From: a virus
Taxonomy: Duplodnaviria > Heunggongvirae > Uroviricota > Caudoviricetes
Virus record (IMG/VR): IMGVR_UViG_3300043418_000226
DNA length: 64,000 nt
Reading direction: 5' to 3' (one strand)
Part shown: piece after piece, positions 1 through 64,000 of the stretch
Position numbering within the stretch: the first letter of the stretch is position 1
Layout of the letters: each line of letters begins with the position of its first letter
The notes under the pieces: model-generated
Seen by the model: only the letters and a program-made list of their open reading frames with translations
Databases searched by the model: none
Told to the model about the DNA's origin: nothing
Position numbers and translations under genes: made by a program

Positions 1-1365
1 GGTGTTTGTAAGTACGGTGATGATTTTGTTTATTTAAAAATAGACCCAGAAAAAGGTATTATCGGGTGTCAACAACTTCCAAATATTGAAATTGAGAGAA
101 TTGAGGGAGCATCTTCAAAAACCGCATCTCTACACGATGTTAAATCTCCAACAAGAGAATTACGATTTCAATGGAAAAATAGGGACTTAGAATTTCAAGC
201 TTGGGAAGTTGCTCACTTTAGATTATTAGGTGACGACAGAAAGTTACCTTATGGTACTTCTATGTTAGATAAAATAAGGAGAATTTGGAAACAACTTTTA
301 CTTGCGGAAGATGCTATGTTAATTTATAGAACATCGAGAGCACCTGAAAGACGTGTATTTAAGGTTTTCGTTGGTAACATGGACGATAAAGATATCGAAG
401 CTTATGTACAACGTGTCGCGGGTAAATTTAAAAGAGACCAAGTTACAGACCCTAGAAATGGTAATGTAGATATGAGATATAATCAAATGGCGGTTGATCA
501 AGATTATTTTATACCCGTACGAGACCCATCTCAAACCAACCCAATTGAAACGTTACCGGGAGCTCAGAACTTAGGTGAAATTGCTGATATTGAGTACATC
601 CAAAAGAAATTATTAGCCGCACTTCGTATACCTAAAGCATTTTTAGGTTTTGAAGAAGTTGTTGGAGACGGTAAGAGTTTAGCATTAATGGATATTCGTT
701 TTGCTAGAACAATTAATAAGATACAAAAATCATTAATACAAGAATTAAATAAAGTGGCGTTAGTTCATTTATATCTTTTAGGTATGGAAGATGAATTAAA
801 TAACTTCACATTGTCTTTATCTAACCCATCGGCACAATCCGATTTATTAAAAATCGAACAATGGAAAGAAAAAGTTACTTTATATAAGGACGCAACATCT
901 GACCAATCTCAAGTTGGTATTTTGCCAGTATCCCATACTTGGGCTAAGAAAAACATTCTAGGATTTAGTGACGCTGAGGTTATTCTTGATTTACAACAAC
1001 AACGTTTAGAGAGAGCAATGGGATTTGAATTAACAAACACACAGAATATTATTAAACGTTCCGGTGTATTTGATGAAGTGGATTCTAAATACGGTATTCC
1101 CGAAGAAGAGAGAAAAGCTGCGGAAGAGGCGGGAGTCACAGGAAGTGAAGGACCAAGTGATATGGGAGGGGGTTCCGAACCCGCACCGGCTGCGTCGTCA
1201 GGACCTGAAGAACCGTTAAGTGAAGGTACTAAATCTAAAAAATCAAAAATCTTAGGTATGTTAGGTGAGGAAAAAGAAGATTTTAGTTCATTATTTGACA
1301 TGAAAAGGGCACAACAGAATATTTATGAAATAGAAAATAAATTGAAAGATATTTTAAACGATTAA
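1..1365 (+). CDS. gp20: Portal protein (T4 gp20-like), 5'-truncated by the window edge
   Basis: Frame 1 is open from base 1 (GVCKYGDDFVYLKID...) into the ORF at 262. Motifs LPYGTSML, LxEDAMLIYRxxRAPERRVF and LPGAQNLGEIADIEY are typical of gp20. It lies upstream of the protease, scaffold and capsid genes. Confidence 0.93.
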   Translation, partial: GVCKYGDDFVYLKIDPEKGIIGCQQLPNIEIERIEGASSKTASLHDVKSPTRELRFQWKNRDLEFQAWEVAHFRLLGDDRKLPYGTSMLDKIRRIWKQLLLAEDAMLIYRTSRAPERRVFKVFVGNMDDKDIEAYVQRVAGKFKRDQVTDPRNGNVDMRYNQMAVDQDYFIPVRDPSQTNPIETLPGAQNLGEIADIEYIQKKLLAALRIPKAFLGFEEVVGDGKSLALMDIRFARTINKIQKSLIQELNKVALVHLYLLGMEDELNNFTLSLSNPSAQSDLLKIEQWKEKVTLYKDATSDQSQVGILPVSHTWAKKNILGFSDAEVILDLQQQRLERAMGFELTNTQNIIKRSGVFDEVDSKYGIPEEERKAAEEAGVTGSEGPSDMGGGSEPAPAASSGPEEPLSEGTKSKKSKILGMLGEEKEDFSSLFDMKRAQQNIYEIENKLKDILND

Positions 1366-1368
1366 AAA

Positions 1369-2109
1369 ATGAATAATTTCGGAAAGATTAAATCTAAATT
1401 ACTAAAGAAGTTAACTGAGGCGTACGAGCAGGGGGAACTAAAAAACAATACAAAAAATTTAATTAAAGTAGTTAAAAAAAATAAAGACTTTAAAGAGATG
1501 TATATGTTTTACGAAGAAATCGAAAACAAATATTTCGACGATAAAGAAGTTGCCAGATTGTACGTAGAAGAAATCGGTAACATTTTAAAACAAAAATCAG
1601 ATAAAGTAAAAAGTTTCTGCGAAGTTATAAACATGTCCGTTTATGATACTCAAATTGATGAGAACGAATTATATGATTCTATTGATCAATTATTAGAAGA
1701 AGATAGTTTGAAGAATATAGATAAAAAAGTAATTGCTAAGAGAAAGTTAGTTGAACATTTAACAACTAAAAAACAATTGGAGGAAAAGAAGAATGAGAAT
1801 TTTTCAGTAAATGAGAATCTATTACACACAGTCTTAGTTAATAATTTTAATGTTTTATATGACAATACATTGAATGAAGAACAAAAAGAGACGTTAAAAT
1901 CTATTCTTTCAATATCTAACGATGAGTTGGAATTAAAGACAACTGAATTGAAGGAATCAATTATTGGACAAGTAAGTGGTTTATTAAATGAATCGAATGA
2001 TTCTGACTTTATAAATAAACTAACCAAAGTAAAAGATGAAGTATCTCAAATGGTACCATCAAAATACAATTACTACAGATTAACAGAATTAAAAAACGGT
2101 CTTAATTAA
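1369..2109 (+). CDS. Hypothetical head-associated protein (helical, several L-x-E motifs)
   Basis: 246-aa ORF directly after the portal; Lys/Glu-rich with KLTEAY, LNEEQ, LKESI, LLNES. Confidence 0.6.
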   Translation: MNNFGKIKSKLLKKLTEAYEQGELKNNTKNLIKVVKKNKDFKEMYMFYEEIENKYFDDKEVARLYVEEIGNILKQKSDKVKSFCEVINMSVYDTQIDENELYDSIDQLLEEDSLKNIDKKVIAKRKLVEHLTTKKQLEEKKNENFSVNENLLHTVLVNNFNVLYDNTLNEEQKETLKSILSISNDELELKTTELKESIIGQVSGLLNESNDSDFINKLTKVKDEVSQMVPSKYNYYRLTELKNGLN

Positions 2110-2119
2110 GACCGTTTTT
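2092..2119. terminator. Perfect 28-bp palindrome; putative bidirectional intrinsic terminator overlapping both stop codons
   Basis: AAAAACGGTCTTAATTAAGACCGTTTTT, with a T-run at the 3' end on both strands, at the convergence of the 1369 ORF and rpsU. Confidence 0.8.
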
Positions 2120-2293
2120 CATTTGTTGTTTATAGACTGCGGTTATTTTCTCTCTTCTCTTTAAAACTGAAGGTTTTACAAATTCTTGTCTTTCCCTTAA
2201 TTTAACAATTTGTTTTGTTTTTTGAACTTTATTCTTATAGGTTCTTAACGCAGATTCTATATTTTTTTCCTTACTTACTTCTATTATTATCAT
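2102..2293 (-). CDS. rpsU: 30S ribosomal protein bS21 (Bacteroidota-type)
   Basis: 63 aa with NIESALRTYKNK, LRERQEFVKPSVLKR and AVY(54)KQ matching the bS21 pattern. Phage bS21 genes among structural genes are known in freshwater Bacteroidota phages. Confidence 0.92.
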   Translation of the reverse strand: MIIIEVSKEKNIESALRTYKNKVQKTKQIVKLRERQEFVKPSVLKRREKITAVYKQQMKNGLN

Positions 2294-2310
2294 AATATAT
2301 AAGTATTCCG

Positions 2311-2340
2311 CAAATATATGATATTTTTTTGGTTATACAA
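2311..2340 (-). promoter_or_regulatory. Bacteroidota sigma70-type promoter upstream of rpsU (TTG-N19-TAnnTTTG)
   Basis: The minus strand reads TTG (2340-2338), a 19-nt spacer, then TATATTTG (2318-2311) followed by C. Confidence 0.6.
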
Positions 2341-2398
2341 CTTTTTTTCGTTATAATTTATACAACACCATAAAATAAAATATAATGAATAGAAAATA

Positions 2399-2824
2399 AT
2401 GAAAACAGGCAAGTATATCCCATTAGGGGTTTACAAAGACGTGAAATACGGTTATGGGACCGTAGATTTTAAAAATCTTAAAACGATTTACCTAAAATTA
2501 AACTCATGGTTACAACCGGAAAATGAAACGGACGATTTTGATAATCTTATTTCAAAATCAAGAAGAGGTGTTAAAGAAATAATTTACAATTTAAATAACG
2601 AGAATTTTAAACATCAATGTATTGTTGATTTGGATATTAGAACCAAAGGTATTAAATTAGAAAAAAGGTCTTTCATGAATTTAGAGATAACTCTTTACGT
2701 TGAAAAACAATTCGATGTTAGGTCAAAAGAAATTAAAACATCAATAACTAATATAATTGAAACTGTTATTGACAACGGTTTATCCAATAAAAAATTATTT
2801 AATTTTCACAAAAGCAAGAAATAA
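2399..2824 (+). CDS. Hypothetical protein
   Basis: 141-aa ORF with phage-like composition; no recognisable motif. Confidence 0.6.
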   Translation: MKTGKYIPLGVYKDVKYGYGTVDFKNLKTIYLKLNSWLQPENETDDFDNLISKSRRGVKEIIYNLNNENFKHQCIVDLDIRTKGIKLEKRSFMNLEITLYVEKQFDVRSKEIKTSITNIIETVIDNGLSNKKLFNFHKSKK

Positions 2825-2862
2825 CTTAGTTATCGATGTATTTATAGTAATAAAAACTATAA

Positions 2863-3546
2863 ATGAAGGTACTAGGTGCAAACGAAACGGGAAAAGGAAT
2901 TCTAATTGAATATGACGCAGGTCATGTATCTCCCGAAGAAAACAAGCAAATTATATCAGAAATGAAGAATATGGACTTTTCACAAGACCTTATTCTTTAT
3001 GCTGTTTTACAAAAATACGACACTCCAAATAAGAACGGTAGAATCTATCCCGAAATGTTACTTAAAAGGGAAAACGAAAAATACCAAACACTTATTAAAA
3101 AAGGTGGGGCTTTAAATGAATTAAATCACCCATCATCTTCTCTTATCGACTTAGATAGGGTATCACATTCAATTCTTGAAACTTGGTGGGATGGTAAAAT
3201 CCTAATGGGTAAAATAAAACTATTCACTTCTCCAGGTTGGAAGAAGATGGGTATTGTTAGTACTAAAGGTGACCAAGCTGCAATGTTATTAATGAACGGT
3301 GCCACGTTAGGTATATCTTCTCGTGGTGTTGGATCTCTTAAAAACGTTAGAGGAGAAAATATCGTTCAAGAGGACTTTGAGTTAGTTTGTTTTGATTTAG
3401 TATCATCACCTTCCACTCCCGGTGCTTATGTCTTTAGTGACCCTTCAGAAAGAGAACAATATCAAGAAGCAATACAAGAAAAACCTGCGGTTGACGACCG
3501 AATGAAAAAATTAATGGGTAAATTAGATACTTTTTTATCTAAATAA
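2863..3546 (+). CDS. gp21: Prohead core protease (T4 gp21-like)
   Basis: NKNGRIYP, ELNHP, VSH, GISSRGVGSL and FDLVSSPSTPGA motifs of the gp21/U9 family. Confidence 0.93.
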   Translation: MKVLGANETGKGILIEYDAGHVSPEENKQIISEMKNMDFSQDLILYAVLQKYDTPNKNGRIYPEMLLKRENEKYQTLIKKGGALNELNHPSSSLIDLDRVSHSILETWWDGKILMGKIKLFTSPGWKKMGIVSTKGDQAAMLLMNGATLGISSRGVGSLKNVRGENIVQEDFELVCFDLVSSPSTPGAYVFSDPSEREQYQEAIQEKPAVDDRMKKLMGKLDTFLSK

Positions 3547-3631
3547 CCATTTTTATTCGTGTAGATATATTGAAAAATAGAATTTTTCATTTTTCCGCAG
3601 TATTTATAAGATAATAAACAAAAATTTCACA

Positions 3632-4822
3632 ATGACTGAAAAATCAATTTTAGAACAAGCGTTACTTCAAGTACAAAATCTTGAAGAAGCCGTAAAGCAA
3701 AATGCAAAGGGTATACTTGCTTCAACTATGAAACAAGAACTGAATGACTTGCTTAAGGAATCATTGGAAGAAGAGGAAGAAGTTACAACCGAAGAGGAAG
3801 AGGAAACTCCAATCGACGAACAACCAAAACCTGAAGAAGAGGAAGACGATATGTCAGACGAAGAAGAAGAGGATAATGATACCGATTCTGATGATGCTGA
3901 AAATGACCAAGACCTCGATAACGATGAACCAAGTAAAGACATCGATTCATTAGATTCGGAAGAATCGGACGACGACACATCATTTGATGATATGTCAGGT
4001 GACGATTTTGGAAGTGAAGGTGATGAAGATGTTATGGACATGACCGGTGCTTCTGATGAAGAAGTATTAAAAGTTTTCAAAGCAATGAAACCAGAAGATG
4101 GTATCGTAGTTAAGAAAGACGGTAACAATGTTGAATTTGGAACAGGTGAAGACGACTACATTATCAAATTAGATAACGAAGAGGAAGAAGAAACTGAAAT
4201 GGCTGAAGAAGAGGAAGAAATGTCTAACGACGAAGAATCTCACTTATCAGAAGAAGAGGAAGAAACTATCTACGAAATCGAATTGGATGAAGAAGAGGAA
4301 GAAACTACAGAATCTGAAGAAGAGGAAGAAGTTGATTCCCCTGAAGAAGAAGTTGACGAAGCTGCAAGAACAATCGGAAATGGAGTTAGAGGACCGGCAC
4401 AAAAAATGAAATACAAAGCGGGTCGTCACGAAATGAACGAAGAAGTTGAAAAATTGAAAAAACAAAATGGTGAATACAAAAAAGCCTTAATTCTTTTCAA
4501 AGAAAAACTTAACGAAGTGGCAGTTTTCAATGCTAATTTAGCATACGCAACTCGTTTGTTCACTGAACATTCTACAACTAAACAAGAGAAATTGAACATA
4601 TTAAAGAGATTTGATTCAATTTCAACAATGAATGAGGCTAAAAATTTATTCGCATCAATAAAAGCTGAATTAGGAACTAAAACACCTGTAACTGAATCAG
4701 TAGTAGATAAAATCTCTAACGCACCATCAACATCATCTTCTCAAGAGGTATTAGCTGAGTCAAAGGCTTATGAAAATCCACAATTCAAGAGAATGAAAGA
4801 TTTGATGACAAAAATAAAATAA
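3632..4822 (+). CDS. Prohead core scaffold protein (gp22-like), highly acidic
   Basis: Sits between the protease and capsid genes; long Glu/Asp tracts, a coiled-coil C-terminus and many L/M-x-E sites (LKES, MNEE, LNEV, VTES, LAES). Confidence 0.8.
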   Translation: MTEKSILEQALLQVQNLEEAVKQNAKGILASTMKQELNDLLKESLEEEEEVTTEEEEETPIDEQPKPEEEEDDMSDEEEEDNDTDSDDAENDQDLDNDEPSKDIDSLDSEESDDDTSFDDMSGDDFGSEGDEDVMDMTGASDEEVLKVFKAMKPEDGIVVKKDGNNVEFGTGEDDYIIKLDNEEEEETEMAEEEEEMSNDEESHLSEEEEETIYEIELDEEEEETTESEEEEEVDSPEEEVDEAARTIGNGVRGPAQKMKYKAGRHEMNEEVEKLKKQNGEYKKALILFKEKLNEVAVFNANLAYATRLFTEHSTTKQEKLNILKRFDSISTMNEAKNLFASIKAELGTKTPVTESVVDKISNAPSTSSSQEVLAESKAYENPQFKRMKDLMTKIK

Positions 4823-4850
4823 TTAACTAAAAACAAAAACAAATACTAAA

Positions 4851-6584
4851 ATGGGAGCATTATTAGAATCAGGTATGGTTGGTAACATCGGGTTAAAACA
4901 CCTTAGAGTTATCAAAGAAGATACAATTAAAAAATGGGATGACTTAGGATTCTTAGAAGGATTAGACGGTCACCAAAAAGATAACATCGCGCAATTATAT
5001 GAAAACCAAGCGTCTTACTTAATCAACGAAGCAGCCGTGGCTGATGCGTCTGGTTCATTCGAGACTGTAGTTTTCCCTATTATTCGTCGTGTGTTCTCTA
5101 AATTATTAGCTAACGACATCGTGTCTGTACAAGCTATGAACTTACCAATTGGTAAATTATTTTTCTTCATTCCTAAAATTCAGGAAAGAACTCAAGCAGG
5201 TGGTCACTATTCTCCATTCGGTATTCCAGGTGGTGCAGGTGGATCAAGTGCTTCAACTGGTTATACAGGTACTAACCTTTACGATCGTTTCTACGAAGCA
5301 GGTGATGGTAACTCTGCTGACACAGGTCTTTTTGATTACTCAAAAGGTCAATACTCAGCTGTTACATTATCAGGTGGTACTGTAGTTACTTTCTCTAACG
5401 GAGTAGTTTCTAACGTAACTAACGCATCTTTAACAGGAACTTCACAATCTTCATTGATTGTTAAATTCACTGGATTTACAAAAGATGGTCAAGGTAAATT
5501 AATCGGACCAAACGGTAACGCAATGGACACTGAAGAATTCTTAGCTTCTGCTACAGTAGTTGTTTCAGGTGTTTCTCGTAACTTTAACATCGTAACTCAA
5601 AAATACGGTAAAGGTATCGTTGAATACGGACAAAAATCAGCAGCATCAGGTTATCCTTCAGGAAACTTTAATGATATCTGTGATGAAGAAGGTTCTATCT
5701 ACGTAAGTGTTGACTTACAGTCTTACTCAGCAACTGCTGGTTTCACTAACTCAACATTATCTAACTCATTCGCAGCAACTGATGTAACTTTAAACTACAG
5801 AGTATATGATACTTTGGAATTTGAAGACGAAATCGGTGAGGTTTCTTTCGATTTACAATCAGTAACAGTTTCTGTAACTGAAAGAAAATTAAGAGCTTCT
5901 TGGTCTCCTGAATTGGCTCAAGACGTTAGTGCATTCCACAACATCGATGCTGAAGCTGAATTAACAGCTTTATTATCTGAGCAAATTGCAGCAGAGGTTG
6001 ACCGTGAAATCTTACGTGACTTACGTAAAGGTGCAGCATGGACAGCTAAATGGGATTATAATGAGTGGAAATACGGTGGAGCATCAGGTGCTACATTACA
6101 AGGTTACACTCAAAAAGACTGGAACCAAACTTTGGTTACTAAAATCAACCAAATTTCAGCACAAATCCACAAAACTACCTTAAGAGGTGGAGCTAACTGG
6201 GTTGTAGTTTCTTCTGAAGTTTCTGCAGTATTTGATGACTTGGAATACTTCCACGTTTCAAACGCAGCACCTGAACAAGATTCTTACAACATGGGTATTG
6301 AGAAAATCGGAGCATTGGCAGGTCGCTACCAAGTATACCGTGATCCTTACTTCCCAGCAAGTAAAATCTTAATTGGTCACAAAGGAAAATCGTTATTGGA
6401 CGCAGGTTATATCTACGCACCATACGTACCTTTACAATTAACTCCAACAATGTACAATCCGTTTACAATGACACCTATCAAAGGTATCATGACGAGATAC
6501 GCTAAGAAAATGGTTAATAACCGTTACTTTGGTGTAATCACAGTAAGTGGAATTCAAACATTCAGCTTGGATACTTTAAGATAA
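4851..6584 (+). CDS. gp23: Major capsid protein (T4 gp23-like)
   Basis: VSVQAMNLPIG, RKLRASWSPELAQD, LSEQIAAEVDREI, YAPYVPL and GIMTRY motifs. Confidence 0.96.
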   Translation: MGALLESGMVGNIGLKHLRVIKEDTIKKWDDLGFLEGLDGHQKDNIAQLYENQASYLINEAAVADASGSFETVVFPIIRRVFSKLLANDIVSVQAMNLPIGKLFFFIPKIQERTQAGGHYSPFGIPGGAGGSSASTGYTGTNLYDRFYEAGDGNSADTGLFDYSKGQYSAVTLSGGTVVTFSNGVVSNVTNASLTGTSQSSLIVKFTGFTKDGQGKLIGPNGNAMDTEEFLASATVVVSGVSRNFNIVTQKYGKGIVEYGQKSAASGYPSGNFNDICDEEGSIYVSVDLQSYSATAGFTNSTLSNSFAATDVTLNYRVYDTLEFEDEIGEVSFDLQSVTVSVTERKLRASWSPELAQDVSAFHNIDAEAELTALLSEQIAAEVDREILRDLRKGAAWTAKWDYNEWKYGGASGATLQGYTQKDWNQTLVTKINQISAQIHKTTLRGGANWVVVSSEVSAVFDDLEYFHVSNAAPEQDSYNMGIEKIGALAGRYQVYRDPYFPASKILIGHKGKSLLDAGYIYAPYVPLQLTPTMYNPFTMTPIKGIMTRYAKKMVNNRYFGVITVSGIQTFSLDTLR

Positions 6585-6600
6585 TCTTAAACGTGTATAT

Positions 6601-6635
6601 AAAAAACCCTCGAAGAAATTCGAGGGTTTTTTTTT
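6601..6635 (+). terminator. Rho-independent terminator after the capsid gene
   Basis: AAAAAACCCTCGAA-GAAA-TTCGAGGGTTTTTT followed by further Ts; GAAA tetraloop. Confidence 0.9.
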
Positions 6636-6639
6636 GTTA

Positions 6640-6670
6640 TTGGTTTATTACATAATTTTATTTATATTTG
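6640..6670 (+). promoter_or_regulatory. Bacteroidota-type promoter (TTG-N20-TATATTTG)
   Basis: TTG at 6640-6642 and TATATTTG at 6663-6670, 4 nt before the ATG at 6675. Confidence 0.55.
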
Positions 6671-6674
6671 CACT

Positions 6675-6989
6675 ATGGCAGAAGTGGATTATAGTAAATT
6701 AAGATTAGACGTTTTAGAAAAGATGATTTACACAAGAGGAATCGAGTGTAAGATGAAAAAAGAGGAGATGGTTAAAATGTTGAAACTCGATGATGAGGGG
6801 AAATATAAATTACCCATGAAAGAGACAACCTATGAAAAATTTGAAAATGGTTTTAACGTAGGGATAGATTTAAGTAACAAATCACATTTGGTTCAAATCG
6901 GTAATCTCATCCTTAAAAAAGAAGCGAGAAACTTAATGAGATTCGCCAACGGTATGGTGTATTATTGGACAAAACAAAAACTAATATAA
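6675..6989 (+). CDS. Hypothetical protein, possible N-terminal HeH/SAP-like DNA-binding motif
   Basis: DYSKLRLDVLEKMIYTRGIECKMKKEEMVKML resembles the helix-extended-loop-helix pattern. Confidence 0.5.
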   Translation: MAEVDYSKLRLDVLEKMIYTRGIECKMKKEEMVKMLKLDDEGKYKLPMKETTYEKFENGFNVGIDLSNKSHLVQIGNLILKKEARNLMRFANGMVYYWTKQKLI

Positions 6990-7429
6990 TGAATTGGAAA
7001 GACTATTTTTTAAACATTGCGGAACAAGTTAAACTAAAATCTAAAGATGAATCGACACAGATAGGCGCCGTTATCGTGGGAAAGGACAAAGAGATACTTT
7101 CTACGGGTTATAATTCATTTCCGAGGGGTTTACAAGATAAAGTAAAAGAACGTCAAGAAAGACCTCAAAAATACTTTTGGATTGAACACGCAGAACGTAA
7201 TGCGGTTTACAATGCGGCAAGGATTGGTGTATCACTTAAAGATTCTACAATTTATTTGACCTCGGGACTACCGTGTGCGGATTGTGCAAGAGCAATAATA
7301 AATTCAGGAGTTACGACAGTTTATTGTAAAATTGAATGTACAACAAAAAATAAAGAGAAATGGTTAGAATCTCAAGAAATCAGTAAACAGATGTTAGGGG
7401 AGTGTGGTGTGGATATTATTTTTTATTAG
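6989..7429 (+). CDS. dCMP deaminase
   Basis: HAERN and PCADC zinc motifs, plus STGYNSFPRG. Probable start is MNWKDYF at 6989 (the ORF track starts at 6965). Confidence 0.93.
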   Translation: MNWKDYFLNIAEQVKLKSKDESTQIGAVIVGKDKEILSTGYNSFPRGLQDKVKERQERPQKYFWIEHAERNAVYNAARIGVSLKDSTIYLTSGLPCADCARAIINSGVTTVYCKIECTTKNKEKWLESQEISKQMLGECGVDIIFY

Positions 7430-7772
7430 GATATCTAACCATGAAATGTTTAGTTACGGATTTATCATCATTTTTAACGAAACCAAATCTTTTATAAAAA
7501 TTTACTAATCTTTTAAACGAAGACCCACCAAATGAAGTGTCCGGTGTTAAATAAATAGGTTTTGATTCTTTATCCGCCAAATTAACAATCTTATTCATTA
7601 TTTCGGTACCATAACCTTGTCCTCTTAGTTGTTTTGGTAATACGATGGATTCTAAATCGAATCTTTCACCACTGTCCCATAAATCAACTGATATATCATT
7701 ATCTATCGATAAATCGACGTATTTACCCTCTAACAGTTTAGTATATTGTGATTCAGTAATTAAAATTTTCAT
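7416..7772 (-). CDS. GNAT-family N-acetyltransferase with N-terminal MKILITESQY leader
   Basis: Acetyl-CoA motif A QLRGQGYGT and C-terminal LVNFYKRFGF. Likely start 7772. Confidence 0.8.
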   Translation of the reverse strand: MKILITESQYTKLLEGKYVDLSIDNDISVDLWDSGERFDLESIVLPKQLRGQGYGTEIMNKIVNLADKESKPIYLTPDTSFGGSSFKRLVNFYKRFGFVKNDDKSVTKHFMVRYPNKK

Positions 7773-7792
7773 AGATATTGTTTTTTTAAATG

Positions 7793-8614
7793 TTACCAAG
7801 TTCTACAAGCCCAATAACGAGGTTTCCAACGGGGACCCGGACTATCACATCCCATACGAGCCCTGAATGATTTACGTCTTTTAGGGTTATTTTTTTTAAT
7901 TACCATTCGTTTACCATGTGCAGATTTACCACCAAACCCAAAATTAACTTTAACGACTTTACCTTTATCGTTTTTAACGTATACTTTAAATTTCTTAATA
8001 TCACCTTGCATTATTTTACCCAATTGAACTTTACGTCCTTGGTATTCCGCCTCAGTTAACACATCGTTAGATACAAATTCAGTATCTTCCACAGGGCCCT
8101 CTTCAAAAATTCTTATATATTGGGTTTCGGTAATTTTAAGTTTCATTTTTTTATATTTTTTAGCATTGTTACAACCACATTTATGACAAGTGTAAGGATC
8201 TTCCCCACCATCTGATAATTTCCAACTCCAACCGCAGTTATCACATACAATTTTTTTATCTTTTTTTTCTGACTCATCGAAATGAGTCATCGTTGGTTTA
8301 TTACCCTTACCAACTTTTGGGTTTTTTTTCTCCGCACTTCTTTTTTGTGAAGTCATGGATTTTTTTTCTTTTTTACTATAAGAAGATGCAATTTTAGGGG
8401 TTTCTTTAGATACTTTTTTAGATGGTCTACATTTTGGATATGATTTACCATCAGCGTCTTTTCTACCACAAGGTGGATATTTCCCATCTACCTTTTTACT
8501 AACGTCAACCCACTTTTCTTTAAACCATCTTCTAAGGTCTTCTTTTAAAACCTCACCAGATTTAATAGATTCTTCAATGTATTTTTTATCTTCTTTTGAA
8601 ACTATGATTTTCAT
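7793..8614 (-). CDS. Modular basic protein (several small Lys/Cys-rich modules separated by x-x-E sites); putative internal head polyprotein
   Basis: Modules LKE|DLRRWFKEKWV..PCGR..YPKCRP, a CxxC-CxxC zinc ribbon, an internal MKLKITETQY, and LTE|AEYQGRKV...KVNFG...RRKSFRARMGC...RYWACRTW. Likely start 8614. Confidence 0.65.
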   Translation of the reverse strand: MKIIVSKEDKKYIEESIKSGEVLKEDLRRWFKEKWVDVSKKVDGKYPPCGRKDADGKSYPKCRPSKKVSKETPKIASSYSKKEKKSMTSQKRSAEKKNPKVGKGNKPTMTHFDESEKKDKKIVCDNCGWSWKLSDGGEDPYTCHKCGCNNAKKYKKMKLKITETQYIRIFEEGPVEDTEFVSNDVLTEAEYQGRKVQLGKIMQGDIKKFKVYVKNDKGKVVKVNFGFGGKSAHGKRMVIKKNNPKRRKSFRARMGCDSPGPRWKPRYWACRTW

Positions 8615-8615
8615 A

Positions 8616-9134
8616 TTATTTAGATTTTTTCCATCCACCACCTTTGGCTTTATAATGTTTTGCTGCCGCACCATTACAATATGCACTTGGACAAACATCA
8701 TATTTTGACCTCGCCCAAGCTAAAGATGATGCCCATAATTTTGGATTTGTTGGTGTGTTTTTACTTTCGTCAATTTCCATATCAACTGATTCGTCTTTAG
8801 GTTTTTTACCCTCTTTCTTCATATTGGTTGCAATTGCGGCTTGTTGTGATGGACTACTTGATTCATTTAAATCATTTTTTTTACTTTCATTCATAAAAAA
8901 ATCAAACACTTGGTCAACATTTTCTTTGGCACTTGATATGTGGTCATCTGCCCAATCATGACCGTTAGTTAAAAGGTCATTAATCATATTATGGTCAAGT
9001 TTTAATAACAAATCACATTGTCGTTTAATTTGTTCTAAATTACTAAAGAACATGTAATTTTCATTTGAATTCTCGTTTATAATTTTAGAAACAATTTCTT
9101 TAATTTGACTTTCTTTTAATTTAATAATTTTCAT
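8616..9134 (-). CDS. Modular protein with MKIIKLKESQ leader and C-terminal PTNPKLW...PSAY...YKAKGGGW module
   Basis: 172 aa; modules delimited by FMNE|S, LNE|S and IDE|S. The last module resembles a small basic domain widespread in large viruses. Confidence 0.6.
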   Translation of the reverse strand: MKIIKLKESQIKEIVSKIINENSNENYMFFSNLEQIKRQCDLLLKLDHNMINDLLTNGHDWADDHISSAKENVDQVFDFFMNESKKNDLNESSSPSQQAAIATNMKKEGKKPKDESVDMEIDESKNTPTNPKLWASSLAWARSKYDVCPSAYCNGAAAKHYKAKGGGWKKSK

Positions 9135-9146
9135 AATTATAAATAT

Positions 9147-10517
9147 TTATTTTTCGGATAATATTTCAAACTTTATCGGTTCATTATAGAAAATCTCTTC
9201 CGAATGAGTCAATCCTTTAATCTCAATTGAATATTCTCTTGGAATTAAGTATGATGTGTTAAAAGTAAATGAGTTTTCGTTGGTTACGTCTAATTGGGTC
9301 CAATCATTAACAATTACATCTGTGTGCCCTTCTTTAATAAACATACGATAATACACCTTATCAAATAACTGTGTCTTAGGTACGTTTATTGACCTAAATT
9401 TTACCACAACTTTTCTTAATTCTCCTCGTTTAATTTTTTCATTTTGTTTTATTCCAAAAAACTGAATTGAGTATCTTTCTAATTCTGTTTGATTTTCACC
9501 CACGGTGAACATTGCAGTGTATGGTTTTGGTATGAATTTTTGAGACACATCTGAAATTTGTACACCATCTAATGAAAGGTTTTTCCACTTATCATAGTAA
9601 AATCTTTTACCGTCACAAGTTACACCATCAACACCAAAGGTTACTTTGTAGACCCCCTTTTTAATTTTTGTTGTAGTTAAATTCCCTAAACCTAAAAGAA
9701 CGTTGTTACTTGAGTCAACAATATCAACTATTGGTAATTCATCTAAATCATATGGATTAGTACCTTTAGTAATGTACAAATAAAGATTTTGATTCATTTT
9801 TTCGACAAAATTATGTCTATTATCTTGAATTGTATCGGTGAATATCGATTCAACAAATGGTTCAAAAAACGTTTGGGTGTATTTGGTAAAGAAAGCAACA
9901 GATTGGTCCAATTCAGATGTTATATCTTGAAACATTACCGAGAAAGCAACTCCTAATCCATTATTAGTGTCACCCGAAATAAGAATACCGTTAATATAAT
10001 CAGTAATATCAACATCTAAGTTTTCGTCTCCGTTATCAAAGTGTTGAGTTGCAATTATTATTGGTGAACTTTCATAAACACCATTTGATGTCCAATCGTC
10101 AATACTTGTTCTGTGAAACCAGTTAGATGGTCTTTTATCAAATGTTTTATTACCGACGGTAAAATCAAACGATTCATCGTAGTCAAACCCAAGTCCTTCG
10201 TCCCACGACTCATTAATTTTAAAAATAATTAAATCAAATGAAGTGGCACGTTGTCTACCAGTACTTCTATTTTGACCTTTAAGACCTTCATCTCCAAAAA
10301 TGGTGTTGGTCATTCTAAGTTTATGTTTAGTGTCACTATCGACAACTAAATCACCATTAGTGACTTTATTAGTTAATTCACTTAAATCAACTTTAAATAT
10401 AAATTTAGAAAACCCTGAACCCCAAAATATCTCAGTGGTTGGATTTTTCGCAGTGTTAACCTGAGAATCCTTTATAAGGGTGTTGTTTTTTTCAAAATAT
10501 GAACGAAAATATGACAT
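9147..10517 (-). CDS. Hypothetical virion structural protein (beta-rich)
   Basis: 456 aa, adjacent to the spike-like gene and preceded by the TATTTATA motif. Confidence 0.5.
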   Translation of the reverse strand: MSYFRSYFEKNNTLIKDSQVNTAKNPTTEIFWGSGFSKFIFKVDLSELTNKVTNGDLVVDSDTKHKLRMTNTIFGDEGLKGQNRSTGRQRATSFDLIIFKINESWDEGLGFDYDESFDFTVGNKTFDKRPSNWFHRTSIDDWTSNGVYESSPIIIATQHFDNGDENLDVDITDYINGILISGDTNNGLGVAFSVMFQDITSELDQSVAFFTKYTQTFFEPFVESIFTDTIQDNRHNFVEKMNQNLYLYITKGTNPYDLDELPIVDIVDSSNNVLLGLGNLTTTKIKKGVYKVTFGVDGVTCDGKRFYYDKWKNLSLDGVQISDVSQKFIPKPYTAMFTVGENQTELERYSIQFFGIKQNEKIKRGELRKVVVKFRSINVPKTQLFDKVYYRMFIKEGHTDVIVNDWTQLDVTNENSFTFNTSYLIPREYSIEIKGLTHSEEIFYNEPIKFEILSEK

Positions 10518-10541
10518 CTTTTTTATTTTATAAATATCAAA

Positions 10542-12074
10542 TTAGTTGATTCTAATCGATTTATTTAAAATGTCTTCTTCAACTGAATTATAAAGTTCCA
10601 TAAATTTAATGTAATTTGGGTCACTTTGAACCAACGGACCCATTAAATTATGGTGATGACCGTTCAATAACTCAACTAATGAACGAATTAAATTTAATAG
10701 ATTTTCACCTCTAACAGTCGAAAATGTGTTAGGTTCGATATCTTTTAAGTAATTTTCTTGTGTTAATTCGTATTTGTTTAAATTAAAAAAATCGATTGGT
10801 GTTTTAGTATTAGTAATATCTGTCGATAAAAGATAAATTTTGTCCGATTTTAATGCTGAAAATGATTGTTCCATATTACTTTGGGATTCGGTTAAAATCA
10901 TTTCGGTTTTTGGCACTTCCTTTTCAGGTGCACTGAAACTACTATGTGAATAAACCAACCCATGTTCAGGTCCGACATTGAGCGCTAAACTAATCTTATT
11001 GAATATTTTAACTCTATTTTGAAATTCATCATTGTTATTTAACACCCTGGTTCTACATTCTTCGGTTGGTCTAAAATAAAATGGGTGTAAATCCTCATTT
11101 TTATGTGGTAAAATTGAACTGAAAACCGATAAATTGTCGGATGTGTGTATTTTTTTAAATGCATCTCTTATAGTTGCCGATGTGTCGTTAACACCGGAAA
11201 CCGCAAGACTGAATGTGTGACCGGTAAATTCAGTTCCCGTAATTAGTTGGGTGTATCCGGTTAATAATTGTGCAGAATATAATTCGGGGTTATTTGTTTT
11301 ATAAATGTCTCCGTATTTTTTCTTATCTTTCTCTGAAAATCCATTTATAAGGTACACGTAAAAATCAACCGAAGAATCTGTTCCAGAAAAATCTAACACA
11401 TCGTATTCAATAATAGCCTTTAAATCTCTAACCTCAATTGACTTACTAGTACTTGTACTTTTAATGTACTCTTGTTTCTGTGGATATTTTTTTAAATAGA
11501 GTACGGACGACTTGTCGGCCATTAATGGTTGGGAAGCTAACGTAACTCGTTGCTTTGGAGTTGACCCTTCCTTAGATATTAATTTACCTCCTCTTAATTG
11601 TAAACCATTTTCTGTAAAAATAACATCCGAACCATATTTTCCATAAATGGCATAATCGGTATATTTTGCAATCGAACCTTTAGCCTTAGGGTTTTTCATT
11701 TCCCCATTTTCTTCAACAACAGGTTCACCGTGTTTTACAACCGAACCATATGTGGTGAATTCAATCTGTGCAGTATGTGTTTGACCATTAAAATCGTGAA
11801 TTGTTGTAAATGGTCCAGATATGTATTCAGAATTGGCAAAATCTTTTTCGTCATTATAATTTATGATTTTTACGGCCTGACCTATCTCAGGTATAAAATT
11901 AATATTTAAAGGTAGAAATGGAGTTGCCGTGAATAAATCTTTATCACCCCAATTGGTATAATCCATTGCAGTTTCAATCGTACCCGGATTAGTACTGTAT
12001 CGTTTAAAACGTATACGACCTAAACCTCTAGGGTCTTTATTATCGGTACAAATTGCAATGTCAATTAGTTTCAT
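10542..12074 (-). CDS. Baseplate central spike (gp5/VgrG-like N-terminal OB fold; C-terminal His cluster)
   Basis: N-terminal IAICTDNKDPRGLGRIR and PFLP..IPEIGQAVKI match the gp5 OB-fold pattern. The C-terminal NGHHHN resembles the HxH metal-binding apex of spikes. Confidence 0.65.
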   Translation of the reverse strand: MKLIDIAICTDNKDPRGLGRIRFKRYSTNPGTIETAMDYTNWGDKDLFTATPFLPLNINFIPEIGQAVKIINYNDEKDFANSEYISGPFTTIHDFNGQTHTAQIEFTTYGSVVKHGEPVVEENGEMKNPKAKGSIAKYTDYAIYGKYGSDVIFTENGLQLRGGKLISKEGSTPKQRVTLASQPLMADKSSVLYLKKYPQKQEYIKSTSTSKSIEVRDLKAIIEYDVLDFSGTDSSVDFYVYLINGFSEKDKKKYGDIYKTNNPELYSAQLLTGYTQLITGTEFTGHTFSLAVSGVNDTSATIRDAFKKIHTSDNLSVFSSILPHKNEDLHPFYFRPTEECRTRVLNNNDEFQNRVKIFNKISLALNVGPEHGLVYSHSSFSAPEKEVPKTEMILTESQSNMEQSFSALKSDKIYLLSTDITNTKTPIDFFNLNKYELTQENYLKDIEPNTFSTVRGENLLNLIRSLVELLNGHHHNLMGPLVQSDPNYIKFMELYNSVEEDILNKSIRIN

Positions 12075-12271
12075 TTCTTGATTCTTTTTTGTGCTTCTAA
12101 ATTCACTTTATTATATAGGGTCTCAACACTATCCATATGTCTTGTTAAGTCAACAATTAATTTTTTTGTTTTTTCGTATTCAGTATATAACTCATTTATT
12201 GCCATAAATAAATCTTTGTTTGATTTATTTTCAACATCATTCGCAATATCTAATAATTTTTCTTTTACCAT
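12071..12271 (-). CDS. Small coiled-coil hypothetical protein
   Basis: 66 aa; overlaps the spike gene start by 4 nt. Confidence 0.55.
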   Translation of the reverse strand: MVKEKLLDIANDVENKSNKDLFMAINELYTEYEKTKKLIVDLTRHMDSVETLYNKVNLEAQKRIKK

Positions 12272-12272
12272 G

Positions 12273-14150
12273 TTAAAACATTTTACCTGAACTATTAAGT
12301 AAACCTGGAGGTATTACTATTGGACCCATCGGAGATGGGAGGATAATTTCTTTATTGGCCACTTTTATAAATGAATTAGCGTCCATTTCCTCGGTGTGAC
12401 CATCAACCACGGATTTAACCAAGGAAACTAAATTATTTGGTTCACCAAAAATTGGTGCCATACTAATTCCACTCGATTCTAACTTTTGGGTAATATTCAT
12501 GAATGCCCTATCTTGACTATAACCAGTAGATAAATCCGAAAATGATAATAAGAATCCCGGAACGGGTATACTTGATTTACCACCTTTTAATGCCAAATCA
12601 ATTGAGTTATTAATTAAACTATAAAGTGTTTTACAATCGCCTATTCCCGATTCTAATATTTTAGTTAATAGAGCGATTAACGTTGCAACGATAAGATAAT
12701 ATCTTTTATTTTTGTTCTTTAATATTTTCAACGCTAATGACTGTAAAAATATTAATAAATCCATTTTAACCAATTTCCAAAATTCAGATATAAATTTCCA
12801 AAGTATGTTTTTTATTATCTCATTGAATAACTTCGATAATTTTTTCATTACCGACTTAACATTATTTACCTCACCATTAGTTATTACCGCTTTATATGCC
12901 ACGACTATTGGGAAAATATATTTAGGTGATAATATAGTTCCAATTAAGGCCTTAGGTAAATTTAAAATAAAGTTATTTAAAATCGATATATGAAAATTGT
13001 CTAAAGGTATTGAACCGCCCGATTGGTCATGTGCGTCCGTTGCGGCATTTAATAACGCATTGGATACTGATTCATTAAGATTTTGTTTGTTTGTCAAATA
13101 CACAAAATCCTCAAAATGTGTGGGATTAGAAGGTATTTTAAATTCATTACAATCTTTAAATTTTAAAACTTTTTTATAACGATTATCTTCATCGTCTAAA
13201 TCAATACCTTCAACATCATCAAAATCAAAATAAAATTCTACATCCTCATCGTTTTCATTAAATTGGGGTGAATTTTGATTTAAACCATTACTTGGGTTAC
13301 CACATGATGGACATATTTTACTTAGGAGTCTATTTAAATCATTAAATCCCTTATCAAATAATGGTGGGTCGTTTGGGTCACCTTGTAATGTCATTAACAT
13401 AGCGGTTTTAGTAACTCCAGATAAGTCAATGTGTTCAATGTTAGAATAATATTGACTCATTAATGTTTCAACATTACTAATGCTACTTAAACCTGAAACT
13501 GTGTAATTTTGTGGTGTGGAATTCCAAGATATGTCAAATAAATTTGTGTTGTCTTTAGTGGTAAATGTTTGATTTGTGGTAAATCCACTATAAAGAACTC
13601 TATTCATTTTTACAAATCCCTTATCTGGACTTGGTTTTTCATAAACTATTTGACCACTATTACTCGATGGGTCAACTGTGAGTACATTCATGAAATCAAA
13701 TTCATTTGGACTTAACGTAATTGAGTCAACGGGAAACGTTTTATTAGTCCCACATATACCGTCACCAACAAAAAGAATTTTATTAACACTATCCATCATG
13801 ATTTTTTTAGAATCATTTATGGTTAAATGTAAAGATTGTTGCGTAATTTGTTTTAATCTTTGTTTTGAAAATTCCTTTTCGGACCCCTCAAATTTTTTAT
13901 TAGATCCCAAAAACCCTTCAACAACGTCTATTAAATCGGCAAAAACATCTTTCTTGTTCTCAACCTTTTTTTTTCTTTTTTCTGCAAAATCGGATAACTT
14001 TTTTCCGAATAAAGTTTCGGTAGACGGTATATCCGTAAGAAACTTATCGAATGATTTATTTGCGTTCGATGTCAAATCATCATTGATGCGTTTAACTGCC
14101 TCAATTTTTGATTTGATGGTATTTTTAGTTTCTTTTATTTTATTTGCCAT
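12273..14150 (-). CDS. Hypothetical protein (probably structural)
   Basis: 625-aa ORF tightly coupled to its neighbours; contains CPSCG and an acidic DFDDVEGIDLDDED tract. Confidence 0.55.
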   Translation of the reverse strand: MANKIKETKNTIKSKIEAVKRINDDLTSNANKSFDKFLTDIPSTETLFGKKLSDFAEKRKKKVENKKDVFADLIDVVEGFLGSNKKFEGSEKEFSKQRLKQITQQSLHLTINDSKKIMMDSVNKILFVGDGICGTNKTFPVDSITLSPNEFDFMNVLTVDPSSNSGQIVYEKPSPDKGFVKMNRVLYSGFTTNQTFTTKDNTNLFDISWNSTPQNYTVSGLSSISNVETLMSQYYSNIEHIDLSGVTKTAMLMTLQGDPNDPPLFDKGFNDLNRLLSKICPSCGNPSNGLNQNSPQFNENDEDVEFYFDFDDVEGIDLDDEDNRYKKVLKFKDCNEFKIPSNPTHFEDFVYLTNKQNLNESVSNALLNAATDAHDQSGGSIPLDNFHISILNNFILNLPKALIGTILSPKYIFPIVVAYKAVITNGEVNNVKSVMKKLSKLFNEIIKNILWKFISEFWKLVKMDLLIFLQSLALKILKNKNKRYYLIVATLIALLTKILESGIGDCKTLYSLINNSIDLALKGGKSSIPVPGFLLSFSDLSTGYSQDRAFMNITQKLESSGISMAPIFGEPNNLVSLVKSVVDGHTEEMDANSFIKVANKEIILPSPMGPIVIPPGLLNSSGKMF

Positions 14151-14527
14151 TAAACTGTGTAATTAGATGTTTCTTCAGAAGGATTATTCATTAATTTGTC
14201 AAGAATTTCTCTATCCTCATCTGAAAGTGTTAGTTTACCCATTGGGCCACTTTTACCGCCCACAGATTGGGTTTGTTTTAATAGTAAACCTTGTAATTTT
14301 ACTAAAGATATTTTCTTTTCTGTACAATCATTCAAAATCTTCTGTTGCTCCTTAATAACCGGACCAATTACACTCATGTCTTCAGCGTCTTTCATGAAAG
14401 TTAACATTTTCTTTGTTATTAAAGACGCCGTATTCTTTTGTTCTACAATATCGTTATAGATTTCCTGCATTAATGCTAATGCGGAATCAACCTCTAGGGA
14501 TATTAAATTTCTTTTAGGTCTGCTCAT
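14150..14527 (-). CDS. Hypothetical helical protein
   Basis: 125 aa; its stop overlaps the next start; preceded by TATTTAT. Confidence 0.55.
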   Translation of the reverse strand: MSRPKRNLISLEVDSALALMQEIYNDIVEQKNTASLITKKMLTFMKDAEDMSVIGPVIKEQQKILNDCTEKKISLVKLQGLLLKQTQSVGGKSGPMGKLTLSDEDREILDKLMNNPSEETSNYTV

Positions 14528-14541
14528 ATCAATAAATAGAT

Positions 14542-15240
14542 TTATTCTAAAAATCCACCCAAAATTCCATCATACAATTTTTTAAATCGTTTAAGGGATA
14601 CTCTAATTTCTTTAGTTGATAATGAGGTCATCTCCCTTAATGAAAGTAATATTAAATTTTTATTGAATTTATTACCATCTCCTACTTGGAAAATTTTATC
14701 GATATTACTGAAAATTTCAAGTAACGCATATCCTAATTTTCGTTCATTTTCGGTTAAAGTTTCAACTTCCATAAAATCTTCTAAGGTTGTTGTTAATTTG
14801 AGAACGACAGCCGAGTAATCGATAGAATATGCGTCTATTACATAAGATAAATCCGCCCTACCTTCAATATCAGAAGATATGTCATCATATGAAACACTAC
14901 GATTAGTTTCCTTAGTATCTTTTTGAATTGCACCCATAAGGTAATTTTTACATATTGTGCCAAAGTATGAATATGCCTTATGATTTTTGGTATGGTCAAA
15001 TTTATTGATTTTAGTAATTAAAAACGATAGTGTGTCGTTATGAATCTCTTCAAACTCTAAATCCTTTCTATACAGTTTATAACGTCGAATTATACTTTCG
15101 ACCATTATTATTAGGGGTTCTCTTAAGAATTCGTTGAATATCTTATTTTTTTCGGCATCGTCATTACTTTCAAGGTAACTAACTACCGCCTTTTCTTGAT
15201 CCTCCCCAAAATATATTTTTTGGGTTCTTGGTCTTGGCAT
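14542..15240 (-). CDS. RNA polymerase sigma factor (gp55-like late sigma candidate)
   Basis: Region-2-like segment DTLSFLITKINKFDHTKNHKAYSYFGTICKNYLMGAI (sigma FD..K..F.TY pattern) and a C-terminal helix-turn-helix-like segment. Confidence 0.65.
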   Translation of the reverse strand: MPRPRTQKIYFGEDQEKAVVSYLESNDDAEKNKIFNEFLREPLIIMVESIIRRYKLYRKDLEFEEIHNDTLSFLITKINKFDHTKNHKAYSYFGTICKNYLMGAIQKDTKETNRSVSYDDISSDIEGRADLSYVIDAYSIDYSAVVLKLTTTLEDFMEVETLTENERKLGYALLEIFSNIDKIFQVGDGNKFNKNLILLSLREMTSLSTKEIRVSLKRFKKLYDGILGGFLE

Positions 15241-16019
15241 TAAGCTTCGGTATATGTAACATCTCGTTTATTTTTAAAGAAAAATTCTTTCTTTGCAGTG
15301 TCCAACCAAAATTTAACTTCAGGTTCAGATAATTTACTATCTTCATTGTTTTTAAATCCCCAAAATAATGAGTCTTCTCTAAAGTTAACGTGTTGATATC
15401 CTACACGAGGTACCGTCATAACTCTAACACCATTATGTGTTAATCTTAATAAAAATTCATACCCAAAAGTTAACTTAATATTACCTTTTAATGAGCCATT
15501 TTCTTTAATTACACTGGTTCTATAAAGACCACCACTAATTTGGTAGTTTTGGAACTCTAATAACACTTCGTTATCAATAAATCCCTGTAATTCAGTAAAT
15601 CCGTATGCCCATGCAGATTCATTTGTAAAACTAACGAATTTACCCTCGGGGTCAACGTCTTTCACTATTGGTAAAAATACGTCAACATCTGAATAGATTT
15701 TTGAATAATCAGTAACCGATTTTAACCAAATTGGTTTATAAATGTCATCAATTTCTAAAATAGAAAACCATTCAGTATCACAATTATCAATTGCTAAATT
15801 AATTTGTGAACAGAAATCCGTTTCTCCGGTGTTTATTGTATATTCAATTTCTAATTTATCTGAAAGATTACTCAATTCATTTTTAACTGATGGTGGACAA
15901 ATGATGGAAACTTTAACATCATTATGGAAATTTTCCACTGACGATAATGCGTTTGTTAACATTTCTCTGTAATCCCCCTCAACTGTATGAACCGGTACTA
16001 TAATTGTTATATTTTTCAT
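15240..16019 (-). CDS. Glycosyltransferase, GT-A fold (GT2-like)
   Basis: N-terminal ITIIVPVH, INLAIDNCDTEWFSILEIDD (DxD-like) and GYEFLLRL. Confidence 0.8.
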   Translation of the reverse strand: MKNITIIVPVHTVEGDYREMLTNALSSVENFHNDVKVSIICPPSVKNELSNLSDKLEIEYTINTGETDFCSQINLAIDNCDTEWFSILEIDDIYKPIWLKSVTDYSKIYSDVDVFLPIVKDVDPEGKFVSFTNESAWAYGFTELQGFIDNEVLLEFQNYQISGGLYRTSVIKENGSLKGNIKLTFGYEFLLRLTHNGVRVMTVPRVGYQHVNFREDSLFWGFKNNEDSKLSEPEVKFWLDTAKKEFFFKNKRDVTYTEA

Positions 16020-16023
16020 ATTA

Positions 16024-17079
16024 TTACTCTTGTTTTAATTTTTCTAATGCGGTTTGAATACTTTCCACTCTTTTATTTTTTAATGAACCAAAAATTGTTA
16101 AAATGTTATTTTCAGTTACAGATGTCTCATAAGGTAAAAGTGTTTCTTTCATTTTATCCTTAACTTCATCATTTAATTCAACACCCTCAATCCAAGCTGT
16201 GATATAAGAACTTAAAATTTCAACTAACTTATTTGAATCGTATGACCACATACCATTCTCACCAATCCAATCCGGTTCAGTATCTGGTATTTTACCAATA
16301 ACCGGAACATTACATTTCATAGATTCTAAAGGAAATGTACCAAATGTCGATTCATCATCGACCCATAAAGATACCATACATTCTTTTAATGCAGTTGCAA
16401 ACTCATCGTAACCCATTTGTACCATATCTTTAAATGTAATCCATCTAAGTTGTGGGTATTTTAAGTAAAACTCAGAAATTAATCTTCTATGTAATACCCT
16501 ATCTCTACAACTAATCGCCACATATGGTTTTAACGGTAAAGTAATTGGTTGAAAATTATCTCCAATAATTGGTGGGATAATAAAAATTAATGATTCGGGA
16601 AAATACTCAGAAATATATTTTTTTGACGCTTCTGTTGTTGTAATAACTTTGTCAAATCCGTAATCACTAAAACGACTACCGATTGGTAACGTTTCGTACA
16701 TGTATTCTTTTTGTTGAACTAACAATACTTTGACACACCTAACATTTGCTAACTGTTGTAAAGTGTTACCATAATACTCTGGTACAACCAAAATATCATC
16801 AATTTTTAATTCAACCTTATCTTCTTTAATTGAAACAATTTCCAATTCTTTATATTTGTCCCCTAACCAACTTTCAACACCAATATATGTTTTATCCTCA
16901 ACAAGAATTTTTGCGGGTGTACCGTTTTTCTTTAATGTTAAAGCTAAATCATAAATGTATTTTACCGATGCTCTTGGGTTATTTTTTGTGTCGTATGTTA
17001 AAAAATATACAACATTTTCACTTGATTCTAATCTACCTAATGCAGATTCGAGTTTTTCTATGTTTTCTTTGTTATTCAT
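16024..17079 (-). CDS. Glycosyltransferase, GT-B fold
   Basis: C-terminal DDESTFGTFPLESMKCNVPVIG matches the GT-B E..G...LEAM.CG.PVI motif. Confidence 0.75.
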   Translation of the reverse strand: MNNKENIEKLESALGRLESSENVVYFLTYDTKNNPRASVKYIYDLALTLKKNGTPAKILVEDKTYIGVESWLGDKYKELEIVSIKEDKVELKIDDILVVPEYYGNTLQQLANVRCVKVLLVQQKEYMYETLPIGSRFSDYGFDKVITTTEASKKYISEYFPESLIFIIPPIIGDNFQPITLPLKPYVAISCRDRVLHRRLISEFYLKYPQLRWITFKDMVQMGYDEFATALKECMVSLWVDDESTFGTFPLESMKCNVPVIGKIPDTEPDWIGENGMWSYDSNKLVEILSSYITAWIEGVELNDEVKDKMKETLLPYETSVTENNILTIFGSLKNKRVESIQTALEKLKQE

Positions 17080-17377
17080 CGTCTTCGTTTATGTCTTCGA
17101 TTAAGATTTTATTTTTTATTAGGGTGTTAAATGCAATTTTAAATGATGATGATGTTGAGTTTTGTGCGAAGGCACCCATTTTATCGTCAACCTCCTCATA
17201 TTCACTTAGAATTCTATCTAAGCACATTTTAATTATCTCGTATTTGAAGATATTGATTTGTACTGATGATGAATCAACATCATCTTCTATCTCCTCATCT
17301 ACACTGTCTGTTGTTCTGCATCGTTCGGTAATTCCGTCGATGTCGATGTAATAGTTTTTTCCGAATAGTTCGACCAT
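17072..17377 (-). CDS. Hypothetical protein
   Basis: 101 aa; overlaps both neighbours in the operon. Confidence 0.55.
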   Translation of the reverse strand: MVELFGKNYYIDIDGITERCRTTDSVDEEIEDDVDSSSVQINIFKYEIIKMCLDRILSEYEEVDDKMGAFAQNSTSSSFKIAFNTLIKNKILIEDINEDDE

Positions 17378-17949
17378 GGTTCTTTAATTTCTGTTAATTT
17401 AGTTATTTCTTTATTATAAGTAAAGTATTGATTGTAAGTCGTTTTAAATTTAATACCTGTTTTATCTTCCGGACATAAATCTAAAATTTCTTTACTGTCA
17501 GTAATCCAAGCATCACATTTATTCCAAGTGGTTTCGATGTCACCACTATTGATGAATTTAACGTTACCGCCTAAAAATCCATTCTTGGATAAAAAGAATA
17601 ATGATGCGGGTCTTGATTTACCTAATTCGTTTAATCCGACCAAAGTAAAATTGTGGTCTTTATTCTCGAAAATAAGTTTATGTAAATCAGTAAATGTGGT
17701 CGAGTAACTTAATCCTGCATGTCCAAATATTTCAATTGGGTATTCCATGAATAGAAAAAACTCATACTCATCCTTTGATTGGAATTTGTATGAGTTTAAT
17801 AAGTTATCGTTTTGAATAGGTTCAGTTACCCCATATTCAAATGTATTATCCAATTCAACGTCATCGGCTAAGTAAGCCTCATTGTAGTGGTAATCAAATT
17901 TTTGTATTGTATTTCTTAATACTCCGTCTATGCTAATGAATATTTCCAT
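17299..17949 (-). CDS. HAD-fold 5'-nucleotidase-like protein with degenerate motif I
   Basis: IFISIDGVLRN (canonical DxDGVL, first Asp replaced by Ser) and later DAWITD. Probable start MEIF at 17949. Confidence 0.5.
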   Translation of the reverse strand: MEIFISIDGVLRNTIQKFDYHYNEAYLADDVELDNTFEYGVTEPIQNDNLLNSYKFQSKDEYEFFLFMEYPIEIFGHAGLSYSTTFTDLHKLIFENKDHNFTLVGLNELGKSRPASLFFLSKNGFLGGNVKFINSGDIETTWNKCDAWITDSKEILDLCPEDKTGIKFKTTYNQYFTYNKEITKLTEIKEPWSNYSEKTITSTSTELPNDAEQQTV

Positions 17950-17986
17950 AGATGAAATATAACCCAATTAGACATATAAGTAAACC

Positions 17987-18721
17987 TTAATCGTATCTTT
18001 CTAATATTTGACCAATAATTGGGTTTCTCACAATATCTTCCATACCAAATTCAAAAATACCAATTCCTCTTACGTCACTTAATCTTTTTTTGGCGTCAAA
18101 TAAACCTGATTTAGTTTTGTCTTTAAATTTATCAGATTGTTCTAAATCTCCTGATAGGAAAAATTTAGAGTTAAAACCTATACGAGTTAATAATAATTTA
18201 ATTTGTGCAGGTGTGGCATTTTGTGCCTCCTCAAAAACTAAAATTGTATTATCTACGTTCCAACCTCTCATGTAAGCTAAAGCAGCAACCTCAATATAAC
18301 CTTCGTCTTTTAATTGTTCTCTAGCCTCTTTACCGATTATTTTATTTAAAAGATAATACGATGGGTAAATGTAAGGGTCTAATTTTTCTTCTAAACCACC
18401 CGGTAACGAACCTAATTTTTCTTCTGCCTCAACTGCCGGTCTAACTATGATAATTTTTTCATATTTGTTAGTGTCGTCATGTAATAAATCTACGGCTCTT
18501 TTCATTGCTATGTAGGATTTACCGACACCCGCGGGTCCAAAACAAAGGGTAATTTGGTTTTCACCAAGTATATTCCAATACTCTTCCTGATTTTTTGTTA
18601 AGAATTTTTGTTTTGGTTGTTTTATAATTTGTCGAATTCTTTCTTTATGTGATGTTTTTGGTAATGTTGTTGGTGATGCGTTGAAAGACGATTCTTTTTT
18701 AACTCTAGGTTTTACTGCCAA
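17987..18721 (-). CDS. phoH: PhoH-like ATPase
   Basis: GPAGVGKS Walker A, IIIVRPAVE, LAYMRGW, EEAQN and GDLEQSD; TTG start. Confidence 0.95.
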   Translation of the reverse strand: MAVKPRVKKESSFNASPTTLPKTSHKERIRQIIKQPKQKFLTKNQEEYWNILGENQITLCFGPAGVGKSYIAMKRAVDLLHDDTNKYEKIIIVRPAVEAEEKLGSLPGGLEEKLDPYIYPSYYLLNKIIGKEAREQLKDEGYIEVAALAYMRGWNVDNTILVFEEAQNATPAQIKLLLTRIGFNSKFFLSGDLEQSDKFKDKTKSGLFDAKKRLSDVRGIGIFEFGMEDIVRNPIIGQILERYD

Positions 18722-18767
18722 AATTGTTTTTTTTATTTTATTCTCTTATGGTCTTTAATAAATATCA

Positions 18768-19361
18768 CTAAACACCGGTTGAACCAAATCCACCGTTACC
18801 TCTATCAGTATCGGATAGGTCATTACTTTCCACCATAGTGACTTGTGGGTAGGGTAAAATCATTATCTGAGCACCTCTATCTCCGACATTATATTTAATT
18901 GAATCTAATCCCTCAGTTTTCTTAAAAGTTGCTTGAATTTCGCCTCTATATCCACTGTCAATTACTCCAACACAATTGGTTAAAGATAGGTCATATTTAC
19001 GTACAGATGATCGAGGGAATACTAAACCAACAAACCCTTTGGGTATTTCCATCGCAATTCCAAATCCGTAAGTAACGTCGAAAGTTGTATTAGAAATTTG
19101 TGATGTTATGGTTAAATCCATTCCGGCATCCCCATCTTTTGAATATGTTGGAATTACAGAATTTGGATGTAATTTTTTAACCTTTACTTGTAGGTTAAGG
19201 TTGATAGATTCGTTAGTTTCTTTTGAGATGTCATTAGTTAATGTTGATAACACTTTATTTAATTCACTCACAAATTGGTCGTCGATTTCATTATCGGACG
19301 TAAGGTCCTGTTCGAATTCTTTTAATTTTTTAAGATATTCTTCAATTTCTTCTCTTTGCAT
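18768..19361 (-). CDS. dut: Trimeric dUTPase with N-terminal extension
   Basis: AGMDL, PRSS, GVIDSGYRGEI and RGNGGFGSTG motifs. Confidence 0.95.
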   Translation of the reverse strand: MQREEIEEYLKKLKEFEQDLTSDNEIDDQFVSELNKVLSTLTNDISKETNESINLNLQVKVKKLHPNSVIPTYSKDGDAGMDLTITSQISNTTFDVTYGFGIAMEIPKGFVGLVFPRSSVRKYDLSLTNCVGVIDSGYRGEIQATFKKTEGLDSIKYNVGDRGAQIMILPYPQVTMVESNDLSDTDRGNGGFGSTGV

Positions 19362-19577
19362 TTAACTATTTTTCTTTTCTAAAAGCCATTTATCCAATTT
19401 TTTAACTCTTTCTTTCAAATCGTTATCCATTGGTCTTAGACAACATTCAACAAACACTTCCGTAATTCGTTGAAGTTCTTCCACTGTAAGGTGGACACCA
19501 ATTAAATTAACATACTCTAACGCCAATTTACTTTGTGATTGACGCATAATCTGAATATCTTTACTATAAAATTCCAT
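19362..19577 (-). CDS. Hypothetical protein
   Basis: 71-aa ORF abutting the dUTPase start. Confidence 0.55.
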   Translation of the reverse strand: MEFYSKDIQIMRQSQSKLALEYVNLIGVHLTVEELQRITEVFVECCLRPMDNDLKERVKKLDKWLLEKKNS

Positions 19578-19607
19578 TTTCTATTTTTTTAATTGGTGTC
19601 CATTAGA

Positions 19608-19838
19608 TTACTTATAATATTCCGGTGTGTTTTTACTATCAATAACACATTCGATTGCCATTTTGGCAACTGAAATACTTTCACTTGAACGTGAATCACC
19701 TGCTCGGTATTTTGATGCCACGATTGTTGCCTCTTCCACCGTCTCCGCCTCCAAAACGTATTTAACTTTTTGTAAACGTGGGTTTCCTTCTCTGTCCATT
19801 TGTTCGGTTTCATAACCGATTGTAACTAAATAATACAT
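19608..19838 (-). CDS. DUF4494-like protein (Bacteroidota-associated family)
   Basis: MYYLVTIGYE...G..RLQKVKYVLEAETVEEA resembles the DUF4494 N-terminus, recognised by eye. Confidence 0.5.
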   Translation of the reverse strand: MYYLVTIGYETEQMDREGNPRLQKVKYVLEAETVEEATIVASKYRAGDSRSSESISVAKMAIECVIDSKNTPEYYK

Positions 19839-19850
19839 AATTGTTTGATT

Positions 19851-21077
19851 TTAATTGTTTATAATTGATTTAAAAAATTCTACTCTATTTTGACAAACTG
19901 TTCTTAACGCATATTTGTCTTTAACTGTTTCATACAATCGATTCCCTAAGTCCTCAATCATGTTTGGATTTTCGATTAGACGTTTCATGTGTTTCGCCCA
20001 ATCTTTGTGGTTCTTATGTTCAGAAACTAACAATGCGTTACCTTTACTATTCAAATTACCTTGGTCAATCGCTGAGATTAAATCTAAAGTGTAGGGGTCA
20101 TTTTCACTTGCAATTAACGCCTTTTTGTGAAATCCAGCCTCAATTACTTTTAATTGGGATTTGTTAGCGTTAAAATCAGATTTAATTAACGGTGCCAAAG
20201 ATACGTCAAAATAATTGTAATTCAATGCATATTTTGAAACATCTTGAGTCCATCTTCTTCTATAAGGTTCATTTGCGTCGTTATAAGGAGAATCCTCAAA
20301 CTTCAATAAATGATTTTTATATTCATCACTTATTGATTTGTAGTTATCCGTAAAGATTTTTTCATAATGGGACCATACAGTTTCCAAAGGTCTAATTGGT
20401 CTTTTTCTTTTTTCACCGGTAGACTGATTAAGTTCAGTTACCTCACCTCTTAAATCGAAACCACATAATACGAATTGAGATTTACCTTTGTAATAATTGT
20501 GAGTTGATGAAATACCACTTGACATTAATTCCATGTCATGTAAGTGAGATGAACCACCTAACCATCCAAACCTTACTAATTCTGATTTAGTTGGGTTTGG
20601 TTGAAATTGAATTTCTTCATCATTAACCGCATTAGGAAATACTTGAATGTTTTTTACGTTCAATCTTTTCTTAATAGTTTTTGCAAAGATTGGGGTAGTA
20701 GTGGTTACAACATCGACCAATTTTAACATTTCTGCTTTCATTTCACCAATTTTAGAATTTTTAATTTGGTGAAACATTGGATGTCTTTGGTCAACAAACC
20801 ACATATCGTCAATATCCATGATGACTTTTATACCTTTGGATTGTAACCATTTAATACGGTTAATGTTTTGATCGTGATTTGTTTGATGAATGAATGAATG
20901 GAATACCACGATATCGTAGTTCAAGAAAAATTCATCGTTATTATCCGCATCGAATGAGATATCGACATGGACATCATCAGAATGTTTTTCCCCAATATAT
21001 TTGTAGGGGTCCAATATTCTGAATTTACCTACACCATACTTGTCTGATGGGATTGCTAAAATTCTTATTTTTGACAT
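19851..21077 (-). CDS. Glycosyltransferase, GT-B fold (GT4-like)
   Basis: VIMDIDD, RFGWLGGSSH and FDVSLAPL..SDFNANKSQLKVIEAG. Confidence 0.85.
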   Translation of the reverse strand: MSKIRILAIPSDKYGVGKFRILDPYKYIGEKHSDDVHVDISFDADNNDEFFLNYDIVVFHSFIHQTNHDQNINRIKWLQSKGIKVIMDIDDMWFVDQRHPMFHQIKNSKIGEMKAEMLKLVDVVTTTTPIFAKTIKKRLNVKNIQVFPNAVNDEEIQFQPNPTKSELVRFGWLGGSSHLHDMELMSSGISSTHNYYKGKSQFVLCGFDLRGEVTELNQSTGEKRKRPIRPLETVWSHYEKIFTDNYKSISDEYKNHLLKFEDSPYNDANEPYRRRWTQDVSKYALNYNYFDVSLAPLIKSDFNANKSQLKVIEAGFHKKALIASENDPYTLDLISAIDQGNLNSKGNALLVSEHKNHKDWAKHMKRLIENPNMIEDLGNRLYETVKDKYALRTVCQNRVEFFKSIINN

Positions 21078-21129
21078 TTACTTTAAATTATATGTCTAAA
21101 GTATAAGAAAAATATTTGAAAAAACAAAA

Positions 21130-21717
21130 TTACTTTGCTTTATTTACCCCTGTGATTTTACCTCTGAATATGGAATCTCCTACTTTTAACACTAAATTCT
21201 CGTTTATTGAAGCAGTTTGTGATGCGGAAAGAATTTGATTTAATTTCTCATCCATAACTTTACGTACGGTATTTTCGATTAAAACAGCAATTGCATTCAT
21301 GTCAATATTACCACCGGTAGATTGTCTTTGAGGGGCAGTGTTCTTTTTTGGTGACACACCTTCTTGTTCCATTAGTCTTTTAACACCTTTGGCAAAATCC
21401 ATATCAATAGTGTCATTTAAAGAAATTTGTGGGATTGGATTTTCCATCATTGCTTTTTTAATTGCGTCGGGTAATTTTGATTGTTGTATTCTCTCAGCCG
21501 AAGGGGTTCCCATTGGTCGGGTCGCCGAACTTGATTGTTGAGGTTCTTGGTTCCAATTTTCAGTCATGGTATTTTCTGATGGTGCCATTAATCTACTTTC
21601 GTCAACATTACCTCTTTCGTAGTTACCGTCATCGACTTTATTCATTATTTTTTTTGCTTGTACTAACTTCATCATTAAATCGTTAGACGATATTGTTCCT
21701 TTACCTTGACCTGACAT
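21130..21717 (-). CDS. Hypothetical protein
   Basis: 195 aa with a low-complexity middle. Confidence 0.55.
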   Translation of the reverse strand: MSGQGKGTISSNDLMMKLVQAKKIMNKVDDGNYERGNVDESRLMAPSENTMTENWNQEPQQSSSATRPMGTPSAERIQQSKLPDAIKKAMMENPIPQISLNDTIDMDFAKGVKRLMEQEGVSPKKNTAPQRQSTGGNIDMNAIAVLIENTVRKVMDEKLNQILSASQTASINENLVLKVGDSIFRGKITGVNKAK

Positions 21718-21750
21718 AATATTAAATATTTTATATAATGATATTAAAAA

Positions 21751-22635
21751 TTACCTTAACATTAAAGTTTTAATTCTGTTTATTGATTCTTGTAAGTTAG
21801 TCGTTGGTTCGACTTCATTACTTACTTCATCGGAAACTTTAATATTGTTCTTAGATAATAAATTTGATAATTCTGATTTAGAAGATATATCAAATCTTCT
21901 TCTTGTACCTTCACCTGGTTTAATATTTTTACCTAATTGTGATTGTGAATCCATCCATTCTTTTTCTTTCATTTTATACAAATCTAAACTTGCATTTTGA
22001 AAGTCTTGGGTACTGATAACTTTTTCACCGTTAACGTCATTAATGTTACCTTGTAATTTATTAAAAATGTCTCCAGAAAAATCTTTAGGCTCTACTTCAG
22101 GTGTTGGTAACGGTTTTTCATCCGGTTTAGGTTCTGGTAACGGTTTTTTAGTTGGTTTTACTTTTGGTTTAGGTTGTAATGTAGGTGGTGCTTCTTGTTT
22201 TTTAACCTCAGGAGTTTTAGTCCAATTAGCAGTAACGTATGTTTTAACCATAGGTCCTCTGTCCGATTCCGCACCTTCTTTATAACCTGGTCTTGTAATG
22301 TCGAACGTTTCATTAGATAGGATTTGTAAATTACTCATTCTATCAACACGAAATGTACGCCAATTTGTTTTACTATATCCCTTTTTAGATACGGAAGGTG
22401 GTTGTACATATGCCCTAACTATTACATTTCCTCCTTTACTTAAACCCATTGCAACTGCCTCGGCCCTAACTCTAACACCAGATTTTACACTATCTTTACT
22501 CGGTTCTTTTGGTCCCGTATAATAAAAGGTAATAGGATTTCTATTCGCAATTGCATTCACTAAGGTAGTTGATTTTTTACCTTTTGGAAGTTCTTGTTCT
22601 TCTATTACTTTTATTATTATGTTTTCTAATGTCAT
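21751..22635 (-). CDS. Stand-alone WYL-domain protein with Pro/Lys linker
   Basis: ITFYY...R...EAVAMG...VRAY...WRTFRVDRMSNLQI fits the WYL C-terminal RxFRxDRI signature. Probable start MTLEN at 22635. Confidence 0.65.
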   Translation of the reverse strand: MTLENIIIKVIEEQELPKGKKSTTLVNAIANRNPITFYYTGPKEPSKDSVKSGVRVRAEAVAMGLSKGGNVIVRAYVQPPSVSKKGYSKTNWRTFRVDRMSNLQILSNETFDITRPGYKEGAESDRGPMVKTYVTANWTKTPEVKKQEAPPTLQPKPKVKPTKKPLPEPKPDEKPLPTPEVEPKDFSGDIFNKLQGNINDVNGEKVISTQDFQNASLDLYKMKEKEWMDSQSQLGKNIKPGEGTRRRFDISSKSELSNLLSKNNIKVSDEVSNEVEPTTNLQESINRIKTLMLR

Positions 22636-22636
22636 A

Positions 22637-23014
22637 TTAAAAATCAGGATAACCTTTTGTTCCGTTAAATTTATTTCTTCCGACAACGTCGTTTCTAGTG
22701 TTTATATCGGTTAATGAACCAACTTGTCCATTAACGTCTCCTTTACCCATGTCGTCACCGTCAGATAATGCGTCTTTATTTATTGATGAATATTCGTTAA
22801 TGGTACTATAACGATTCCTACCCATATTATCAATTCTATTTTGAATGTCAACGGAACTACCGACTTGACCATTAACGTCTCCTTTACCTTTTTCATCTCC
22901 GTCAGATAATGCGTTTTTACTTACTGAAGAATAATATTTTTCTTCGTTGTAAGTATTTGGACCTAAAATTTCAGTTCTGAACTTGTTCGCCAATAATTCT
23001 AATTGTGTTGCCAT
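22637..23014 (-). CDS. Small protein with a duplicated 47-aa unit
   Basis: Two copies of YSS..K.ALSDGD..GKGDVNGQVGS..DI..R....GRN. Confidence 0.6.
   Translation of the reverse strand: MATQLELLANKFRTEILGPNTYNEEKYYSSVSKNALSDGDEKGKGDVNGQVGSSVDIQNRIDNMGRNRYSTINEYSSINKDALSDGDDMGKGDVNGQVGSLTDINTRNDVVGRNKFNGTKGYPDF
22690..22945. repeat. Degenerate 141-bp tandem duplication (coding)
   Basis: TTAACGTCTCCTTTACC occurs at 22731 and 22872 (offset 141); boundaries are approximate. Confidence 0.85.
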
Positions 23015-23015
23015 G

Positions 23016-23513
23016 TTAATAAATAATTAATTTTTTAATTTTTTCAATTTGCTCAAAAAGACCTAATGATGCTATTGGTGAGATTGAGGATTTATGTGAG
23101 TTACTTTTTACTAAATTAGTGGGAGGTAAGAAATCGGGGTTTTTACTATGTTTCTTAAGATGGCTGTTTTTTCGTTCCCCCGTTATACCACCAATTTCGT
23201 CCGCTCTTTGTCTTGAGTCTTTTCGATTACTAATTAAATCTCTTTCACCCTGTAAGTGTTGTTTTGACCACCTATCCATTAAATCTCCACCCGCTAAATC
23301 ATATTTAAGTTTATCGTTAACTTTATCTATATTTTGAAAATCGTGAATAATTCTTTTTAATTGACCGTAATTTACTTTCTTATCAATCAATAATTTTTTA
23401 GCTCGTTGGATACCGTCAACATGTTCACCGTTAAGGGTTATCACAGTGTGATTAATCTTATCTAATATGTCTTTAGGTATGTCATATACCTTACCTTTTA
23501 ATTCTTGATTCAT
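23016..23513 (-). CDS. Hypothetical protein (C-terminal LFEQIEKIKKLI motif)
   Basis: 165 aa; tightly spaced within the operon. Confidence 0.55.
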   Translation of the reverse strand: MNQELKGKVYDIPKDILDKINHTVITLNGEHVDGIQRAKKLLIDKKVNYGQLKRIIHDFQNIDKVNDKLKYDLAGGDLMDRWSKQHLQGERDLISNRKDSRQRADEIGGITGERKNSHLKKHSKNPDFLPPTNLVKSNSHKSSISPIASLGLFEQIEKIKKLIIY

Positions 23514-23515
23514 TT

Positions 23516-24256
23516 TTATTTTAGATGTTTTAGAACATCGTCAGATGTTAATCCGTTACTGTCCATAGTATTTTTCAATGATTTTAATTGTTTCAATACA
23601 ATTGGGTTAATTTCTTTTTCCTCAATTTCACCTTCTTTTGAAAGAATATCATTATTTTTTTCATTTTTTTTATTAATGATACTTTCAATGTACTCTTCCA
23701 TGAATTTTTTAGGGTTTTCAACTAATCTAACTTTATCGTCAGGTAAGTTTTTATCATATCCCATTTGATTTAATCTTTCTTCAGCTTCAGGTTCATCTAA
23801 ACCTAAATCTTTTTCAAAATGGTCTTTTGCCTCTTCATAACTATCATCTTGTTTCATTGTTTTCTCAAAACCAAGAGATTTACTCATATCTGATTCCCCC
23901 CAATATCTGGTATAGTTTTGTGTACCTGAAGTGTAATAACTACCTGATTGACCTCTCGCGTTCTTCACAACTTGGTCAGTGGTTTCTGCAGATGTAATTC
24001 CCTTAGTATTTGCATCTGTTGGTTTTTTAGACATTGCAATGTTACCATCAACGTCAACTATTTCGTCAACATCTTTTTCCACTTTATTAGGAATTTTTTT
24101 AAAATTTGTCTTATCTGAGAATTCTTTCGCCATTTTTCCCCATTTTTCCTTTTCTTTCTTCGAAGACCCCTTTTCGTTTGCTTTGGCGTAAAAGAACCTT
24201 TGTTGTGATTTTGACACAAATTTCTCTTCAATTATCTGTTTTATAAAATTATTCAT
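23516..24256 (-). CDS. Hypothetical protein, putative internal head protein
   Basis: N-terminal FIKQIIEE|KFVSKSQQRFFYA; preceded by TATTTATA. Confidence 0.55.
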   Translation of the reverse strand: MNNFIKQIIEEKFVSKSQQRFFYAKANEKGSSKKEKEKWGKMAKEFSDKTNFKKIPNKVEKDVDEIVDVDGNIAMSKKPTDANTKGITSAETTDQVVKNARGQSGSYYTSGTQNYTRYWGESDMSKSLGFEKTMKQDDSYEEAKDHFEKDLGLDEPEAEERLNQMGYDKNLPDDKVRLVENPKKFMEEYIESIINKKNEKNNDILSKEGEIEEKEINPIVLKQLKSLKNTMDSNGLTSDDVLKHLK

Positions 24257-24309
24257 CTATTTTACTTTTTATATAAATATCAAATCTTATGAAAGATATT
24301 TATATAATC

Positions 24310-25359
24310 ATGGCTAATCAAAATATTTTAGGTTTTTACGGTACAAAATTGGATTTAAAACTAGATTATTCCGAATTATATGACTTTGAATTATCAAAAG
24401 TTCAAGGAGATTATAACTCAGATGTCTTAGATTTAACAAATCCGATTGTATATTCGGGGTTAACGGTTGATTCTGAATGTAGAACATCGTTTACGACCCC
24501 GTGGACAATTAACATTAACGAACCTTATGTTGTTGATAATTGTCACATATTTTTAAATAAAAGAACTCAAAAAGGGTGGACATTAGATTTTGTGTTTAGT
24601 GGTATTACTACCGGTTCAACTTTTTATTATTGGGGAATTAAAAATGAAACGGATTTTCATAATTTAGGAGATAACAATCTTTCTTTTGGTTTTACAGATG
24701 ACCATAGAATTGAATGGTCCGCATTTAGATATTCAGGACATTGTGACTCAACATCGGGTTATACAGAGAGTTTTTACCTCTCAACGGGTCAAACACCGAC
24801 ATTATGTACCAATGGTATTTCGGGTGATTTCAATGTAACAATAACTTTTGATAGATATAAACACTATGAAGATTGTGATATTGAAAATGAAGGTGGTCAT
24901 AACGATTTAGTTACAGGATGGACAGTTACAAACCCAATCGAATCATTATCGGGAGCAACCGAATCATTTACTATCGTTGAGACATTAAATAAGAAATGGT
25001 CAGATGAAAGGGAAAAAAGATTAGGTACATTAAAAATATACCTTAATGGTAATGTTATATATAAGATAAAGGATTGGGAGGAGGTAATTCCTTCACCGAG
25101 AAATTCAAGTAACTCTATTTCACAGATTTGGGGTAAAGATTTATCTACCTATGTAATAAAAAGGGTTAAATATTTTGAAGATCCGTTAGATTTTGTACAT
25201 GTGAGACACCATTATCTCACCTCAACTAAACCATTCTATTCAATAAACAAATGTCAACAAGAATGTATCCAAGATATTATGGGGTTTTATGATAACCCAT
25301 TATTACAAGAAAATGGAGATGTTTTATTGACGGAAGACAACGATATACTACTTTATTAA
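24310..25359 (+). CDS. Virion structural protein (beta-sandwich/LamG-like)
   Basis: Probable start MANQNILG at 24310, just after TATTTATA. Ends in LLQENGDVLLTEDNDILLY. Confidence 0.5.
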   Translation: MANQNILGFYGTKLDLKLDYSELYDFELSKVQGDYNSDVLDLTNPIVYSGLTVDSECRTSFTTPWTININEPYVVDNCHIFLNKRTQKGWTLDFVFSGITTGSTFYYWGIKNETDFHNLGDNNLSFGFTDDHRIEWSAFRYSGHCDSTSGYTESFYLSTGQTPTLCTNGISGDFNVTITFDRYKHYEDCDIENEGGHNDLVTGWTVTNPIESLSGATESFTIVETLNKKWSDEREKRLGTLKIYLNGNVIYKIKDWEEVIPSPRNSSNSISQIWGKDLSTYVIKRVKYFEDPLDFVHVRHHYLTSTKPFYSINKCQQECIQDIMGFYDNPLLQENGDVLLTEDNDILLY

Positions 25360-25372
25360 ACTATTTATAAAC

Positions 25373-27088
25373 ATGGCAGGTAAAAAAATATCACAATTAT
25401 CAAGTTCACTATCACCGAGTCTATCGGGGTTTACTGCAGTGGCAGACGGTGGAGTAACATATAAATCATCATTAGAAACGTTGAGAAACGTTTTAGTTGA
25501 TAGTGGTTCCCATGTTTTCACGGGTAATCAAACAATAAAAGGAAACTTAACTGTAAGTGGCTCATTAACTGCCGAAGAATATATTTTAAGTTCATCAATT
25601 ACTAATATAGTATTAGAGACAATTAGTGGTTCATCTCATTTTGGTAACGATTTCAATGATGTACATAATTTCACCGGTAGTGTCAATATCACCGGTTCAT
25701 TAAATGTAGACAATTTAGGTACCATAACCCAATTAGTTGTGGGTCAACCACCATTTGAGGAATTAGGTCATGAAGCACTACATGTCGGTACAATTGATGA
25801 CACTAGTATAGCTCACTTTGAGGGTAATAATAATATTTTTACACAAATCAACGTACGAAATCGAAATTCGGGTTCATTTGCAAGTTCTGACATTGTTGCA
25901 ACTGCAGATAATGGAGACGACTTTATTCACTATGTTGATTTAGGTATCAACTCGTCGACATATAATGGCGGATTTGTTGGTTTGGCCGATGATTCATATT
26001 TGTTAAACGTTGGTAAAGATATGTATATCGGTACCGTAGGAGGGGTTAACTTTCCGGCAAAATTAAAATTATTTGCCGAGAATTCATGGGAAAATCCACA
26101 AATAACAATTAGTGGATCAAATCAAATTTCATTTAATACCGGTTCAGTTTCAAACGGTTTTCAAGTTGAAATTAGTGGTAGTGTTAAATTTGACCACGAT
26201 GTTGAAATTGTGTCGGGTTTAACCGCAACAACCGCCATTATTGGTATAGGGAATTTAGAACCATCTAACCACGAATCGTTACATGTCGAAAATAGTGGTA
26301 GTTTGAATATATCTCACTTTCAAGGAAACACAGATACGTTTACTCAAATTAATTTAAAAAACATTAATAGTGGTTCATCCGCAAGTGGGGATATTGTTAT
26401 CACCGCAGATAATGGTGACGATTCTATCCATTTTGTTGATTTAGGTATTAACTCGTCGACATATAATGCGGGATTTGTTGGTCGTGAAAATGATTCATAT
26501 TTAATTAATGCAGGTAAAGATTTATTTATAGGTACAATTGGGGGGGTTAACCATCCCGATACAAAATTACATTTATTCGCACAAAATAATTGGGAAAATT
26601 CACCTTTAATTATTAGTGGATCAAATCAAATTTCATTTAATACCGGTTCAGTTTCAACAGGATATGTATATGAATTTAGTGGTAGTGCGAAATTACAAAA
26701 TGACGTTACCGTTGATGGGGAATTATCTATTGGCGGTGTAACTGAAAGAATAGTACTTGAGGTTAGTGGAGGTACATCAACGTATGAGTTTGATTATCTT
26801 AGTGGGTCGATTTTCTACTTAACAAGTTCTTTAGATAATAACATTTATAATACGTCTAATATACCGACTGAAGATTTAAAGGCACATTCACTTACATTCC
26901 TTATAAAACAAGAATCGACACCATATATTGCATCTTCATTTAAATTAAACAATGATGTGGTGTCAGTTAATTGGGCAAATAATGAAATGCCGACAGGTAG
27001 TTCAAATAAAACAGACGTAATAGGGTTAACCGCACTTAGAATTGGTTCATCTTGGAATGTCTTAGGAACTTTTACAACATTTGGATAA
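25373..27088 (+). CDS. Tail fibre-like protein with an internal 168-aa duplication
   Basis: MAGKKISQL start and G/S/T/N-rich beta repeats. The DNGDD..H.VDLGINSSTY..GFVG block occurs twice. Confidence 0.65.
   Translation: MAGKKISQLSSSLSPSLSGFTAVADGGVTYKSSLETLRNVLVDSGSHVFTGNQTIKGNLTVSGSLTAEEYILSSSITNIVLETISGSSHFGNDFNDVHNFTGSVNITGSLNVDNLGTITQLVVGQPPFEELGHEALHVGTIDDTSIAHFEGNNNIFTQINVRNRNSGSFASSDIVATADNGDDFIHYVDLGINSSTYNGGFVGLADDSYLLNVGKDMYIGTVGGVNFPAKLKLFAENSWENPQITISGSNQISFNTGSVSNGFQVEISGSVKFDHDVEIVSGLTATTAIIGIGNLEPSNHESLHVENSGSLNISHFQGNTDTFTQINLKNINSGSSASGDIVITADNGDDSIHFVDLGINSSTYNAGFVGRENDSYLINAGKDLFIGTIGGVNHPDTKLHLFAQNNWENSPLIISGSNQISFNTGSVSTGYVYEFSGSAKLQNDVTVDGELSIGGVTERIVLEVSGGTSTYEFDYLSGSIFYLTSSLDNNIYNTSNIPTEDLKAHSLTFLIKQESTPYIASSFKLNNDVVSVNWANNEMPTGSSNKTDVIGLTALRIGSSWNVLGTFTTFG
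25770..26660. repeat. Two diverged ~400-bp coding repeats at 504-bp offset
   Basis: AGTGGATCAAATCAAATTTCATTTAATACCGGTTCAGTTTCAAC occurs at 26111 and 26615; boundaries are approximate. Confidence 0.8.
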
Positions 27089-27094
27089 TATATT

Positions 27095-28396
27095 ATGATA
27101 AGTCAAGTATCATCTCGAGTCGGTGCAGGTAGAATTTTTGTTATCAAAAAAAATAATGAGGGTATAACACCAACACCAACACCAACGCCAACAATTCATA
27201 TTCCTGATAATGATTTTGTTTACTTATTATTACCAAATAACGATTTAACATATACATTAATTCCCGCAAATGATTTAATTGATACTTTAATTCCTGATAA
27301 TGATTTATTATTTACATTAGTACCTAATGGGGAGTTAACTTATGTTTTATTACCCGATAACGATGTTAATTATACATTAATACCTAATACAGATTTAACA
27401 TACACATTAATACCTAATAATGATGTTCAATATACCGTATTAAAACCACCAACAACATTTTTTGGATTAATAAAAATTGGTGAGGGTATGGATGTTTGTA
27501 ATGGTGGTCCAGAATACACCACCTTCTATGTAACAGGGGATGGCCCAACTTTCTGTGAATCAACTAACTTTGTATCAAACGGATTTATTGGTTTAAATGG
27601 TTACATATCCGCATACTATGGTGGTTATGTTATGACCATTAACGTAAACGGTACTGATATTGGGACTCAAAGAGAAGTTTGTTCACCATGTCCAACACCG
27701 GAACCCTTTTCAATAAGAAAAATAGTTAATTTAAACATTAATGATTATTCGTCATACAGTTATGGGTTATCAACAATTACAGATTTATTGGGTGGTACAA
27801 ACGCATCTTTAATTAATTCCCCATCTTATAGTAATGGGTCCGGTTGCGGTTCAAATATTACATTAGACGGCACAACACAATTTATAATTACAGACACTTC
27901 ATTGTCAAATTATTATACAATTTCACCAAACCCATCTGATACTTCAGTATTTCTTTGGGTTTATTTAACCGATAATGGAGTGATATTGTCCGAACAAGGT
28001 TCAACATCTTTGAACACTAGTTGGCACGATTCACAAATTGAATTGGTTAATGGGTCGTTGAGATTTTCAGTTTGGCCACTTACTAATGTAATAACCTCAT
28101 CAATTTCAACACCACTAAATAATTGGCATTACATTGGTTTTACATATAGTGGAACAACTTTAACTGCTTATGTTAATGGTCAAAATGCTGGAACAACAAG
28201 TTTTGTCAGAGAAACACCTTACCAAAATAATAATAATTTATATTATGCCATCGGAGCCGAAGACACCACAACTTTAGGAGACGGTAGTTATTCATCATTA
28301 ATATTTGGACAATTAGAAATTTGGAATGGGTCAATCTCATCTTCAGACGTGTTGACAAATTATAATAACAATGTTAACAATTGGATATGTCACTAA
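27095..28396 (+). CDS. Fibre/adhesin with PT linker, 10-aa repeats and C-terminal LamG/ConA-like domain
   Basis: TPTPTPTPT, eight (I/L/V)PxNDxxYTL repeats, and the LamG-type WHYIGFTYSGTTLTAYVNG. Confidence 0.7.
   Translation: MISQVSSRVGAGRIFVIKKNNEGITPTPTPTPTIHIPDNDFVYLLLPNNDLTYTLIPANDLIDTLIPDNDLLFTLVPNGELTYVLLPDNDVNYTLIPNTDLTYTLIPNNDVQYTVLKPPTTFFGLIKIGEGMDVCNGGPEYTTFYVTGDGPTFCESTNFVSNGFIGLNGYISAYYGGYVMTINVNGTDIGTQREVCSPCPTPEPFSIRKIVNLNINDYSSYSYGLSTITDLLGGTNASLINSPSYSNGSGCGSNITLDGTTQFIITDTSLSNYYTISPNPSDTSVFLWVYLTDNGVILSEQGSTSLNTSWHDSQIELVNGSLRFSVWPLTNVITSSISTPLNNWHYIGFTYSGTTLTAYVNGQNAGTTSFVRETPYQNNNNLYYAIGAEDTTTLGDGSYSSLIFGQLEIWNGSISSSDVLTNYNNNVNNWICH
27200..27439 (+). repeat. Eight tandem 30-bp (10-aa) coding repeats
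   Basis: IPDNDFVYLL LPNNDLTYTL IPANDLIDTL IPDNDLLFTL VPNGELTYVL LPDNDVNYTL IPNTDLTYTL IPNNDVQYTV. Confidence 0.9.
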
Positions 28397-28517
28397 CCAA
28401 CATAGTGAGGTTTGAATTCAAGTATAATTGGTAGGTAAAGAACGGTGAAAAAATAAAATAACAAATAACAAAAGATACAACAAAATAAAGTATTTATAAT
28501 AGATTAAATTTTAAACT

Positions 28518-30611
28518 ATGGCAGTAGGAGCAAGAATTACAAGTGCAAACTTAAGTGGTAAAACGGCAACAGTTACGTTTACACCATATACAGGGCAAAC
28601 ATCAGGTACCACGGTAAACCTTGGGTCTAAGACAATTCCTTTCAATAACATTACATCACACCCATATGGTGACTATAATCTTTACTTTGCGGAGTATGAT
28701 TACACATACACGTTAAACATACCCGAACCAGTTATAGATTCGCAATTGTATGTTTATATAAGTAAAATGGTAAACGATAACAACTATGGCGCCGCAACCC
28801 TTAACTTTAATGATTTTACCGCAACGGTGATTGATTTGAATGTTGATACTAACCAATATTACATTAGTGATTTACATCCATTAACAAACTCTGGATTTGG
28901 TTACCATTTTACAGGGCAAAATAACAATAATGACCATTTAATCATTTTTACCGACGCTTCTAATACTGAAATAGGTCGTTATAGCGGAACAACAGGTGGT
29001 TATGATTTTTCTGATTTAGACGGTAGATGGAATATATTTGTTGATTATGAAAATGGTGTTATCAAATATTCTAACGGTATAGATGTTTATACATATGAAT
29101 TTGATAGTAATAGATATTCATTAGATATTCAATGGGATTATGATTCAACAATGTCAAACGGATCATTTATTATTATAAAATATGACGAATCTCAGGGAAT
29201 TGACCATCACGCAGTTTTATTTAAGTCAGACGGTACTCAAACAACATTAAAATCTTGGACAAATGGAGATTATGTTGATTACAACTTCCAATTACAATTT
29301 AGTAATGACACTTTTGTTGTTGAGAATTATGATACCGACAATAATCAATTTAGAGGACTTGAAATATGTGGTCTTGATGGAACAGTATTAGAAACTGTTA
29401 CATTTGGTGATGCGGTATATAACTGTAGAGAGTATGACTTCTATGGTGATAACAAATATTTTAATATTTTCTATAATTGTAACGATAATAATGTTAATTA
29501 CGCAATAATTCATTATAATTTTAATACAACAACACTAATTCAAACATCTCACGAAAGAGGTACCAATTATAACAATTTCAATTGGAGAAGTGATAATAAT
29601 TTTTGGCCAAATGAAAACTTAGTCGAAAATTTAGTACTAAGTTTTCATAGTAACTGGAATAACTGGTCTAACTTTGGTCCTGATGTAGATTATTTAGATT
29701 TTATGTACATATTTGGTAATCAATCATCCTTTACAACATACCAATTCGCAACCGGTTCAACTGTAAATATATATCCTTGGTTAGACCAAACGGGGTCTAA
29801 TATGTTTAGAGGTAAATGTAATACCGGAGATGGTGTTGCTTCAGTATTAACAATCACTTCAGGTGCCACTCACATTGAAAGTTTAAACATACCCATTAGT
29901 GGTATATACAATGACAACTATTGGAGTATTGACGATAGAACTGTTTATAGTTTTTATACTGACCAAGATTATACTGGTTTTACAATGACTTTAATTGGAT
30001 TAACAGGTGGTACACAAGACACAAAAAACTTAACTTTTAATAATGCTTACGGAGATAACACGTCTAGAAGTCAATACAAAACATTCTATTTTGGGGCTAA
30101 CACAGTTGCAAATGGAAATGAGGGTTGGTATTTAAATGATAACACAACAGGGTTTACATCAACAGGTTTTTATTATTGGCAAAATAATTCTGACCAATTT
30201 TATACACCAACATTTTTACAAAATTCCGATATGGTATTATACCATTATGGTGATAATGTTGCTAGAGTTTTAACCGCGACAGGTATTTCTAATGAATTCT
30301 CATTATCCGCTTGGAACACAAATAAAGGTATTGAAGTTGGTGATAGTATGTTTATACATTATTATAACGACCCTCAGAATAATTATTATCACGTTAAGTT
30401 ATATGACTTTGAAGGAACATTGATTAATACATTAGACACTACATTTACCGATTATAATGATATGATAGCAATAAAAGATAGATTTGTTGCACGTTTCTAT
30501 GATGGTACAAATTATGTAATGTATATGATAAGTGCCGATAGTATTCAAAGCGTTTCATTGGCCGATTTCAACACCTATGATACCTCTAACGATTACATTT
30601 GGTGGGATTAA
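28518..30611 (+). CDS. Large Asn/Tyr/Asp-rich beta-structured virion protein (possible propeller / receptor-binding protein)
   Basis: 697 aa with beta-strand periodicity; preceded by TATTTATA; inside the fibre cluster. Confidence 0.5.
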   Translation: MAVGARITSANLSGKTATVTFTPYTGQTSGTTVNLGSKTIPFNNITSHPYGDYNLYFAEYDYTYTLNIPEPVIDSQLYVYISKMVNDNNYGAATLNFNDFTATVIDLNVDTNQYYISDLHPLTNSGFGYHFTGQNNNNDHLIIFTDASNTEIGRYSGTTGGYDFSDLDGRWNIFVDYENGVIKYSNGIDVYTYEFDSNRYSLDIQWDYDSTMSNGSFIIIKYDESQGIDHHAVLFKSDGTQTTLKSWTNGDYVDYNFQLQFSNDTFVVENYDTDNNQFRGLEICGLDGTVLETVTFGDAVYNCREYDFYGDNKYFNIFYNCNDNNVNYAIIHYNFNTTTLIQTSHERGTNYNNFNWRSDNNFWPNENLVENLVLSFHSNWNNWSNFGPDVDYLDFMYIFGNQSSFTTYQFATGSTVNIYPWLDQTGSNMFRGKCNTGDGVASVLTITSGATHIESLNIPISGIYNDNYWSIDDRTVYSFYTDQDYTGFTMTLIGLTGGTQDTKNLTFNNAYGDNTSRSQYKTFYFGANTVANGNEGWYLNDNTTGFTSTGFYYWQNNSDQFYTPTFLQNSDMVLYHYGDNVARVLTATGISNEFSLSAWNTNKGIEVGDSMFIHYYNDPQNNYYHVKLYDFEGTLINTLDTTFTDYNDMIAIKDRFVARFYDGTNYVMYMISADSIQSVSLADFNTYDTSNDYIWWD

Positions 30612-30638
30612 TTAAATTAAAACAAAAGAAACAAAGAT

Positions 30639-30887
30639 ATGAAAGTAGTAAATTTAGATATTAAAATGTTAAAGAAAAGTGATAACCAATTCGCACAAAG
30701 AAAATCGGTTATCATTAAACCAACTGAAACAACAACAGTTGCCGACATTAAAAACGCAGTTAAAGACGAAATAAAATTTCCTTTTGAAAAAGAAAAAGAA
30801 GAATTTTATTATATGTCAAAAGAATTAAAAGATACTGATATTGTTCCAAATATGTCAGGTAACGAATATATTATAACATTCAAGTAA
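30639..30887 (+). CDS. Small protein with ubiquitin-like (beta-grasp) sequence pattern
   Basis: TTVADIKNAVKDEIKFP...FYYMSKELKDTDIV aligns by eye with ubiquitin DTIENVKAKIQDKEGIP...LIFAGKQLEDGRTL. There is no C-terminal GG. Confidence 0.5.
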   Translation: MKVVNLDIKMLKKSDNQFAQRKSVIIKPTETTTVADIKNAVKDEIKFPFEKEKEEFYYMSKELKDTDIVPNMSGNEYIITFK

Positions 30888-31255
30888 TGGAATTTTTTAT
30901 CAGACAAGGGTCGACGGATCCAATTTTAAAAATGAGAATGGTAGATGACGGTAAAAACGATAAGTCATCCTTTAATGATATGTTAGAAAATTCTAACATT
31001 ACTTTTGAAATGTACGATGTTAACTCGGGAGATGCCGTTATATTGGATGGTCAATGTAACATAACAACCAGAACAAAACACTATAATCAAACCACAGATG
31101 AATTTTATATTGTTTACAGGTTTACGGAACAACAAACATCCGAGATTGGAAAATTTGAGGGTAAAATAACAATTCAATTTTTAGATACTAACCTTAACCC
31201 GACCACAAAACTTATTTTGCCGGTTAAGGAAAAATTATATATTAATATTTTTTAG
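30887..31255 (+). CDS. BppU N-terminal-like Ig-fold tail/baseplate protein
   Basis: MEFFIRQGSTDPILKMRM...G.FEGKITIQF pattern; coupled to the upstream stop via TAATG. Confidence 0.55.
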   Translation: MEFFIRQGSTDPILKMRMVDDGKNDKSSFNDMLENSNITFEMYDVNSGDAVILDGQCNITTRTKHYNQTTDEFYIVYRFTEQQTSEIGKFEGKITIQFLDTNLNPTTKLILPVKEKLYINIF

Positions 31256-31271
31256 TACAACTTTTTTTTAT

Positions 31272-31279
31272 TATATTTG
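31272..31279 (+). promoter_or_regulatory. Bacteroidota -7 box (TAnnTTTG) upstream of DNA polymerase
   Basis: TATATTTG followed by C in the intergenic region; no clear -33 TTG. Confidence 0.4.
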
Positions 31280-31345
31280 CAGATGTAAACAAGGCAAATT
31301 GTGGGTAATCACAAGATAATATGTCACATTTAAAATATATAAATT

Positions 31346-34243
31346 ATGAAAGAAGTTATCTCACAGGAAGTTATCGAAAACTTTCTGAATGGGGGGGACG
31401 ATGAAAAATACATCGTTGGTGTCGAATATGACTACCCCACAAATTCCATTTCCAAAATCATTCAGGACCCTGAAAGGGGTAAAATTGTTAAGACAGATTC
31501 ATTCGTCCCATTCTTATGGGTTGGAGATTTATCGAGTCTTAATTTTTATAGTGGTTCTAAGGCAACTCAAAAGAAAATGATGAGTAAGTGCGGTATTATT
31601 ATTGAAAAATTAGAAACATACGGAGATGAACGTATGGAGAACGGTTTAAAATATTTAGTTAAAAGTATTAAAAGTTATACCGATTTAATAAATTTCTTCA
31701 AAACGGGCGGACTTGACCCATGGGGAGAGGAAACAAGAAAATATTTTACCATTTTATCTCCAGTTGAACAGTACTTAGTTCAAACAAAAAAACGACTATT
31801 CAAAGGTATCGAAGACTATAACGGTGTTTATCGATTTGTATTCGATATTGAGACTACGGGATTAGACCCTGAAACTTGTAAAATCATATTGATTGGAGTT
31901 AAGGATAATCGTGGTCTTAATGAAACTATTAGTGCATTTGGTGAAGACGGTGAAAAGGATTGTATTATAAGATTTTTCAAATACATTAGTGATTTAAAAC
32001 CCACAATCGTTGCCGGTTATAACTCGGCTTTCTTTGACTTTCCATTCATTCTTAAAAGAGCACAAATTTTAGGGATAGATGTCGGACAATTAACCCAAAT
32101 TTTTACAGGTACTGGAATCAAAGAAAAGAAGGGTATGTTAAAATTAGCCAATGAGATTGAAGATTATACTCAACACGTTATTTGGGGATTTAACATTATA
32201 GATATTGCTCACTCTGTTCGTAGAGCTCAGGCAATTAATTCCGAGATTAAGTCATGGGGTTTAAAGTACATCACAACTTATTTAGAAAAAGAAAAGGAAA
32301 ATCGTATTTACGTTGAGGGTAGTCAAATTTCAAAAATATATCTTGATAACGAAAGTTATTACGTGAATCCTAAAACAGGTGGATATAAAAAAATCGGTGA
32401 ACCTGGTACTGAAAATCTATTGGATAGGTTCCCCGGTAAATTTGAAATTTGGACAGGTAGGAAAATTGTAGAACAATATCTAGACGATGACCTTTATGAA
32501 ACTATGGTCGTGGACGATAGTTTCAGTCAATCAACATTCTTAATATCTAAATTGGTACCCACAACCTATGAAAGGGTTGCAACAATGGGTACGGCCACAT
32601 TATGGAAAATTATCATGTTAGCATGGTCATATGAGAATAACTTAGCAATCCCATCTAAAGATGAGAAGAGACCATTTACGGGTGGTTTGTCTCGTTTGTT
32701 AAATGTTGGTTACGCTAAGAATATTGTTAAGTTTGACTACTCTTCACTTTACCCGTCTATTCAGTTAGTTTACGATGTGTTTCCTGATTGTGATGTTATG
32801 GGTGTACAAAAATCTATGTTAAAGTATTTCCGTAACATTCGTATCAAATACAAACATCTAGCGGGGGAATTAAAAGATAGTGACCCTGTACAATCAGAGA
32901 TGTATGACCGTAAACAATTACCGATTAAAATTTTTATCAACGCATATTTTGGTTCATTATCGGCACCTCACGTTTTTCCATGGGGAGAAATGGATTCAGG
33001 AGAAACTATTACTTGTATCGGTCGTCAATGTTTACGTATGATGATTATGTTTTACATGAAGAAAGGTTACAAACCTCTCGTAATGGATACAGATGGTGTT
33101 AACTTTGAAACACCTGAAAGTGCAAAGGATACTGTCTACATTGGTAAGGGTTTAAACGAATTAGTTATTGAGGGTAAAGAATATCATGGTATTGAGGCAG
33201 ATACCGCGGAATTTAACGATATCTTTATGAGAAATGAGATGGGATTAGACATTGATTATACTGCACCGTCTTGTATAAATGTGTCTCGTAAAAACTACAT
33301 CATTAAATTAGTTAAGAAAGGTAAAGAGAAAATTAAATTAACAGGAAATACAATTAAATCAAAAAAGTTACAAACATATGTTGTTGAATTTTTAGATGAA
33401 GGTTTGAAATATTTACTTGCGGGTGATGGGTTATCGTTTCTTGAATTGTACTATGATTATGTGGAAAAAATTTATAACAAAGAAATCCCACTTTCTAAAA
33501 TTGCAAACAAAGCACGTGTTAAACAATCGGTAAAAGATTATAAATTGTATGTACAAAAAAGAACTAAATCGGGTTCTTTAATGTCAAGACAGGCCCATAT
33601 GGAATTAGTCGTTGCGGGTGACTATCCTGCAGGTCTTGGAGATACGATTTACTATGTTAACAATGGTGATAAAAAATCTTCGGGGGATGTTCAAAGAATA
33701 ACAAAACCAACCAAAAAACAACAAGAAGATTATCTTGCAAAGTATGGTACCCAAATACCGGAAGATTATATCCAAATTAATTGTTATATGATTGATGAAA
33801 AGGAAATAACAAACAACCCCGACTTAAAAGGTGATTACAATGTTGCAAGGTATCTTAATAATTTTAATAAAAGAGTAGAACCGTTGTTAGTAGCATATAA
33901 CCCTTCGATTCGTGAAGATATTTTAATTGAAGACCCAAAAGACAGACAGTATTTTACTAAAACTCAATGTGAGCTCGTTAATGGATTTCCTTTAAAAGAG
34001 AGTGGTCAAGATAAGTTTGATGAGGTTATGACACTATCTGATAGTGAGGTTGTGTTTTGGAACCGAATTGGACGTGACCCATTCTTTATGTATGTTGAGG
34101 ATAGTCTTTCACTTGTTGACCCGTATTGGGTTGATTATAATAGAAAAGTTTTAGCATTACAAGCAAAAAGCACCGTTAGTAATGAAGATGAAATTCTTGG
34201 AACTAACGATGCTGATTTAAATTTATTGGCAATTGAAAATTAG
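31346..34243 (+). CDS. gp43: Family B DNA polymerase with 3'-5' exonuclease
   Basis: FDIETTG (ExoI), YNSAFFDFPF (ExoII), DYSSLYPS (motif A), KIFINAYFG (motif B) and MDTDGV (motif C). Confidence 0.96.
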   Translation: MKEVISQEVIENFLNGGDDEKYIVGVEYDYPTNSISKIIQDPERGKIVKTDSFVPFLWVGDLSSLNFYSGSKATQKKMMSKCGIIIEKLETYGDERMENGLKYLVKSIKSYTDLINFFKTGGLDPWGEETRKYFTILSPVEQYLVQTKKRLFKGIEDYNGVYRFVFDIETTGLDPETCKIILIGVKDNRGLNETISAFGEDGEKDCIIRFFKYISDLKPTIVAGYNSAFFDFPFILKRAQILGIDVGQLTQIFTGTGIKEKKGMLKLANEIEDYTQHVIWGFNIIDIAHSVRRAQAINSEIKSWGLKYITTYLEKEKENRIYVEGSQISKIYLDNESYYVNPKTGGYKKIGEPGTENLLDRFPGKFEIWTGRKIVEQYLDDDLYETMVVDDSFSQSTFLISKLVPTTYERVATMGTATLWKIIMLAWSYENNLAIPSKDEKRPFTGGLSRLLNVGYAKNIVKFDYSSLYPSIQLVYDVFPDCDVMGVQKSMLKYFRNIRIKYKHLAGELKDSDPVQSEMYDRKQLPIKIFINAYFGSLSAPHVFPWGEMDSGETITCIGRQCLRMMIMFYMKKGYKPLVMDTDGVNFETPESAKDTVYIGKGLNELVIEGKEYHGIEADTAEFNDIFMRNEMGLDIDYTAPSCINVSRKNYIIKLVKKGKEKIKLTGNTIKSKKLQTYVVEFLDEGLKYLLAGDGLSFLELYYDYVEKIYNKEIPLSKIANKARVKQSVKDYKLYVQKRTKSGSLMSRQAHMELVVAGDYPAGLGDTIYYVNNGDKKSSGDVQRITKPTKKQQEDYLAKYGTQIPEDYIQINCYMIDEKEITNNPDLKGDYNVARYLNNFNKRVEPLLVAYNPSIREDILIEDPKDRQYFTKTQCELVNGFPLKESGQDKFDEVMTLSDSEVVFWNRIGRDPFFMYVEDSLSLVDPYWVDYNRKVLALQAKSTVSNEDEILGTNDADLNLLAIEN

Positions 34244-35352
34244 ATTACATTATATGGTGTAGGCATTGCTCTATATTTTAACGCTTTATTAAGATTCTCC
34301 GCTTCGTTACCTTTCCTTTCAAGGATTTTATCGGGGCGGAGTCTTTCTAAACGAGCCATAAGTTCTTCAACTAATTTCATTTTTTCATCTTTACCTTCAG
34401 TAATTAATGATTGATAATCTAATTTGATTTGACTATCCGGTACCTGTAAATCACCTGAAAATTTACCCCATATTCTTCCTAAACCTTCTTTAGAATAAGC
34501 GATAAGATATTTTCTTACCCAGTTCTGTGATGGTTTATTTAATTTATCCCACGTTAATACTTCAGTCATAACATCGGAAGGTAATTTAATTACATCTTTA
34601 TTTTTTTGTAAACAAGTATCTCTATCTGTAGTTTCATAATACCAATACCAAACTTGGGTATTGTTAGCTATTGAACCAAAATCATATTTACCACCCGGTA
34701 CATTGTAAAGGTGTACTATTTTAGTGCCGTTAGGACCTGCAGTTATTCTATATGTTAAATCCCCACCGATTAAACGGTTTTTGAGGTTTCTATCTTGCAT
34801 CCTTAATAATAAGTCAAAAGCCGGCATCATAAAATAATTACCTGAACTACCTATTTGTCCATAACCACCAACTCCACCGAATCCTCCTCCACCGATTCCT
34901 CCAAACCCACCTAAGAATGGGTCAATAATTGAATCTCGTAATTCAGCTCGACTAAACCATAAAAGTTCGTTTATTTCTCGACCCGCAGGAATAACATAAG
35001 TTTGAGTTCCTCCACTTAATGTGAAAAAATCTTTTTTTAGTTCACTGTCACCTCCCGTTTGTAAACCAACAATTTTAGAATACGAATGTGTGTATTGTGT
35101 TTCGTAATCTAAACTTCTTGTGGTAAATGCTCTCGATAAAGATTGAGTGTCGACATCAAGTCCTGCTAATCCTGACCATTGTGATTCAATTAACCAATCA
35201 CTAACATATTGGTCATATTCTGAAATGGCTAAATCTAAAAAAGTGTCCATTTGTTCTTCTGTTAATTCTATACCACGAACTGGCATACCTAAAAGGTGAA
35301 ACACCTGAGTGTATAGTTTTTCTTTTTCTTCTGATGAAATAATTGTTCCCAT
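34240..35352 (-). CDS. Neck/head-completion protein (T4 gp13-like)
   Basis: N-terminal LLGMPVRGIELTEEQMDTFLDLAISEY resembles the gp13 LG.PVI.VE.T.EQ pattern. Confidence 0.7.
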   Translation of the reverse strand: MGTIISSEEKEKLYTQVFHLLGMPVRGIELTEEQMDTFLDLAISEYDQYVSDWLIESQWSGLAGLDVDTQSLSRAFTTRSLDYETQYTHSYSKIVGLQTGGDSELKKDFFTLSGGTQTYVIPAGREINELLWFSRAELRDSIIDPFLGGFGGIGGGGFGGVGGYGQIGSSGNYFMMPAFDLLLRMQDRNLKNRLIGGDLTYRITAGPNGTKIVHLYNVPGGKYDFGSIANNTQVWYWYYETTDRDTCLQKNKDVIKLPSDVMTEVLTWDKLNKPSQNWVRKYLIAYSKEGLGRIWGKFSGDLQVPDSQIKLDYQSLITEGKDEKMKLVEELMARLERLRPDKILERKGNEAENLNKALKYRAMPTPYNVI

Positions 35353-35389
35353 ATTTGATAAATATCGAATAATTTGTTATATTATTGAA

Positions 35390-36304
35390 ATGACCGCACA
35401 AGATATAAAAAATAGACTACGGAATTTAGAAAAAAAGGACCCTCTTTTGGTGTTAGTTAATGAAGACGTTGTAAACTCATTTACAAATGACAATTACATT
35501 AAACTTTATATAAGAAAAGAGATAAATGACATTTTAAAGGAATTGTACGAACCTTTAGGTTGTTGGTTACAAAATCCACACCCCCAAGCGAAAAAAGGTC
35601 ACTTTGGTGTTGTGATTGACGGTAAATGGAGTCCATTAAATCAAGTTGACACGAACTACAGTTGTCACGTTGTTTTATTTAATAGATGTAATAATTTTTT
35701 ATTACAACAATATCGAAAATTAGGTTTAGAGGAGATTACAATTGATGGTGAGGTATTGTCATATAAAAATCAATTTCAATTTGATGAAAATTATCATTTA
35801 GAAAAAGAAGTTTCTAAAGATAAGGTTAGAAAGTTATTGTTAATTATAAGACATAATAAAAATAAAATTTTCTTATCAGGAAATCAAATACATGACACTT
35901 TGGTGTCCATATGTAGAGATAGAATGAAAAGAGGAGATGAAAGACAGGAATTTTATATAGAACACATTAACGATTTTTTCAATGATATTACTAATATCGT
36001 TGCAACTGACGGTAGTGGTAATTCGGCTGATATGATTGAGGGTATTGACGTTTGGACAACTCACACTAACTTAGGAAATAAAACTCACCAGGTTAAAGGT
36101 ACGTGTGACATAGTGAAAGTTTCTGGAGGATATGAAATAAAGGCATCGGTTAGTGAATCCTCAAAATGTAATTATTTTGTTTTTGTTTGTGGAAGACAAA
36201 GAATTATGGTTTTCAGAACCGATTATTCTAAAATAAATTTTTATAAAGGTATGGGTGTCGTCTTTTTTAGTGAGGACTTATTACATTTAGACTTAAAATA
36301 TTAA
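35390..36304 (+). CDS. Hypothetical protein with possible PD-(D/E)xK nuclease domain
   Basis: C-terminal DMIEGIDVW...KTHQVKG fits a GID-(n)-QVK restriction-like core. Probable start 35390. Confidence 0.45.
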   Translation: MTAQDIKNRLRNLEKKDPLLVLVNEDVVNSFTNDNYIKLYIRKEINDILKELYEPLGCWLQNPHPQAKKGHFGVVIDGKWSPLNQVDTNYSCHVVLFNRCNNFLLQQYRKLGLEEITIDGEVLSYKNQFQFDENYHLEKEVSKDKVRKLLLIIRHNKNKIFLSGNQIHDTLVSICRDRMKRGDERQEFYIEHINDFFNDITNIVATDGSGNSADMIEGIDVWTTHTNLGNKTHQVKGTCDIVKVSGGYEIKASVSESSKCNYFVFVCGRQRIMVFRTDYSKINFYKGMGVVFFSEDLLHLDLKY

Positions 36305-36305
36305 T

Positions 36306-36512
36306 ATGACTGAAAAATTAAATGAATTAATGAGAATTTGTGGTATAAACCATTTAGTTTTTGTTTATCAAAAAGAAGGTAATAAAAATTTCATCGAAAA
36401 AATCGACGAACCTGAAAAAACAATAATTGTTAATATTGTTGACACGGAAGATAATGAATTGGGGCCTCTATTAGATTCTAAAATTAAAGAATTAAAGGAG
36501 TTGTTTCAATAA
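36306..36512 (+). CDS. Hypothetical protein
   Basis: 68-aa ORF 1 nt after the previous stop. Confidence 0.5.
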   Translation: MTEKLNELMRICGINHLVFVYQKEGNKNFIEKIDEPEKTIIVNIVDTEDNELGPLLDSKIKELKELFQ

Positions 36513-38243
36513 GTCTTTACTGAAAGATTCCGAATATTCACCGTCACCCATAACTTGGTCAATAATACCTTTTTTCTTTTGTAAAATATTGTAGATTATC
36601 TTCTCAACAGTATTTTCGAATACAGGGTAATAAACAAGAACGGTATTCTTTTGCCCATATCTATAAGCCCTATCTTCACCTTGAGCGTGATCCGCAGGAA
36701 CAAAAGATAAGTCGTTCATAATAACAACTTCAGCTGCCGTTAATGTAATACCAACACCGGCCGCTTTAATGTTTCCAATGAATACTTTAATTTTATCTTC
36801 ATTCTGAAATCTATCAACGTTCTCTTGTTTTCTTTCTTTGGACATACGACCATCAAGTGTTACGGAAATCTTTTTATATTTCTCATGTAACATATCTAAC
36901 GACATTGTAAAGTTCGTCAAAACAATAACCTTTTTACCTTGTTCGACAAATTTGTCAATCAATTCACAAGTGTACGGTATTTTTTCGTAAGCAATAAGTT
37001 GTCTAATTTTCATCAAACGATTTATTGTAACGGTAATTGTTTCGTCGTTTTTCTTATCATTGGTTATACGAGTAAAATCTTCTAATTCCTCATCGTACAT
37101 TTTACTTGTCAATTCAACAAAAACGGGTGTGATAATTTTTTCGGGTAAATCAAGAATATCAGTTTTCATTCTTCGTAAAACAAGATTTTTTGTTCTTTCA
37201 CGAAGTTCATCTAAGTTACTTGCACCACTTGTATTCCACACTCTTCTTGCACCAACCTTAAATTGGTAACCCGCACAATATCTACGTACATAACTTTGCC
37301 AATTCAAAGTTAACGGTGAGTCCACAATTTTTAAAAGATTAAAATAATTAATTGGTCTCGATGTCATAGGTGTTCCCGTCAATAACCAAACCTTTGGAAT
37401 TTGGTCAAGAACGTCATTTAACAGTTTTGTTCTATTGGCGGTTGTGTTTGAGATATAATGAGCCTCATCGACAATCGCCAAATCAAATTTTGCGTTAACT
37501 AATAATTTATAATCATCACTATCTTCATTATTTTCAGTAGTGTGGTAATTTTTTATTATATCGTAATTTATAATGTAATAATCAAATGTTGAACCCCATT
37601 TACGACCTTCCACAATTAATACTCTTTTATCACTATAATTTCCAATTTCTCTTTGCCAGTTAATTTTTAAAGATGCGGGACAAACAATAAGAACTTTCTT
37701 AGCACCTGACTCCATAGATGCAATGACCGCTGCCGTCGTTTTTCCGAGACCCATATCATCAGCGAGAATAAACTTATCATTGGCCAATAACTTCTCAATG
37801 GCGACCTTCTGATGATCCATTGGTGGTCTACTATCATATGGTGAATAGTCAACAATACGATTTAATTTCTTTTCTTCTTGTAAAATGGCAGCCTTAGGTA
37901 ACCACATTGCATAATTTTGTTCACTATCTAATACTTTACCCCAAATATGATACGCCTTATCCGATTCACAAAGTAATTTTTCACACCATAATTTTTCAGG
38001 AACATTAGGTAATAATCTATCTTCCATTATTTTTTCGCCAAAAGTATTAACTATCGTAATATGTTTACGTGCAACCTTTGGGGTTACTTGATGGTATTTC
38101 TGTACGTATTCTGCTTGTGGTCTTGTAAGTTTAAAATTCTTAACCTCAACAAATTTCCTCTTCCAATCTAATAATTGATTATTAGACCCCTCATACGTTG
38201 ATAATATATTTCTAGCCTCTATTTCAGGGATTTTTGTTTCCAT
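36492..38243 (-). CDS. SNF2/SWI2-family helicase (SMARCAL1/HARP-like)
   Basis: LADDMGLGKT, IVDEAH, LLTGTP and QGEDRAYRYGQ motifs. Confidence 0.92.
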   Translation of the reverse strand: METKIPEIEARNILSTYEGSNNQLLDWKRKFVEVKNFKLTRPQAEYVQKYHQVTPKVARKHITIVNTFGEKIMEDRLLPNVPEKLWCEKLLCESDKAYHIWGKVLDSEQNYAMWLPKAAILQEEKKLNRIVDYSPYDSRPPMDHQKVAIEKLLANDKFILADDMGLGKTTAAVIASMESGAKKVLIVCPASLKINWQREIGNYSDKRVLIVEGRKWGSTFDYYIINYDIIKNYHTTENNEDSDDYKLLVNAKFDLAIVDEAHYISNTTANRTKLLNDVLDQIPKVWLLTGTPMTSRPINYFNLLKIVDSPLTLNWQSYVRRYCAGYQFKVGARRVWNTSGASNLDELRERTKNLVLRRMKTDILDLPEKIITPVFVELTSKMYDEELEDFTRITNDKKNDETITVTINRLMKIRQLIAYEKIPYTCELIDKFVEQGKKVIVLTNFTMSLDMLHEKYKKISVTLDGRMSKERKQENVDRFQNEDKIKVFIGNIKAAGVGITLTAAEVVIMNDLSFVPADHAQGEDRAYRYGQKNTVLVYYPVFENTVEKIIYNILQKKKGIIDQVMGDGEYSESFSKDLLKQLL

Positions 38244-38291
38244 ATTAAAATATAAATAATTAGAATGTAAGATTAAACTATTTATTAGGAT

Positions 38292-38804
38292 ATGGACAAT
38301 AAATTACCAATAACCAGATTATCAAAATTCCTTTCACAAGATGACTTTGACTTAAATATTCAAATTGGTCAGGAGTACCTTCATGGGGATTTAAATATGA
38401 AACTTGTTTTATATCGAGTTGATAGACAGAAAACGGATATTGATTCGGTTTATGCTGAAGTAGGTTCGGATGCGATTAAATATTTTCCACCTATTGAATT
38501 TAATGGTTTGGTTAAAATTGAAGAACCTAAGAATAATTCATATAAAGGAGGGATACTTCGTTATAATGAACCGGGTAATATGGTTTTATCGGTTTACATA
38601 AAACATTTAGAAGAATTAAAAATTGACATTCGATACGGTGATTATATTGGATATCCCGAATCTGAAACAAAAACAAGATTTTACACGGTAACAAATGACG
38701 GTAAAGTTACCTCTGACAATAAACATAATATGTTTGGATATAAACCATATTATAGATCAATAACTTGTGCACCAATACAAGACGCAGAATTTAGAGGAGT
38801 ATAA
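38292..38804 (+). CDS. Neck/head-closure protein (gp14-like)
   Basis: VYAEV...IKYFPPIEF and GDYIGY motifs; lies before the tail terminator and sheath genes. Confidence 0.55.
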   Translation: MDNKLPITRLSKFLSQDDFDLNIQIGQEYLHGDLNMKLVLYRVDRQKTDIDSVYAEVGSDAIKYFPPIEFNGLVKIEEPKNNSYKGGILRYNEPGNMVLSVYIKHLEELKIDIRYGDYIGYPESETKTRFYTVTNDGKVTSDNKHNMFGYKPYYRSITCAPIQDAEFRGV

Positions 38805-38806
38805 AA

Positions 38807-40042
38807 ATGGGAATACCTAAAAGAAAAAACAATATATCAGTTTATCTTGAGAAAGATTTAACTGAAAGAAGACAAGAGTTATTAGATAAAATAACAAAAT
38901 CTGATACAAATTTACCAGATTCAATCTTACACGATGATTTGGATATGGGATTATTGGATTATGTTAAAAATAATTTTAAAGTAGTCAGTGAGGGTAAAAC
39001 CATCCCTGTGATTAATAAAATACTAACCATCCAAAGATGGGGAGAGTTTTCAAATAATTGGGAATTTGTCGACGACGATGGAAATATGCAGTTACCGTTT
39101 ATTGCTGTAATAAGAAAACCTGACGTACAACCGGGAACAAACCCATCAATACAAAGAACAGTCCCTGATAGACACCAATTCTTTTATGCTTCTGTACCAA
39201 CATGGAACGGAACTCAAATGGGTGCGGACATATACAAAATACCTCAACCCGTACCTGTAGACATTAGTTACGATGTGACGATTATATGTAATAAGTTTAG
39301 GGATTTAAATCGTTTCAATAAAAAAGTATTACAAAATTTCTCATCGAGACAAGATTATACAATGGTAAAGGGACACTATATTCCAATTGTATTAGATTCA
39401 ATTGACGATAATAGTCCTATTGATACTATTGATGGTCGTAGATTTTATAGTCAAAATTATAAATTTACATTATTAGGGTTTCTTATTGATTCTGAAGAAT
39501 TTGAGGTTAAACCCGCAGTAAGTAGATTTTTTTTAATGAACGAATTTATTAAGGATAATAATTTTGTAAAGAAATATGTTAATAGAAACGTAGATGTGAC
39601 AATTTCAACATTTGTTTCTGAAAATAATCAAACTATGTTTAGTGTTGGAGAAATAATAGGTGTATTATTTAGTGTTTCAGTTAACGGTCAAGTTGTAACA
39701 AAAGATGTTGATTATTTTCATGTGGCATATACATCAAAAGTTACTTTTAACTCACCATTACCAGATGGAAGTGTGGTTACAATTTCATATTATAAAGGTA
39801 AAACAAGTTCAATTGTTGATAACTATGGAAAGGTTCTTCAGATTGCAAGAGAAAGATTTATTTATAATGGAGGACCCGTTGTTTTTACAACGATTAACGA
39901 ACTCGACAATATAGTTTCTCTTGACGTGAATGGTTTGATTGAAATTGAAACTGAGGGTTATGAAATTTCGGGAAGACGACAATTTACATTATTAGGGTTT
40001 CCGGCAATTGGGTCCACTATTAATGTAATCTATTTGTATTAA
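38807..40042 (+). CDS. Tail terminator/completion protein (gp15-like) with C-terminal Ig-like repeats
   Basis: LPFIAVIR and PVPVDISYDVTI motifs. The C-terminus has VSVNGQ..TKDVDY and LDVNGL..E..GYE repeats. Confidence 0.6.
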   Translation: MGIPKRKNNISVYLEKDLTERRQELLDKITKSDTNLPDSILHDDLDMGLLDYVKNNFKVVSEGKTIPVINKILTIQRWGEFSNNWEFVDDDGNMQLPFIAVIRKPDVQPGTNPSIQRTVPDRHQFFYASVPTWNGTQMGADIYKIPQPVPVDISYDVTIICNKFRDLNRFNKKVLQNFSSRQDYTMVKGHYIPIVLDSIDDNSPIDTIDGRRFYSQNYKFTLLGFLIDSEEFEVKPAVSRFFLMNEFIKDNNFVKKYVNRNVDVTISTFVSENNQTMFSVGEIIGVLFSVSVNGQVVTKDVDYFHVAYTSKVTFNSPLPDGSVVTISYYKGKTSSIVDNYGKVLQIARERFIYNGGPVVFTTINELDNIVSLDVNGLIEIETEGYEISGRRQFTLLGFPAIGSTINVIYLY

Positions 40043-40197
40043 TCTTCACCATATAAATCCTTTTTTTTAGGTTTTGTGAGTTCTTCTATAAATTTTTCCA
40101 AAACTTTATAAATTTTTAATCCATTTTTTTCACAATGAGTTTTTAACATCTCATGATGTTTTTCACTGATTTTCACGTTTTTACTTTTATTTTCCAT
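40039..40197 (-). CDS. Ribbon-helix-helix DNA-binding protein
   Basis: KNVKISEKHHEMLKTHCEKNGLKIYKVLEKFIEE is a typical RHH pattern. Probable start MENK at 40197. Confidence 0.65.
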   Translation of the reverse strand: MENKSKNVKISEKHHEMLKTHCEKNGLKIYKVLEKFIEELTKPKKKDLYGED

Positions 40198-40323
40198 ATA
40201 TAAAGATAAAAAAAGATACAAAAGGATAAAATACTATCTTTTTTAGGAAATGTACGGAAATCTTTGCTAAAAACAAAGATATTTATAAAATAAGTAATAA
40301 AATAATTAACCAAACAACAATCG

Positions 40324-43173
40324 ATGGCAAATTCAAACAGAGTATTCGTTTCTCCAGGTGTCTACACATCAGAGAAGGATCTAACATTCGTAGCTCAAAG
40401 TGTTGGAGTTACAACATTAGGTTTAGTTGGTGAGACGCTAAAGGGTCCCGCTTTCGAACCAATTTTAATTTCAAATTTTGACGAATTCAAAACATATTTT
40501 GGAGGTACATCACCTGAAAAGGACGGTGCAAATAACCCAAAATATGAATTAGCATACGTGGCTAAATCATATCTTCAAGAGTCAAATCAACTATTCGTAA
40601 CAAGAGTACTTGGACTTACAGGATATAGACCAGTGAAAACATTCGGTATTAAAACTTTAGGTGGTGTTAACGTAGACTTAGTTTCTACACCAACAACAAC
40701 TACAGGTACTACCAATCCAACTTCATCTACAACAATAACAGGAAGTACATTCTACTCAGATTTAACAGGTAAAACTGCATCTGACGGATTAACTATACCT
40801 GACAGTATTGTATCTGGTACATATTCAAATAATGATTGGTTCGCAATTGGGATTGTCCCATCATCTGCAACAAGTGGTTTAACTGGTACTGAATTAGTTT
40901 CACCATTTAGTGGTAAAGTTTCTTCAGAAACAAATAATGGAAAAGAATGGTACAATACCTTCTTTCATAAAACAGGTGCAACCGACGCGTCAATTGATGG
41001 TGTTTATTCATATTTGTTTGTTTACTCTACAGGTACAACATCATTTAGTACAACACGATTTAAATATAACGCATCACTTAACACAGATTATTCTGACGTT
41101 GTAGTTGCCGCATTAAGACCAAGAGGACATTATCAAGCTGAAAATTTATTGCTTGAAGTAACGGGTAATACAAGTTTTAGTTTAAGAGATGTAACGGGTA
41201 TTGAAACAAACCCAATGGGTGAGTTTGTAATTTCAGTTACAGGTGCTACAGGTGGAGCAAAAGAATTTACATGTTCATTAGACTCAACCTCTACAAAATA
41301 TATTAACAAAGTATTAGGTTCTGATGTTTATGATAAGGGTTATACAGAATATCCTGTTTATGCACATGAAGTATATCCTAATTTAGTTTCGTCATCATTT
41401 AAAAGTGGAGCAATTAGAGGTTTAAGTTTAACACCAGTTTATAATAATGAAGGTGACAACTTTAAAAAAGGTTGGGACACAACATTATCTCCAATGGTAG
41501 TATCTGAAGTACGAGGTGGTTCAGTGTCTGATTTATTTGAAGTTATTACAATTTCAGATGGTAACGCCGCTAATACTCAAGTAAAACTTATGATTCAAAA
41601 TATTAATATCGACACTAACGAATTTGATATTTTAGTAAGAGATTTTAACGATACAGATGAAAATCAAGTAATTCTTGAAAAATATTCAAGATGTACAATG
41701 AATCCAGATTTACCGGGTTATGTGGCAAGAAAAATTGGTACGGCTGACGGTGAATTCCAATTGAATTCAAAATACATTATGTTAAACTTAGCGGATAACG
41801 CCCCAACAGATGCGTTTCCTGCTGGTTTCAAAGGATTCATTGGTTCTCAATTATCAGGTTCAACAACTTTAGGTAGTTTAGTTTTCAAAACTGAATACTT
41901 GGATGCGGGAGATACGATTTACTACGACGCTGACGGTACACCTGTTTTAACAAACGGAGATAAAGTTAAGAAAGTATCTTTAGGTCTTTCAAGTCAAGTT
42001 GGTTCCCAATTCGATGCTGACGTATTTAAATTTAAAGGAACTGGAGCAACATTGAACACATTCGGTTTCCACTTATCAGTTAATGCTAATTCAATATTAG
42101 ATGATAATAGTGTTAATATTTATAAAACAACACCTTACGATTTAGAAGGTGTTAATAAAGGTAAATTGGATAATATTAATTTCCGTAAATTTACATTTGC
42201 AGTTGGTGGTGGTTTTGATGGTTTCGATATCTACAGAAGTGTAAAAACATACGGTGATGGGTATATCTTCGGTAAACCAACATATAATACAAGTGGTTTG
42301 TTTAGTAATACAGTAGGAAATTCTGATTATTATGCTTATTTACAAGGTATTACTACATTTGCTAACCCTGAAGCAATTGATATTAACGTATTCGCAACAC
42401 CAGGTATTAACTTTATGGACCATAGTTCATTAACTTCACAAGCAATTGATATGGTTGAGAACGATAGAGCGGATTCATTATATATCATTGGAGCACCTAA
42501 CTCAGATACTGCAGATGATGTTGTAAACAGTTTAGATACGGTATCATTAGATACTAACTATTCGGCAACTTATTGGCCTTGGATTCAAGTTAGAGATACA
42601 GATAATGCAACTCAATTATATATTCCACCAACAGGTGAAGTATTGAAAAACATCGCATTGACTGACAATGTTTCTTACCCATGGTTCGCAGTGGCGGGTT
42701 ACTCAAGAGGTTTGGTAAATGCAATCAAAGCTAAAAAGAAATTAACTCTTGATGAAAGAGATGAACTTTATAAAAATAGAATCAACCCAATCGCAACTTT
42801 CTCTGATACAGGTACAATTATCTGGGGTAACAAAACGTTACAAGTTAGAGAATCGGCACTTGATAGAATCAACGTAAGAAGATTATTATTAAGAGCAAGA
42901 AAATTAATTTCAGCAGTAGCGGTAAGATTATTATTTGAACAAAATGATGACCAAGTAAGACAAGAATTCTTAAGATTGGTTAACCCAATTCTTGAATCTA
43001 TCAAGAAAGAGAGAGGTTTAAATGAGTTTAAAGTTACAGTTTCTAACGACCCTGAAGACATTGACGCAAACACACTTAGAGGTAAAATCTACGTGAAACC
43101 AACTCGTTCTCTTGAATTTATTGATTTAGAGTTCGTAATTACTCCAACAGGAGCTTCATTTGAGAATATTTAA
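40324..43173 (+). CDS. gp18: Tail sheath protein (T4 gp18-like) with large insertions
   Basis: FVSPGVYTSEKD, YSATYWPWI, PWFAVAGYSRG, LDRINVRRLL and IYVKPTRSLEFIDLEF. Confidence 0.95.
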   Translation: MANSNRVFVSPGVYTSEKDLTFVAQSVGVTTLGLVGETLKGPAFEPILISNFDEFKTYFGGTSPEKDGANNPKYELAYVAKSYLQESNQLFVTRVLGLTGYRPVKTFGIKTLGGVNVDLVSTPTTTTGTTNPTSSTTITGSTFYSDLTGKTASDGLTIPDSIVSGTYSNNDWFAIGIVPSSATSGLTGTELVSPFSGKVSSETNNGKEWYNTFFHKTGATDASIDGVYSYLFVYSTGTTSFSTTRFKYNASLNTDYSDVVVAALRPRGHYQAENLLLEVTGNTSFSLRDVTGIETNPMGEFVISVTGATGGAKEFTCSLDSTSTKYINKVLGSDVYDKGYTEYPVYAHEVYPNLVSSSFKSGAIRGLSLTPVYNNEGDNFKKGWDTTLSPMVVSEVRGGSVSDLFEVITISDGNAANTQVKLMIQNINIDTNEFDILVRDFNDTDENQVILEKYSRCTMNPDLPGYVARKIGTADGEFQLNSKYIMLNLADNAPTDAFPAGFKGFIGSQLSGSTTLGSLVFKTEYLDAGDTIYYDADGTPVLTNGDKVKKVSLGLSSQVGSQFDADVFKFKGTGATLNTFGFHLSVNANSILDDNSVNIYKTTPYDLEGVNKGKLDNINFRKFTFAVGGGFDGFDIYRSVKTYGDGYIFGKPTYNTSGLFSNTVGNSDYYAYLQGITTFANPEAIDINVFATPGINFMDHSSLTSQAIDMVENDRADSLYIIGAPNSDTADDVVNSLDTVSLDTNYSATYWPWIQVRDTDNATQLYIPPTGEVLKNIALTDNVSYPWFAVAGYSRGLVNAIKAKKKLTLDERDELYKNRINPIATFSDTGTIIWGNKTLQVRESALDRINVRRLLLRARKLISAVAVRLLFEQNDDQVRQEFLRLVNPILESIKKERGLNEFKVTVSNDPEDIDANTLRGKIYVKPTRSLEFIDLEFVITPTGASFENI

Positions 43174-43194
43174 TCTTTAATAGGAATGAAAAAG

Positions 43195-43226
43195 AAAAGG
43201 ATTGTAGAGATACAGTCCTTTTTTTT
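43195..43226 (+). terminator. Rho-independent terminator after the sheath gene
   Basis: AAAAGGATTGTA-GAGA-TACAGTCCTTTT plus T-run (one G-U pair). Confidence 0.8.
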
Positions 43227-43252
43227 ATATGTTCCATGTAGAACATATAAAA
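43223..43252. promoter_or_regulatory. parS-like inverted repeat
   Basis: TGTTCCATGTAGAACA (43230-43245) matches the palindrome TGTTCCACGTGGAACA at 14/16 positions. It sits within 12-bp perfect arms around a 6-nt spacer. Confidence 0.45.
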
Positions 43253-43279
43253 TATAACAATTTTATTTTTTTATTGCCC

Positions 43280-43366
43280 AGTATACTAGAACTAGATATA
43301 CTAGTATTTATATTATATAATAAAAAATTACTAGAAATATTATTTATACTGGAACTGGATACTGGA
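43280..43366. repeat. Cluster of ACTAG/ACTGG short direct repeats in an AT-rich intergenic region
   Basis: ATACTAGAACTAGATATACTAG, TTACTAG and ATACTGGAACTGGATACTGG (4 ACTAG + 3 ACTGG). Confidence 0.7.
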
Positions 43367-43490
43367 GGAATTTGTAAAAAACTACGAAAAATAATTGATA
43401 AAATCAAGTTTTACCTGAAAATAAATTTATTTCTATTTCAGATATATTTATAAGAAGTATAAAATAACAAAAAAATTTAACAAATACAAA

Positions 43491-43979
43491 ATGGCAGATT
43501 TACTAATGAAAATGCCGGTTCCTTACGAACCGAAAAGAGTTAACAGATTTATCGTTAGATTCCCATCATCTTTGGGTATCAACGAATGGTACGTAACTTC
43601 AGCAGCTAGACCAAGTGCAAAGATTAATTCAGTTGCTATTCCTTTCTTGAATACCTCAACTTATGTTGCAGGTAGATTCGAATGGAATGAAATAAGAATG
43701 ACGTTTAAAGACCCAATTGGTCCTTCAGCTTCTCAAGCTTTAATGGAATGGTTCCGTTTACATGCGGAATCGGTAACAGGTAGAATGGGATATGCTGCTG
43801 GATACAAAAAAGACATTGAACTTGAAATGTTAGACCCAACAGGTGTTGTAGTTGAGAAATGGATTCTTCAAGGAACTTTCATTACTGATTTGAACTTCAA
43901 CGAATTAGACTATTCAAGAGACGATTTAGCATCTATCACATGTTCATTAAGAATGGATAGATGTATTCAAGTATTCTAA
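43491..43979 (+). CDS. gp19: Tail tube protein (T4 gp19-like)
   Basis: YEPKRVNRF, YVAGRFEW..I..TFKD, YKKDIELEMLDPTG.VVEKW.L.G.F and LDYS. Confidence 0.92.
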   Translation: MADLLMKMPVPYEPKRVNRFIVRFPSSLGINEWYVTSAARPSAKINSVAIPFLNTSTYVAGRFEWNEIRMTFKDPIGPSASQALMEWFRLHAESVTGRMGYAAGYKKDIELEMLDPTGVVVEKWILQGTFITDLNFNELDYSRDDLASITCSLRMDRCIQVF

Positions 43980-44000
43980 TATACAAATTTTTTCATATTA

Positions 44001-44050
44001 AAACCAATAACCAAATTAGTAAATCTGTCTAATAGGTTATTGGTTTTTTT
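44001..44050 (+). terminator. Rho-independent terminator / hairpin after the tail tube gene
   Basis: AAACCAATAACC...GGTTATTGGTTT arms followed by a T-run. Confidence 0.7.
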
Positions 44051-44097
44051 ATTTTTATAAACTTTACTTTCAAATAGTTATAGTTTAAATTTATATT

Positions 44098-44847
44098 ATG
44101 GAAGAATTTAGATTAGACCCTTCAATCGCATACGATGTGGTCGTATTACCAACAAAAGGTATACATTATAAAAATAGAAAAAAATCAGTAAGAGTTGCCT
44201 ATCTAACGGCATCTGATGAGAACATTTTATCTTCACCTAGTTTAATTGCAACAGGTACTGTAGTTGAAGAATTATTAAAAAGAAAAATTTTAGACAAGGA
44301 CTTACCAATTGATGAAATTGTTGAGGAGGACCGTCAAGCAATTCTAATCTTTTTAAGAAATACAGCATTTGGTTCGGAATATAAAATTAGTGCTCTTGAC
44401 CCAAAAACAGATGAAACCTTTTCATTTGAAATAGATTTAAGTGAAATTAAAGTTAAAGATTTTAACTTAACTGAAGACGCTAACGGAGAATACTCGTATT
44501 ATTTAGAAAAAAGTAAGATTGACATCGCATTTACATTCTTAACTCTTAAACAAGAAAAAGAAATTGACTCAATTAAGAAAAGTTGGAACGGTAATGGAAT
44601 TGCTCCTATTGTCACAAAACAACTTGAAATGATGATTAAGTCTGTCGGAGGAAATAGAGATTTATTAACCATTCGTAATTTTGTTGAAAATCTACCAATT
44701 AAAGATTCCCAAGATTTTAAAAAATTCATTAACGATAATAAACCGGGGTTGGATTTAACCCAAAGTATTGAAACCCCGTCCGGAGAGACTATCCAAGTTG
44801 AAATTGGATTCGGGGTTGAGTTTTTTCGTCCTTTCTACGGATTATAA
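44098..44847 (+). CDS. Tail assembly chaperone / T4 gp26-like hub assembly protein
   Basis: VVLPTKGIHY, LTASDENIL and C-terminal FGVEFFRP; located between tube and tape measure. Confidence 0.7.
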   Translation: MEEFRLDPSIAYDVVVLPTKGIHYKNRKKSVRVAYLTASDENILSSPSLIATGTVVEELLKRKILDKDLPIDEIVEEDRQAILIFLRNTAFGSEYKISALDPKTDETFSFEIDLSEIKVKDFNLTEDANGEYSYYLEKSKIDIAFTFLTLKQEKEIDSIKKSWNGNGIAPIVTKQLEMMIKSVGGNRDLLTIRNFVENLPIKDSQDFKKFINDNKPGLDLTQSIETPSGETIQVEIGFGVEFFRPFYGL

Positions 44848-44980
44848 GAAAGGTCAATTAGACGAAATTTTATTTTTAGTTAAACGAGGATTCACATACG
44901 GTGATATAATTAACATGCCTGTTTATATTCGACGTTATTACATAAATTATATTGTCGAAAAAGAAACGGGAAATGATTAA
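44822..44980 (+). CDS. Frameshift extension (GT-like) of the tail chaperone
   Basis: The +1 frame FFVLSTDYKKGQLDEILFLVKRGFTYGDIINMPVYIRRYYI begins at the T6 run in GAG-TTT-TTT-C, with no plausible independent start. Confidence 0.6.
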   Translation, partial: FFVLSTDYKKGQLDEILFLVKRGFTYGDIINMPVYIRRYYINYIVEKETGND

Positions 44981-44997
44981 TACATCTATTTATACGT

Positions 44998-46953
44998 ATG
45001 GCAGCAGATAATAAAAAATTACAACAGTTAGCGAGAACTGACCCTGATGGGTTTGAAACATACTACCGTCAAAATGTCGATAGAAACGCTTCAGGGGCAA
45101 CAATTGCAGCTAAACAATCTTATTGGAGAAGTGTCGATTTATCCACGTTGTCGACATCATCTTCATCTTCCACTTCTTCTACATCGTCCGGAGCATCAAC
45201 TGCCGGTGATATGGCTCTCGCCGCGGAAACCGGTGGAGTTGGATTAGCAATCAAAAAAACATTTGGATTTCTTGACAATGCAATAAAAGGTACCGCTAAT
45301 ATTGCCGAACAATTTTACGATACACAAATAGGTCAAGCGGATGCTCAGGGTTCAGATAAAGTTAAAAAATTATTTGACATTGTACAAAACGGTGGATTAA
45401 ACCCAGTAAAACTACTTTCTGAGGGTATGGCTGCGGTAGGTGAGGAATTAATTAGTCAATTAAAAACCGAATCCGAATTACGAAGTGAAATAAATAGTAA
45501 GTCTATGCTTACAGGTCAATTATCTGAAGACCTAAGAAAAGACATGGTTGAATCATCAATCGGAGCTGCCAGATATGGAATGTCGTTAGCTGACATTGGT
45601 GACTTATACGTTGGACTTACAGAAAACTCAGGTAAATTTAGTTTAATTAATAAAGGTTTAATTGATACCGTAGTACCTGTGGCTAAGTCACTTAGTATGT
45701 CAATGAAGGAATTCGCCAATACTATTAGTACTTTCGAAACTGTCGGTGCGGGTGCCGACCTTACAGTTAATAAAATTAGTACCGCAATCACTGATTCAGT
45801 GGCGTTAGGTTTAAATGCAAGAAAAATAACCGAATCTATGCAACAAAACATAGGTAAATTAAACGAATACGGATTTAAAAAGGGGATTGATGGGTTAAAA
45901 GAAATGACACAAAAATCCGCAGAATTTAGAATGAGTATGGATTCCGTGTTTTCAGTTGCTGAGAAAGTATTCAGTCCCGAAAAGGCATTAGATTTATCGG
46001 CAAACTTACAAGTTTTAGGTGGCGCGATTGGAGATTTCAACGACCCACTTAAATTAATGTACATGGCAACAAATAATGTAGAAGGTTTACAAGATGCATT
46101 AATTGGGGCAGCTGGTTCGTTATCAACGTATAATCAAGAGCAGGGAAGATTTGAAGTAACGGGAGCAAATTTAAGAAAATCTAAAGAGATGGCCGACCAA
46201 TTCGGTATCTCCATGGGTGAATTAAATAAAATTGCGATTGCGGCGGCGGAACGAACACAAGCATCTACCGCGTTAATGTCTTCCGGTTTAGTGATGAAGG
46301 ATGACGATAGAGAATTTTTAACTAACCTTTCGAGAATGGAAGGTGGTGAAATGAAAATCACTGTACCCGAATCTTTAGCTAAAAAATTAGGATTATCCGA
46401 CACTAAAATTGCGTTAGATGAATTAAAACCTGAAATGATGAAAGCGTTATTATCTAACAGAGAAGCATTTAAAGAAATGAGTCCTAAAGATATGGCAATG
46501 GCTCAATTAACCGAAACACAACAAATGGCCCGAGATATGGGCGTTGTTGCCGCATATTATAGAGTTAGAGGTGCTCAAATAATTAAAGGTGCCGCTAAAG
46601 GAATGGGTGGACCCGAATTTGAAAATTTACGTAAAACCATTTCAGATTATGCGAAAGAAACGGTAAACAAACCAAGTGACTATGGTTTAGAAAAAAGATC
46701 AGAGAATAGAGCGAAAGAAGTAAGGGCAAACCCTATTGAATCTATAAAACAATTTGGTCGAGATGCTGTTGATTATATTAAAGGTGAAAAAACAACTGCA
46801 TCCGTTGAGACAAAAAGTAAAGTAACACATGAATTTGTGTTCGGTCGAAGTGATGCTCTAATGGATTCGTTTAACAGAGAAATTGTGAGAGACACAAGTA
46901 TTGCAACTAATTGGACTACCGGAAATAAAAACGAATATACTTCACCAGTATAA
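44998..46953 (+). CDS. Tape measure protein
   Basis: 651-aa Ala/Gly/Met-rich helical protein after the tube and chaperone genes. Confidence 0.75.
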   Translation: MAADNKKLQQLARTDPDGFETYYRQNVDRNASGATIAAKQSYWRSVDLSTLSTSSSSSTSSTSSGASTAGDMALAAETGGVGLAIKKTFGFLDNAIKGTANIAEQFYDTQIGQADAQGSDKVKKLFDIVQNGGLNPVKLLSEGMAAVGEELISQLKTESELRSEINSKSMLTGQLSEDLRKDMVESSIGAARYGMSLADIGDLYVGLTENSGKFSLINKGLIDTVVPVAKSLSMSMKEFANTISTFETVGAGADLTVNKISTAITDSVALGLNARKITESMQQNIGKLNEYGFKKGIDGLKEMTQKSAEFRMSMDSVFSVAEKVFSPEKALDLSANLQVLGGAIGDFNDPLKLMYMATNNVEGLQDALIGAAGSLSTYNQEQGRFEVTGANLRKSKEMADQFGISMGELNKIAIAAAERTQASTALMSSGLVMKDDDREFLTNLSRMEGGEMKITVPESLAKKLGLSDTKIALDELKPEMMKALLSNREAFKEMSPKDMAMAQLTETQQMARDMGVVAAYYRVRGAQIIKGAAKGMGGPEFENLRKTISDYAKETVNKPSDYGLEKRSENRAKEVRANPIESIKQFGRDAVDYIKGEKTTASVETKSKVTHEFVFGRSDALMDSFNREIVRDTSIATNWTTGNKNEYTSPV

Positions 46954-46987
46954 TTTAAATTAAACCTATTTATTATAAAAGAAAATA

Positions 46988-49900
46988 ATGCCAAGTAACT
47001 TAGATTTTGATTCAACCAAAAAGTTTAGAGATTATATATTAGGTAAGACCTTAAATCAACCTAATGGTCCACAAACATTTACAAGTGGAGCATATACTGT
47101 GCAAAATTTAAGTGATGCACCAAATAAGAATCAAGGAAATGTTGACAACAACAGAACTAACGATTTATTACGAATCAATAGTACTAACACTTTTAAACCA
47201 ACTGAATTTTTTGTAACAGATACAATTGATACATTACCAAGAAAGGCCGATTTATCGTTGTATCCTTATTTTGTTGCTAATAACCATAATTTAATTGGTA
47301 TTATGGGTTCTGAAGATAATACAACAGAATCTGAATTATATAAATTCGCATCATCGTATATTAAATTAGATTCTAATGGTCCGGTTTTATCAAGGATTGC
47401 TCGAAATATCGATAAAGCAACAAATGGTAAAGTAAGATTATTAGATGCGTTAAATGGTAACACAACAACCGCAATAAACATTATTACAGGTAGAGAACCA
47501 TTAGTTGAGGCTAATTACGATATTACGGTGGCTAAAACATTACCGGGTAAGGGTATTGATTTTTTACAAACAGTTTCGGGTATTGAATTTCCATTTAGTG
47601 AAATACCGGGTGATTATTTAAGTAATCCGGCAAATCCAATTAATTATCGACCAACAGCATCTACTGAGGTGGGTAAATTATGGCAAGATGTGACAGGAGT
47701 GTTAGGTTCGTTAGTCGGTATTCAAAGAAGACCTAAACTATCGAGAAAACCCTCTGATCTTTTAATTGAATATATGGGTCAGGGTCAAAAAAATGCCCTA
47801 TATCATAACTTATCATTTTCAAAATACGCACCTAACTACACAACAACTGCAAGGTCACAAAATACATCTAAAATTTTTAATTTTGTTGATAAAACAGCAC
47901 AAGGTATTAAATCACTATTAGGTGAAGAGGCACCTGCAGGAATTGCATATATTGGTGACGATAGAGGAAATGATGTAAAATATGCGATGAACGACTTCAA
48001 TGATAGACCAGTAAGAAGTAGTTACTATCTTTCATTAATGTTTGATGAAGTTTCTGCAAATTTATTTCATAAAGGAAAAAATATTACAGAGGGTGGGTCA
48101 ATTGGGGGTAACCTAACTTGGATATCTAAAAATTCAAAAAATAAATTAGGTGAACACAATGCAGAATGGTCAGGAGAAAGTAGTGTTTTACAAGAAACAC
48201 TTTCAACAAAATATGGTTTTAGAGAAGACTCAATATTAGGTCACACTCAAGAAATATTAGATTCAATGCCTTCTGACGGTGGCGCGGCACGTTCACATGT
48301 TGCAAATGTTATTGACCAAACAAGTAGAGTGTTTGGTGATGGAGACGTAAAAATATCGAGAGGTTCGGCTGTAAAATTTGTTAATAATTTCTCAGGTACT
48401 GAAAGTGGTGTGGAATATTGTAGAGTATGGACCAAAGATAGGTCATACATGAACTATTCGGACACCATGAAAAGAACTGCAAATATTAGAAAATACGATG
48501 GTAGTGTAATGGGAGGCCAAAGTAGACCTTGGAATTTAAACATTGCACCCATGTCGAACGGTAAAAAATCATTTGACCAATCAACAAATATTTTTAACAA
48601 TTATCCGTATGGTGGTGGATTCTATGCTAAAAAATACATGTTCTCAATTGAGAACTTAGCGTGGAAGACATCAAATACTGATGGTTTTAGAGTTACGGAT
48701 TTACCTGCATGTGAAAAAGGTAATAACGGTGGTCGAGTAATGTGGTTTCCACCATACGACTTAAAAGTATCAGAACAAAATAGTGCAAGATGGGAAGAAA
48801 ATTCATTTTTAGGAAGACCTGAACCAATATATACGTATCAAAATACATCAAGAACTGGTCAAGTATCATTTAAAGTGGTTGTTGACCACCCGAGTATTTT
48901 GAATTTATTAGTTAGGGAACACTTTAAAGGAATGTCCGACGAAGAATCGGATAATTACATTAATGCATTTTTCGCGGGTTGTGTTGATTTAGATTTCTAT
49001 TCATTAATTCAAACATACACAACGTTAGATAGTGATGATATAAAAAGAATTAAAGAATACCTTAATGCGGGTAAAGACCAACAAACAATAAAGAAATTTA
49101 AGTACGTAACTGAACAAGTCGAAACAAAACAAAACAATACAAACGGAAATAAAACAATACAACCAACACCATTTGATAATATTTTTTATTTTCCAAATGA
49201 CGTACCTAAATTTAACGTAAATAATAAGGCAATTGCAACAAGTACATATGGAGTTATAACTTCAGAATATTTAGCCGAAAGAACTAAATTTATTTCAGAT
49301 TTAGATAGTGATTTAGTAAATTTATTATCTGATAATAGTCAAGGTGCCTTAAAAGATATTAAAACTATCTTTAATATGACAAAATCGGAAGTATTACCTT
49401 TCAGTGGTGTGTCAATAAATTTAGTTAAAGATAACATATCTTCAGGTTTTGATACTGTTCAGAAAAATTATAACGATTTTTCATTAAAAGTGGAACAATT
49501 AAAAAAAGATATATCAGGTAAGACGGTAACAGAAGCAGAGTTAAGAATTTCAAGTTCAACATCTGAAGTTGCCACCGATAAATATAATTTTTATTTAGGA
49601 GTTAGAAGAGGATATAGTATCCTTTTTGAAACTTTAAGTAAATTATCAAATGGGGTTACTATAGATGAAAAATTCATTAATTGGTTTACTGTAGATTATT
49701 TAAAACAATTTGAAAAAACAGGTTTAAATAATGTAACATTAAAATATCCATTTAAAGATTTAGGATACGATACTGAAGGTACATTAAATGTAATTTTTAC
49801 AACTACAGGAGAAAATACCATATTACCAAATGGAGGAGGAGAATCAAACATAGATTGTAAACAAGTTATTAATACAAAAACTGGTTTAAAAATCGAAGCG

Positions 49901-51712
49901 CCCGTTGCCTTTTTCTGTAGACAAGCGAACGTTAAATTAAAATATAATAAAACAGATAAACCACAAGATATCGTGGTTAAGATACCTAAAATTAAAGTAG
50001 AACCGGACGGTGAAACCACAACAGGAGGAACACCAAAACCATCTATTGATGTAATGAAGAGAATTATAATGAAAACTCTTTCTGAATGTCATTACTTTAA
50101 AAAATTAGAGGAAGATTCACCTGTGGCGTTTAAATCTTTAACTGAAAAATTAAAATATTTTCACCCTGGATTCCACTCAACAACACCTGAAGGTTTAAAT
50201 AGTAGATTAACTTTCTTATTACAATGTGTAAGACCTGGTGATACTATCCCTATTAAGGGTTTAGCTGACAATACAGACGTTGGTGCTAGAAATACAACAT
50301 TTGGTCCACCACCTATCTGTGTATTAAGAATAGGGGATTTCTATCACTCTAAAATCGTTATTAAAGACGTTAACATAAGTTACGATGATAGTCCTTGGGA
50401 TTTAAATCCTGAAGGTATTGGTGTACAACCAATGATTGCAACTGTTACTATGCAAATTGCTTTTATTGGTGGACAAGGTTTAGAGAAACCGGTGGAAAGA
50501 TTACAAAATGCGTTATCTTCAAATTTCTTTGCTAACACAGAAATGTTTGATGAGAGATCACAATCTACCGCAACAACAATCGGAGGAGAAGATAGAGAAA
50601 AATTCACTAAACAATTTTTAGAGGAACTACAAAAAAAACCTACTTTCCAAGAACCGGTAGAAAATCCGACACCAGCAACACCGGCACAGGGAGTATATAT
50701 TGGTACGTTATCGGGAACTAAACTAAACTATGATAATCAAATTAACATGGTTTACAGTTCTATAGGTCAATATTTAAATGTTTACCAATCTACATATAAT
50801 GAAATTATAAAAAAATATGGTTTAAAATTAGGTAGTCTATTTTTTTCACCAACCTATAGAAAGATAAAAGATTTAGAAGTTTATAGTCAAGGGAATCAAG
50901 TCACTCCACCTAAGATTGAGATATTAGGACAATATGACCCAATAAAAGATTTATCATTTTATTCAAGAGGTTTTAAAGCGGCAATGGAAAGTAAAATTGA
51001 GTCGACGGATTTAACAACATTACTTGGATTTAATGAAGGGTTAAAATCAGAATCGTCAATCATTAATTCAAATAATATCTTAAAACCATTTGTAAAGAAA
51101 TTTATAAATGAAACGATTGATGGTTTTACTGAGATAAAATCAATAAAAAATTTAGAATCGGCAAGAAATCAAATTATATCGGCAATTGATAATGTTAATT
51201 ACCTTGTTAATTATGTACGTGACGGACAAATTAGCGGGACTACATTCACTCAAGCTAATTTATCGGGATATACATATGATAAAATTTATAATGAATATTC
51301 TAATTTGATTGATTACGTAGTAAAGGAACATAGTAACTTTACTGAAGATTTAGATAATTCATTAAATTTTAACTCTCCGGTTATTTCAGACTCTATTTTA
51401 TCGGAATTTTTATCTATATTGTTACAAGGAGAAAAAGAAAATATTATTAAGTTATATGAATCTGACAAAACGGTTTTCACCGATAAAGTAAGAGAAAAAT
51501 TAAGTAAAATATTTGAAAAATTCATTACTGTTCAAAAAGAGAAAAAATTCAAATTAGGTAAATCCCCGATTAGAAAAAACAGTAAAAGTGTTGAATTTGA
51601 AATAGGTTCAACGGCACTAATAACTGACACGGTTGAACAAGGTGTATTAACTAATATTTTCTTAAGTAAAAATAAACTTGGGAAAAGTGTATTAAATTTT
51701 TATAAACCATGA
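46988..51712 (+). CDS. Giant baseplate/tube-initiator protein (gp48/gp54-like domains) with a possible OmpA-like insertion
   Basis: Tube-like segments WFPPYDLKVSEQNSARW...FLGRPEPIYTY..TSRTG.VSFKVVVD and PPICVLRIGDFY.SKIVI..V.ISY. The middle FYFPND...YNFYLGVRRG..I segment is OmpA_C-like. Confidence 0.55.
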   Translation: MPSNLDFDSTKKFRDYILGKTLNQPNGPQTFTSGAYTVQNLSDAPNKNQGNVDNNRTNDLLRINSTNTFKPTEFFVTDTIDTLPRKADLSLYPYFVANNHNLIGIMGSEDNTTESELYKFASSYIKLDSNGPVLSRIARNIDKATNGKVRLLDALNGNTTTAINIITGREPLVEANYDITVAKTLPGKGIDFLQTVSGIEFPFSEIPGDYLSNPANPINYRPTASTEVGKLWQDVTGVLGSLVGIQRRPKLSRKPSDLLIEYMGQGQKNALYHNLSFSKYAPNYTTTARSQNTSKIFNFVDKTAQGIKSLLGEEAPAGIAYIGDDRGNDVKYAMNDFNDRPVRSSYYLSLMFDEVSANLFHKGKNITEGGSIGGNLTWISKNSKNKLGEHNAEWSGESSVLQETLSTKYGFREDSILGHTQEILDSMPSDGGAARSHVANVIDQTSRVFGDGDVKISRGSAVKFVNNFSGTESGVEYCRVWTKDRSYMNYSDTMKRTANIRKYDGSVMGGQSRPWNLNIAPMSNGKKSFDQSTNIFNNYPYGGGFYAKKYMFSIENLAWKTSNTDGFRVTDLPACEKGNNGGRVMWFPPYDLKVSEQNSARWEENSFLGRPEPIYTYQNTSRTGQVSFKVVVDHPSILNLLVREHFKGMSDEESDNYINAFFAGCVDLDFYSLIQTYTTLDSDDIKRIKEYLNAGKDQQTIKKFKYVTEQVETKQNNTNGNKTIQPTPFDNIFYFPNDVPKFNVNNKAIATSTYGVITSEYLAERTKFISDLDSDLVNLLSDNSQGALKDIKTIFNMTKSEVLPFSGVSINLVKDNISSGFDTVQKNYNDFSLKVEQLKKDISGKTVTEAELRISSSTSEVATDKYNFYLGVRRGYSILFETLSKLSNGVTIDEKFINWFTVDYLKQFEKTGLNNVTLKYPFKDLGYDTEGTLNVIFTTTGENTILPNGGGESNIDCKQVINTKTGLKIEAPVAFFCRQANVKLKYNKTDKPQDIVVKIPKIKVEPDGETTTGGTPKPSIDVMKRIIMKTLSECHYFKKLEEDSPVAFKSLTEKLKYFHPGFHSTTPEGLNSRLTFLLQCVRPGDTIPIKGLADNTDVGARNTTFGPPPICVLRIGDFYHSKIVIKDVNISYDDSPWDLNPEGIGVQPMIATVTMQIAFIGGQGLEKPVERLQNALSSNFFANTEMFDERSQSTATTIGGEDREKFTKQFLEELQKKPTFQEPVENPTPATPAQGVYIGTLSGTKLNYDNQINMVYSSIGQYLNVYQSTYNEIIKKYGLKLGSLFFSPTYRKIKDLEVYSQGNQVTPPKIEILGQYDPIKDLSFYSRGFKAAMESKIESTDLTTLLGFNEGLKSESSIINSNNILKPFVKKFINETIDGFTEIKSIKNLESARNQIISAIDNVNYLVNYVRDGQISGTTFTQANLSGYTYDKIYNEYSNLIDYVVKEHSNFTEDLDNSLNFNSPVISDSILSEFLSILLQGEKENIIKLYESDKTVFTDKVREKLSKIFEKFITVQKEKKFKLGKSPIRKNSKSVEFEIGSTALITDTVEQGVLTNIFLSKNKLGKSVLNFYKP

Positions 51713-52035
51713 GTAGAGGGTATTTCGATAGGTATCAATATTTTGTAACGGACGGAGAATTTAAAATAGTTCCCGGAATTGAAATCCCAATCAAGGGAAC
51801 AGATAAGTATTTCCAATATAAAAGAGGTAAAGAGAGATTAGATAAAATTTCACAAGAATATTACGGTACACCGGTGTATGGGTGGTTAATTATGTTAGCA
51901 AATCCATTATCGGGTAGTGTTGAATTTGAAATACCTGATAATTTTTTATTAAGAGTACCATTTCCTTTAATTAGCACTTTACAAGATTATAAAAGTGCTA
52001 TAGAATTGTATAAACTATATTATGGGGAACAATAA
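51709..52035 (+). CDS. Baseplate wedge LysM-like protein (gp53-like)
   Basis: ERLDKISQEYYGTPVYGWLIMLANP. Confidence 0.8.
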   Translation: MSRGYFDRYQYFVTDGEFKIVPGIEIPIKGTDKYFQYKRGKERLDKISQEYYGTPVYGWLIMLANPLSGSVEFEIPDNFLLRVPFPLISTLQDYKSAIELYKLYYGEQ

Positions 52036-55000
52036 ATTAAATGAGAATGAAAACATATTAGTTAAGGTCGATCAGAATAATTTATTCTTTATCGACCCTA
52101 ATAGTGTGGTTAATGATGGTGTTATAGAACCAAGAGGACTCAAACAAGAGAATTTGGTTATGTACGTCAATCTTGAAGCGGATTTAATTCCAAGATCAAT
52201 TTTAAGCGCGTCTGGTGACCAAACATCAACGGGAGAAGTTGTATCAATTGCAAAAGGGACACTTAATATTTTAAAAAATCAAGGAGGGGGTGATTTTGAT
52301 TCTTCATGGACTAATGCATATAATGGTAAAGACGAAACCATTTTTGATGCAAATGGAAAAACCACCGGTAATCTTAATGTTAATAACGTAAGTTATGACG
52401 GTACCGCCCAATCGTTTGGTATCGATTCAATTAACATTAACATTAAGGGGGCAAATTTCATTCCACAGATTAACATTAACTTTATTGATGTTAGAGGTAA
52501 GACTTTATTTGAATCTCCTGAAAACTCACCATATAAGGCATTTTTCCATTTACCGTGGCCAATATTTTATTTAACAGTTAAAGGATTTTATGGTAAAGCG
52601 ATAAGATATCGTCTACATCTTACTAAGTTTACTTCTAAATTTAATGAAGGTAATGGAAACTTCGAAGTCACAACAACTTTTGTAGGTTCAACATATGCGT
52701 TCTTAAATGATATTCCATTAAATGGAATATTAAATGCACCATATATGTTTGCAATTGAACAAGATGTACCAACATCATTAAATCCATTAACTGGAGTTCA
52801 AGAAAAGAAAATTTCCAAAACATCAAAAGGATATACTATGTTGAGGTCGGTATATGCCGAATACAAAGAAAAAGGACTAATAGATAAAGACTTTCCGACT
52901 AAAACATTAAGAGAATTATTAGTAATATCAAAAAGTTTAGATAAGGTACTTGAAAAAGAAATTTTTAGTGGTGTTGTTGATTTTAAAGTATTTGCGGGAT
53001 TAAAAGAGTTCGAAAAATTAATTCAAGATTTTGAAAATGCCGTAAGATTATGGGGAGGGACGAATTTAAATCCACAAACAGTAATTGTTAATGGTGTTAC
53101 TTATAACCCATTAACCGGACCTAAAAAAAATACATTAGACAACGTTATTGGAACAAAAGATACCAAAACATTAGAAAATCTATTAACCATTTACCCTGAA
53201 CATTTAACAAAATCTAAATTGTTTGTTGAAAATTTTAAAAATCAAGGGGGAGTTGACTTTAAAAAGGAAACTTTTAACTACATCAATACAATAAAAGACG
53301 TAAACAAATACGTATCAAAAATTGATGGAGGACTTTATGCGGTTGCGTTACAGTCATTATTAAAAGATATATTCGATATTCAAAGAACGTTCGTAGCTCA
53401 AAGAGACAAATTAGAACAAACGGTTGAATCTCGAATGAATGACATTATTAAAGATAAAAATAAAGGTATCGGTTTTGAACCAACCATTAGAAATATATTT
53501 GCCGTTGTTATGGCAAATGCTGATGTGTATATTAGATTATTAAAAGATGTACATAAAAGGTCATTCGATTCAGGACCTCAAAGAAAATTATTATTAAAAG
53601 GAAACGGATTTTCAGATGAAACACCTAAAGAAGATTCAATATATCCTTGGCCTGAAATAAAAAAAATAACCGCAGACGCAAAACAAAAAGTGTTGGCATA
53701 TCCTGGCGACCCCGATTTACAAAGTAAATTACGTTCATATGATAAAACGTTATGGCCGGAAGTGGATTTTGTTGAAAATTATCAGGCAATATCAACCAAG
53801 AAAGTCGATACAAATTCAAGTAAAGAAGGTAGTGTAGGTAACGTTAATTTTGTATTTGAAAATAATTCACAAGAAGTAAAAACAAATAAAATATCAACAC
53901 TATTTGAGGCGGGAATTAATTTTCCATATTCAAATAAGTCTGTATCATCAGTTTTATATGAAATTTGGGAAAGAGCAAGATACTCAACATTATTTGATAC
54001 GTTTAGTAACAATACGGTTGAAGAACTTGCCAACGTGGAAATTAAAAATTTACAAAGTTTATTAACTGAGGATTTCGATGTTATAGGTGTCTTACAATCT
54101 ATAACAGATAGAACTAAATTACAAGAATATCTTCTTTCATTTTCACCATTTGAGAGATACCCATATTATCAAGATAAAATTGCAACGGTACCATACATAA
54201 AAGATTTAACAACAAATTCATTTAATGTTGAATCGTATTTTGGTATAACTGAAAATGCCGATAATGATAGTTTATTTACAAAATTAAGTAATAATCTGTT
54301 AAATTACACGACAGAGGATTATCGAACAAACATATATCCGTTCAATTCTGATTTATATCTTTCTTATTTAAATAAAAGTAAATTTGATAAAACAGATTTA
54401 GAGTTAAAAGGTATATTAAATGTAAAAACCACTGAGGGGTTAATTAGTAGTCCAATTAATCCGTTATTTTGGGTTAAAAATGGAAGTACCAATAATCTTT
54501 TTAATCAAGATTTTAGATTATTAGATTCCTCGGCAAATATATTAAATACCCCATATTTCCATAACCAATTGTTTAATGATTTTAATAAAACAATGCCACA
54601 TGGAAAATATGTAGGTTCGGCCTATTTGTTATTAAATTCTTTACCCTTTTATGACTTAGAAGATAACATTCTTTTCGGTTTAAACACCACCAGATTATCA
54701 ACAATTTTTAGAGAGGTGGGGTCTTCACATTACGTTCCGTATCATTTAATGTTAAAATGGGGTTCATTGTATCATAGGTATAAAACAAAAATACTTGAGG
54801 GTACTGACATACTTGACGGATTTTTAAATGTCTATGGGGTAACACAACCAATTAATAGAGATACATTTTTTGATACCACGACTGGAACAACATTTAACGC
54901 AACTGCGGATACAACAAATGGTAGAACAACGTTTAATGTCCTAAGTTCAAATAAAAAAGACATAGGATTACATCCATTTTATGATGGTATATTTCATCAA

Positions 55001-57799
55001 ATTGTGAATGGTTATAGTCATTATAATATTGCGTTAGGTAATTCTTCATACTCAGGAAACACTGAAAATTCAATCATTAATTCAAGAGTTAAGGAGCTAA
55101 AAGATGGATTTAGATATTGGACAAATTACGTTGATAATTCGGTAGAAACTAACGGTAAAGATAACTATTTCACATTATTACCATGTGATGGAGGAAATAA
55201 AGTGGATAATTTAGATTTTAAACCACTACAGATTACATTTCCAATAACAACATTTACAAATAATACGTACGAATCAAAAGAACAAAATAATTTTAGAATT
55301 ATATGGAAAGATGAGGTTACTAACGTAGATTATAGTGGTAAAACATTCCCTTCGGCATATGAATATAATAGAACGTTCGTAACGGGAGATACTCGTAATA
55401 GTTTTGATAATCTTTATGGGATAACAGATAATTTTAGAAAAGTTACCGATTTAATAGCAACTTTCAGTCCCGCAATTTTAGATGAGTTTGAAAATTGTTT
55501 TTTAGAATTTGCCACAGAAAAATTAAACGAGGAGGTATCACATAAGAGGTTCCCGATGTTTAGTGGTGGGACTAATAATGTACATTATGTTAGATATGAC
55601 AATTTCCAAGATTTATTAAAATCAATTGTAACGATTGATAAAAATAATGACGATAAAGGAACCACAATTGAGACAACGATAAATTCTATTAAGACAAAAC
55701 AAAGTAATAAATTATCCACAATTACTGGTGATATGTTACATAGTGATAATTTAATTAAAATCACGATATCAAATCCAAAAGAAATTGATGCCCATGTTTG
55801 GTATGGATTCTCTAATTTAGATAATGTTAATTCATTTACATATAATAATTACGACGCGGCACAAGATGTTGATAATTTAAAATACATTGATTTATATGTA
55901 GGTCAAGATATTGACGGAAAGTATAAACAATTTTTTGTAACTAATAATGTAGAGTTAAGTGAGGACAATGTTCTACAATTTAGACCATTGATTTTAATAT
56001 TTGCTGGTTATCTTAAATCGGGAGGAGCAAATAATAAAAACCAATTTCAAAGTTACATGGTAAATAATGTATTATTAAATGCAGAGAATAGATTCTCAAT
56101 ATACCTTAATCGTTTAATACCTCAATTACAAACTTTAAAAATTAACGACACGGCAAATCAAGTGACTATTGTAAATGGGTATAACGATACTCCATTGAAA
56201 CTTGAGTTGTATAATTTCTTTAAATCGTTTAACGATAAATGGGTTGGAGGAAATTCAATAGGTCAAAGATTACTATTAGAAGAATTTTTATTTTTAGATA
56301 AGGCAAATAAAGATATCGGTTCTAAGGCGTTTTTAAGTTTAGAAAAGTTATTACCATTAGACGATTCTAAAAATGACAAACAAAACTTATATGGGGTTAT
56401 TTCGATGTTAATTCAAGGAAGTGGGTTTGATATGAGAGGTTTACCTGCTTATGTAAATTTCTATGGAACAAACAATTCAAATAAAACTAAATTAACACCA
56501 TCTAAAAAGTTAGCCCAAAATTTATTTGGGACATTTTTAGATGTTGATTATCAAGAATCGTCACCTAAGATTATTATTCAATATACGGGACCAACATCTA
56601 AACATTTAGAGATGTCCGACATTGATGATAAATATAAATTTAAAAATGATAGTGGTAACTTATTTAGTGGACCTAATAGTCCATTAGTAATTACAATACC
56701 CGAAGTTTTCAAAACTGGAGATTTATCAAAGTCAAATAAAGTAATTGCCTTTGAAGTTAGTGTCGGTGACCAAAATCAAAGTATGTTCAAAGGAGTACAG
56801 CTTGACCAAACGTCAATAAAAAATACAACAGAATCGTTCGGTGTAATGGAAAATTTAGGACGTTCAGAGACGGGTAACGGAGCACATCAAATAGATATTG
56901 GTTTGTTTGACATTTACAGACAATCTTCATATACATGTGAAGTTACTATGATGGGTAATGTGATGATTCAACCTACAATGTATTTTTATCTTAAAAACAT
57001 ACCAATGTTTAGAGGATCGTATTGGATTACTGAAGTATCACATAATATTAAGAGTGGTAACATAACAACAACTTTTAAGGGCACAAGAATACCGTACGCG
57101 TCATTACCTGACCCTAAAGATTCTTTCCTTTCAAGTTACAGGTCACTATTTGATAGAATTACTAAAAGTGCGTTGGCTAGAGTTCAAGAAGAAAGTTTAA
57201 GAATATCAGGAGCAACTAAAAATGAAATTACGATTACGACCAATCAAGGTATTTTTACTGTGGACATGGGTGGAAGTGATAAAAAAATAAAAGGTGAGGA
57301 AATAACAACCGACAGTGGGGTTAGTGATTTCGGTGTACAATTTAACGGGTTCAATGGTGAAAAATATGTACAGAAAGTTAATTATAAAGGTAAGGAAGTC
57401 TTTAGAGCAATTGCCACAACAATGGGAGGTAAGGATAACCCATTAGATGATTTTATTGATATGACTATATTATGTAGAGCATCTGTAACTTCGGCAAGGG
57501 TCACTTGGGATTTCATGAAAGATTTAAGTAAAACGAATAGGTTCTATTCAACTAAATTTAGATTAGCGTCGGTAAGTGCGGATAAAATAATAACGGGAAC
57601 GACAACATTCATAAACCCTAATAATGGAGATAAACAAATAACTGTTCCACCGGTTCATATATTATCTGGTAATAAAAAAGTCGAAGGTGCAATTAGTGCC
57701 GGTCCATCTGTTGATGGTTTTGGTATTAGTATGTCCCAAAAATTAATGACTGATTTAGGATTATATAATGGACAAGTGGTTTATTTTACTATAAAATAA
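52022..57799 (+). CDS. Giant baseplate hub protein (gp27/late-control D-like domains)
   Basis: 1925 aa. The C-terminal CEVTMMGNVMIQPTMYFYL...GSYWITEVSHNI..G..TTTFKGTR is typical of hub proteins. Confidence 0.65.
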   Translation: MGNNKLNENENILVKVDQNNLFFIDPNSVVNDGVIEPRGLKQENLVMYVNLEADLIPRSILSASGDQTSTGEVVSIAKGTLNILKNQGGGDFDSSWTNAYNGKDETIFDANGKTTGNLNVNNVSYDGTAQSFGIDSININIKGANFIPQININFIDVRGKTLFESPENSPYKAFFHLPWPIFYLTVKGFYGKAIRYRLHLTKFTSKFNEGNGNFEVTTTFVGSTYAFLNDIPLNGILNAPYMFAIEQDVPTSLNPLTGVQEKKISKTSKGYTMLRSVYAEYKEKGLIDKDFPTKTLRELLVISKSLDKVLEKEIFSGVVDFKVFAGLKEFEKLIQDFENAVRLWGGTNLNPQTVIVNGVTYNPLTGPKKNTLDNVIGTKDTKTLENLLTIYPEHLTKSKLFVENFKNQGGVDFKKETFNYINTIKDVNKYVSKIDGGLYAVALQSLLKDIFDIQRTFVAQRDKLEQTVESRMNDIIKDKNKGIGFEPTIRNIFAVVMANADVYIRLLKDVHKRSFDSGPQRKLLLKGNGFSDETPKEDSIYPWPEIKKITADAKQKVLAYPGDPDLQSKLRSYDKTLWPEVDFVENYQAISTKKVDTNSSKEGSVGNVNFVFENNSQEVKTNKISTLFEAGINFPYSNKSVSSVLYEIWERARYSTLFDTFSNNTVEELANVEIKNLQSLLTEDFDVIGVLQSITDRTKLQEYLLSFSPFERYPYYQDKIATVPYIKDLTTNSFNVESYFGITENADNDSLFTKLSNNLLNYTTEDYRTNIYPFNSDLYLSYLNKSKFDKTDLELKGILNVKTTEGLISSPINPLFWVKNGSTNNLFNQDFRLLDSSANILNTPYFHNQLFNDFNKTMPHGKYVGSAYLLLNSLPFYDLEDNILFGLNTTRLSTIFREVGSSHYVPYHLMLKWGSLYHRYKTKILEGTDILDGFLNVYGVTQPINRDTFFDTTTGTTFNATADTTNGRTTFNVLSSNKKDIGLHPFYDGIFHQIVNGYSHYNIALGNSSYSGNTENSIINSRVKELKDGFRYWTNYVDNSVETNGKDNYFTLLPCDGGNKVDNLDFKPLQITFPITTFTNNTYESKEQNNFRIIWKDEVTNVDYSGKTFPSAYEYNRTFVTGDTRNSFDNLYGITDNFRKVTDLIATFSPAILDEFENCFLEFATEKLNEEVSHKRFPMFSGGTNNVHYVRYDNFQDLLKSIVTIDKNNDDKGTTIETTINSIKTKQSNKLSTITGDMLHSDNLIKITISNPKEIDAHVWYGFSNLDNVNSFTYNNYDAAQDVDNLKYIDLYVGQDIDGKYKQFFVTNNVELSEDNVLQFRPLILIFAGYLKSGGANNKNQFQSYMVNNVLLNAENRFSIYLNRLIPQLQTLKINDTANQVTIVNGYNDTPLKLELYNFFKSFNDKWVGGNSIGQRLLLEEFLFLDKANKDIGSKAFLSLEKLLPLDDSKNDKQNLYGVISMLIQGSGFDMRGLPAYVNFYGTNNSNKTKLTPSKKLAQNLFGTFLDVDYQESSPKIIIQYTGPTSKHLEMSDIDDKYKFKNDSGNLFSGPNSPLVITIPEVFKTGDLSKSNKVIAFEVSVGDQNQSMFKGVQLDQTSIKNTTESFGVMENLGRSETGNGAHQIDIGLFDIYRQSSYTCEVTMMGNVMIQPTMYFYLKNIPMFRGSYWITEVSHNIKSGNITTTFKGTRIPYASLPDPKDSFLSSYRSLFDRITKSALARVQEESLRISGATKNEITITTNQGIFTVDMGGSDKKIKGEEITTDSGVSDFGVQFNGFNGEKYVQKVNYKGKEVFRAIATTMGGKDNPLDDFIDMTILCRASVTSARVTWDFMKDLSKTNRFYSTKFRLASVSADKIITGTTTFINPNNGDKQITVPPVHILSGNKKVEGAISAGPSVDGFGISMSQKLMTDLGLYNGQVVYFTIK

Positions 57800-57832
57800 G
57801 AATATTAACAATTTAACGATATTTATTGAAGT

Positions 57833-58036
57833 ATGGAAAATTCAAAATTAAACAACACGATGGACCAATTCCTAAGTCCTAAAACAATTAAAAATGTTTC
57901 ACGAGACGGTATGGAAAGGGAAGAATGTGATATGGTAACGGGAGAATGTTACGTAATCAGATCAAAAGACGGAATAGTAGAAAGAATAAATAAAAAGTAT
58001 GTTACCGAAGACGGTAGACAATTATTACAAGATTAA
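57833..58036 (+). CDS. Hypothetical protein
   Basis: 67 aa; preceded by TATTTAT. Confidence 0.55.
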   Translation: MENSKLNNTMDQFLSPKTIKNVSRDGMEREECDMVTGECYVIRSKDGIVERINKKYVTEDGRQLLQD

Positions 58037-58039
58037 GCC

Positions 58040-58669
58040 ATGTTAGAAAACAAACTACACGAAGAATTAATGCGTCATAAGGCCATAAATAAGTATGGTT
58101 CTAAAATGATTATGGAACAAGACGCACCTGCAGAGGTTCCGGCTGAAGTTCCTGCCGAAGAACCGGCATTACCTGAAATTCCCGCAGAAGAACCTGCAAC
58201 TGACGTTGCACCTGTTACAGACGTGGCATCACCCGAAATTGACAGTACTGAAGAAGTTGACATTACGGATTTGGTTAATATGACAAAAAGTATTAAACAT
58301 GACCTTGAAAATGGTAAACAAGATAACAGTGCCGTTATTAATAAAATGGATGACGTTTTCTCTAAATTGAGTGAACTTGAATCTAAGTTAAGTGAAATGG
58401 ACCAAGTAGTTGCAAAAATTGACCAATTAGGTGCTAAGGTAGAACAAATGAAACCTGAAACACCACAAGAAAAATTGGAAATGCGTTCTTTAGACTCATA
58501 TCCATTTAGTCAAAACCCAACCGATTTCTTTTCACAAAAACAAGAGGAAATGAAGGCAAGTGGTAAAAATGAATACGTATTAACTAAAGACGATGTTGAT
58601 AATTATTCATATAACGACATAAAAACATCGTTTAAACCAGAAGACGAATCAGATGAAATTAAGTACTAA
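58040..58669 (+). CDS. Acidic coiled-coil protein with PAE repeats; putative head-associated protein
   Basis: KLHEELMRHKAINKY leader, MIME|QD, and PAEVPAEVPAEEPA. Confidence 0.55.
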   Translation: MLENKLHEELMRHKAINKYGSKMIMEQDAPAEVPAEVPAEEPALPEIPAEEPATDVAPVTDVASPEIDSTEEVDITDLVNMTKSIKHDLENGKQDNSAVINKMDDVFSKLSELESKLSEMDQVVAKIDQLGAKVEQMKPETPQEKLEMRSLDSYPFSQNPTDFFSQKQEEMKASGKNEYVLTKDDVDNYSYNDIKTSFKPEDESDEIKY

Positions 58670-59024
58670 CGTCCATTTTCTTTTAGAAACACAATTACAA
58701 ATAAAGATTAACCATTGGCAAACTAAAGGTTTTGCAAGACATAACGCATTTGGAGGATTTTATGATGCATTAGATGAATCAATCGATACCTTTGTTGAAA
58801 CTGCAATGGGAAAATATGGTAGATTCGTATTATCTGATGAAGAAAAGACAATACAACTATCAAACTTATCTGAATTAGACCCAAAGGCCATGGTTAACAC
58901 GGTTAGAGAGGCGTTAGTTCAGATGTCAGATGAATTTGAAGAAACAGATACTGATTTAATGAATATTCGTGATGAAATATTAGGAGAATTAAATAAATTA
59001 GCGTATCTTTTGACTTTAGAGTAA
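58653..59024 (+). CDS. Dps/ferritin-like four-helix-bundle protein (DUF5856-like)
   Basis: NHWQTKGFARHNAFGGFYDALDESIDTFVE matches the Dps HW...H..F..Y......D..AE pattern. Confidence 0.7.
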   Translation: MKLSTNVHFLLETQLQIKINHWQTKGFARHNAFGGFYDALDESIDTFVETAMGKYGRFVLSDEEKTIQLSNLSELDPKAMVNTVREALVQMSDEFEETDTDLMNIRDEILGELNKLAYLLTLE

Positions 59025-59059
59025 CCAATCACTAATTAATAAATTATTTAAAATAAATG

Positions 59060-59090
59060 AAACCGGATTTTGTAATTCGGTTTTTTTTAT
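59060..59090 (+). terminator. Rho-independent terminator
   Basis: AAACCGGAT-TTTGTA-ATTCGGTTT followed by a T-run. Confidence 0.65.
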
Positions 59091-59134
59091 GTATATTTTT
59101 CTTATAACAGATTTATAAATTAAAATAAACAATT

Positions 59135-59980
59135 ATGTCAACATTTGATGCAGTACTTGCACAGTACGAGAAAAACAAAAACGCCACAAGTGGCACCGCA
59201 AACAAAGTATCCCAAGAGGATAGATTAAAAAAGTATTTTGTAACTTTATTACCAAAAGGTTCTAAAGGAGAAGAAAGACGTATTCGTATTTTACCTACAA
59301 AAGATGGTAGTTCTCCATTTGTTGAGGTTTTCTTCCACGAAGTTCAAGTGGATGGTAAATGGGTAAAATTATATGACCCAAAACAAGAAGGTAGTCGTTC
59401 ACCATTACATGAAGTTTACGAAGGATTAATGATGACAGGTGTAGATTCTGACAAAGAATTGGCTCGTCAATATCGTTCACGTAAGTTTTATATTGTCAAA
59501 GTAATTGACCGTGATAACGAACAAGACGGTGTTAAATTTTGGAGATTCAAACATAACCATAAAGGTGACGGGGTAATCGATAAAATCTTCCCTATCTTCC
59601 GTAACAAAGGTGATGTTACACATCCTGAAACAGGTCGTGATTTGATTCTTTCATTATCATTGACTAAAGCAGGTACAGGTAAAGAGTACACAGTAATTAA
59701 TTCAGTATTAAACGATGATGCTAGTCCATTACACGCAGATGCGGACATTGCTAAAACATGGTTAGATGACGAATTAACTTGGTCAGATGCTTATTCTAAG
59801 AAAAGTGTTGATTATTTAGAGTTGGTTGCTCGTGGAGAAGCACCAAGATGGGATAACGACCAAAAGAAATATGTTTCAACATCTACAAGCGATGAAACAT
59901 TTTCAACTCCACAAAAGAGTTCAACTCCAACAGTTGACCCACAAGTAGACGAAGAGGTAGACGAAGATTTACCATTTTAA
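59135..59980 (+). CDS. gp32: Single-stranded DNA-binding protein (T4 gp32-like)
   Basis: IRILP, PFVEVFFH, GRDL.L, and an acidic tail ending DEDLPF. Confidence 0.85.
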   Translation: MSTFDAVLAQYEKNKNATSGTANKVSQEDRLKKYFVTLLPKGSKGEERRIRILPTKDGSSPFVEVFFHEVQVDGKWVKLYDPKQEGSRSPLHEVYEGLMMTGVDSDKELARQYRSRKFYIVKVIDRDNEQDGVKFWRFKHNHKGDGVIDKIFPIFRNKGDVTHPETGRDLILSLSLTKAGTGKEYTVINSVLNDDASPLHADADIAKTWLDDELTWSDAYSKKSVDYLELVARGEAPRWDNDQKKYVSTSTSDETFSTPQKSSTPTVDPQVDEEVDEDLPF

Positions 59981-59992
59981 TTAACAAACAAC

Positions 59993-60023
59993 GGAACCCT
60001 CGAATCCATCTTGGGTTCCTTTT
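59993..60023 (+). terminator. Hairpin between SSB and recombinase (weak terminator/attenuator)
   Basis: GGAACCC...GGGTTCC followed by TTTT. Confidence 0.45.
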
Positions 60024-60035
60024 AAAAAAAACAAC

Positions 60036-61046
60036 ATGGCAATTAAAAAGAATGACTTTTCCGCTCTAAAGAAAAAGTTCTCTAAAGAAGCCTCTTTCAA
60101 AGCCGAAAGATTCTTTGATTTAGGAAACGCTTTCTTAGAAGCAACGGGGTTACCCGGTCCGGCAATGGGACACATAAACATGTTACTTGGCCATTCAGAC
60201 ACAGGTAAAACAACAGCATTGGTGAAAACTGCCGTTGACGCACAAAAGAAAGGAATACTTCCTGTCTTTATTATCACGGAACAGAAATGGGATTTCCCTC
60301 ACGCTAAATTGATGGGGTTTGAATGTGAACAAGTGGTAGACGAGGAAACAGGAGCAATTGATTGGGATGGTTTTTTCCTTTTCAACAATAACTTCCAATA
60401 CATTGAACAAATTACAGATTACATAAACGAATTACTTGATGCACAATCAAAAGGTGATATACCACATGATATGTTGTTTTTATGGGATTCTGTGGGTTCT
60501 GTTCCGTGTAAAATGACTTTTGATGGTAAAGGTGGTAAACAACATAATGCATCCGTATTATCAGATAAAATCGGAATGGGTCTGAATCAACGTATTTCAG
60601 GTTCAAGAAGAACTGACAATGATTATACAAACACGTTAGTAATTGTAAATCAACCATGGGTAGAATTACCTGACAATCCATTTGGTCAACCAAAGATTAA
60701 AGCTAAAGGTGGTGAGGCCATTTGGTTAAATTCAACTTTAGTGTTCTTATTTGGTAATCAGAAAGGTGCGGGAACGACTAAAATCTCAATCACTAAAGAT
60801 AAGAGAAAAGTTAAAATCGCAACAAGAACTAAAATCTCAATTATGAAAAACCACGTAAATGGTTTAGGATATGAAGATGGTCGTATCTTGGTAACATCTC
60901 ACGGATTTATGCCGGGTAGAGATGATGTTGAAGAGAAAAAATCAATCGAAGACTACAAAAAAATCTCAGGAGATTATATTAGTGAAAGATTGGGTGTTAG
61001 TGTTGCAGACATCGCAGACGTGAAAGTTGTAACAGAAGAAGAGTAA
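60036..61046 (+). CDS. uvsX: RecA/UvsX-like recombinase
   Basis: Walker A GHSDTGKT, WDSVGSVP, VIVNQ and KGGEA. Confidence 0.85.
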   Translation: MAIKKNDFSALKKKFSKEASFKAERFFDLGNAFLEATGLPGPAMGHINMLLGHSDTGKTTALVKTAVDAQKKGILPVFIITEQKWDFPHAKLMGFECEQVVDEETGAIDWDGFFLFNNNFQYIEQITDYINELLDAQSKGDIPHDMLFLWDSVGSVPCKMTFDGKGGKQHNASVLSDKIGMGLNQRISGSRRTDNDYTNTLVIVNQPWVELPDNPFGQPKIKAKGGEAIWLNSTLVFLFGNQKGAGTTKISITKDKRKVKIATRTKISIMKNHVNGLGYEDGRILVTSHGFMPGRDDVEEKKSIEDYKKISGDYISERLGVSVADIADVKVVTEEE

Positions 61047-61064
61047 CCTATAATAAAAAAATAA

Positions 61065-62087
61065 ATGCCCGTATTACTTGTTGATGGTGACAATTTACTT
61101 ACGATTGGATTTTATGGTGTGAAGAATTACTTCTATAAAGGAACACATATTGGGGGAATATATCATTTCCTCAATACCCTTAGAAGGTCATTCGAGACGT
61201 ATCATTTAGATAAAATTGTAGTATTTTGGGATGGTCATGAAGGTTCTCAAACCAGAAGAAAAATATACTCTCACTACAAAGAGAATAGGAAACAAAGAAT
61301 AAGAACCGAGGAAGATATAAACTCATACAATTACCAAAGAGATAGAGTAAAACAATATCTTGAGGAATTGTTTGTTAGACAAGGTGAATATGAATATTGT
61401 GAAACAGATGACTGTATTGCATATTATACACAAAAGTCTATCAATGAAAAAATGATAGTTTATTCTTCTGATGGTGATTTAACACAACTTGTTTCAGAGA
61501 CGACACAAATCTACAATCCGTCTCATCAAAAATTATACAAAAAAAACGATACAATTGTTTACGACCATGAAGAGATTTTAATAGAAAATGTTAAATTGGT
61601 TAAAATGATGTGTGGGGATTCTTCAGATAATATTGCAGGAATTAGAGGATTAGGTGTAAAAAGTTTCCTATCTTTATTTCCTGAATTAAAAACTGAACCT
61701 TTAAACATTCAAAACGTAAAAGACAAATGTAATTCGATATTTGAACAAGACAAAAACAATAAGTTAGTAACTAAACTATTAACTGGCGTAACAAAACACG
61801 GTGTGTTAGGTGAAGAGTTTTTTGATGTGAATAATCGAATCGTTAGTTTGGATGAACCATTTTTAACAGACGAAGCAAGAGAGGACATTAATTTATTAAT
61901 GAACGAATCATTGGACCCAGAGGGTAGGTCATATAAAAACACAATGAAAATGATGATGGAGGATGGTTTATTTAATGTATTACCTAAATCGGATGATGCA
62001 TGGATAAAGTTTCTTAACCCTTTCCTCAGATTAACAAGAAAAGAAAAAAATAATAAAAAAACAATCAAAATTAAACAGTATGAGTAA
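61065..62087 (+). CDS. 5'-3' exonuclease / flap endonuclease (T4 RNase H, PolI N-terminal-like)
   Basis: LLVDGDNL, VFWDG, ETDDCIA, SSDGDL.QL and GDSSDNIAGIRGLGVK. Confidence 0.93.
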   Translation: MPVLLVDGDNLLTIGFYGVKNYFYKGTHIGGIYHFLNTLRRSFETYHLDKIVVFWDGHEGSQTRRKIYSHYKENRKQRIRTEEDINSYNYQRDRVKQYLEELFVRQGEYEYCETDDCIAYYTQKSINEKMIVYSSDGDLTQLVSETTQIYNPSHQKLYKKNDTIVYDHEEILIENVKLVKMMCGDSSDNIAGIRGLGVKSFLSLFPELKTEPLNIQNVKDKCNSIFEQDKNNKLVTKLLTGVTKHGVLGEEFFDVNNRIVSLDEPFLTDEAREDINLLMNESLDPEGRSYKNTMKMMMEDGLFNVLPKSDDAWIKFLNPFLRLTRKEKNNKKTIKIKQYE

Positions 62088-62529
62088 TCAACAATTAGAC
62101 ATTACGAAATTCGAGTTCCTTTTATCTTTAGATGGAAACATCATTTGCCAAAGATATTTCAACGTGAAAGATCACGTTAGTCAATCAAGACGTTCGATGG
62201 ATATCCACTATTATATCCAAAATATTTGTGACGATATTTCGGAAGATTTAAAAATGAAAAGTTCCAATTATTTGTGTGAAAATCAAAACTATTTCCTATC
62301 TTCGGACTATGTGGAAGATGCACCCGAAAAAGATAGAGAACATTTTTTATTGGAATTAAAGATAGGTGACGAGGTATTTATTCAAAGGATATTTCCAGCA
62401 TATTGGTATCACCCAAAAGTTAGATACACGGTTGACATTAGACCAAATTTAAAAAGAATCTTGTCTGATTTAACGGACATACTTTCTTCAGAAAATTTGG
62501 AAACCACCTATCTACAATACGAACTATAA
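62080..62529 (+). CDS. Hypothetical protein
   Basis: 149-aa ORF overlapping the exonuclease stop. Confidence 0.6.
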   Translation: MSNQQLDITKFEFLLSLDGNIICQRYFNVKDHVSQSRRSMDIHYYIQNICDDISEDLKMKSSNYLCENQNYFLSSDYVEDAPEKDREHFLLELKIGDEVFIQRIFPAYWYHPKVRYTVDIRPNLKRILSDLTDILSSENLETTYLQYEL

Positions 62530-62555
62530 TTAAGAACAAATAAAAAAAAATAAAC

Positions 62556-63929
62556 ATGGAAGAAAGGAATTTTGGGTATTTAGGGTTTTCCTTCCAACAG
62601 TCGTTATTAAAGGCGATTGTGGAAGATAAAAAATATGGTGAGACTATCATAGATGTGTTAGAGACGAAATTTTTCGATAATAACTCATTTAGATATATCA
62701 TGGAAAACATGAAGGAGTTGTACAAAACATATGAGAAAATACCCGATTACAATACATTGGCTCAGAAAATCATGGCCGAAGGAGGTAATCGTGATTCTTC
62801 CAGAGTACACATTGATACATTAGAAACCATCAAAGCGGACGAAAAAGATACGGCATACGTAAAAGACACCGCACTTAATTTTTGTAAACAACAAAATTTA
62901 AAAAGAGAGTTAAAAAATGTTCAAAATATCATTGAAAGTGGTGAGTTCGAAGCTTATAATAGAATTGAACAAATTATCCAAAAGGCATTACAAGTTGGTA
63001 TTGCAGATGATGAGGGAACAGATGTTTTTCATGATGTTGATGGAGCATTAGAAAAAGATTTTAGACATCCGCTACCAACGGGTATTGTAGGTGTAGATAA
63101 TCTATTAAAAGGTGGTTTAGGTATTGGTGAGTTAGGTGTAGTATTGGCACCAACAGGAACAGGAAAAACAACGTTATTAACTAAATTCGCCAACACAGCT
63201 TACAACTTAGGATATAATGTAGTTCAAATTTTCTTCGAGGATAATCCGGGTAACATCAAGAGAAAACACTATACCATTTGGTCAGGAATTGCACCGGATG
63301 AACAACCTGAATTTGCGGAAGAAGTAAAAGTAAAAATCAGTGAAGCTCAAGAACGTTCAAAAGGTAGTTTAAGATTATTGAAGTTATCAAGTGATAACGT
63401 TACAGTATCTGAAATTAAAAACAAAATCAGAAAGATGAATTCTGACGGTGGAAAAATAGATTTACTAGTGTTAGACTATGTTGACTGTATTTCATCTGAT
63501 AAGGCATCAAATGGTGAAGAATGGAAAGGTGAAGGTTCTGTAATGAGAAGTTTAGAATCGATGACCGGAGAATTCGATATTGCAATTTGGACGGCAACAC
63601 AAGGTAATCGTGAATCAATTTCATCTGAAGTTGTAACGGGAGACCAAATGGGAGGTTCGATTAAGAAAGCACAGATTGCTCACGTAATTTTGTCAATTGG
63701 TAAAACATTAGAACAAAAGGAACACAATTTAGCGACTTTAACTTTACTTAAGTCACGTATCGGTAAAGACGGAGTAGTATTCCAAAACTGTAAATTCAAC
63801 AATGAGTTTATTGTTATTGATACTGAATCACAAAATACGTTATTAGGACACGAAGAAAAGAAAGTTGAAAATAATCAAAACCGAGCAAGAGAGGCTTTCC
63901 TTAAAAGACAAGAATTAACTAACAGATAA
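62556..63929 (+). CDS. gp41: Replicative DNA helicase (DnaB/T4 gp41-like)
   Basis: LAPTGTGKTT, LVLDYVD, WTATQGNR and LLKSRIG. Confidence 0.93.
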   Translation: MEERNFGYLGFSFQQSLLKAIVEDKKYGETIIDVLETKFFDNNSFRYIMENMKELYKTYEKIPDYNTLAQKIMAEGGNRDSSRVHIDTLETIKADEKDTAYVKDTALNFCKQQNLKRELKNVQNIIESGEFEAYNRIEQIIQKALQVGIADDEGTDVFHDVDGALEKDFRHPLPTGIVGVDNLLKGGLGIGELGVVLAPTGTGKTTLLTKFANTAYNLGYNVVQIFFEDNPGNIKRKHYTIWSGIAPDEQPEFAEEVKVKISEAQERSKGSLRLLKLSSDNVTVSEIKNKIRKMNSDGGKIDLLVLDYVDCISSDKASNGEEWKGEGSVMRSLESMTGEFDIAIWTATQGNRESISSEVVTGDQMGGSIKKAQIAHVILSIGKTLEQKEHNLATLTLLKSRIGKDGVVFQNCKFNNEFIVIDTESQNTLLGHEEKKVENNQNRAREAFLKRQELTNR

Positions 63930-63939
63930 AATAAAAGAT

Positions 63940-64000
63940 ATGACTGAAAAGATTTTAATGGACAACCCGGGTAGGTTTGTCTTATTCCCTATTGAACACC
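63940..64000 (+). CDS. nrdB: Ribonucleotide reductase class Ia beta subunit, 5' fragment
   Basis: MTEKILMDNPGRFVLFPIEH matches the E.IL..N..RFV.FPI.H start of RNR beta; truncated by the window end. Confidence 0.75.
   Translation, partial: MTEKILMDNPGRFVLFPIEH

Follow-up and report, generated by a model that had tools for sequence, protein, structure and literature searches.

TATTTAT(A), a predicted late promoter of a large freshwater Bacteroidota phage

The word TATTTAT(A) most probably serves as the late promoter of a large freshwater phage of Bacteroidota. Its predicted reader is the phage's own sigma factor, and transcripts would often start without a leader. This prediction was drawn from the sequence of a 64,000-nucleotide stretch of phage DNA (the window) and from related genomes. 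The word had been described in the initial annotation as the reverse complement of the T4 late promoter. That description is literally true, but it is more apt to say that T has replaced both central A's of the T4 box, and TATTTAT(A) is best read as a T4-style late promoter in which two central letters have been changed. Its conservation, the lack of a -35 element, its occurrence in divergent pairs, its scarcity on both strands of coding DNA and the kinds of genes behind it all support its reading as a late promoter. A paper describing the motif was not found in the literature.

The following scheme is proposed. TATTTAT followed by A or, less often, T would be the core and apparently the sole element of the late promoter, a -10-like box that has no partner at -35 or -33. 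With the phage sigma factor (14542-15240) bound, the core RNA polymerase of the host would melt the DNA at this box and begin transcription 4-6 nt downstream of the 8-mer. This factor would be made earlier and would then turn on the virion genes, as in phage T4.

Occurrence and conservation of the box

The window contains 37 copies of TATTTAT, fewer than expected from its composition. Within the 50 nt upstream of gene starts, 21 copies were found in the sense orientation, as opposed to 3.07 ± 1.71 (maximum, 10) in 2,000 shuffles of these regions that preserved dinucleotides, and the word ranked first among the upstream 7-mers (p = 3e-23). Antisense copies in the same regions numbered 6 and were mostly partners in divergent pairs. 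Thus, the enrichment over an AT-matched background and the strand bias relative to gene direction, both of which the initial annotation had named as checks, were found. Intergenic DNA carried 22 copies in 2.5 kb versus 6.5 ± 2.5 in shuffles.

All 18 sites listed earlier are present in the sequence, with the 8-mer lying 3-38 nt from the ATG as first noted, and two boxes were absent from that list, 23018-23025(-) and 6659-6666(+) (Table 1). The minus-strand positions 9138, 10529, 24272 and 38251 are only seemingly one base off, since they give the plus-strand coordinate at which the 8-mer TATTTATA starts. The variant box reported upstream of rpsU was also located, as TACTTATA at 2298-2305(-). 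At the corresponding position, relatives carry TA[C/A/T]TTAT, which in some of them is the canonical word.

Table 1. Boxes in the window and the candidate reader
Feature	Position	Strand	Context
Variant TACTTATA	2298-2305	-	4 nt 5' of rpsU (bS21, 2102-2293); host-type TATATTTG upstream at 2311-2318
TATTTATA	2839-2846	+	16 nt 5' of prohead protease gene 2863-3546
TATTTATA	3601-3608	+	23 nt 5' of gene 3632-4822, head of capsid operon
TATTTATA	6659-6666	+	Before gene 6675-6989; overlaps host-type -7 box TATATTTG 6663-6670; class ambiguous
TATTTATA	9138-9145	-	3 nt 5' of gene 8616-9134; short-spacing class
TATTTATA	10529-10536	-	11 nt 5' of gene 9147-10517
TATTTATT	14531-14538	-	3 nt 5' of ATG of gene 14150-14527; in 14-nt gap after sigma gene
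Phage sigma factor, 232 aa	14542-15240	-	Candidate box reader; region-2 domain and C-terminal helical domain
TATTTATT	18757-18764	-	35 nt 5' of PhoH-like gene 17987-18721
TATTTATT	23018-23025	-	3 nt 5' of gene 22637-23014; within end of upstream gene
TATTTATA	24272-24279	-	15 nt 5' of gene 23516-24256; back-to-back divergent pair with 24297
TATTTATA	24297-24304	+	5 nt 5' of gene 24310-25359; divergent pair with 24272
TATTTATA	25362-25369	+	3 nt 5' of gene 25373-27088
TATTTATA	28491-28498	+	19 nt 5' of gene 28518-30611
TATTTATC	35357-35364	-	4 nt 5' of head-tail adaptor-like gene 34240-35352
TATTTATA	38251-38258	-	7 nt 5' of SNF2-type helicase gene 36492-38243; divergent pair with 38279
TATTTATT	38279-38286	+	5 nt 5' of gene 38292-38804; divergent pair with 38251
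TATTTATA	40280-40287	+	36 nt 5' of tail sheath gene 40324-43173; terminator 43177-43226
TATTTATA	43445-43452	+	38 nt 5' of tail tube gene 43491-43979; terminator 44002-44050
TATTTATA	44987-44994	+	3 nt 5' of gene 44998-46953
TATTTATT	46967-46974	+	13 nt 5' of 1574-aa gene 46988-51712
TATTTATT	57820-57827	+	5 nt 5' of gene 57833-58036; terminator of unit 59045-59088

The letters of the box were examined in the window pooled with a complete 335-kb relative. Seventy-seven of the 126 copies of TATTTATA fell within sense-upstream DNA, which comprises 3% of the sequence space. Enrichment was lost upon single changes at position 1, 2, 5, 6 or 7, position 3 was weakly tolerant, and at position 8 A was preferred to T, and T to G and C. 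Upstream enrichment was not seen for words of the same composition or for most single-mismatch words. The T4 box itself, TATAAATA, occurred 3 times in sense-upstream DNA of the window as opposed to 13 times for TATTTATA, and 14 as opposed to 77 times in the pooled set.

The 335-kb relative has TATTTAT as its top upstream 7-mer (87 sense versus 16 antisense copies, p = 6e-66), and so does the cultured Flavobacterium phage immuto (33/106, p = 5e-22). Upstream of the capsid operon, the 7-mer was unchanged in 30 of 32 distinct relatives, whose neighboring protein (3632-4822) is 57-73% identical to that of the window. The box before gene 14150-14527 has kept its 7-mer and the length of its spacer in about 70 relatives, with the letters of the spacer varying. 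Across diverged relatives, the letters of the box are fixed while its flanks drift.

Promoter architecture and gene classes

Upstream of the box, a logo built from 108 sites showed no conservation except for R and not-T immediately before it, and positions -25 to -3 relative to the box were uninformative; neither a -35/-33 partner nor TTTG was seen. As in T4, an 8-bp, A/T-only, -10-like box stands alone, without a -35 element, before virion genes.

Back-to-back pairs of boxes fill the 48- to 53-nt divergent intergenic regions between 24256 and 24310 and between 38243 and 38292, with the two boxes of a pair about 17-20 nt apart. Both flanking transcripts must start within these regions, where the paired boxes sit, and no other candidate start signal was found in them. 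Inside the genes of the 335-kb relative, TATTTAT was avoided about twofold, with 71 versus 125 ± 9 sense copies and 56 versus 102 ± 7 antisense copies, and it was the most avoided of 21 words of the same composition. Avoidance on both strands argues for a signal at the level of DNA that is active in either orientation.

Units consisting of a box, one or more genes and a terminator were found for the capsid operon, the sheath and the tube. The box at 3601 is followed by gene 3632-4822, the Gp23-type major capsid gene at 4851-6584 and a terminator at 6585-6635, and the whole from box to terminator looks like one late unit. RNA mapping has found the capsid gene to be co-transcribed with its upstream gene, the region not being a single operon (PMC9723584).

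Annotated virion-gene units in the window had the box in 5 of 6 cases, whereas clear replication or nucleotide-metabolism units had it in 1 of 7 (Fisher p = 0.025; dCMP deaminase was excluded from this count as ambiguous). The initial annotation stated that most targets are structural genes, which could be checked only in part, as about half of them are unannotated: the protease, the capsid operon, the adaptor-like gene, the sheath and the tube are structural, but PhoH and the SNF2 helicase are not. The baseplate-hub gene of the window has no box. According to GenBank annotation, targets in immuto include the terminase, Gp20 portal, sheath, tube, baseplate hub, tape measure and a virion protein, and the PhoH gene of this phage is also behind a box. 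By gene annotation, the box thus serves virion genes in both the window and immuto, as T4-type late promoters do. The capsid and portal genes of the window are themselves T4-type (Gp23, E = 8e-73; Gp20, E = 5e-66).

Candidate readers and competing explanations

That protein 14542-15240 is a sigma70-family factor was borne out by region-2 matches in both sequence and structure. The best PDB sequence match of its N-terminal domain was T4 gp55 (E = 0.004), and gp55 was also its best structural match (7d7d_F, Z 10.7 over 115 residues, rmsd 4.1), at a Z in the range for helical domains. By sequence, the relation to gp55 is weak: the family profile matched bacterial SigA (E = 8e-4) better than gp55 (E = 0.24). 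PHROG 234, 'late sigma', matched with E = 4e-4. Pfam Sigma70_r2 matched the window protein (E = 1e-3) and 20 of 54 family members (best, 4e-7), and the top structural matches of the model (pLDDT 91) were all sigma region-2 domains. The Pfam region-4 models matched none of the 54 family members; residues 139-232 had a weak structural match to region 4 of sigma-H and sigma-E (Z 5.4-6.1), and Foldseek aligned the protein, weakly, over its whole length to full sigma factors.

We infer that this sigma factor reads the box. It is 80-90% identical in relatives as opposed to 57-73% for the structural protein 3632-4822, and this strong conservation matches the invariance of the box. The sigma gene itself lacks a TATTTAT box, and the factor would hence be made earlier than the products of the genes behind the box.

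The T4 late promoter, TATAAATA at about -13 to -6, is read by gp55 together with the co-activator gp33 and the gp45 sliding clamp. The phage described here resembles T4 in that its sigma factor is small, with a region-2 domain closest to gp55, and in 6 of the 8 letters of the box, among them the A's at -12 and -8, which are buried by gp55 in T4. The central letters are TT here and AA in TATAAATA, so the box differs from that of T4 itself. Other differences are that the 232-aa sigma factor has a C-terminal domain that gp55 lacks, a point against the proposed scheme since no -35 element is seen, that the host belongs to the Bacteroidota and does not use Shine-Dalgarno pairing, and that homologues of the two T4 accessory proteins were not detected. 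The gp45 Pfam models PF09116 and PF02916 had no match in the 335-kb relative or immuto, although very diverged homologues could escape them; for the small gene beside the sigma gene, no PDB sequence match was found, and no gp33 homologue was detected. In T4, gp55 flips the nontemplate bases A-12, A-9 and A-8 into pockets (PMC7892883). Alignment of the window sigma factor to gp55 showed that Y97 (A-12 pocket), R57 and F86 are kept and that H95 (A-9 pocket) and T99 (A-8 pocket) are changed, and the changes in these pockets are compatible with a shift of specificity at the center of the box.

It is unlikely that the box is a promoter read by a factor other than the window sigma, either a second, canonical sigma70-type factor or host sigma-A redirected by an activator. 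A possible reader of the first kind is the second sigma factor of the 335-kb relative (269 aa, 214427-215236), which has canonical regions 2 and 4. However, only the window-type sigma was detected in immuto by Pfam Sigma70_r2 and the family profile, and immuto still has the box before its late genes. The Bacteroidota sigma-A promoter has TTTG at -33 and TAnnTTTG at -12 to -5 (PMC9723704). Both this host box and TATTTATA are 8 bp long, begin with TA and have a T in the fifth and seventh positions; their start-site distances are likely equal, and the same host core polymerase would serve them. Host-type and TATTTAT boxes overlap or adjoin at rpsU and 6659. Yet the phage box has A at position 6 and A/T at position 8, where the host box has T and G, and changes toward the host consensus at position 6 or 7 are not enriched upstream. 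TTTG is absent from the DNA about 19-21 nt upstream of the box, which thus departs from the host promoter, and the host-type pair is separately enriched upstream (16/49), where it serves a different set of genes in these phages, including rpsU and immuto's early gene array.

The preferred reading, a phage sigma factor acting with the host core polymerase, has a known counterpart in the cascade of Bacillus phage SPO1 (gp28, gp33/34), in which phage sigma factors redirect the host polymerase to phage-specific later promoters. The later promoters of SPO1 have both -35 and -10 elements, unlike the TATTTAT box.

We consider it very unlikely that the word acts in RNA, as the translation enhancer offered earlier as an alternative, as a means of ribosome recruitment without Shine-Dalgarno pairing, or as a site of processing or stability. 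The word does lie near start codons in phages whose host group leaves Shine-Dalgarno pairing unused, and the phage encodes a bS21 protein, for which a role in favoring phage messages has been proposed (PMC9723584). However, its distance to the ATG varies, only about one-third of genes, set apart by functional class, carry it, and operon-internal genes lack it. What the genes have in common upstream is another signal, the A-rich AAAATAAA. The short divergent regions would be left with no start signal, and the word is equally avoided on the antisense strand of genes, where an RNA signal would be irrelevant.

An origin of the pattern in AT-rich intergenic composition (78% A+T in the window, the word being purely A and T) can be dismissed, since dinucleotide shuffles never exceeded 10 copies against the 21 observed, words of the same composition or with one mismatch lacked enrichment, and the word is conserved letter for letter in diverged relatives in which its flanks vary.

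Distance to the start codon and leaderless messages

In the window and the 335-kb relative, the distance from the end of the 7-mer to the ATG spans 4-43 nt, none being shorter than 4 nt, and peaks at 4-6 nt, a class that comprises 9 of 21 and 33 of 87 sites, respectively, or about 40%. All nine short-spacing genes in the window start with ATG. The sigma-A box of Flavobacterium psychrophilum occupies -12 to -5 (PMC9723704), and with this geometry a 7-mer ending 5 nt upstream would place +1 on the A of the ATG. From this spacing, we infer that many late mRNAs may be leaderless: at the sites of the 4-6 nt class, the transcript would begin at the AUG or no more than 1-2 nt from it, and the other sites would yield a short, A-rich leader.

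T4 late promoters do not share this proximity, the box here often being 3-5 nt from the ATG. If the T4 geometry (box at -13 to -6) were strictly kept, spacings of 3 nt would start transcripts inside the ATG, so the distance from box to start would have to be shorter here, or flexible. The cI message of lambda transcribed from pRM is an example of a leaderless mRNA. As in such messages, the spacing of the box would make the A of the AUG the first base to be transcribed; unlike in the known cases, which amount to a few percent of genes, it would do so for about 40% of one promoter class.

The bS21 gene of the 335-kb relative is behind a canonical short-spacing box, and that of the window is behind the variant TACTTATA. 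Short-spacing boxes make up 38-43% in the bS21-encoding jumbo phages versus 5 of 33 in immuto, which has no bS21, an early hint that comes from two lineages only. That about 40% of late messages are leaderless and that the phage bS21 helps ribosomes to favor late messages with no leader or a very short one is a speculative proposal, improbable as judged from these genomes. Leaderless messages comprise 5.5% of the mRNAs of F. psychrophilum (PMC9723704). If the proposal is true, the leaderless share of late phage messages would be far above the approximately 5% of the host itself.

Distribution and conservation of the TATTTAT box

The initial annotation had proposed that TATTTAT(A), lying on the coding strand just upstream of start codons, is a late promoter element. 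All the sites it listed are present in the window; four of its minus-strand coordinates mark the start of the 8-mer, TATTTATA, counted in plus-strand coordinates. In the window as a whole, TATTTAT is rarer than expected from composition (37 copies versus 53 ± 7). Within 50 nt upstream of starts, 21 copies were found in sense orientation, and 2,000 dinucleotide shuffles of the same regions yielded 3.1 ± 1.7 copies and at most 10, which bears out the proposed enrichment over background. The expected bias with gene direction was also found, with only 6 antisense copies upstream, mostly partners in divergent pairs.

TATTTAT is the top enriched upstream 7-mer both in the window and in a complete related phage genome of 335,630 bp (the 335-kb relative; 87 sense and 16 antisense copies, p = 6e-66). 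When the two were pooled, 77 of 126 copies of TATTTATA fell within the sense-upstream 3% of sequence space. A single change at position 1, 2, 5, 6, or 7 of the box abolished the enrichment; at position 8, A was preferred and T came next.

Relatives were compared at two loci. The 396-aa product of the gene directly upstream of the capsid gene, used as a probe, is 57-73% identical among the relatives found, and the 7-mer before the capsid operon is unchanged in 30 of 32 distinct upstream sequences. This gene, which lies behind the box, had no family match; its product is possibly a scaffold or decoration protein. The second locus is the 14-nt gap that separates the sigma gene from the gene after it. 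TATTTAT is retained there in ~70 relatives, as is the length of the spacer to the ATG; the spacer sequence and position 8 of the box vary freely. The nearest cultured relative, Flavobacterium phage vB_FspM_immuto (immuto), has a sigma (gp118) 27% identical to that of the window and shows the same enrichment (33/106 for TATTTAT and 24/45 for TATTTATA). Three loci of more distant sigma relatives (L188 to L190; 32-34% identity), too short for statistics, have the box before the gene downstream of sigma in two cases and at a divergent junction in the third.

Gene content and the units served by the box

The window is densely coding, with 31-33% G+C. No Shine-Dalgarno sequences were found in it; A-rich stretches stand before the start codons. 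It encodes a T4-type portal (Pfam Gp20, E = 5e-66), the major capsid protein (Pfam Gp23, E = 8e-73), tail sheath, tail tube, and prohead protease, along with DNA polymerase, single-stranded DNA-binding protein (SSB), recombinase, exonuclease, and a DnaB-type helicase. The gene for ribosomal protein bS21 (rpsU) lies among the head genes on the opposite strand. This layout matches that of the freshwater "bS21 phages" of Bacteroidetes (PMC9723584). IMG/VR relatives of the window reach 335 kb, and a megablast search of phage records with 24 kb of the window returned no match. Two very large genes lie downstream of the tail genes; the 1,574-aa protein, whose gene is behind a late box, had no PHROG or Pfam match. 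A short hairpin, TCTTTG-CTAAAAA-CAAAGA, adjoins the tail-sheath late box, in a gap that it shares with a small minus-strand open reading frame (ORF).

Features of the window and of related phage genomes, with coordinates
Feature	Coordinates	Strand	Remarks
Host-type Bacteroidota box TATATTTG	2311-2318	-	before rpsU
396-aa gene	3632-4822	+	
Major capsid gene	4851-6584	+	577 aa
Host-type Bacteroidota box TATATTTG	6663-6670	+	before gene 6675-6989
Sigma-adjacent small gene	14150-14527	-	125 aa
Sigma gene	14542-15240	-	232 aa
PhoH-like ATPase gene	17987-18721	-	
Glycosyltransferase gene	19851-21077	-	
Divergent intergenic region	24256/24310		
SNF2-family helicase gene	36492-38243	-	
Divergent intergenic region	38243/38292		
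Small ORF	40039-40221	-	
Hairpin	40255-40279	+	
Two very large genes	46988-57799	+	1574 and 1925 aa
SSB gene	59135-59980	+	
Second sigma gene, 335-kb relative	214427-215236	+	269 aa; 14427-15236 of stretch L171
Early gene array, immuto	9400-16000 of stretch L178		

The box is carried by 5 of 6 annotated virion-gene units, as opposed to 1 of 7 clear replication or nucleotide-metabolism units (Fisher p = 0.025); dCMP deaminase was omitted from this test because the box of its unit overlaps a host-type box. In immuto, the genes served are, by GenBank annotation, those for terminase, Gp20 portal, PhoH, a virion protein, tail sheath, tube, baseplate hub, and tape measure. The exceptions carrying a box in the window are the genes for an SNF2-family helicase and a PhoH-like ATPase. 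Since PhoH is boxed in immuto too, the two proteins are suggested to have late functions in this lineage, possibly as virion-associated proteins.

A probable DNA-level start signal and its distance from the start codon

Several independent features point to a start signal acting at the DNA level. The two divergent intergenic regions, only 48-53 nt long, each hold two boxes back to back, and transcripts in both directions must start within them. The capsid operon, the sheath gene, and the tube gene each form a box-gene-terminator unit, which is consistent with a published statement that the capsid gene is co-transcribed with the gene before it and that the region does not form a single operon (PMC9723584). 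Within coding sequence, the word is avoided ~2-fold on both strands relative to synonymous-codon shuffles, the strongest avoidance among 21 words of the same composition. The initial annotation had offered a translation enhancer as an alternative. Antisense avoidance inside genes would not be expected of an RNA signal, which argues against that reading, and all genes share another upstream signal, the A-rich AAAATAAA. Among other words in the coding regions of the 335-kb relative, AATTTTT is avoided on both strands (ratio about 0.7), and TAAAATA, the reverse complement of TATTTTA, is over-represented (1.48). In a logo of 108 sites, the only conservation upstream of the box is a purine and a non-T immediately preceding it, so the box has no -35/-33 partner.

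Host-type pairs, TTTG-N17-23-TAnnTTTG, are separately enriched upstream of genes lacking a late box (16/49). The early gene array of immuto uses a repeated promoter, GTTG-N18-TATATTTAGGTAT-CAATAATTAAAAC, in >20 near-identical copies quite unlike the late box. We rejected TACTTATA/TTCTTATA as a further class specific to the phage, since they resemble host-type promoters (TTTG-N-TATTTTTC) rather than a distinct box. The word ATATTTTTCTTATA, with TTTG ~20 nt further upstream, precedes the glycosyltransferase and SSB genes and recurs in the 335-kb relative. This arrangement resembles a variant of the host-type promoter (TATTTTTC) that would serve early or middle genes.

The 7-mer always ends at least 4 nt before the ATG. 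Spacings of 4-6 nt are the most common (9/21 in the window and 33/87 in the 335-kb relative), and a second, broad group lies at 11-26 nt. In Flavobacterium psychrophilum, the sigma-A box spans -12 to -5, and leaderless messages make up only 5.5% (PMC9723704). Applied here, this geometry puts +1 on the A itself when 5 nt separate the 7-mer from the ATG; under strict T4 geometry, the separation would have to be 6 nt. All nine short-spacing genes of the window start with ATG, and for the gene that follows sigma, in-frame conservation of the N-terminal residues begins at the box-proximal ATG. From the close spacing of several copies, the initial annotation had proposed leaderless or near-leaderless late messages; many late messages are probably leaderless, a reasonable reading of these sequence patterns.

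Before rpsU, the window has the variant box TACTTATA, preceded by a conserved host-type box; the same position in relatives reads TA[C/A/T]TTAT. The rpsU gene of the 335-kb relative has a canonical box 5 nt from the ATG. Short-spacing boxes comprise 38-43% in jumbo phages with bS21 and 5 of 33 in immuto, where no bS21 was found; with two lineages compared, this is a lead rather than a finding.

The candidate sigma and a probable variant of the T4 late system

The window sigma weakly matches Pfam Sigma70_r2, as do 20 of 54 family members, and the PHROG "late sigma." Its best PDB sequence match is T4 gp55 (E = 0.004). In a confident predicted model (pLDDT 91), residues 9-131 match gp55 best (7d7d_F; Z 10.7), tied within 1 with region 2 of SigB among 48,000 PDB representatives, and residues 139-232 give weak sigma-4-like matches (Z 5-6). 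A Foldseek search of the PDB also gave weak matches to full-length sigmas, and with the family profile, bacterial SigA scores better than gp55. Given these mixed matches, the protein can be assigned to the sigma70 family with confidence, but to the relatives of gp55 only tentatively.

In the gp55 structure, non-template A-12, A-9, and A-8 of the T4 late promoter box, TATAAATA, are flipped into pockets of Y97, N13/H95, and T99, respectively (PMC7892883). A weak alignment of the window sigma with gp55 keeps R57, F86, and Y97 and replaces H95 by Y and T99 by G. Such changes would be compatible with a box that differs from TATAAATA at two central letters only.

The 335-kb relative encodes a second sigma70-type factor of canonical form (Sigma70_r2, E = 7e-18), in which the sequences of regions 2.3/2.4 and 4.2 are clearly recognizable. 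This factor is absent from the window and from immuto. Immuto nonetheless uses the box, which favors the window-type sigma as its reader but does not prove it. A phiKZ-type polymerase is an unlikely reader because the multisubunit RNA polymerase family PF00562 had no match in the 335-kb relative, although such enzymes are very diverged. No matches to a gp45-type clamp (PF09116, PF02916) were found in the 335-kb relative or immuto.

A gene for a small helical protein always follows the sigma gene, behind a late box. It is present in the window, the ~70 relatives, immuto (gp117), and the three distant loci, with sequences barely alignable; the similarity of the 125-aa product to the syntenic genes of the distant relatives is borderline (E about 0.06). 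In L188, the nearest word before this gene is TATAAATA, not TATTTAT. A gp33-like role found no PDB sequence match; the product is a possible sigma partner.

In the literature searched, we found no description of TATTTATA or TATTTAT as a phage or late promoter, nothing relevant on immuto or Flavobacterium late promoters, and nothing on gene regulation in this phage group; the paper defining bS21 phages is silent on promoters, motifs, and sigma factors (PMC9723584). The most fitting description is a modified T4-type late promoter system, with an altered box and a two-domain sigma, in a Bacteroidota host. It offers a natural specificity variant of the gp55-promoter pair, differing in two central box letters and two aligned pocket residues. 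The phage group is very abundant in lakes, and public metagenomes contain thousands of near-identical relatives of the sigma and >1,200 clusters at 50% identity. A single sharp word of 7 to 8 letters would make late units annotatable from sequence in hundreds of uncultured Bacteroidota phages, and a cultured system exists in Flavobacterium sp. LMO8 and immuto. If many late messages are indeed leaderless, these phages would be an unusual case among viruses, with a large leaderless class in a host that rarely makes such messages, and this could bear on why these phages carry ribosomal protein bS21.

Follow-up and report, generated by a model that had tools for sequence, protein, structure and literature searches.

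An 82-residue ubiquitin-like protein lacking a conjugatable C-terminus is the probable non-covalent partner of an upstream β-propeller protein in T4-type jumbo phages

The ubiquitin-like gene lies among putative structural genes

The window, namely the whole stretch of 64,000 nucleotides that was analyzed, carries a gene for a ubiquitin-like protein (hereafter Ubl) within a cluster of plus-strand genes. The relevant features are as follows.

27095-28396, plus strand: gene for a 433-aa Laminin_G_3 protein (PF13385, E = 2.5e-12) with a C-terminal concanavalin-A-like lectin domain
28518-30611, plus strand: propeller protein gene, 697 aa, with an N-domain (residues ~1-85) and a β-propeller region (residues ~90-697)
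30612-30638, plus strand: A-rich spacer of 27 nt between the stop of the propeller gene and the start of the Ubl gene
30639-30887, plus strand: Ubl gene, an ATG-to-TAA ORF of 82 aa
30887-31255, plus strand: p122 gene, 122 aa, its ATG overlapping the Ubl stop (TAATG)
34240-35352, minus strand: T4 gp13-like neck/head-tail adaptor gene (phrog_211 head-tail adaptor, E = 5e-11)

Translation of the ORF returned the very 82-residue sequence quoted in the original prediction, which had also correctly noticed the TAATG overlap, where one base is common to the TAA of Ubl and the ATG of the next ORF. A terminator scan found no terminator-like site between positions 28830 and 31500, hence none inside the 27-nt spacer. 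The propeller and Ubl genes would be transcribed together, and late.

The 433-aa Laminin_G_3 protein is probably a host-recognition protein of the plus-strand cluster, and homologous LamG proteins of variable length are found in the relatives, upstream of the propeller-Ubl pair. The gp13-like gene, whose orthologues in three loci (L004, L014 and L015) are recorded as Phage_T4_gp13 (PF26809), marks the region as virion-structural. The original assignment to a tail-fibre cluster fits the Laminin_G_3, propeller and gp13-like neighbors, and is to be read as a deduction from these three genes.

The protein encoded by the overlapping gene, p122, had been called BppU-like. An ESM-Atlas feature search gave a lead in this direction, with 7 of 30 matches falling in a cluster in which 18% of the members contain BppU_N, but no match was found in Pfam, PHROGs or NCBIfam; p122 is possibly a BppU_N-like anchor module.

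Ubl has 57 close homologues with identities of 49-96%, and an exhaustive profile search yielded 28 clusters, the wider family extending to 25% identity. All homologues reside on contigs of uncultured phages, with sizes up to about 330 kb, and the stand-alone members consist of 80-83 residues. DNA and tblastn searches of the deposited phage genomes in INPHARED revealed no usable match to the region, Ubl, a distant Ubl member or the 697-aa protein, and scanning about 185,000 genomes of bacteria and archaea with a pattern turned up no relative. NCBIfam likewise gave no match for Ubl, the propeller protein or a Ubl-papain fusion (see below), and PHROGs nothing significant for the Ubl gene cluster. 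In contrast to a sporadic accessory gene, the Ubl gene is fixed and syntenic in the locus of every relative.

Ubl adopts a ubiquitin-like β-grasp fold in the predicted structure

The AlphaFold2 model of Ubl (pLDDT 92.7, pTM 0.83) displays the order β-β-α-β-β-β. The strands cover residues 4-12, 20-26, 51-58, 61-63 and 75-81, and the helix, formed by residues 34-44, packs across a mixed sheet, which is the topology of a β-grasp. The protein had originally been described, by eye, as a ubiquitin-like β-grasp without a diglycine, and this description holds for both the fold and the individual secondary structure elements. The proposed register was reproduced by hhalign, which places TTVADIKNAVKDEIKFP on the ubiquitin helix and FYYMSKELKD on the LIFAGKQLED-type segment. 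Among the homologues, the helix residue Lys38 and the K.L.D motif are kept down to 25% identity, and Leu63 and Asp65 in at least 90% of the sequences. Altogether, the β-grasp assignment passed both the structural and the conservation check.

Structural similarity search against the PDB using Foldseek revealed that the top matches of the Ubl model are all ubiquitin or Ubl domains, with TM-scores of 0.5-0.6 (about 0.55); the best is the UBL domain of HOIL-1L (E = 9e-4), and the others include ubiquitin, NEDD8 and a Ubl of B. fragilis. VIA returned kindlin F0 (Z 8.5), the TINCR Ubl (8.0), the Raf RBD (7.9) and Fubi (7.6). The superpositions have Z values of 7-8.5 and RMSDs of 1.9-2.4 Å over 63-77 residues, typically about 2.2 Å over 65-77 residues; these Z values are close to the noise ceiling of the tool (7-8), yet the entire match list belongs to one superfamily.

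At the sequence level, the Ubl of the window (P0001) scores 15.0 bits against PF00240 (E = 0.021), below the gathering threshold of 25.4 bits, and 13 of 43 family members match this model on their own at E ≤ 0.05, with a best E of 9.1e-5. Alignment of the Ubl family with PF00240-positive ubiquitin repeats by hhalign gave a probability of 89.8% and an E of 1.8e-6 over 46 columns. Judging from these profile comparisons, Ubl and its relatives are probably remotely homologous to ubiquitin, but fall outside PF00240 as Pfam itself defines it. The poly-ubiquitin matches of the exhaustive profile search (E of 1e-6 to 3e-4) were rejected as strong evidence of homology, their scores being sums of weak repeats: scored per domain, single domains reach at most 13 bits, and one match is an unrelated repetitive protein. 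They would lend weak support to ubiquitin homology. The best Pfam match of P0001 is DIX (PF00778), at 19.3 bits and E = 0.001, below the gathering threshold of 22.2 bits; DIX is matched at E ≤ 0.05 by 10 of the 43 family members, and the structural match to the Dvl1 DIX domain (TM-score 0.41) is weaker than those to Ubl domains.

The chain ends at the position of ubiquitin Arg72

All 28 distinct locus sequences of stand-alone Ubl end with h-x-h-K followed by TAA, directly after strand 5, and this ending is kept even where no downstream gene overlaps the Ubl stop. The C-terminal Lys, which is present in at least 90% of the members independently of an overlapping gene, aligns with Arg72 of ubiquitin, and the LRGG tail is absent. 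The lack of a C-terminal diglycine seen originally in the single sequence thus extends to the family, with a terminal Gly in none of the 28 distinct locus sequences and none of the 43 aligned members. Conjugatable Ubls have a flexible tail past strand 5 that ends in Gly or Gly-Gly. Ubl lacks this tail, and because the chain stops at the equivalent of Arg72, it cannot be conjugated. To our knowledge, conjugation via a C-terminal Lys has no precedent, which speaks against a modifier of this kind.

No E1, E2 or JAB protein was found among the 37 ORFs of the window scanned with Pfam or PHROGs, nor is any recorded for genes within 4-10 kb of Ubl in 15 loci. The Ubl family has no significant similarity to the Ubl models of defence systems; 7 of 43 members weakly match PDC-M24A, an uncharacterised candidate model of PADLOC, with a best E of 0.006.

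Ubl co-diverges with the upstream propeller protein

The AlphaFold2 model of the 697-aa protein (pLDDT 91.5) is all-β, and resembles many-bladed or tandem propellers with Z values of 11-12 and high RMSD. Its C-terminus carries a conserved ND.I.WWD motif. Its N-terminal β domain is portable and recurs at the head of other proteins. The fold, the neighbors and the evolutionary rate suggest that the 697-aa protein serves in receptor binding or in the baseplate.

Wherever a locus includes upstream sequence, a propeller homologue of ~690 residues ends 16-52 nt before Ubl, and this synteny persists down to identities of 34% for the propeller and about 30% for Ubl. Insertions occur after Ubl in three loci (L018, L025 and L033), where they separate it from p122, and never between the propeller gene and Ubl. 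Moreover, p122 is missing from the distant loci, and its L007 counterpart forms the N-terminal part of a LamG fusion protein of 779 aa; p122 and Ubl are different evolutionary units.

Across 19 genomes, the pairwise divergence of Ubl correlates with that of the propeller protein (r = 0.89, Mantel p = 2e-4), but not with that of p122 (0.06) or PolB (-0.02). The partial correlation given PolB and p122 is 0.89, and the Ubl-propeller correlation is 0.88-0.94 once outliers are removed; neighboring genes can also co-diverge in part because they are transferred together as a cassette, rather than through co-evolution of an interface. The Ubl and propeller genes both diverge far faster than PolB, in a manner resembling host-range modules. 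The original prediction had stressed the coupling to the downstream gene, an emphasis that has to be shifted upstream, to the ~690-aa propeller protein, which is the neighbor that is conserved and co-evolves with Ubl.

Two variations on this arrangement deserve mention. In one lineage, represented on three independent contigs, Ubl is fused to a papain-type (Peptidase_C1-like) protease with intact Cys-His-Asn motifs, and this fusion (P0083) takes the place of Ubl behind the propeller gene; no homologue of its protease domain was found in the window or the other loci. In locus L016, the propeller is kept, including the region of the predicted interface (see below), the N-domain is replaced, and no Ubl gene lies nearby. 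Where the N-domain occurs without the propeller, on proteins of 365 residues in L035 and 404 residues in L023, no additional Ubl comes next.

Ubl is predicted to dock onto the propeller blades

Complex prediction of Ubl with the 697-aa protein gave a score of 0.67, compared to 0.01 for the best of three controls. In two of three runs, Ubl was placed confidently on the blades of the propeller, and the remaining run scored 0.00; at least 4% of the contacts are common to the runs, with a partner pLDDT of at least 65. Of 80 solved complexes, 58 reach this mark, as do 2 of 110 mismatched pairs; both counts are approximate here, since the input alignments were our own.

In the model, the hairpin of strands 1-2 and two loops of Ubl contact the loops of successive blades, avoiding both the N-domain of the 697-aa protein and the Ubl equivalent of the Ile44 patch. 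On the Ubl side, the predicted contacts include hairpin residues 16-25 and Ser73/Gly74, and on the propeller side residues 203-208 and 304-307. The predicted interface is not enriched in conserved residues, with 0.51 versus 0.62 for the remainder of the propeller and 0.54 versus 0.62 for that of Ubl, in a comparison skewed by the buried residues that it had to include. The most conserved half of Ubl (residues 47-82) lies largely outside the modelled interface, and the most conserved surface, formed by the acidic Glu50/Glu54 and Asp65/Asp67 together with Asn75 and Lys82, is not used by it. Binding of Ubl to the N-domain, a guess suggested by L016, was dropped as the main reading because the complex model uses the propeller blades.

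A proposed non-covalent role at a putative host-recognition protein

We consider it likely that Ubl works non-covalently as a dedicated partner of the upstream propeller protein in this T4-type phage. It is most likely the binding partner of the propeller because the two are always inherited together and co-evolve. The fold, the missing tail, the strict synteny and the co-divergence are established here and the binding is a prediction; a location in the virion, a late timing and a role as chaperone or adaptor are inferred. The ~690-aa protein would combine a portable N-domain for virion attachment with a large β-propeller, and would sit in the fast-evolving host-recognition cluster of a T4-type phage of ~319 kb, where Ubl would dock onto the propeller.

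What the bound Ubl does can be proposed with less assurance. It may act as a helper of folding and assembly or as a transient cap, a plausible though tentative role suggested by analogy to phage fibre chaperones, whose genes lie behind that of the fibre. Alternatively, and somewhat less probably, Ubl may remain attached as a small adaptor subunit that could recruit a payload, as in the papain-type fusion lineage. More speculatively, and rather unlikely, Ubl could be a portable non-covalent docking tag for the propeller host-recognition protein on the virions of T4-type jumbo phages, a viral counterpart of the recognition of ubiquitin by WD40 propellers; the hairpin face, which varies, would match the fast-evolving propeller, whereas the acidic face, which does not, would engage a conserved partner or payload, for instance an active papain-type protease carried to the tail. 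The original suggestion of a structural β-grasp tail subunit comes close to the reading that is best supported here, if taken as a β-grasp component of the tail or host-recognition apparatus.

A related but improbable reading is that Ubl is a structural virion subunit that binds another conserved component, at the baseplate periphery or on a shared N-domain, and is co-inherited with the propeller as one exchangeable cassette. The conserved Ubl surface left free by the predicted interface would suit such a partner, as would the subthreshold match to DIX, a β-grasp that polymerises head to tail. The portability of the N-domain and the loss of Ubl in L016, which coincides with replacement of this domain while the propeller stays, point the same way. 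Against it, L016 is a single observation, the N-domain proteins of L035 and L023 have no Ubl following them, and two of three complex runs put Ubl on the blades and leave the N-domain unused.

The original prediction also raised the possibility of a decoy or inhibitor of host Ubl enzymes, in which a Ubl without its tail would mimic the Ubl of Bil, Bub or CBASS-type systems and block an E1, E2 or deubiquitinase, sparing the tail proteins from tagging. A ubiquitin fold without a conjugatable C-terminus, the fast evolution of the gene, as in arms-race genes, and the weak PDC-M24A matches are compatible with a decoy, and Bil does tag a phage tail fibre, with BilA requiring its C-terminal Gly (10.1101/2023.09.04.556158). 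Nevertheless, this reading is unsupported because no E1, E2 or JAB turned up among the scanned ORFs of the window or the genes recorded within 4-10 kb in 15 loci, nor any significant similarity to a defence Ubl model. The best structural matches are Ubl domains of the eukaryotic type rather than BilA or BubA, the gene is fixed and syntenic in the late structural cluster of every relative, where the papain-fusion form occupies the same position, and its divergence is accounted for almost entirely by that of one phage protein, which is unexpected for a mimic of a host enzyme. We thus regard a decoy as highly improbable.

It is scarcely credible that Ubl is a covalent or processed modifier with non-canonical chemistry, joined to a target or released from it by some protease or ligase distinct from E1/E2, for instance through its terminal Lys or with the help of a papain-type enzyme: the retention of this Lys regardless of an overlapping gene, the intact motifs of the papain fusion and the link between Ubl and papain-fold peptidase proposed for TAPI and TAPK of phage lambda (PMC1779556) would favor it, but no flexible tail extends past strand 5 to reach an active site, and neither the scanned ORFs of the window nor the 4-10 kb around Ubl in other loci yielded an E1, E2, JAB or peptidase, the fusion lineage excepted.

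Comparison with known systems

By analogy, Ubl would be a variant of a known theme, either the Ubl of phage tail clusters or the helper of receptor-binding proteins. T4 gp38 and the Tfa proteins of Mu and P2 are fibre chaperones encoded downstream of the fibre. Alteromonas phage V22 gp27 and A5 gp9 (PMC7289586, PMC10579305), and the corresponding chaperone of Pam3 (PMC9608196), are likewise encoded directly downstream of their clients. Ubl shares the genomic position, namely a small gene just after a fast-evolving host-recognition gene, is exchanged and co-evolves with its putative client, and is predicted to bind it. However, the known fibre chaperones have other folds and trimeric fibre clients, compared to the ubiquitin fold and the β-propeller client here, and no known chaperone family in Pfam, PHROGs or NCBIfam matches Ubl.

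Eukaryotic WD40 β-propellers, such as those of COPI and PLAA, recognise ubiquitin non-covalently (PMC5663479, PMC5420347). In the predicted complex, Ubl would similarly be a ubiquitin-fold protein docked on blade loops. The comparison is an analogy only, as nothing indicated that the propellers are homologous and the modelled Ubl contact does not involve the equivalent of the Ile44 patch.

The usual lens for ubiquitin-fold proteins of phages is that of Bil, Bub and CBASS defence, and Ubl points to another use. BilA- and BubA-type Ubls of bacteria belong to anti-phage conjugation systems (10.1101/2023.09.04.556158; PMC11601603), and they share with the phage Ubl the ubiquitin fold in a prokaryotic or viral setting, with Bil acting on tail fibres. 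However, BilA is built from two Ubl domains, depends on its C-terminal Gly and works with an E1, an E2 and a DUB, features that were found neither in the phage Ubl nor in its scanned neighborhood. A ubiquitin fold without a tail serving as a co-evolving partner in host recognition is probably an older use than defence. If the proposed role is correct, Ubl would represent a new type of helper or adaptor of receptor-binding proteins in uncultured jumbo phages of freshwater, a large clade whose tail proteins are at present mostly without annotation. It would also provide a rule for the annotation and expression of propeller-type adhesins, namely to co-express the Ubl encoded downstream.

Such a role would further make Ubl a second independent recruitment of this fold to phage tail assembly after TAPI of lambda, without conjugation chemistry. 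The tail clusters of lambda and T1 encode TAPI, a Ubl reported to be absent from the mature tail (PMC1779556), which fits a role in assembly. Both TAPI and the present Ubl are ubiquitin folds encoded in a tail or host-specificity cluster adjoining a host-specificity protein. They differ in the neighbor, which is a gpJ-type fibre for TAPI and a β-propeller protein in the T4-type jumbo phages, and in the protein itself. TAPI is ThiS/MoaD-like, with a conserved C-terminal Gly, a Gly-rich linker and a TAPI-C domain, and is flanked by TAPJ and by TAPK (JAB/NlpC), which supplies the JAB peptidase (PMC1779556). By contrast, the 82-residue Ubl is closer to ubiquitin proper and DIX, ends in Lys, has neither a linker nor a second domain, and is flanked by the propeller protein and p122, with no JAB found among the scanned neighbors. 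Consistently, P0001 does not match Lambda_tail_I (PF06805) at E ≤ 1, nor do the 43 members at E ≤ 0.05. In some members of both groups, the Ubl is linked to a papain-fold peptidase, which is the NlpC/P60 domain of TAPK in lambda and T1, and the Peptidase_C1-like domain of P0083 in the phages described here.

Genomic setting of the Ubl gene

The gene for the 82-residue ubiquitin-like protein (Ubl) lies near the end of a plus-strand gene run, 24289-31255, which includes the following features.

25373-27088 (+): 571-residue protein with an internal duplication
27095-28396 (+): 433-residue protein with a concanavalin-A-like Laminin_G_3 domain (E 2.5e-12)
28518-30611 (+): 697-residue protein, just upstream of Ubl
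30639-30887 (+): Ubl ORF, 82 codons, ATG to TAA
30887-31255 (+): 122-residue protein, last in the run

The Ubl ORF is a real gene, present with the sequence quoted in the original prediction. Its start lies 27 nt after the stop of the 697-codon ORF, and its stop codon overlaps the following start codon by one base, in the TAATG arrangement that had been described. A word-indexed search retrieved 57 homologues of 80-83 residues with 49-96% identity; when 1.8 billion cluster representatives were searched exhaustively with a profile, 28 clusters emerged, mostly stand-alone proteins of 80-88 residues. The homologues are all on metagenomic or viral contigs, several of 200-330 kb; no relatives were found in deposited phage genomes or in ~185,000 bacterial and archaeal genomes.

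The window carries T4-type genes for portal, prohead protease, gp23 capsid, sheath, tube, baseplate and gp13 neck, alongside those for gp32 and for UvsX-like, RNase H and DnaB-like proteins, and a contig of 319,332 bp is on record as carrying its 697-residue protein. Past the run come PolB and then a gp13-like gene on the opposite strand. Among relatives, the genes upstream of the pair formed by the 697-residue protein and Ubl differ in number and length, much as host-recognition modules do. Because of this pattern, the proposed name of tail-fibre cluster is reasonable in view of the neighbours and their variability, but it goes beyond demonstrated fact.

Two of the upstream proteins are repetitive. 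The 571-residue protein has a clear internal tandem duplication of ~190 residues, each copy carrying the motif SHF.GN...FTQIN..N.NSGS.AS.DIV.TADNGDD.IH.VDLGINSSTYN.GFVG, and its N-terminus resembles the KISQL-type start common in phage fibre proteins. In the Laminin_G_3 protein, the lectin-type domain is preceded, at residues ~35-115, by a Thr-Pro run and some eight degenerate repeats, each 10 residues long and of the pattern (L/I)(I/L/V)P.ND(L/V).(Y/F)TL.

Ubl has a predicted ubiquitin-like fold

The AlphaFold2 model of Ubl, built from the family alignment, is confident (pLDDT 92.7, pTM 0.83) and consists of β1 (4-12), β2 (20-26), a helix (34-44), β3 (51-58), β4 (61-63) and β5 (75-81), the same β-grasp order that had been traced by eye. 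Foldseek against the PDB gave exclusively ubiquitin-superfamily domains as top matches (E down to 9e-4, TM ~0.55), including the HOIL-1L UBL, ubiquitin, NEDD8, a Bacteroides fragilis ubiquitin-like protein and Caldiarchaeum ubiquitin. A second, all-against-all structure aligner returned kindlin F0 (Z 8.5), the TINCR Ubl (8.0), the Raf RBD (7.9) and Fubi (7.6), with an rmsd of ~2 Å across 63-77 residues; these Z values are near the background ceiling of that aligner, yet the whole list belongs to one superfamily. Better structural matches were two uncharacterised proteins from uncultured tailed phages, with TM of 0.72-0.75. Comparison of the predicted model with solved folds thus bears out the original assignment, and the modelled fold of Ubl is ubiquitin-like.

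The sequence-level signal is sub-threshold and consistent. Ubl itself matches the Pfam models DIX (E 0.001) and ubiquitin (E 0.021), both below threshold; 13 of the 43 aligned family members match PF00240 and 10 match DIX, with no other family recurrent. When the family was compared by hhalign with repeats excised from PF00240-positive proteins, the probability was 89.8% and the E 1.8e-6; the alignment spans strands 2 to 4 and keeps the register originally aligned to ubiquitin. The poly-ubiquitin matches of the exhaustive search carry little weight as homology evidence, their scores being inflated by repeat summation. Ubl and the ubiquitin family are probably remote homologues, though Ubl falls below PF00240's own threshold and by that criterion is no member. 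Separately, seven of the 43 members weakly match PADLOC PDC-M24A (best E 0.006, Ubl residues 33-67), an uncharacterised defence-candidate model of 148 positions that may merely contain a Ubl-like segment.

The missing diglycine proved to be part of a larger absence. In 28 of 28 distinct locus sequences and all 43 aligned members the chain ends directly after strand 5, and none has a diglycine. Stand-alone members end in hydrophobic-x-hydrophobic-Lys; since the terminal Lys of Ubl aligns with ubiquitin R72, the whole LRGG tail is absent. Loci without a downstream gene overlapping the Ubl stop retain this Lys as well, and the Lys is therefore no by-product of the TAATG overlap. E1-dependent conjugation requires a C-terminal Gly, which is invariant in BilA (10.1101/2023.09.04.556158); Ubl, judged by its sequence, therefore cannot undergo canonical conjugation.

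The upstream partner resembles a β-propeller

The 697-residue protein has no match in Pfam, PHROG or NCBIfam. Its AlphaFold2 model is confident and all-β (pLDDT 91.5, pTM 0.83); a small, less confidently predicted N-terminal domain (~1-85) precedes a large region built of four-stranded repeats. Structural matches at Z 11-12 are tandem or many-bladed β-propellers, namely LRP6, WD40 pairs of the SSU processome, nine-bladed eIF3b, DPP4 and prolyl oligopeptidase, with which it shares architecture alone because the rmsd is high. The N-terminal ~70 residues are its most conserved part, and this module also heads proteins of 365 residues (L035:6702-7800) and 404 residues (L023:3251-4460) at homologous loci, and stands alone as an 87-residue ORF (L001:8922-9185). 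Such portability looks like that expected of a virion-attachment domain common to exchangeable host-recognition proteins.

Among 45 loci from metagenomes and IMG/VR, a homologue of this propeller protein ends 16-52 nt before Ubl in every locus with sequence upstream, and the adjacency persists even where identity has dropped to 34% (large protein) and ~30% (Ubl). The 122-residue gene adjoins Ubl in the PolB-linked clade only, is absent from distant lineages, and in three loci is parted from Ubl by insertions of 0.8-4 kb. At one locus (L007:1550-3889), a 779-residue protein has an N-terminus homologous to the 122-residue protein (35% identity over residues 1-121) and a C-terminal part matching the window's Laminin_G_3 protein; the 122-residue gene thus looks like a detached anchor module.

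Across 19 non-redundant genomes, the pairwise divergence of Ubl follows that of the large protein (r=0.89, Spearman 0.88, Mantel p=2e-4; partial r 0.89 controlling for PolB and the 122-residue protein; 0.88-0.94 after dropping outlier genomes), whereas it is uncorrelated with the 122-residue protein (0.06) and PolB (-0.02). Identity to the window is 41-50% for the large protein and 39-85% for Ubl, relative to 73-90% for PolB. Synteny, divergence correlations and these identities indicate that the propeller gene and Ubl form one fast-evolving unit whose boundary lies exactly at the Ubl stop codon. The emphasis originally placed on downstream coupling was therefore misplaced, as the conserved, co-diverging partner is the upstream gene.

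A single complex prediction job, with both family alignments and three controls, scored 0.67 for Ubl and the propeller protein, compared to 0.01 for the best control. Of solved complexes, 58 of 80 attain this score, as do 2 of 110 mismatched pairs; these counts apply only approximately, our own alignments having been supplied to the prediction. The three runs gave 0.00, 0.67 and 0.87, agreeing in at least 4% of contacts, with partner pLDDT of at least 65. In the best run, the strand 1-2 hairpin of Ubl (1-9, 16-25) and two loops (59-60, 72-74) contact about ten separate propeller segments within residues 163-470. In this model, Ubl looks to dock on a propeller face or cleft, leaving the N-domain uninvolved. 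Conservation is not enriched at the interface (0.51 vs 0.62 for the propeller, 0.54 vs 0.62 for Ubl), a test biased by buried residues. The modelled contacts largely spare the most conserved half of Ubl (47-82), which contains the acidic residues E50/E54 and D65/D67 as well as N75 and K82; this leaves room for a second, conserved partner.

Two variants inform on the pairing. A 303-residue fusion (L001:8001-8912, also L002 and L003) occupies the same position directly after the propeller gene on three independent contigs of 47 kb, 183 kb and 6.5 kb. In it, a Lys-rich linker connects Ubl to a Peptidase_C1-like domain whose papain-type motifs are intact (Q..C136, H248, N268-S-W-G); no homologue of this protease was found in the window or the other loci. 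The fusion suggests that Ubl can act as a docking module carrying a payload. Conversely, at L016:4001-7567 a 1188-residue homologue keeps the propeller and has a 560-residue extension in place of the N-domain; no Ubl ORF is detectable there, and the 122-residue gene directly follows. This single case shows that the propeller need not have Ubl next to it, which is evidence against an obligate chaperone role.

Possible roles of Ubl

The best-supported reading, which we consider rather likely, is that Ubl would bind the propeller protein non-covalently as its dedicated partner. Tentatively, it may serve as a folding or assembly helper or a transient cap, since phages encode co-evolving fibre chaperones directly downstream of the client (PMC7289586, PMC10579305), and likewise the tail-cluster Ubl of phage lambda, TAPI, is absent from the mature tail (PMC1779556). 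A retained adaptor subunit is a somewhat doubtful version, favoured by the protease fusion and the conserved Ubl face, otherwise left unexplained. A structural subunit that binds elsewhere than the propeller appears improbable. The anti-defence decoy or inhibitor originally put forward is very unlikely: it is without positive evidence, the family has no similarity to defence Ubl models, its distribution is not sporadic, and its divergence tracks that of a phage protein and nothing in the host. A non-canonical covalent role is scarcely credible with neither a tail nor enzymes: no E1, E2 or JAB gene appeared among 37 window ORFs scanned against Pfam or PHROGs, or in the gene records 4-10 kb around Ubl at 15 loci.

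Ubiquitin-like proteins in phage tail clusters have a precedent, TAPI having been described in 2006. The family has none of the features of TAPI (Gly, linker, TAPI-C domain, JAB/NlpC neighbour) and does not match its Pfam model, thus lacking every defining TAPI feature, and it equally lacks those of conjugatable Ubls. Ubl behaves like the downstream fibre chaperones but differs in fold and in client type, a β-propeller; neither a ubiquitin fold nor a propeller client is reported for that class in the literature searched.

Other features of the homologous loci

In six loci (L029, L035, L037, L038, L039 and L043; e.g. L035:10626-13502), PolB is opposite in strand to the Ubl and 122-residue genes. 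The orientation of gp13 is unchanged in this sub-clade, making this a local inversion of the polymerase gene. In the structural region of a distant relative (L008), two small ORFs (10649-10897 and 12045-12246) a few kb downstream of Ubl match Cas12f1-like_TNB (PF07282).
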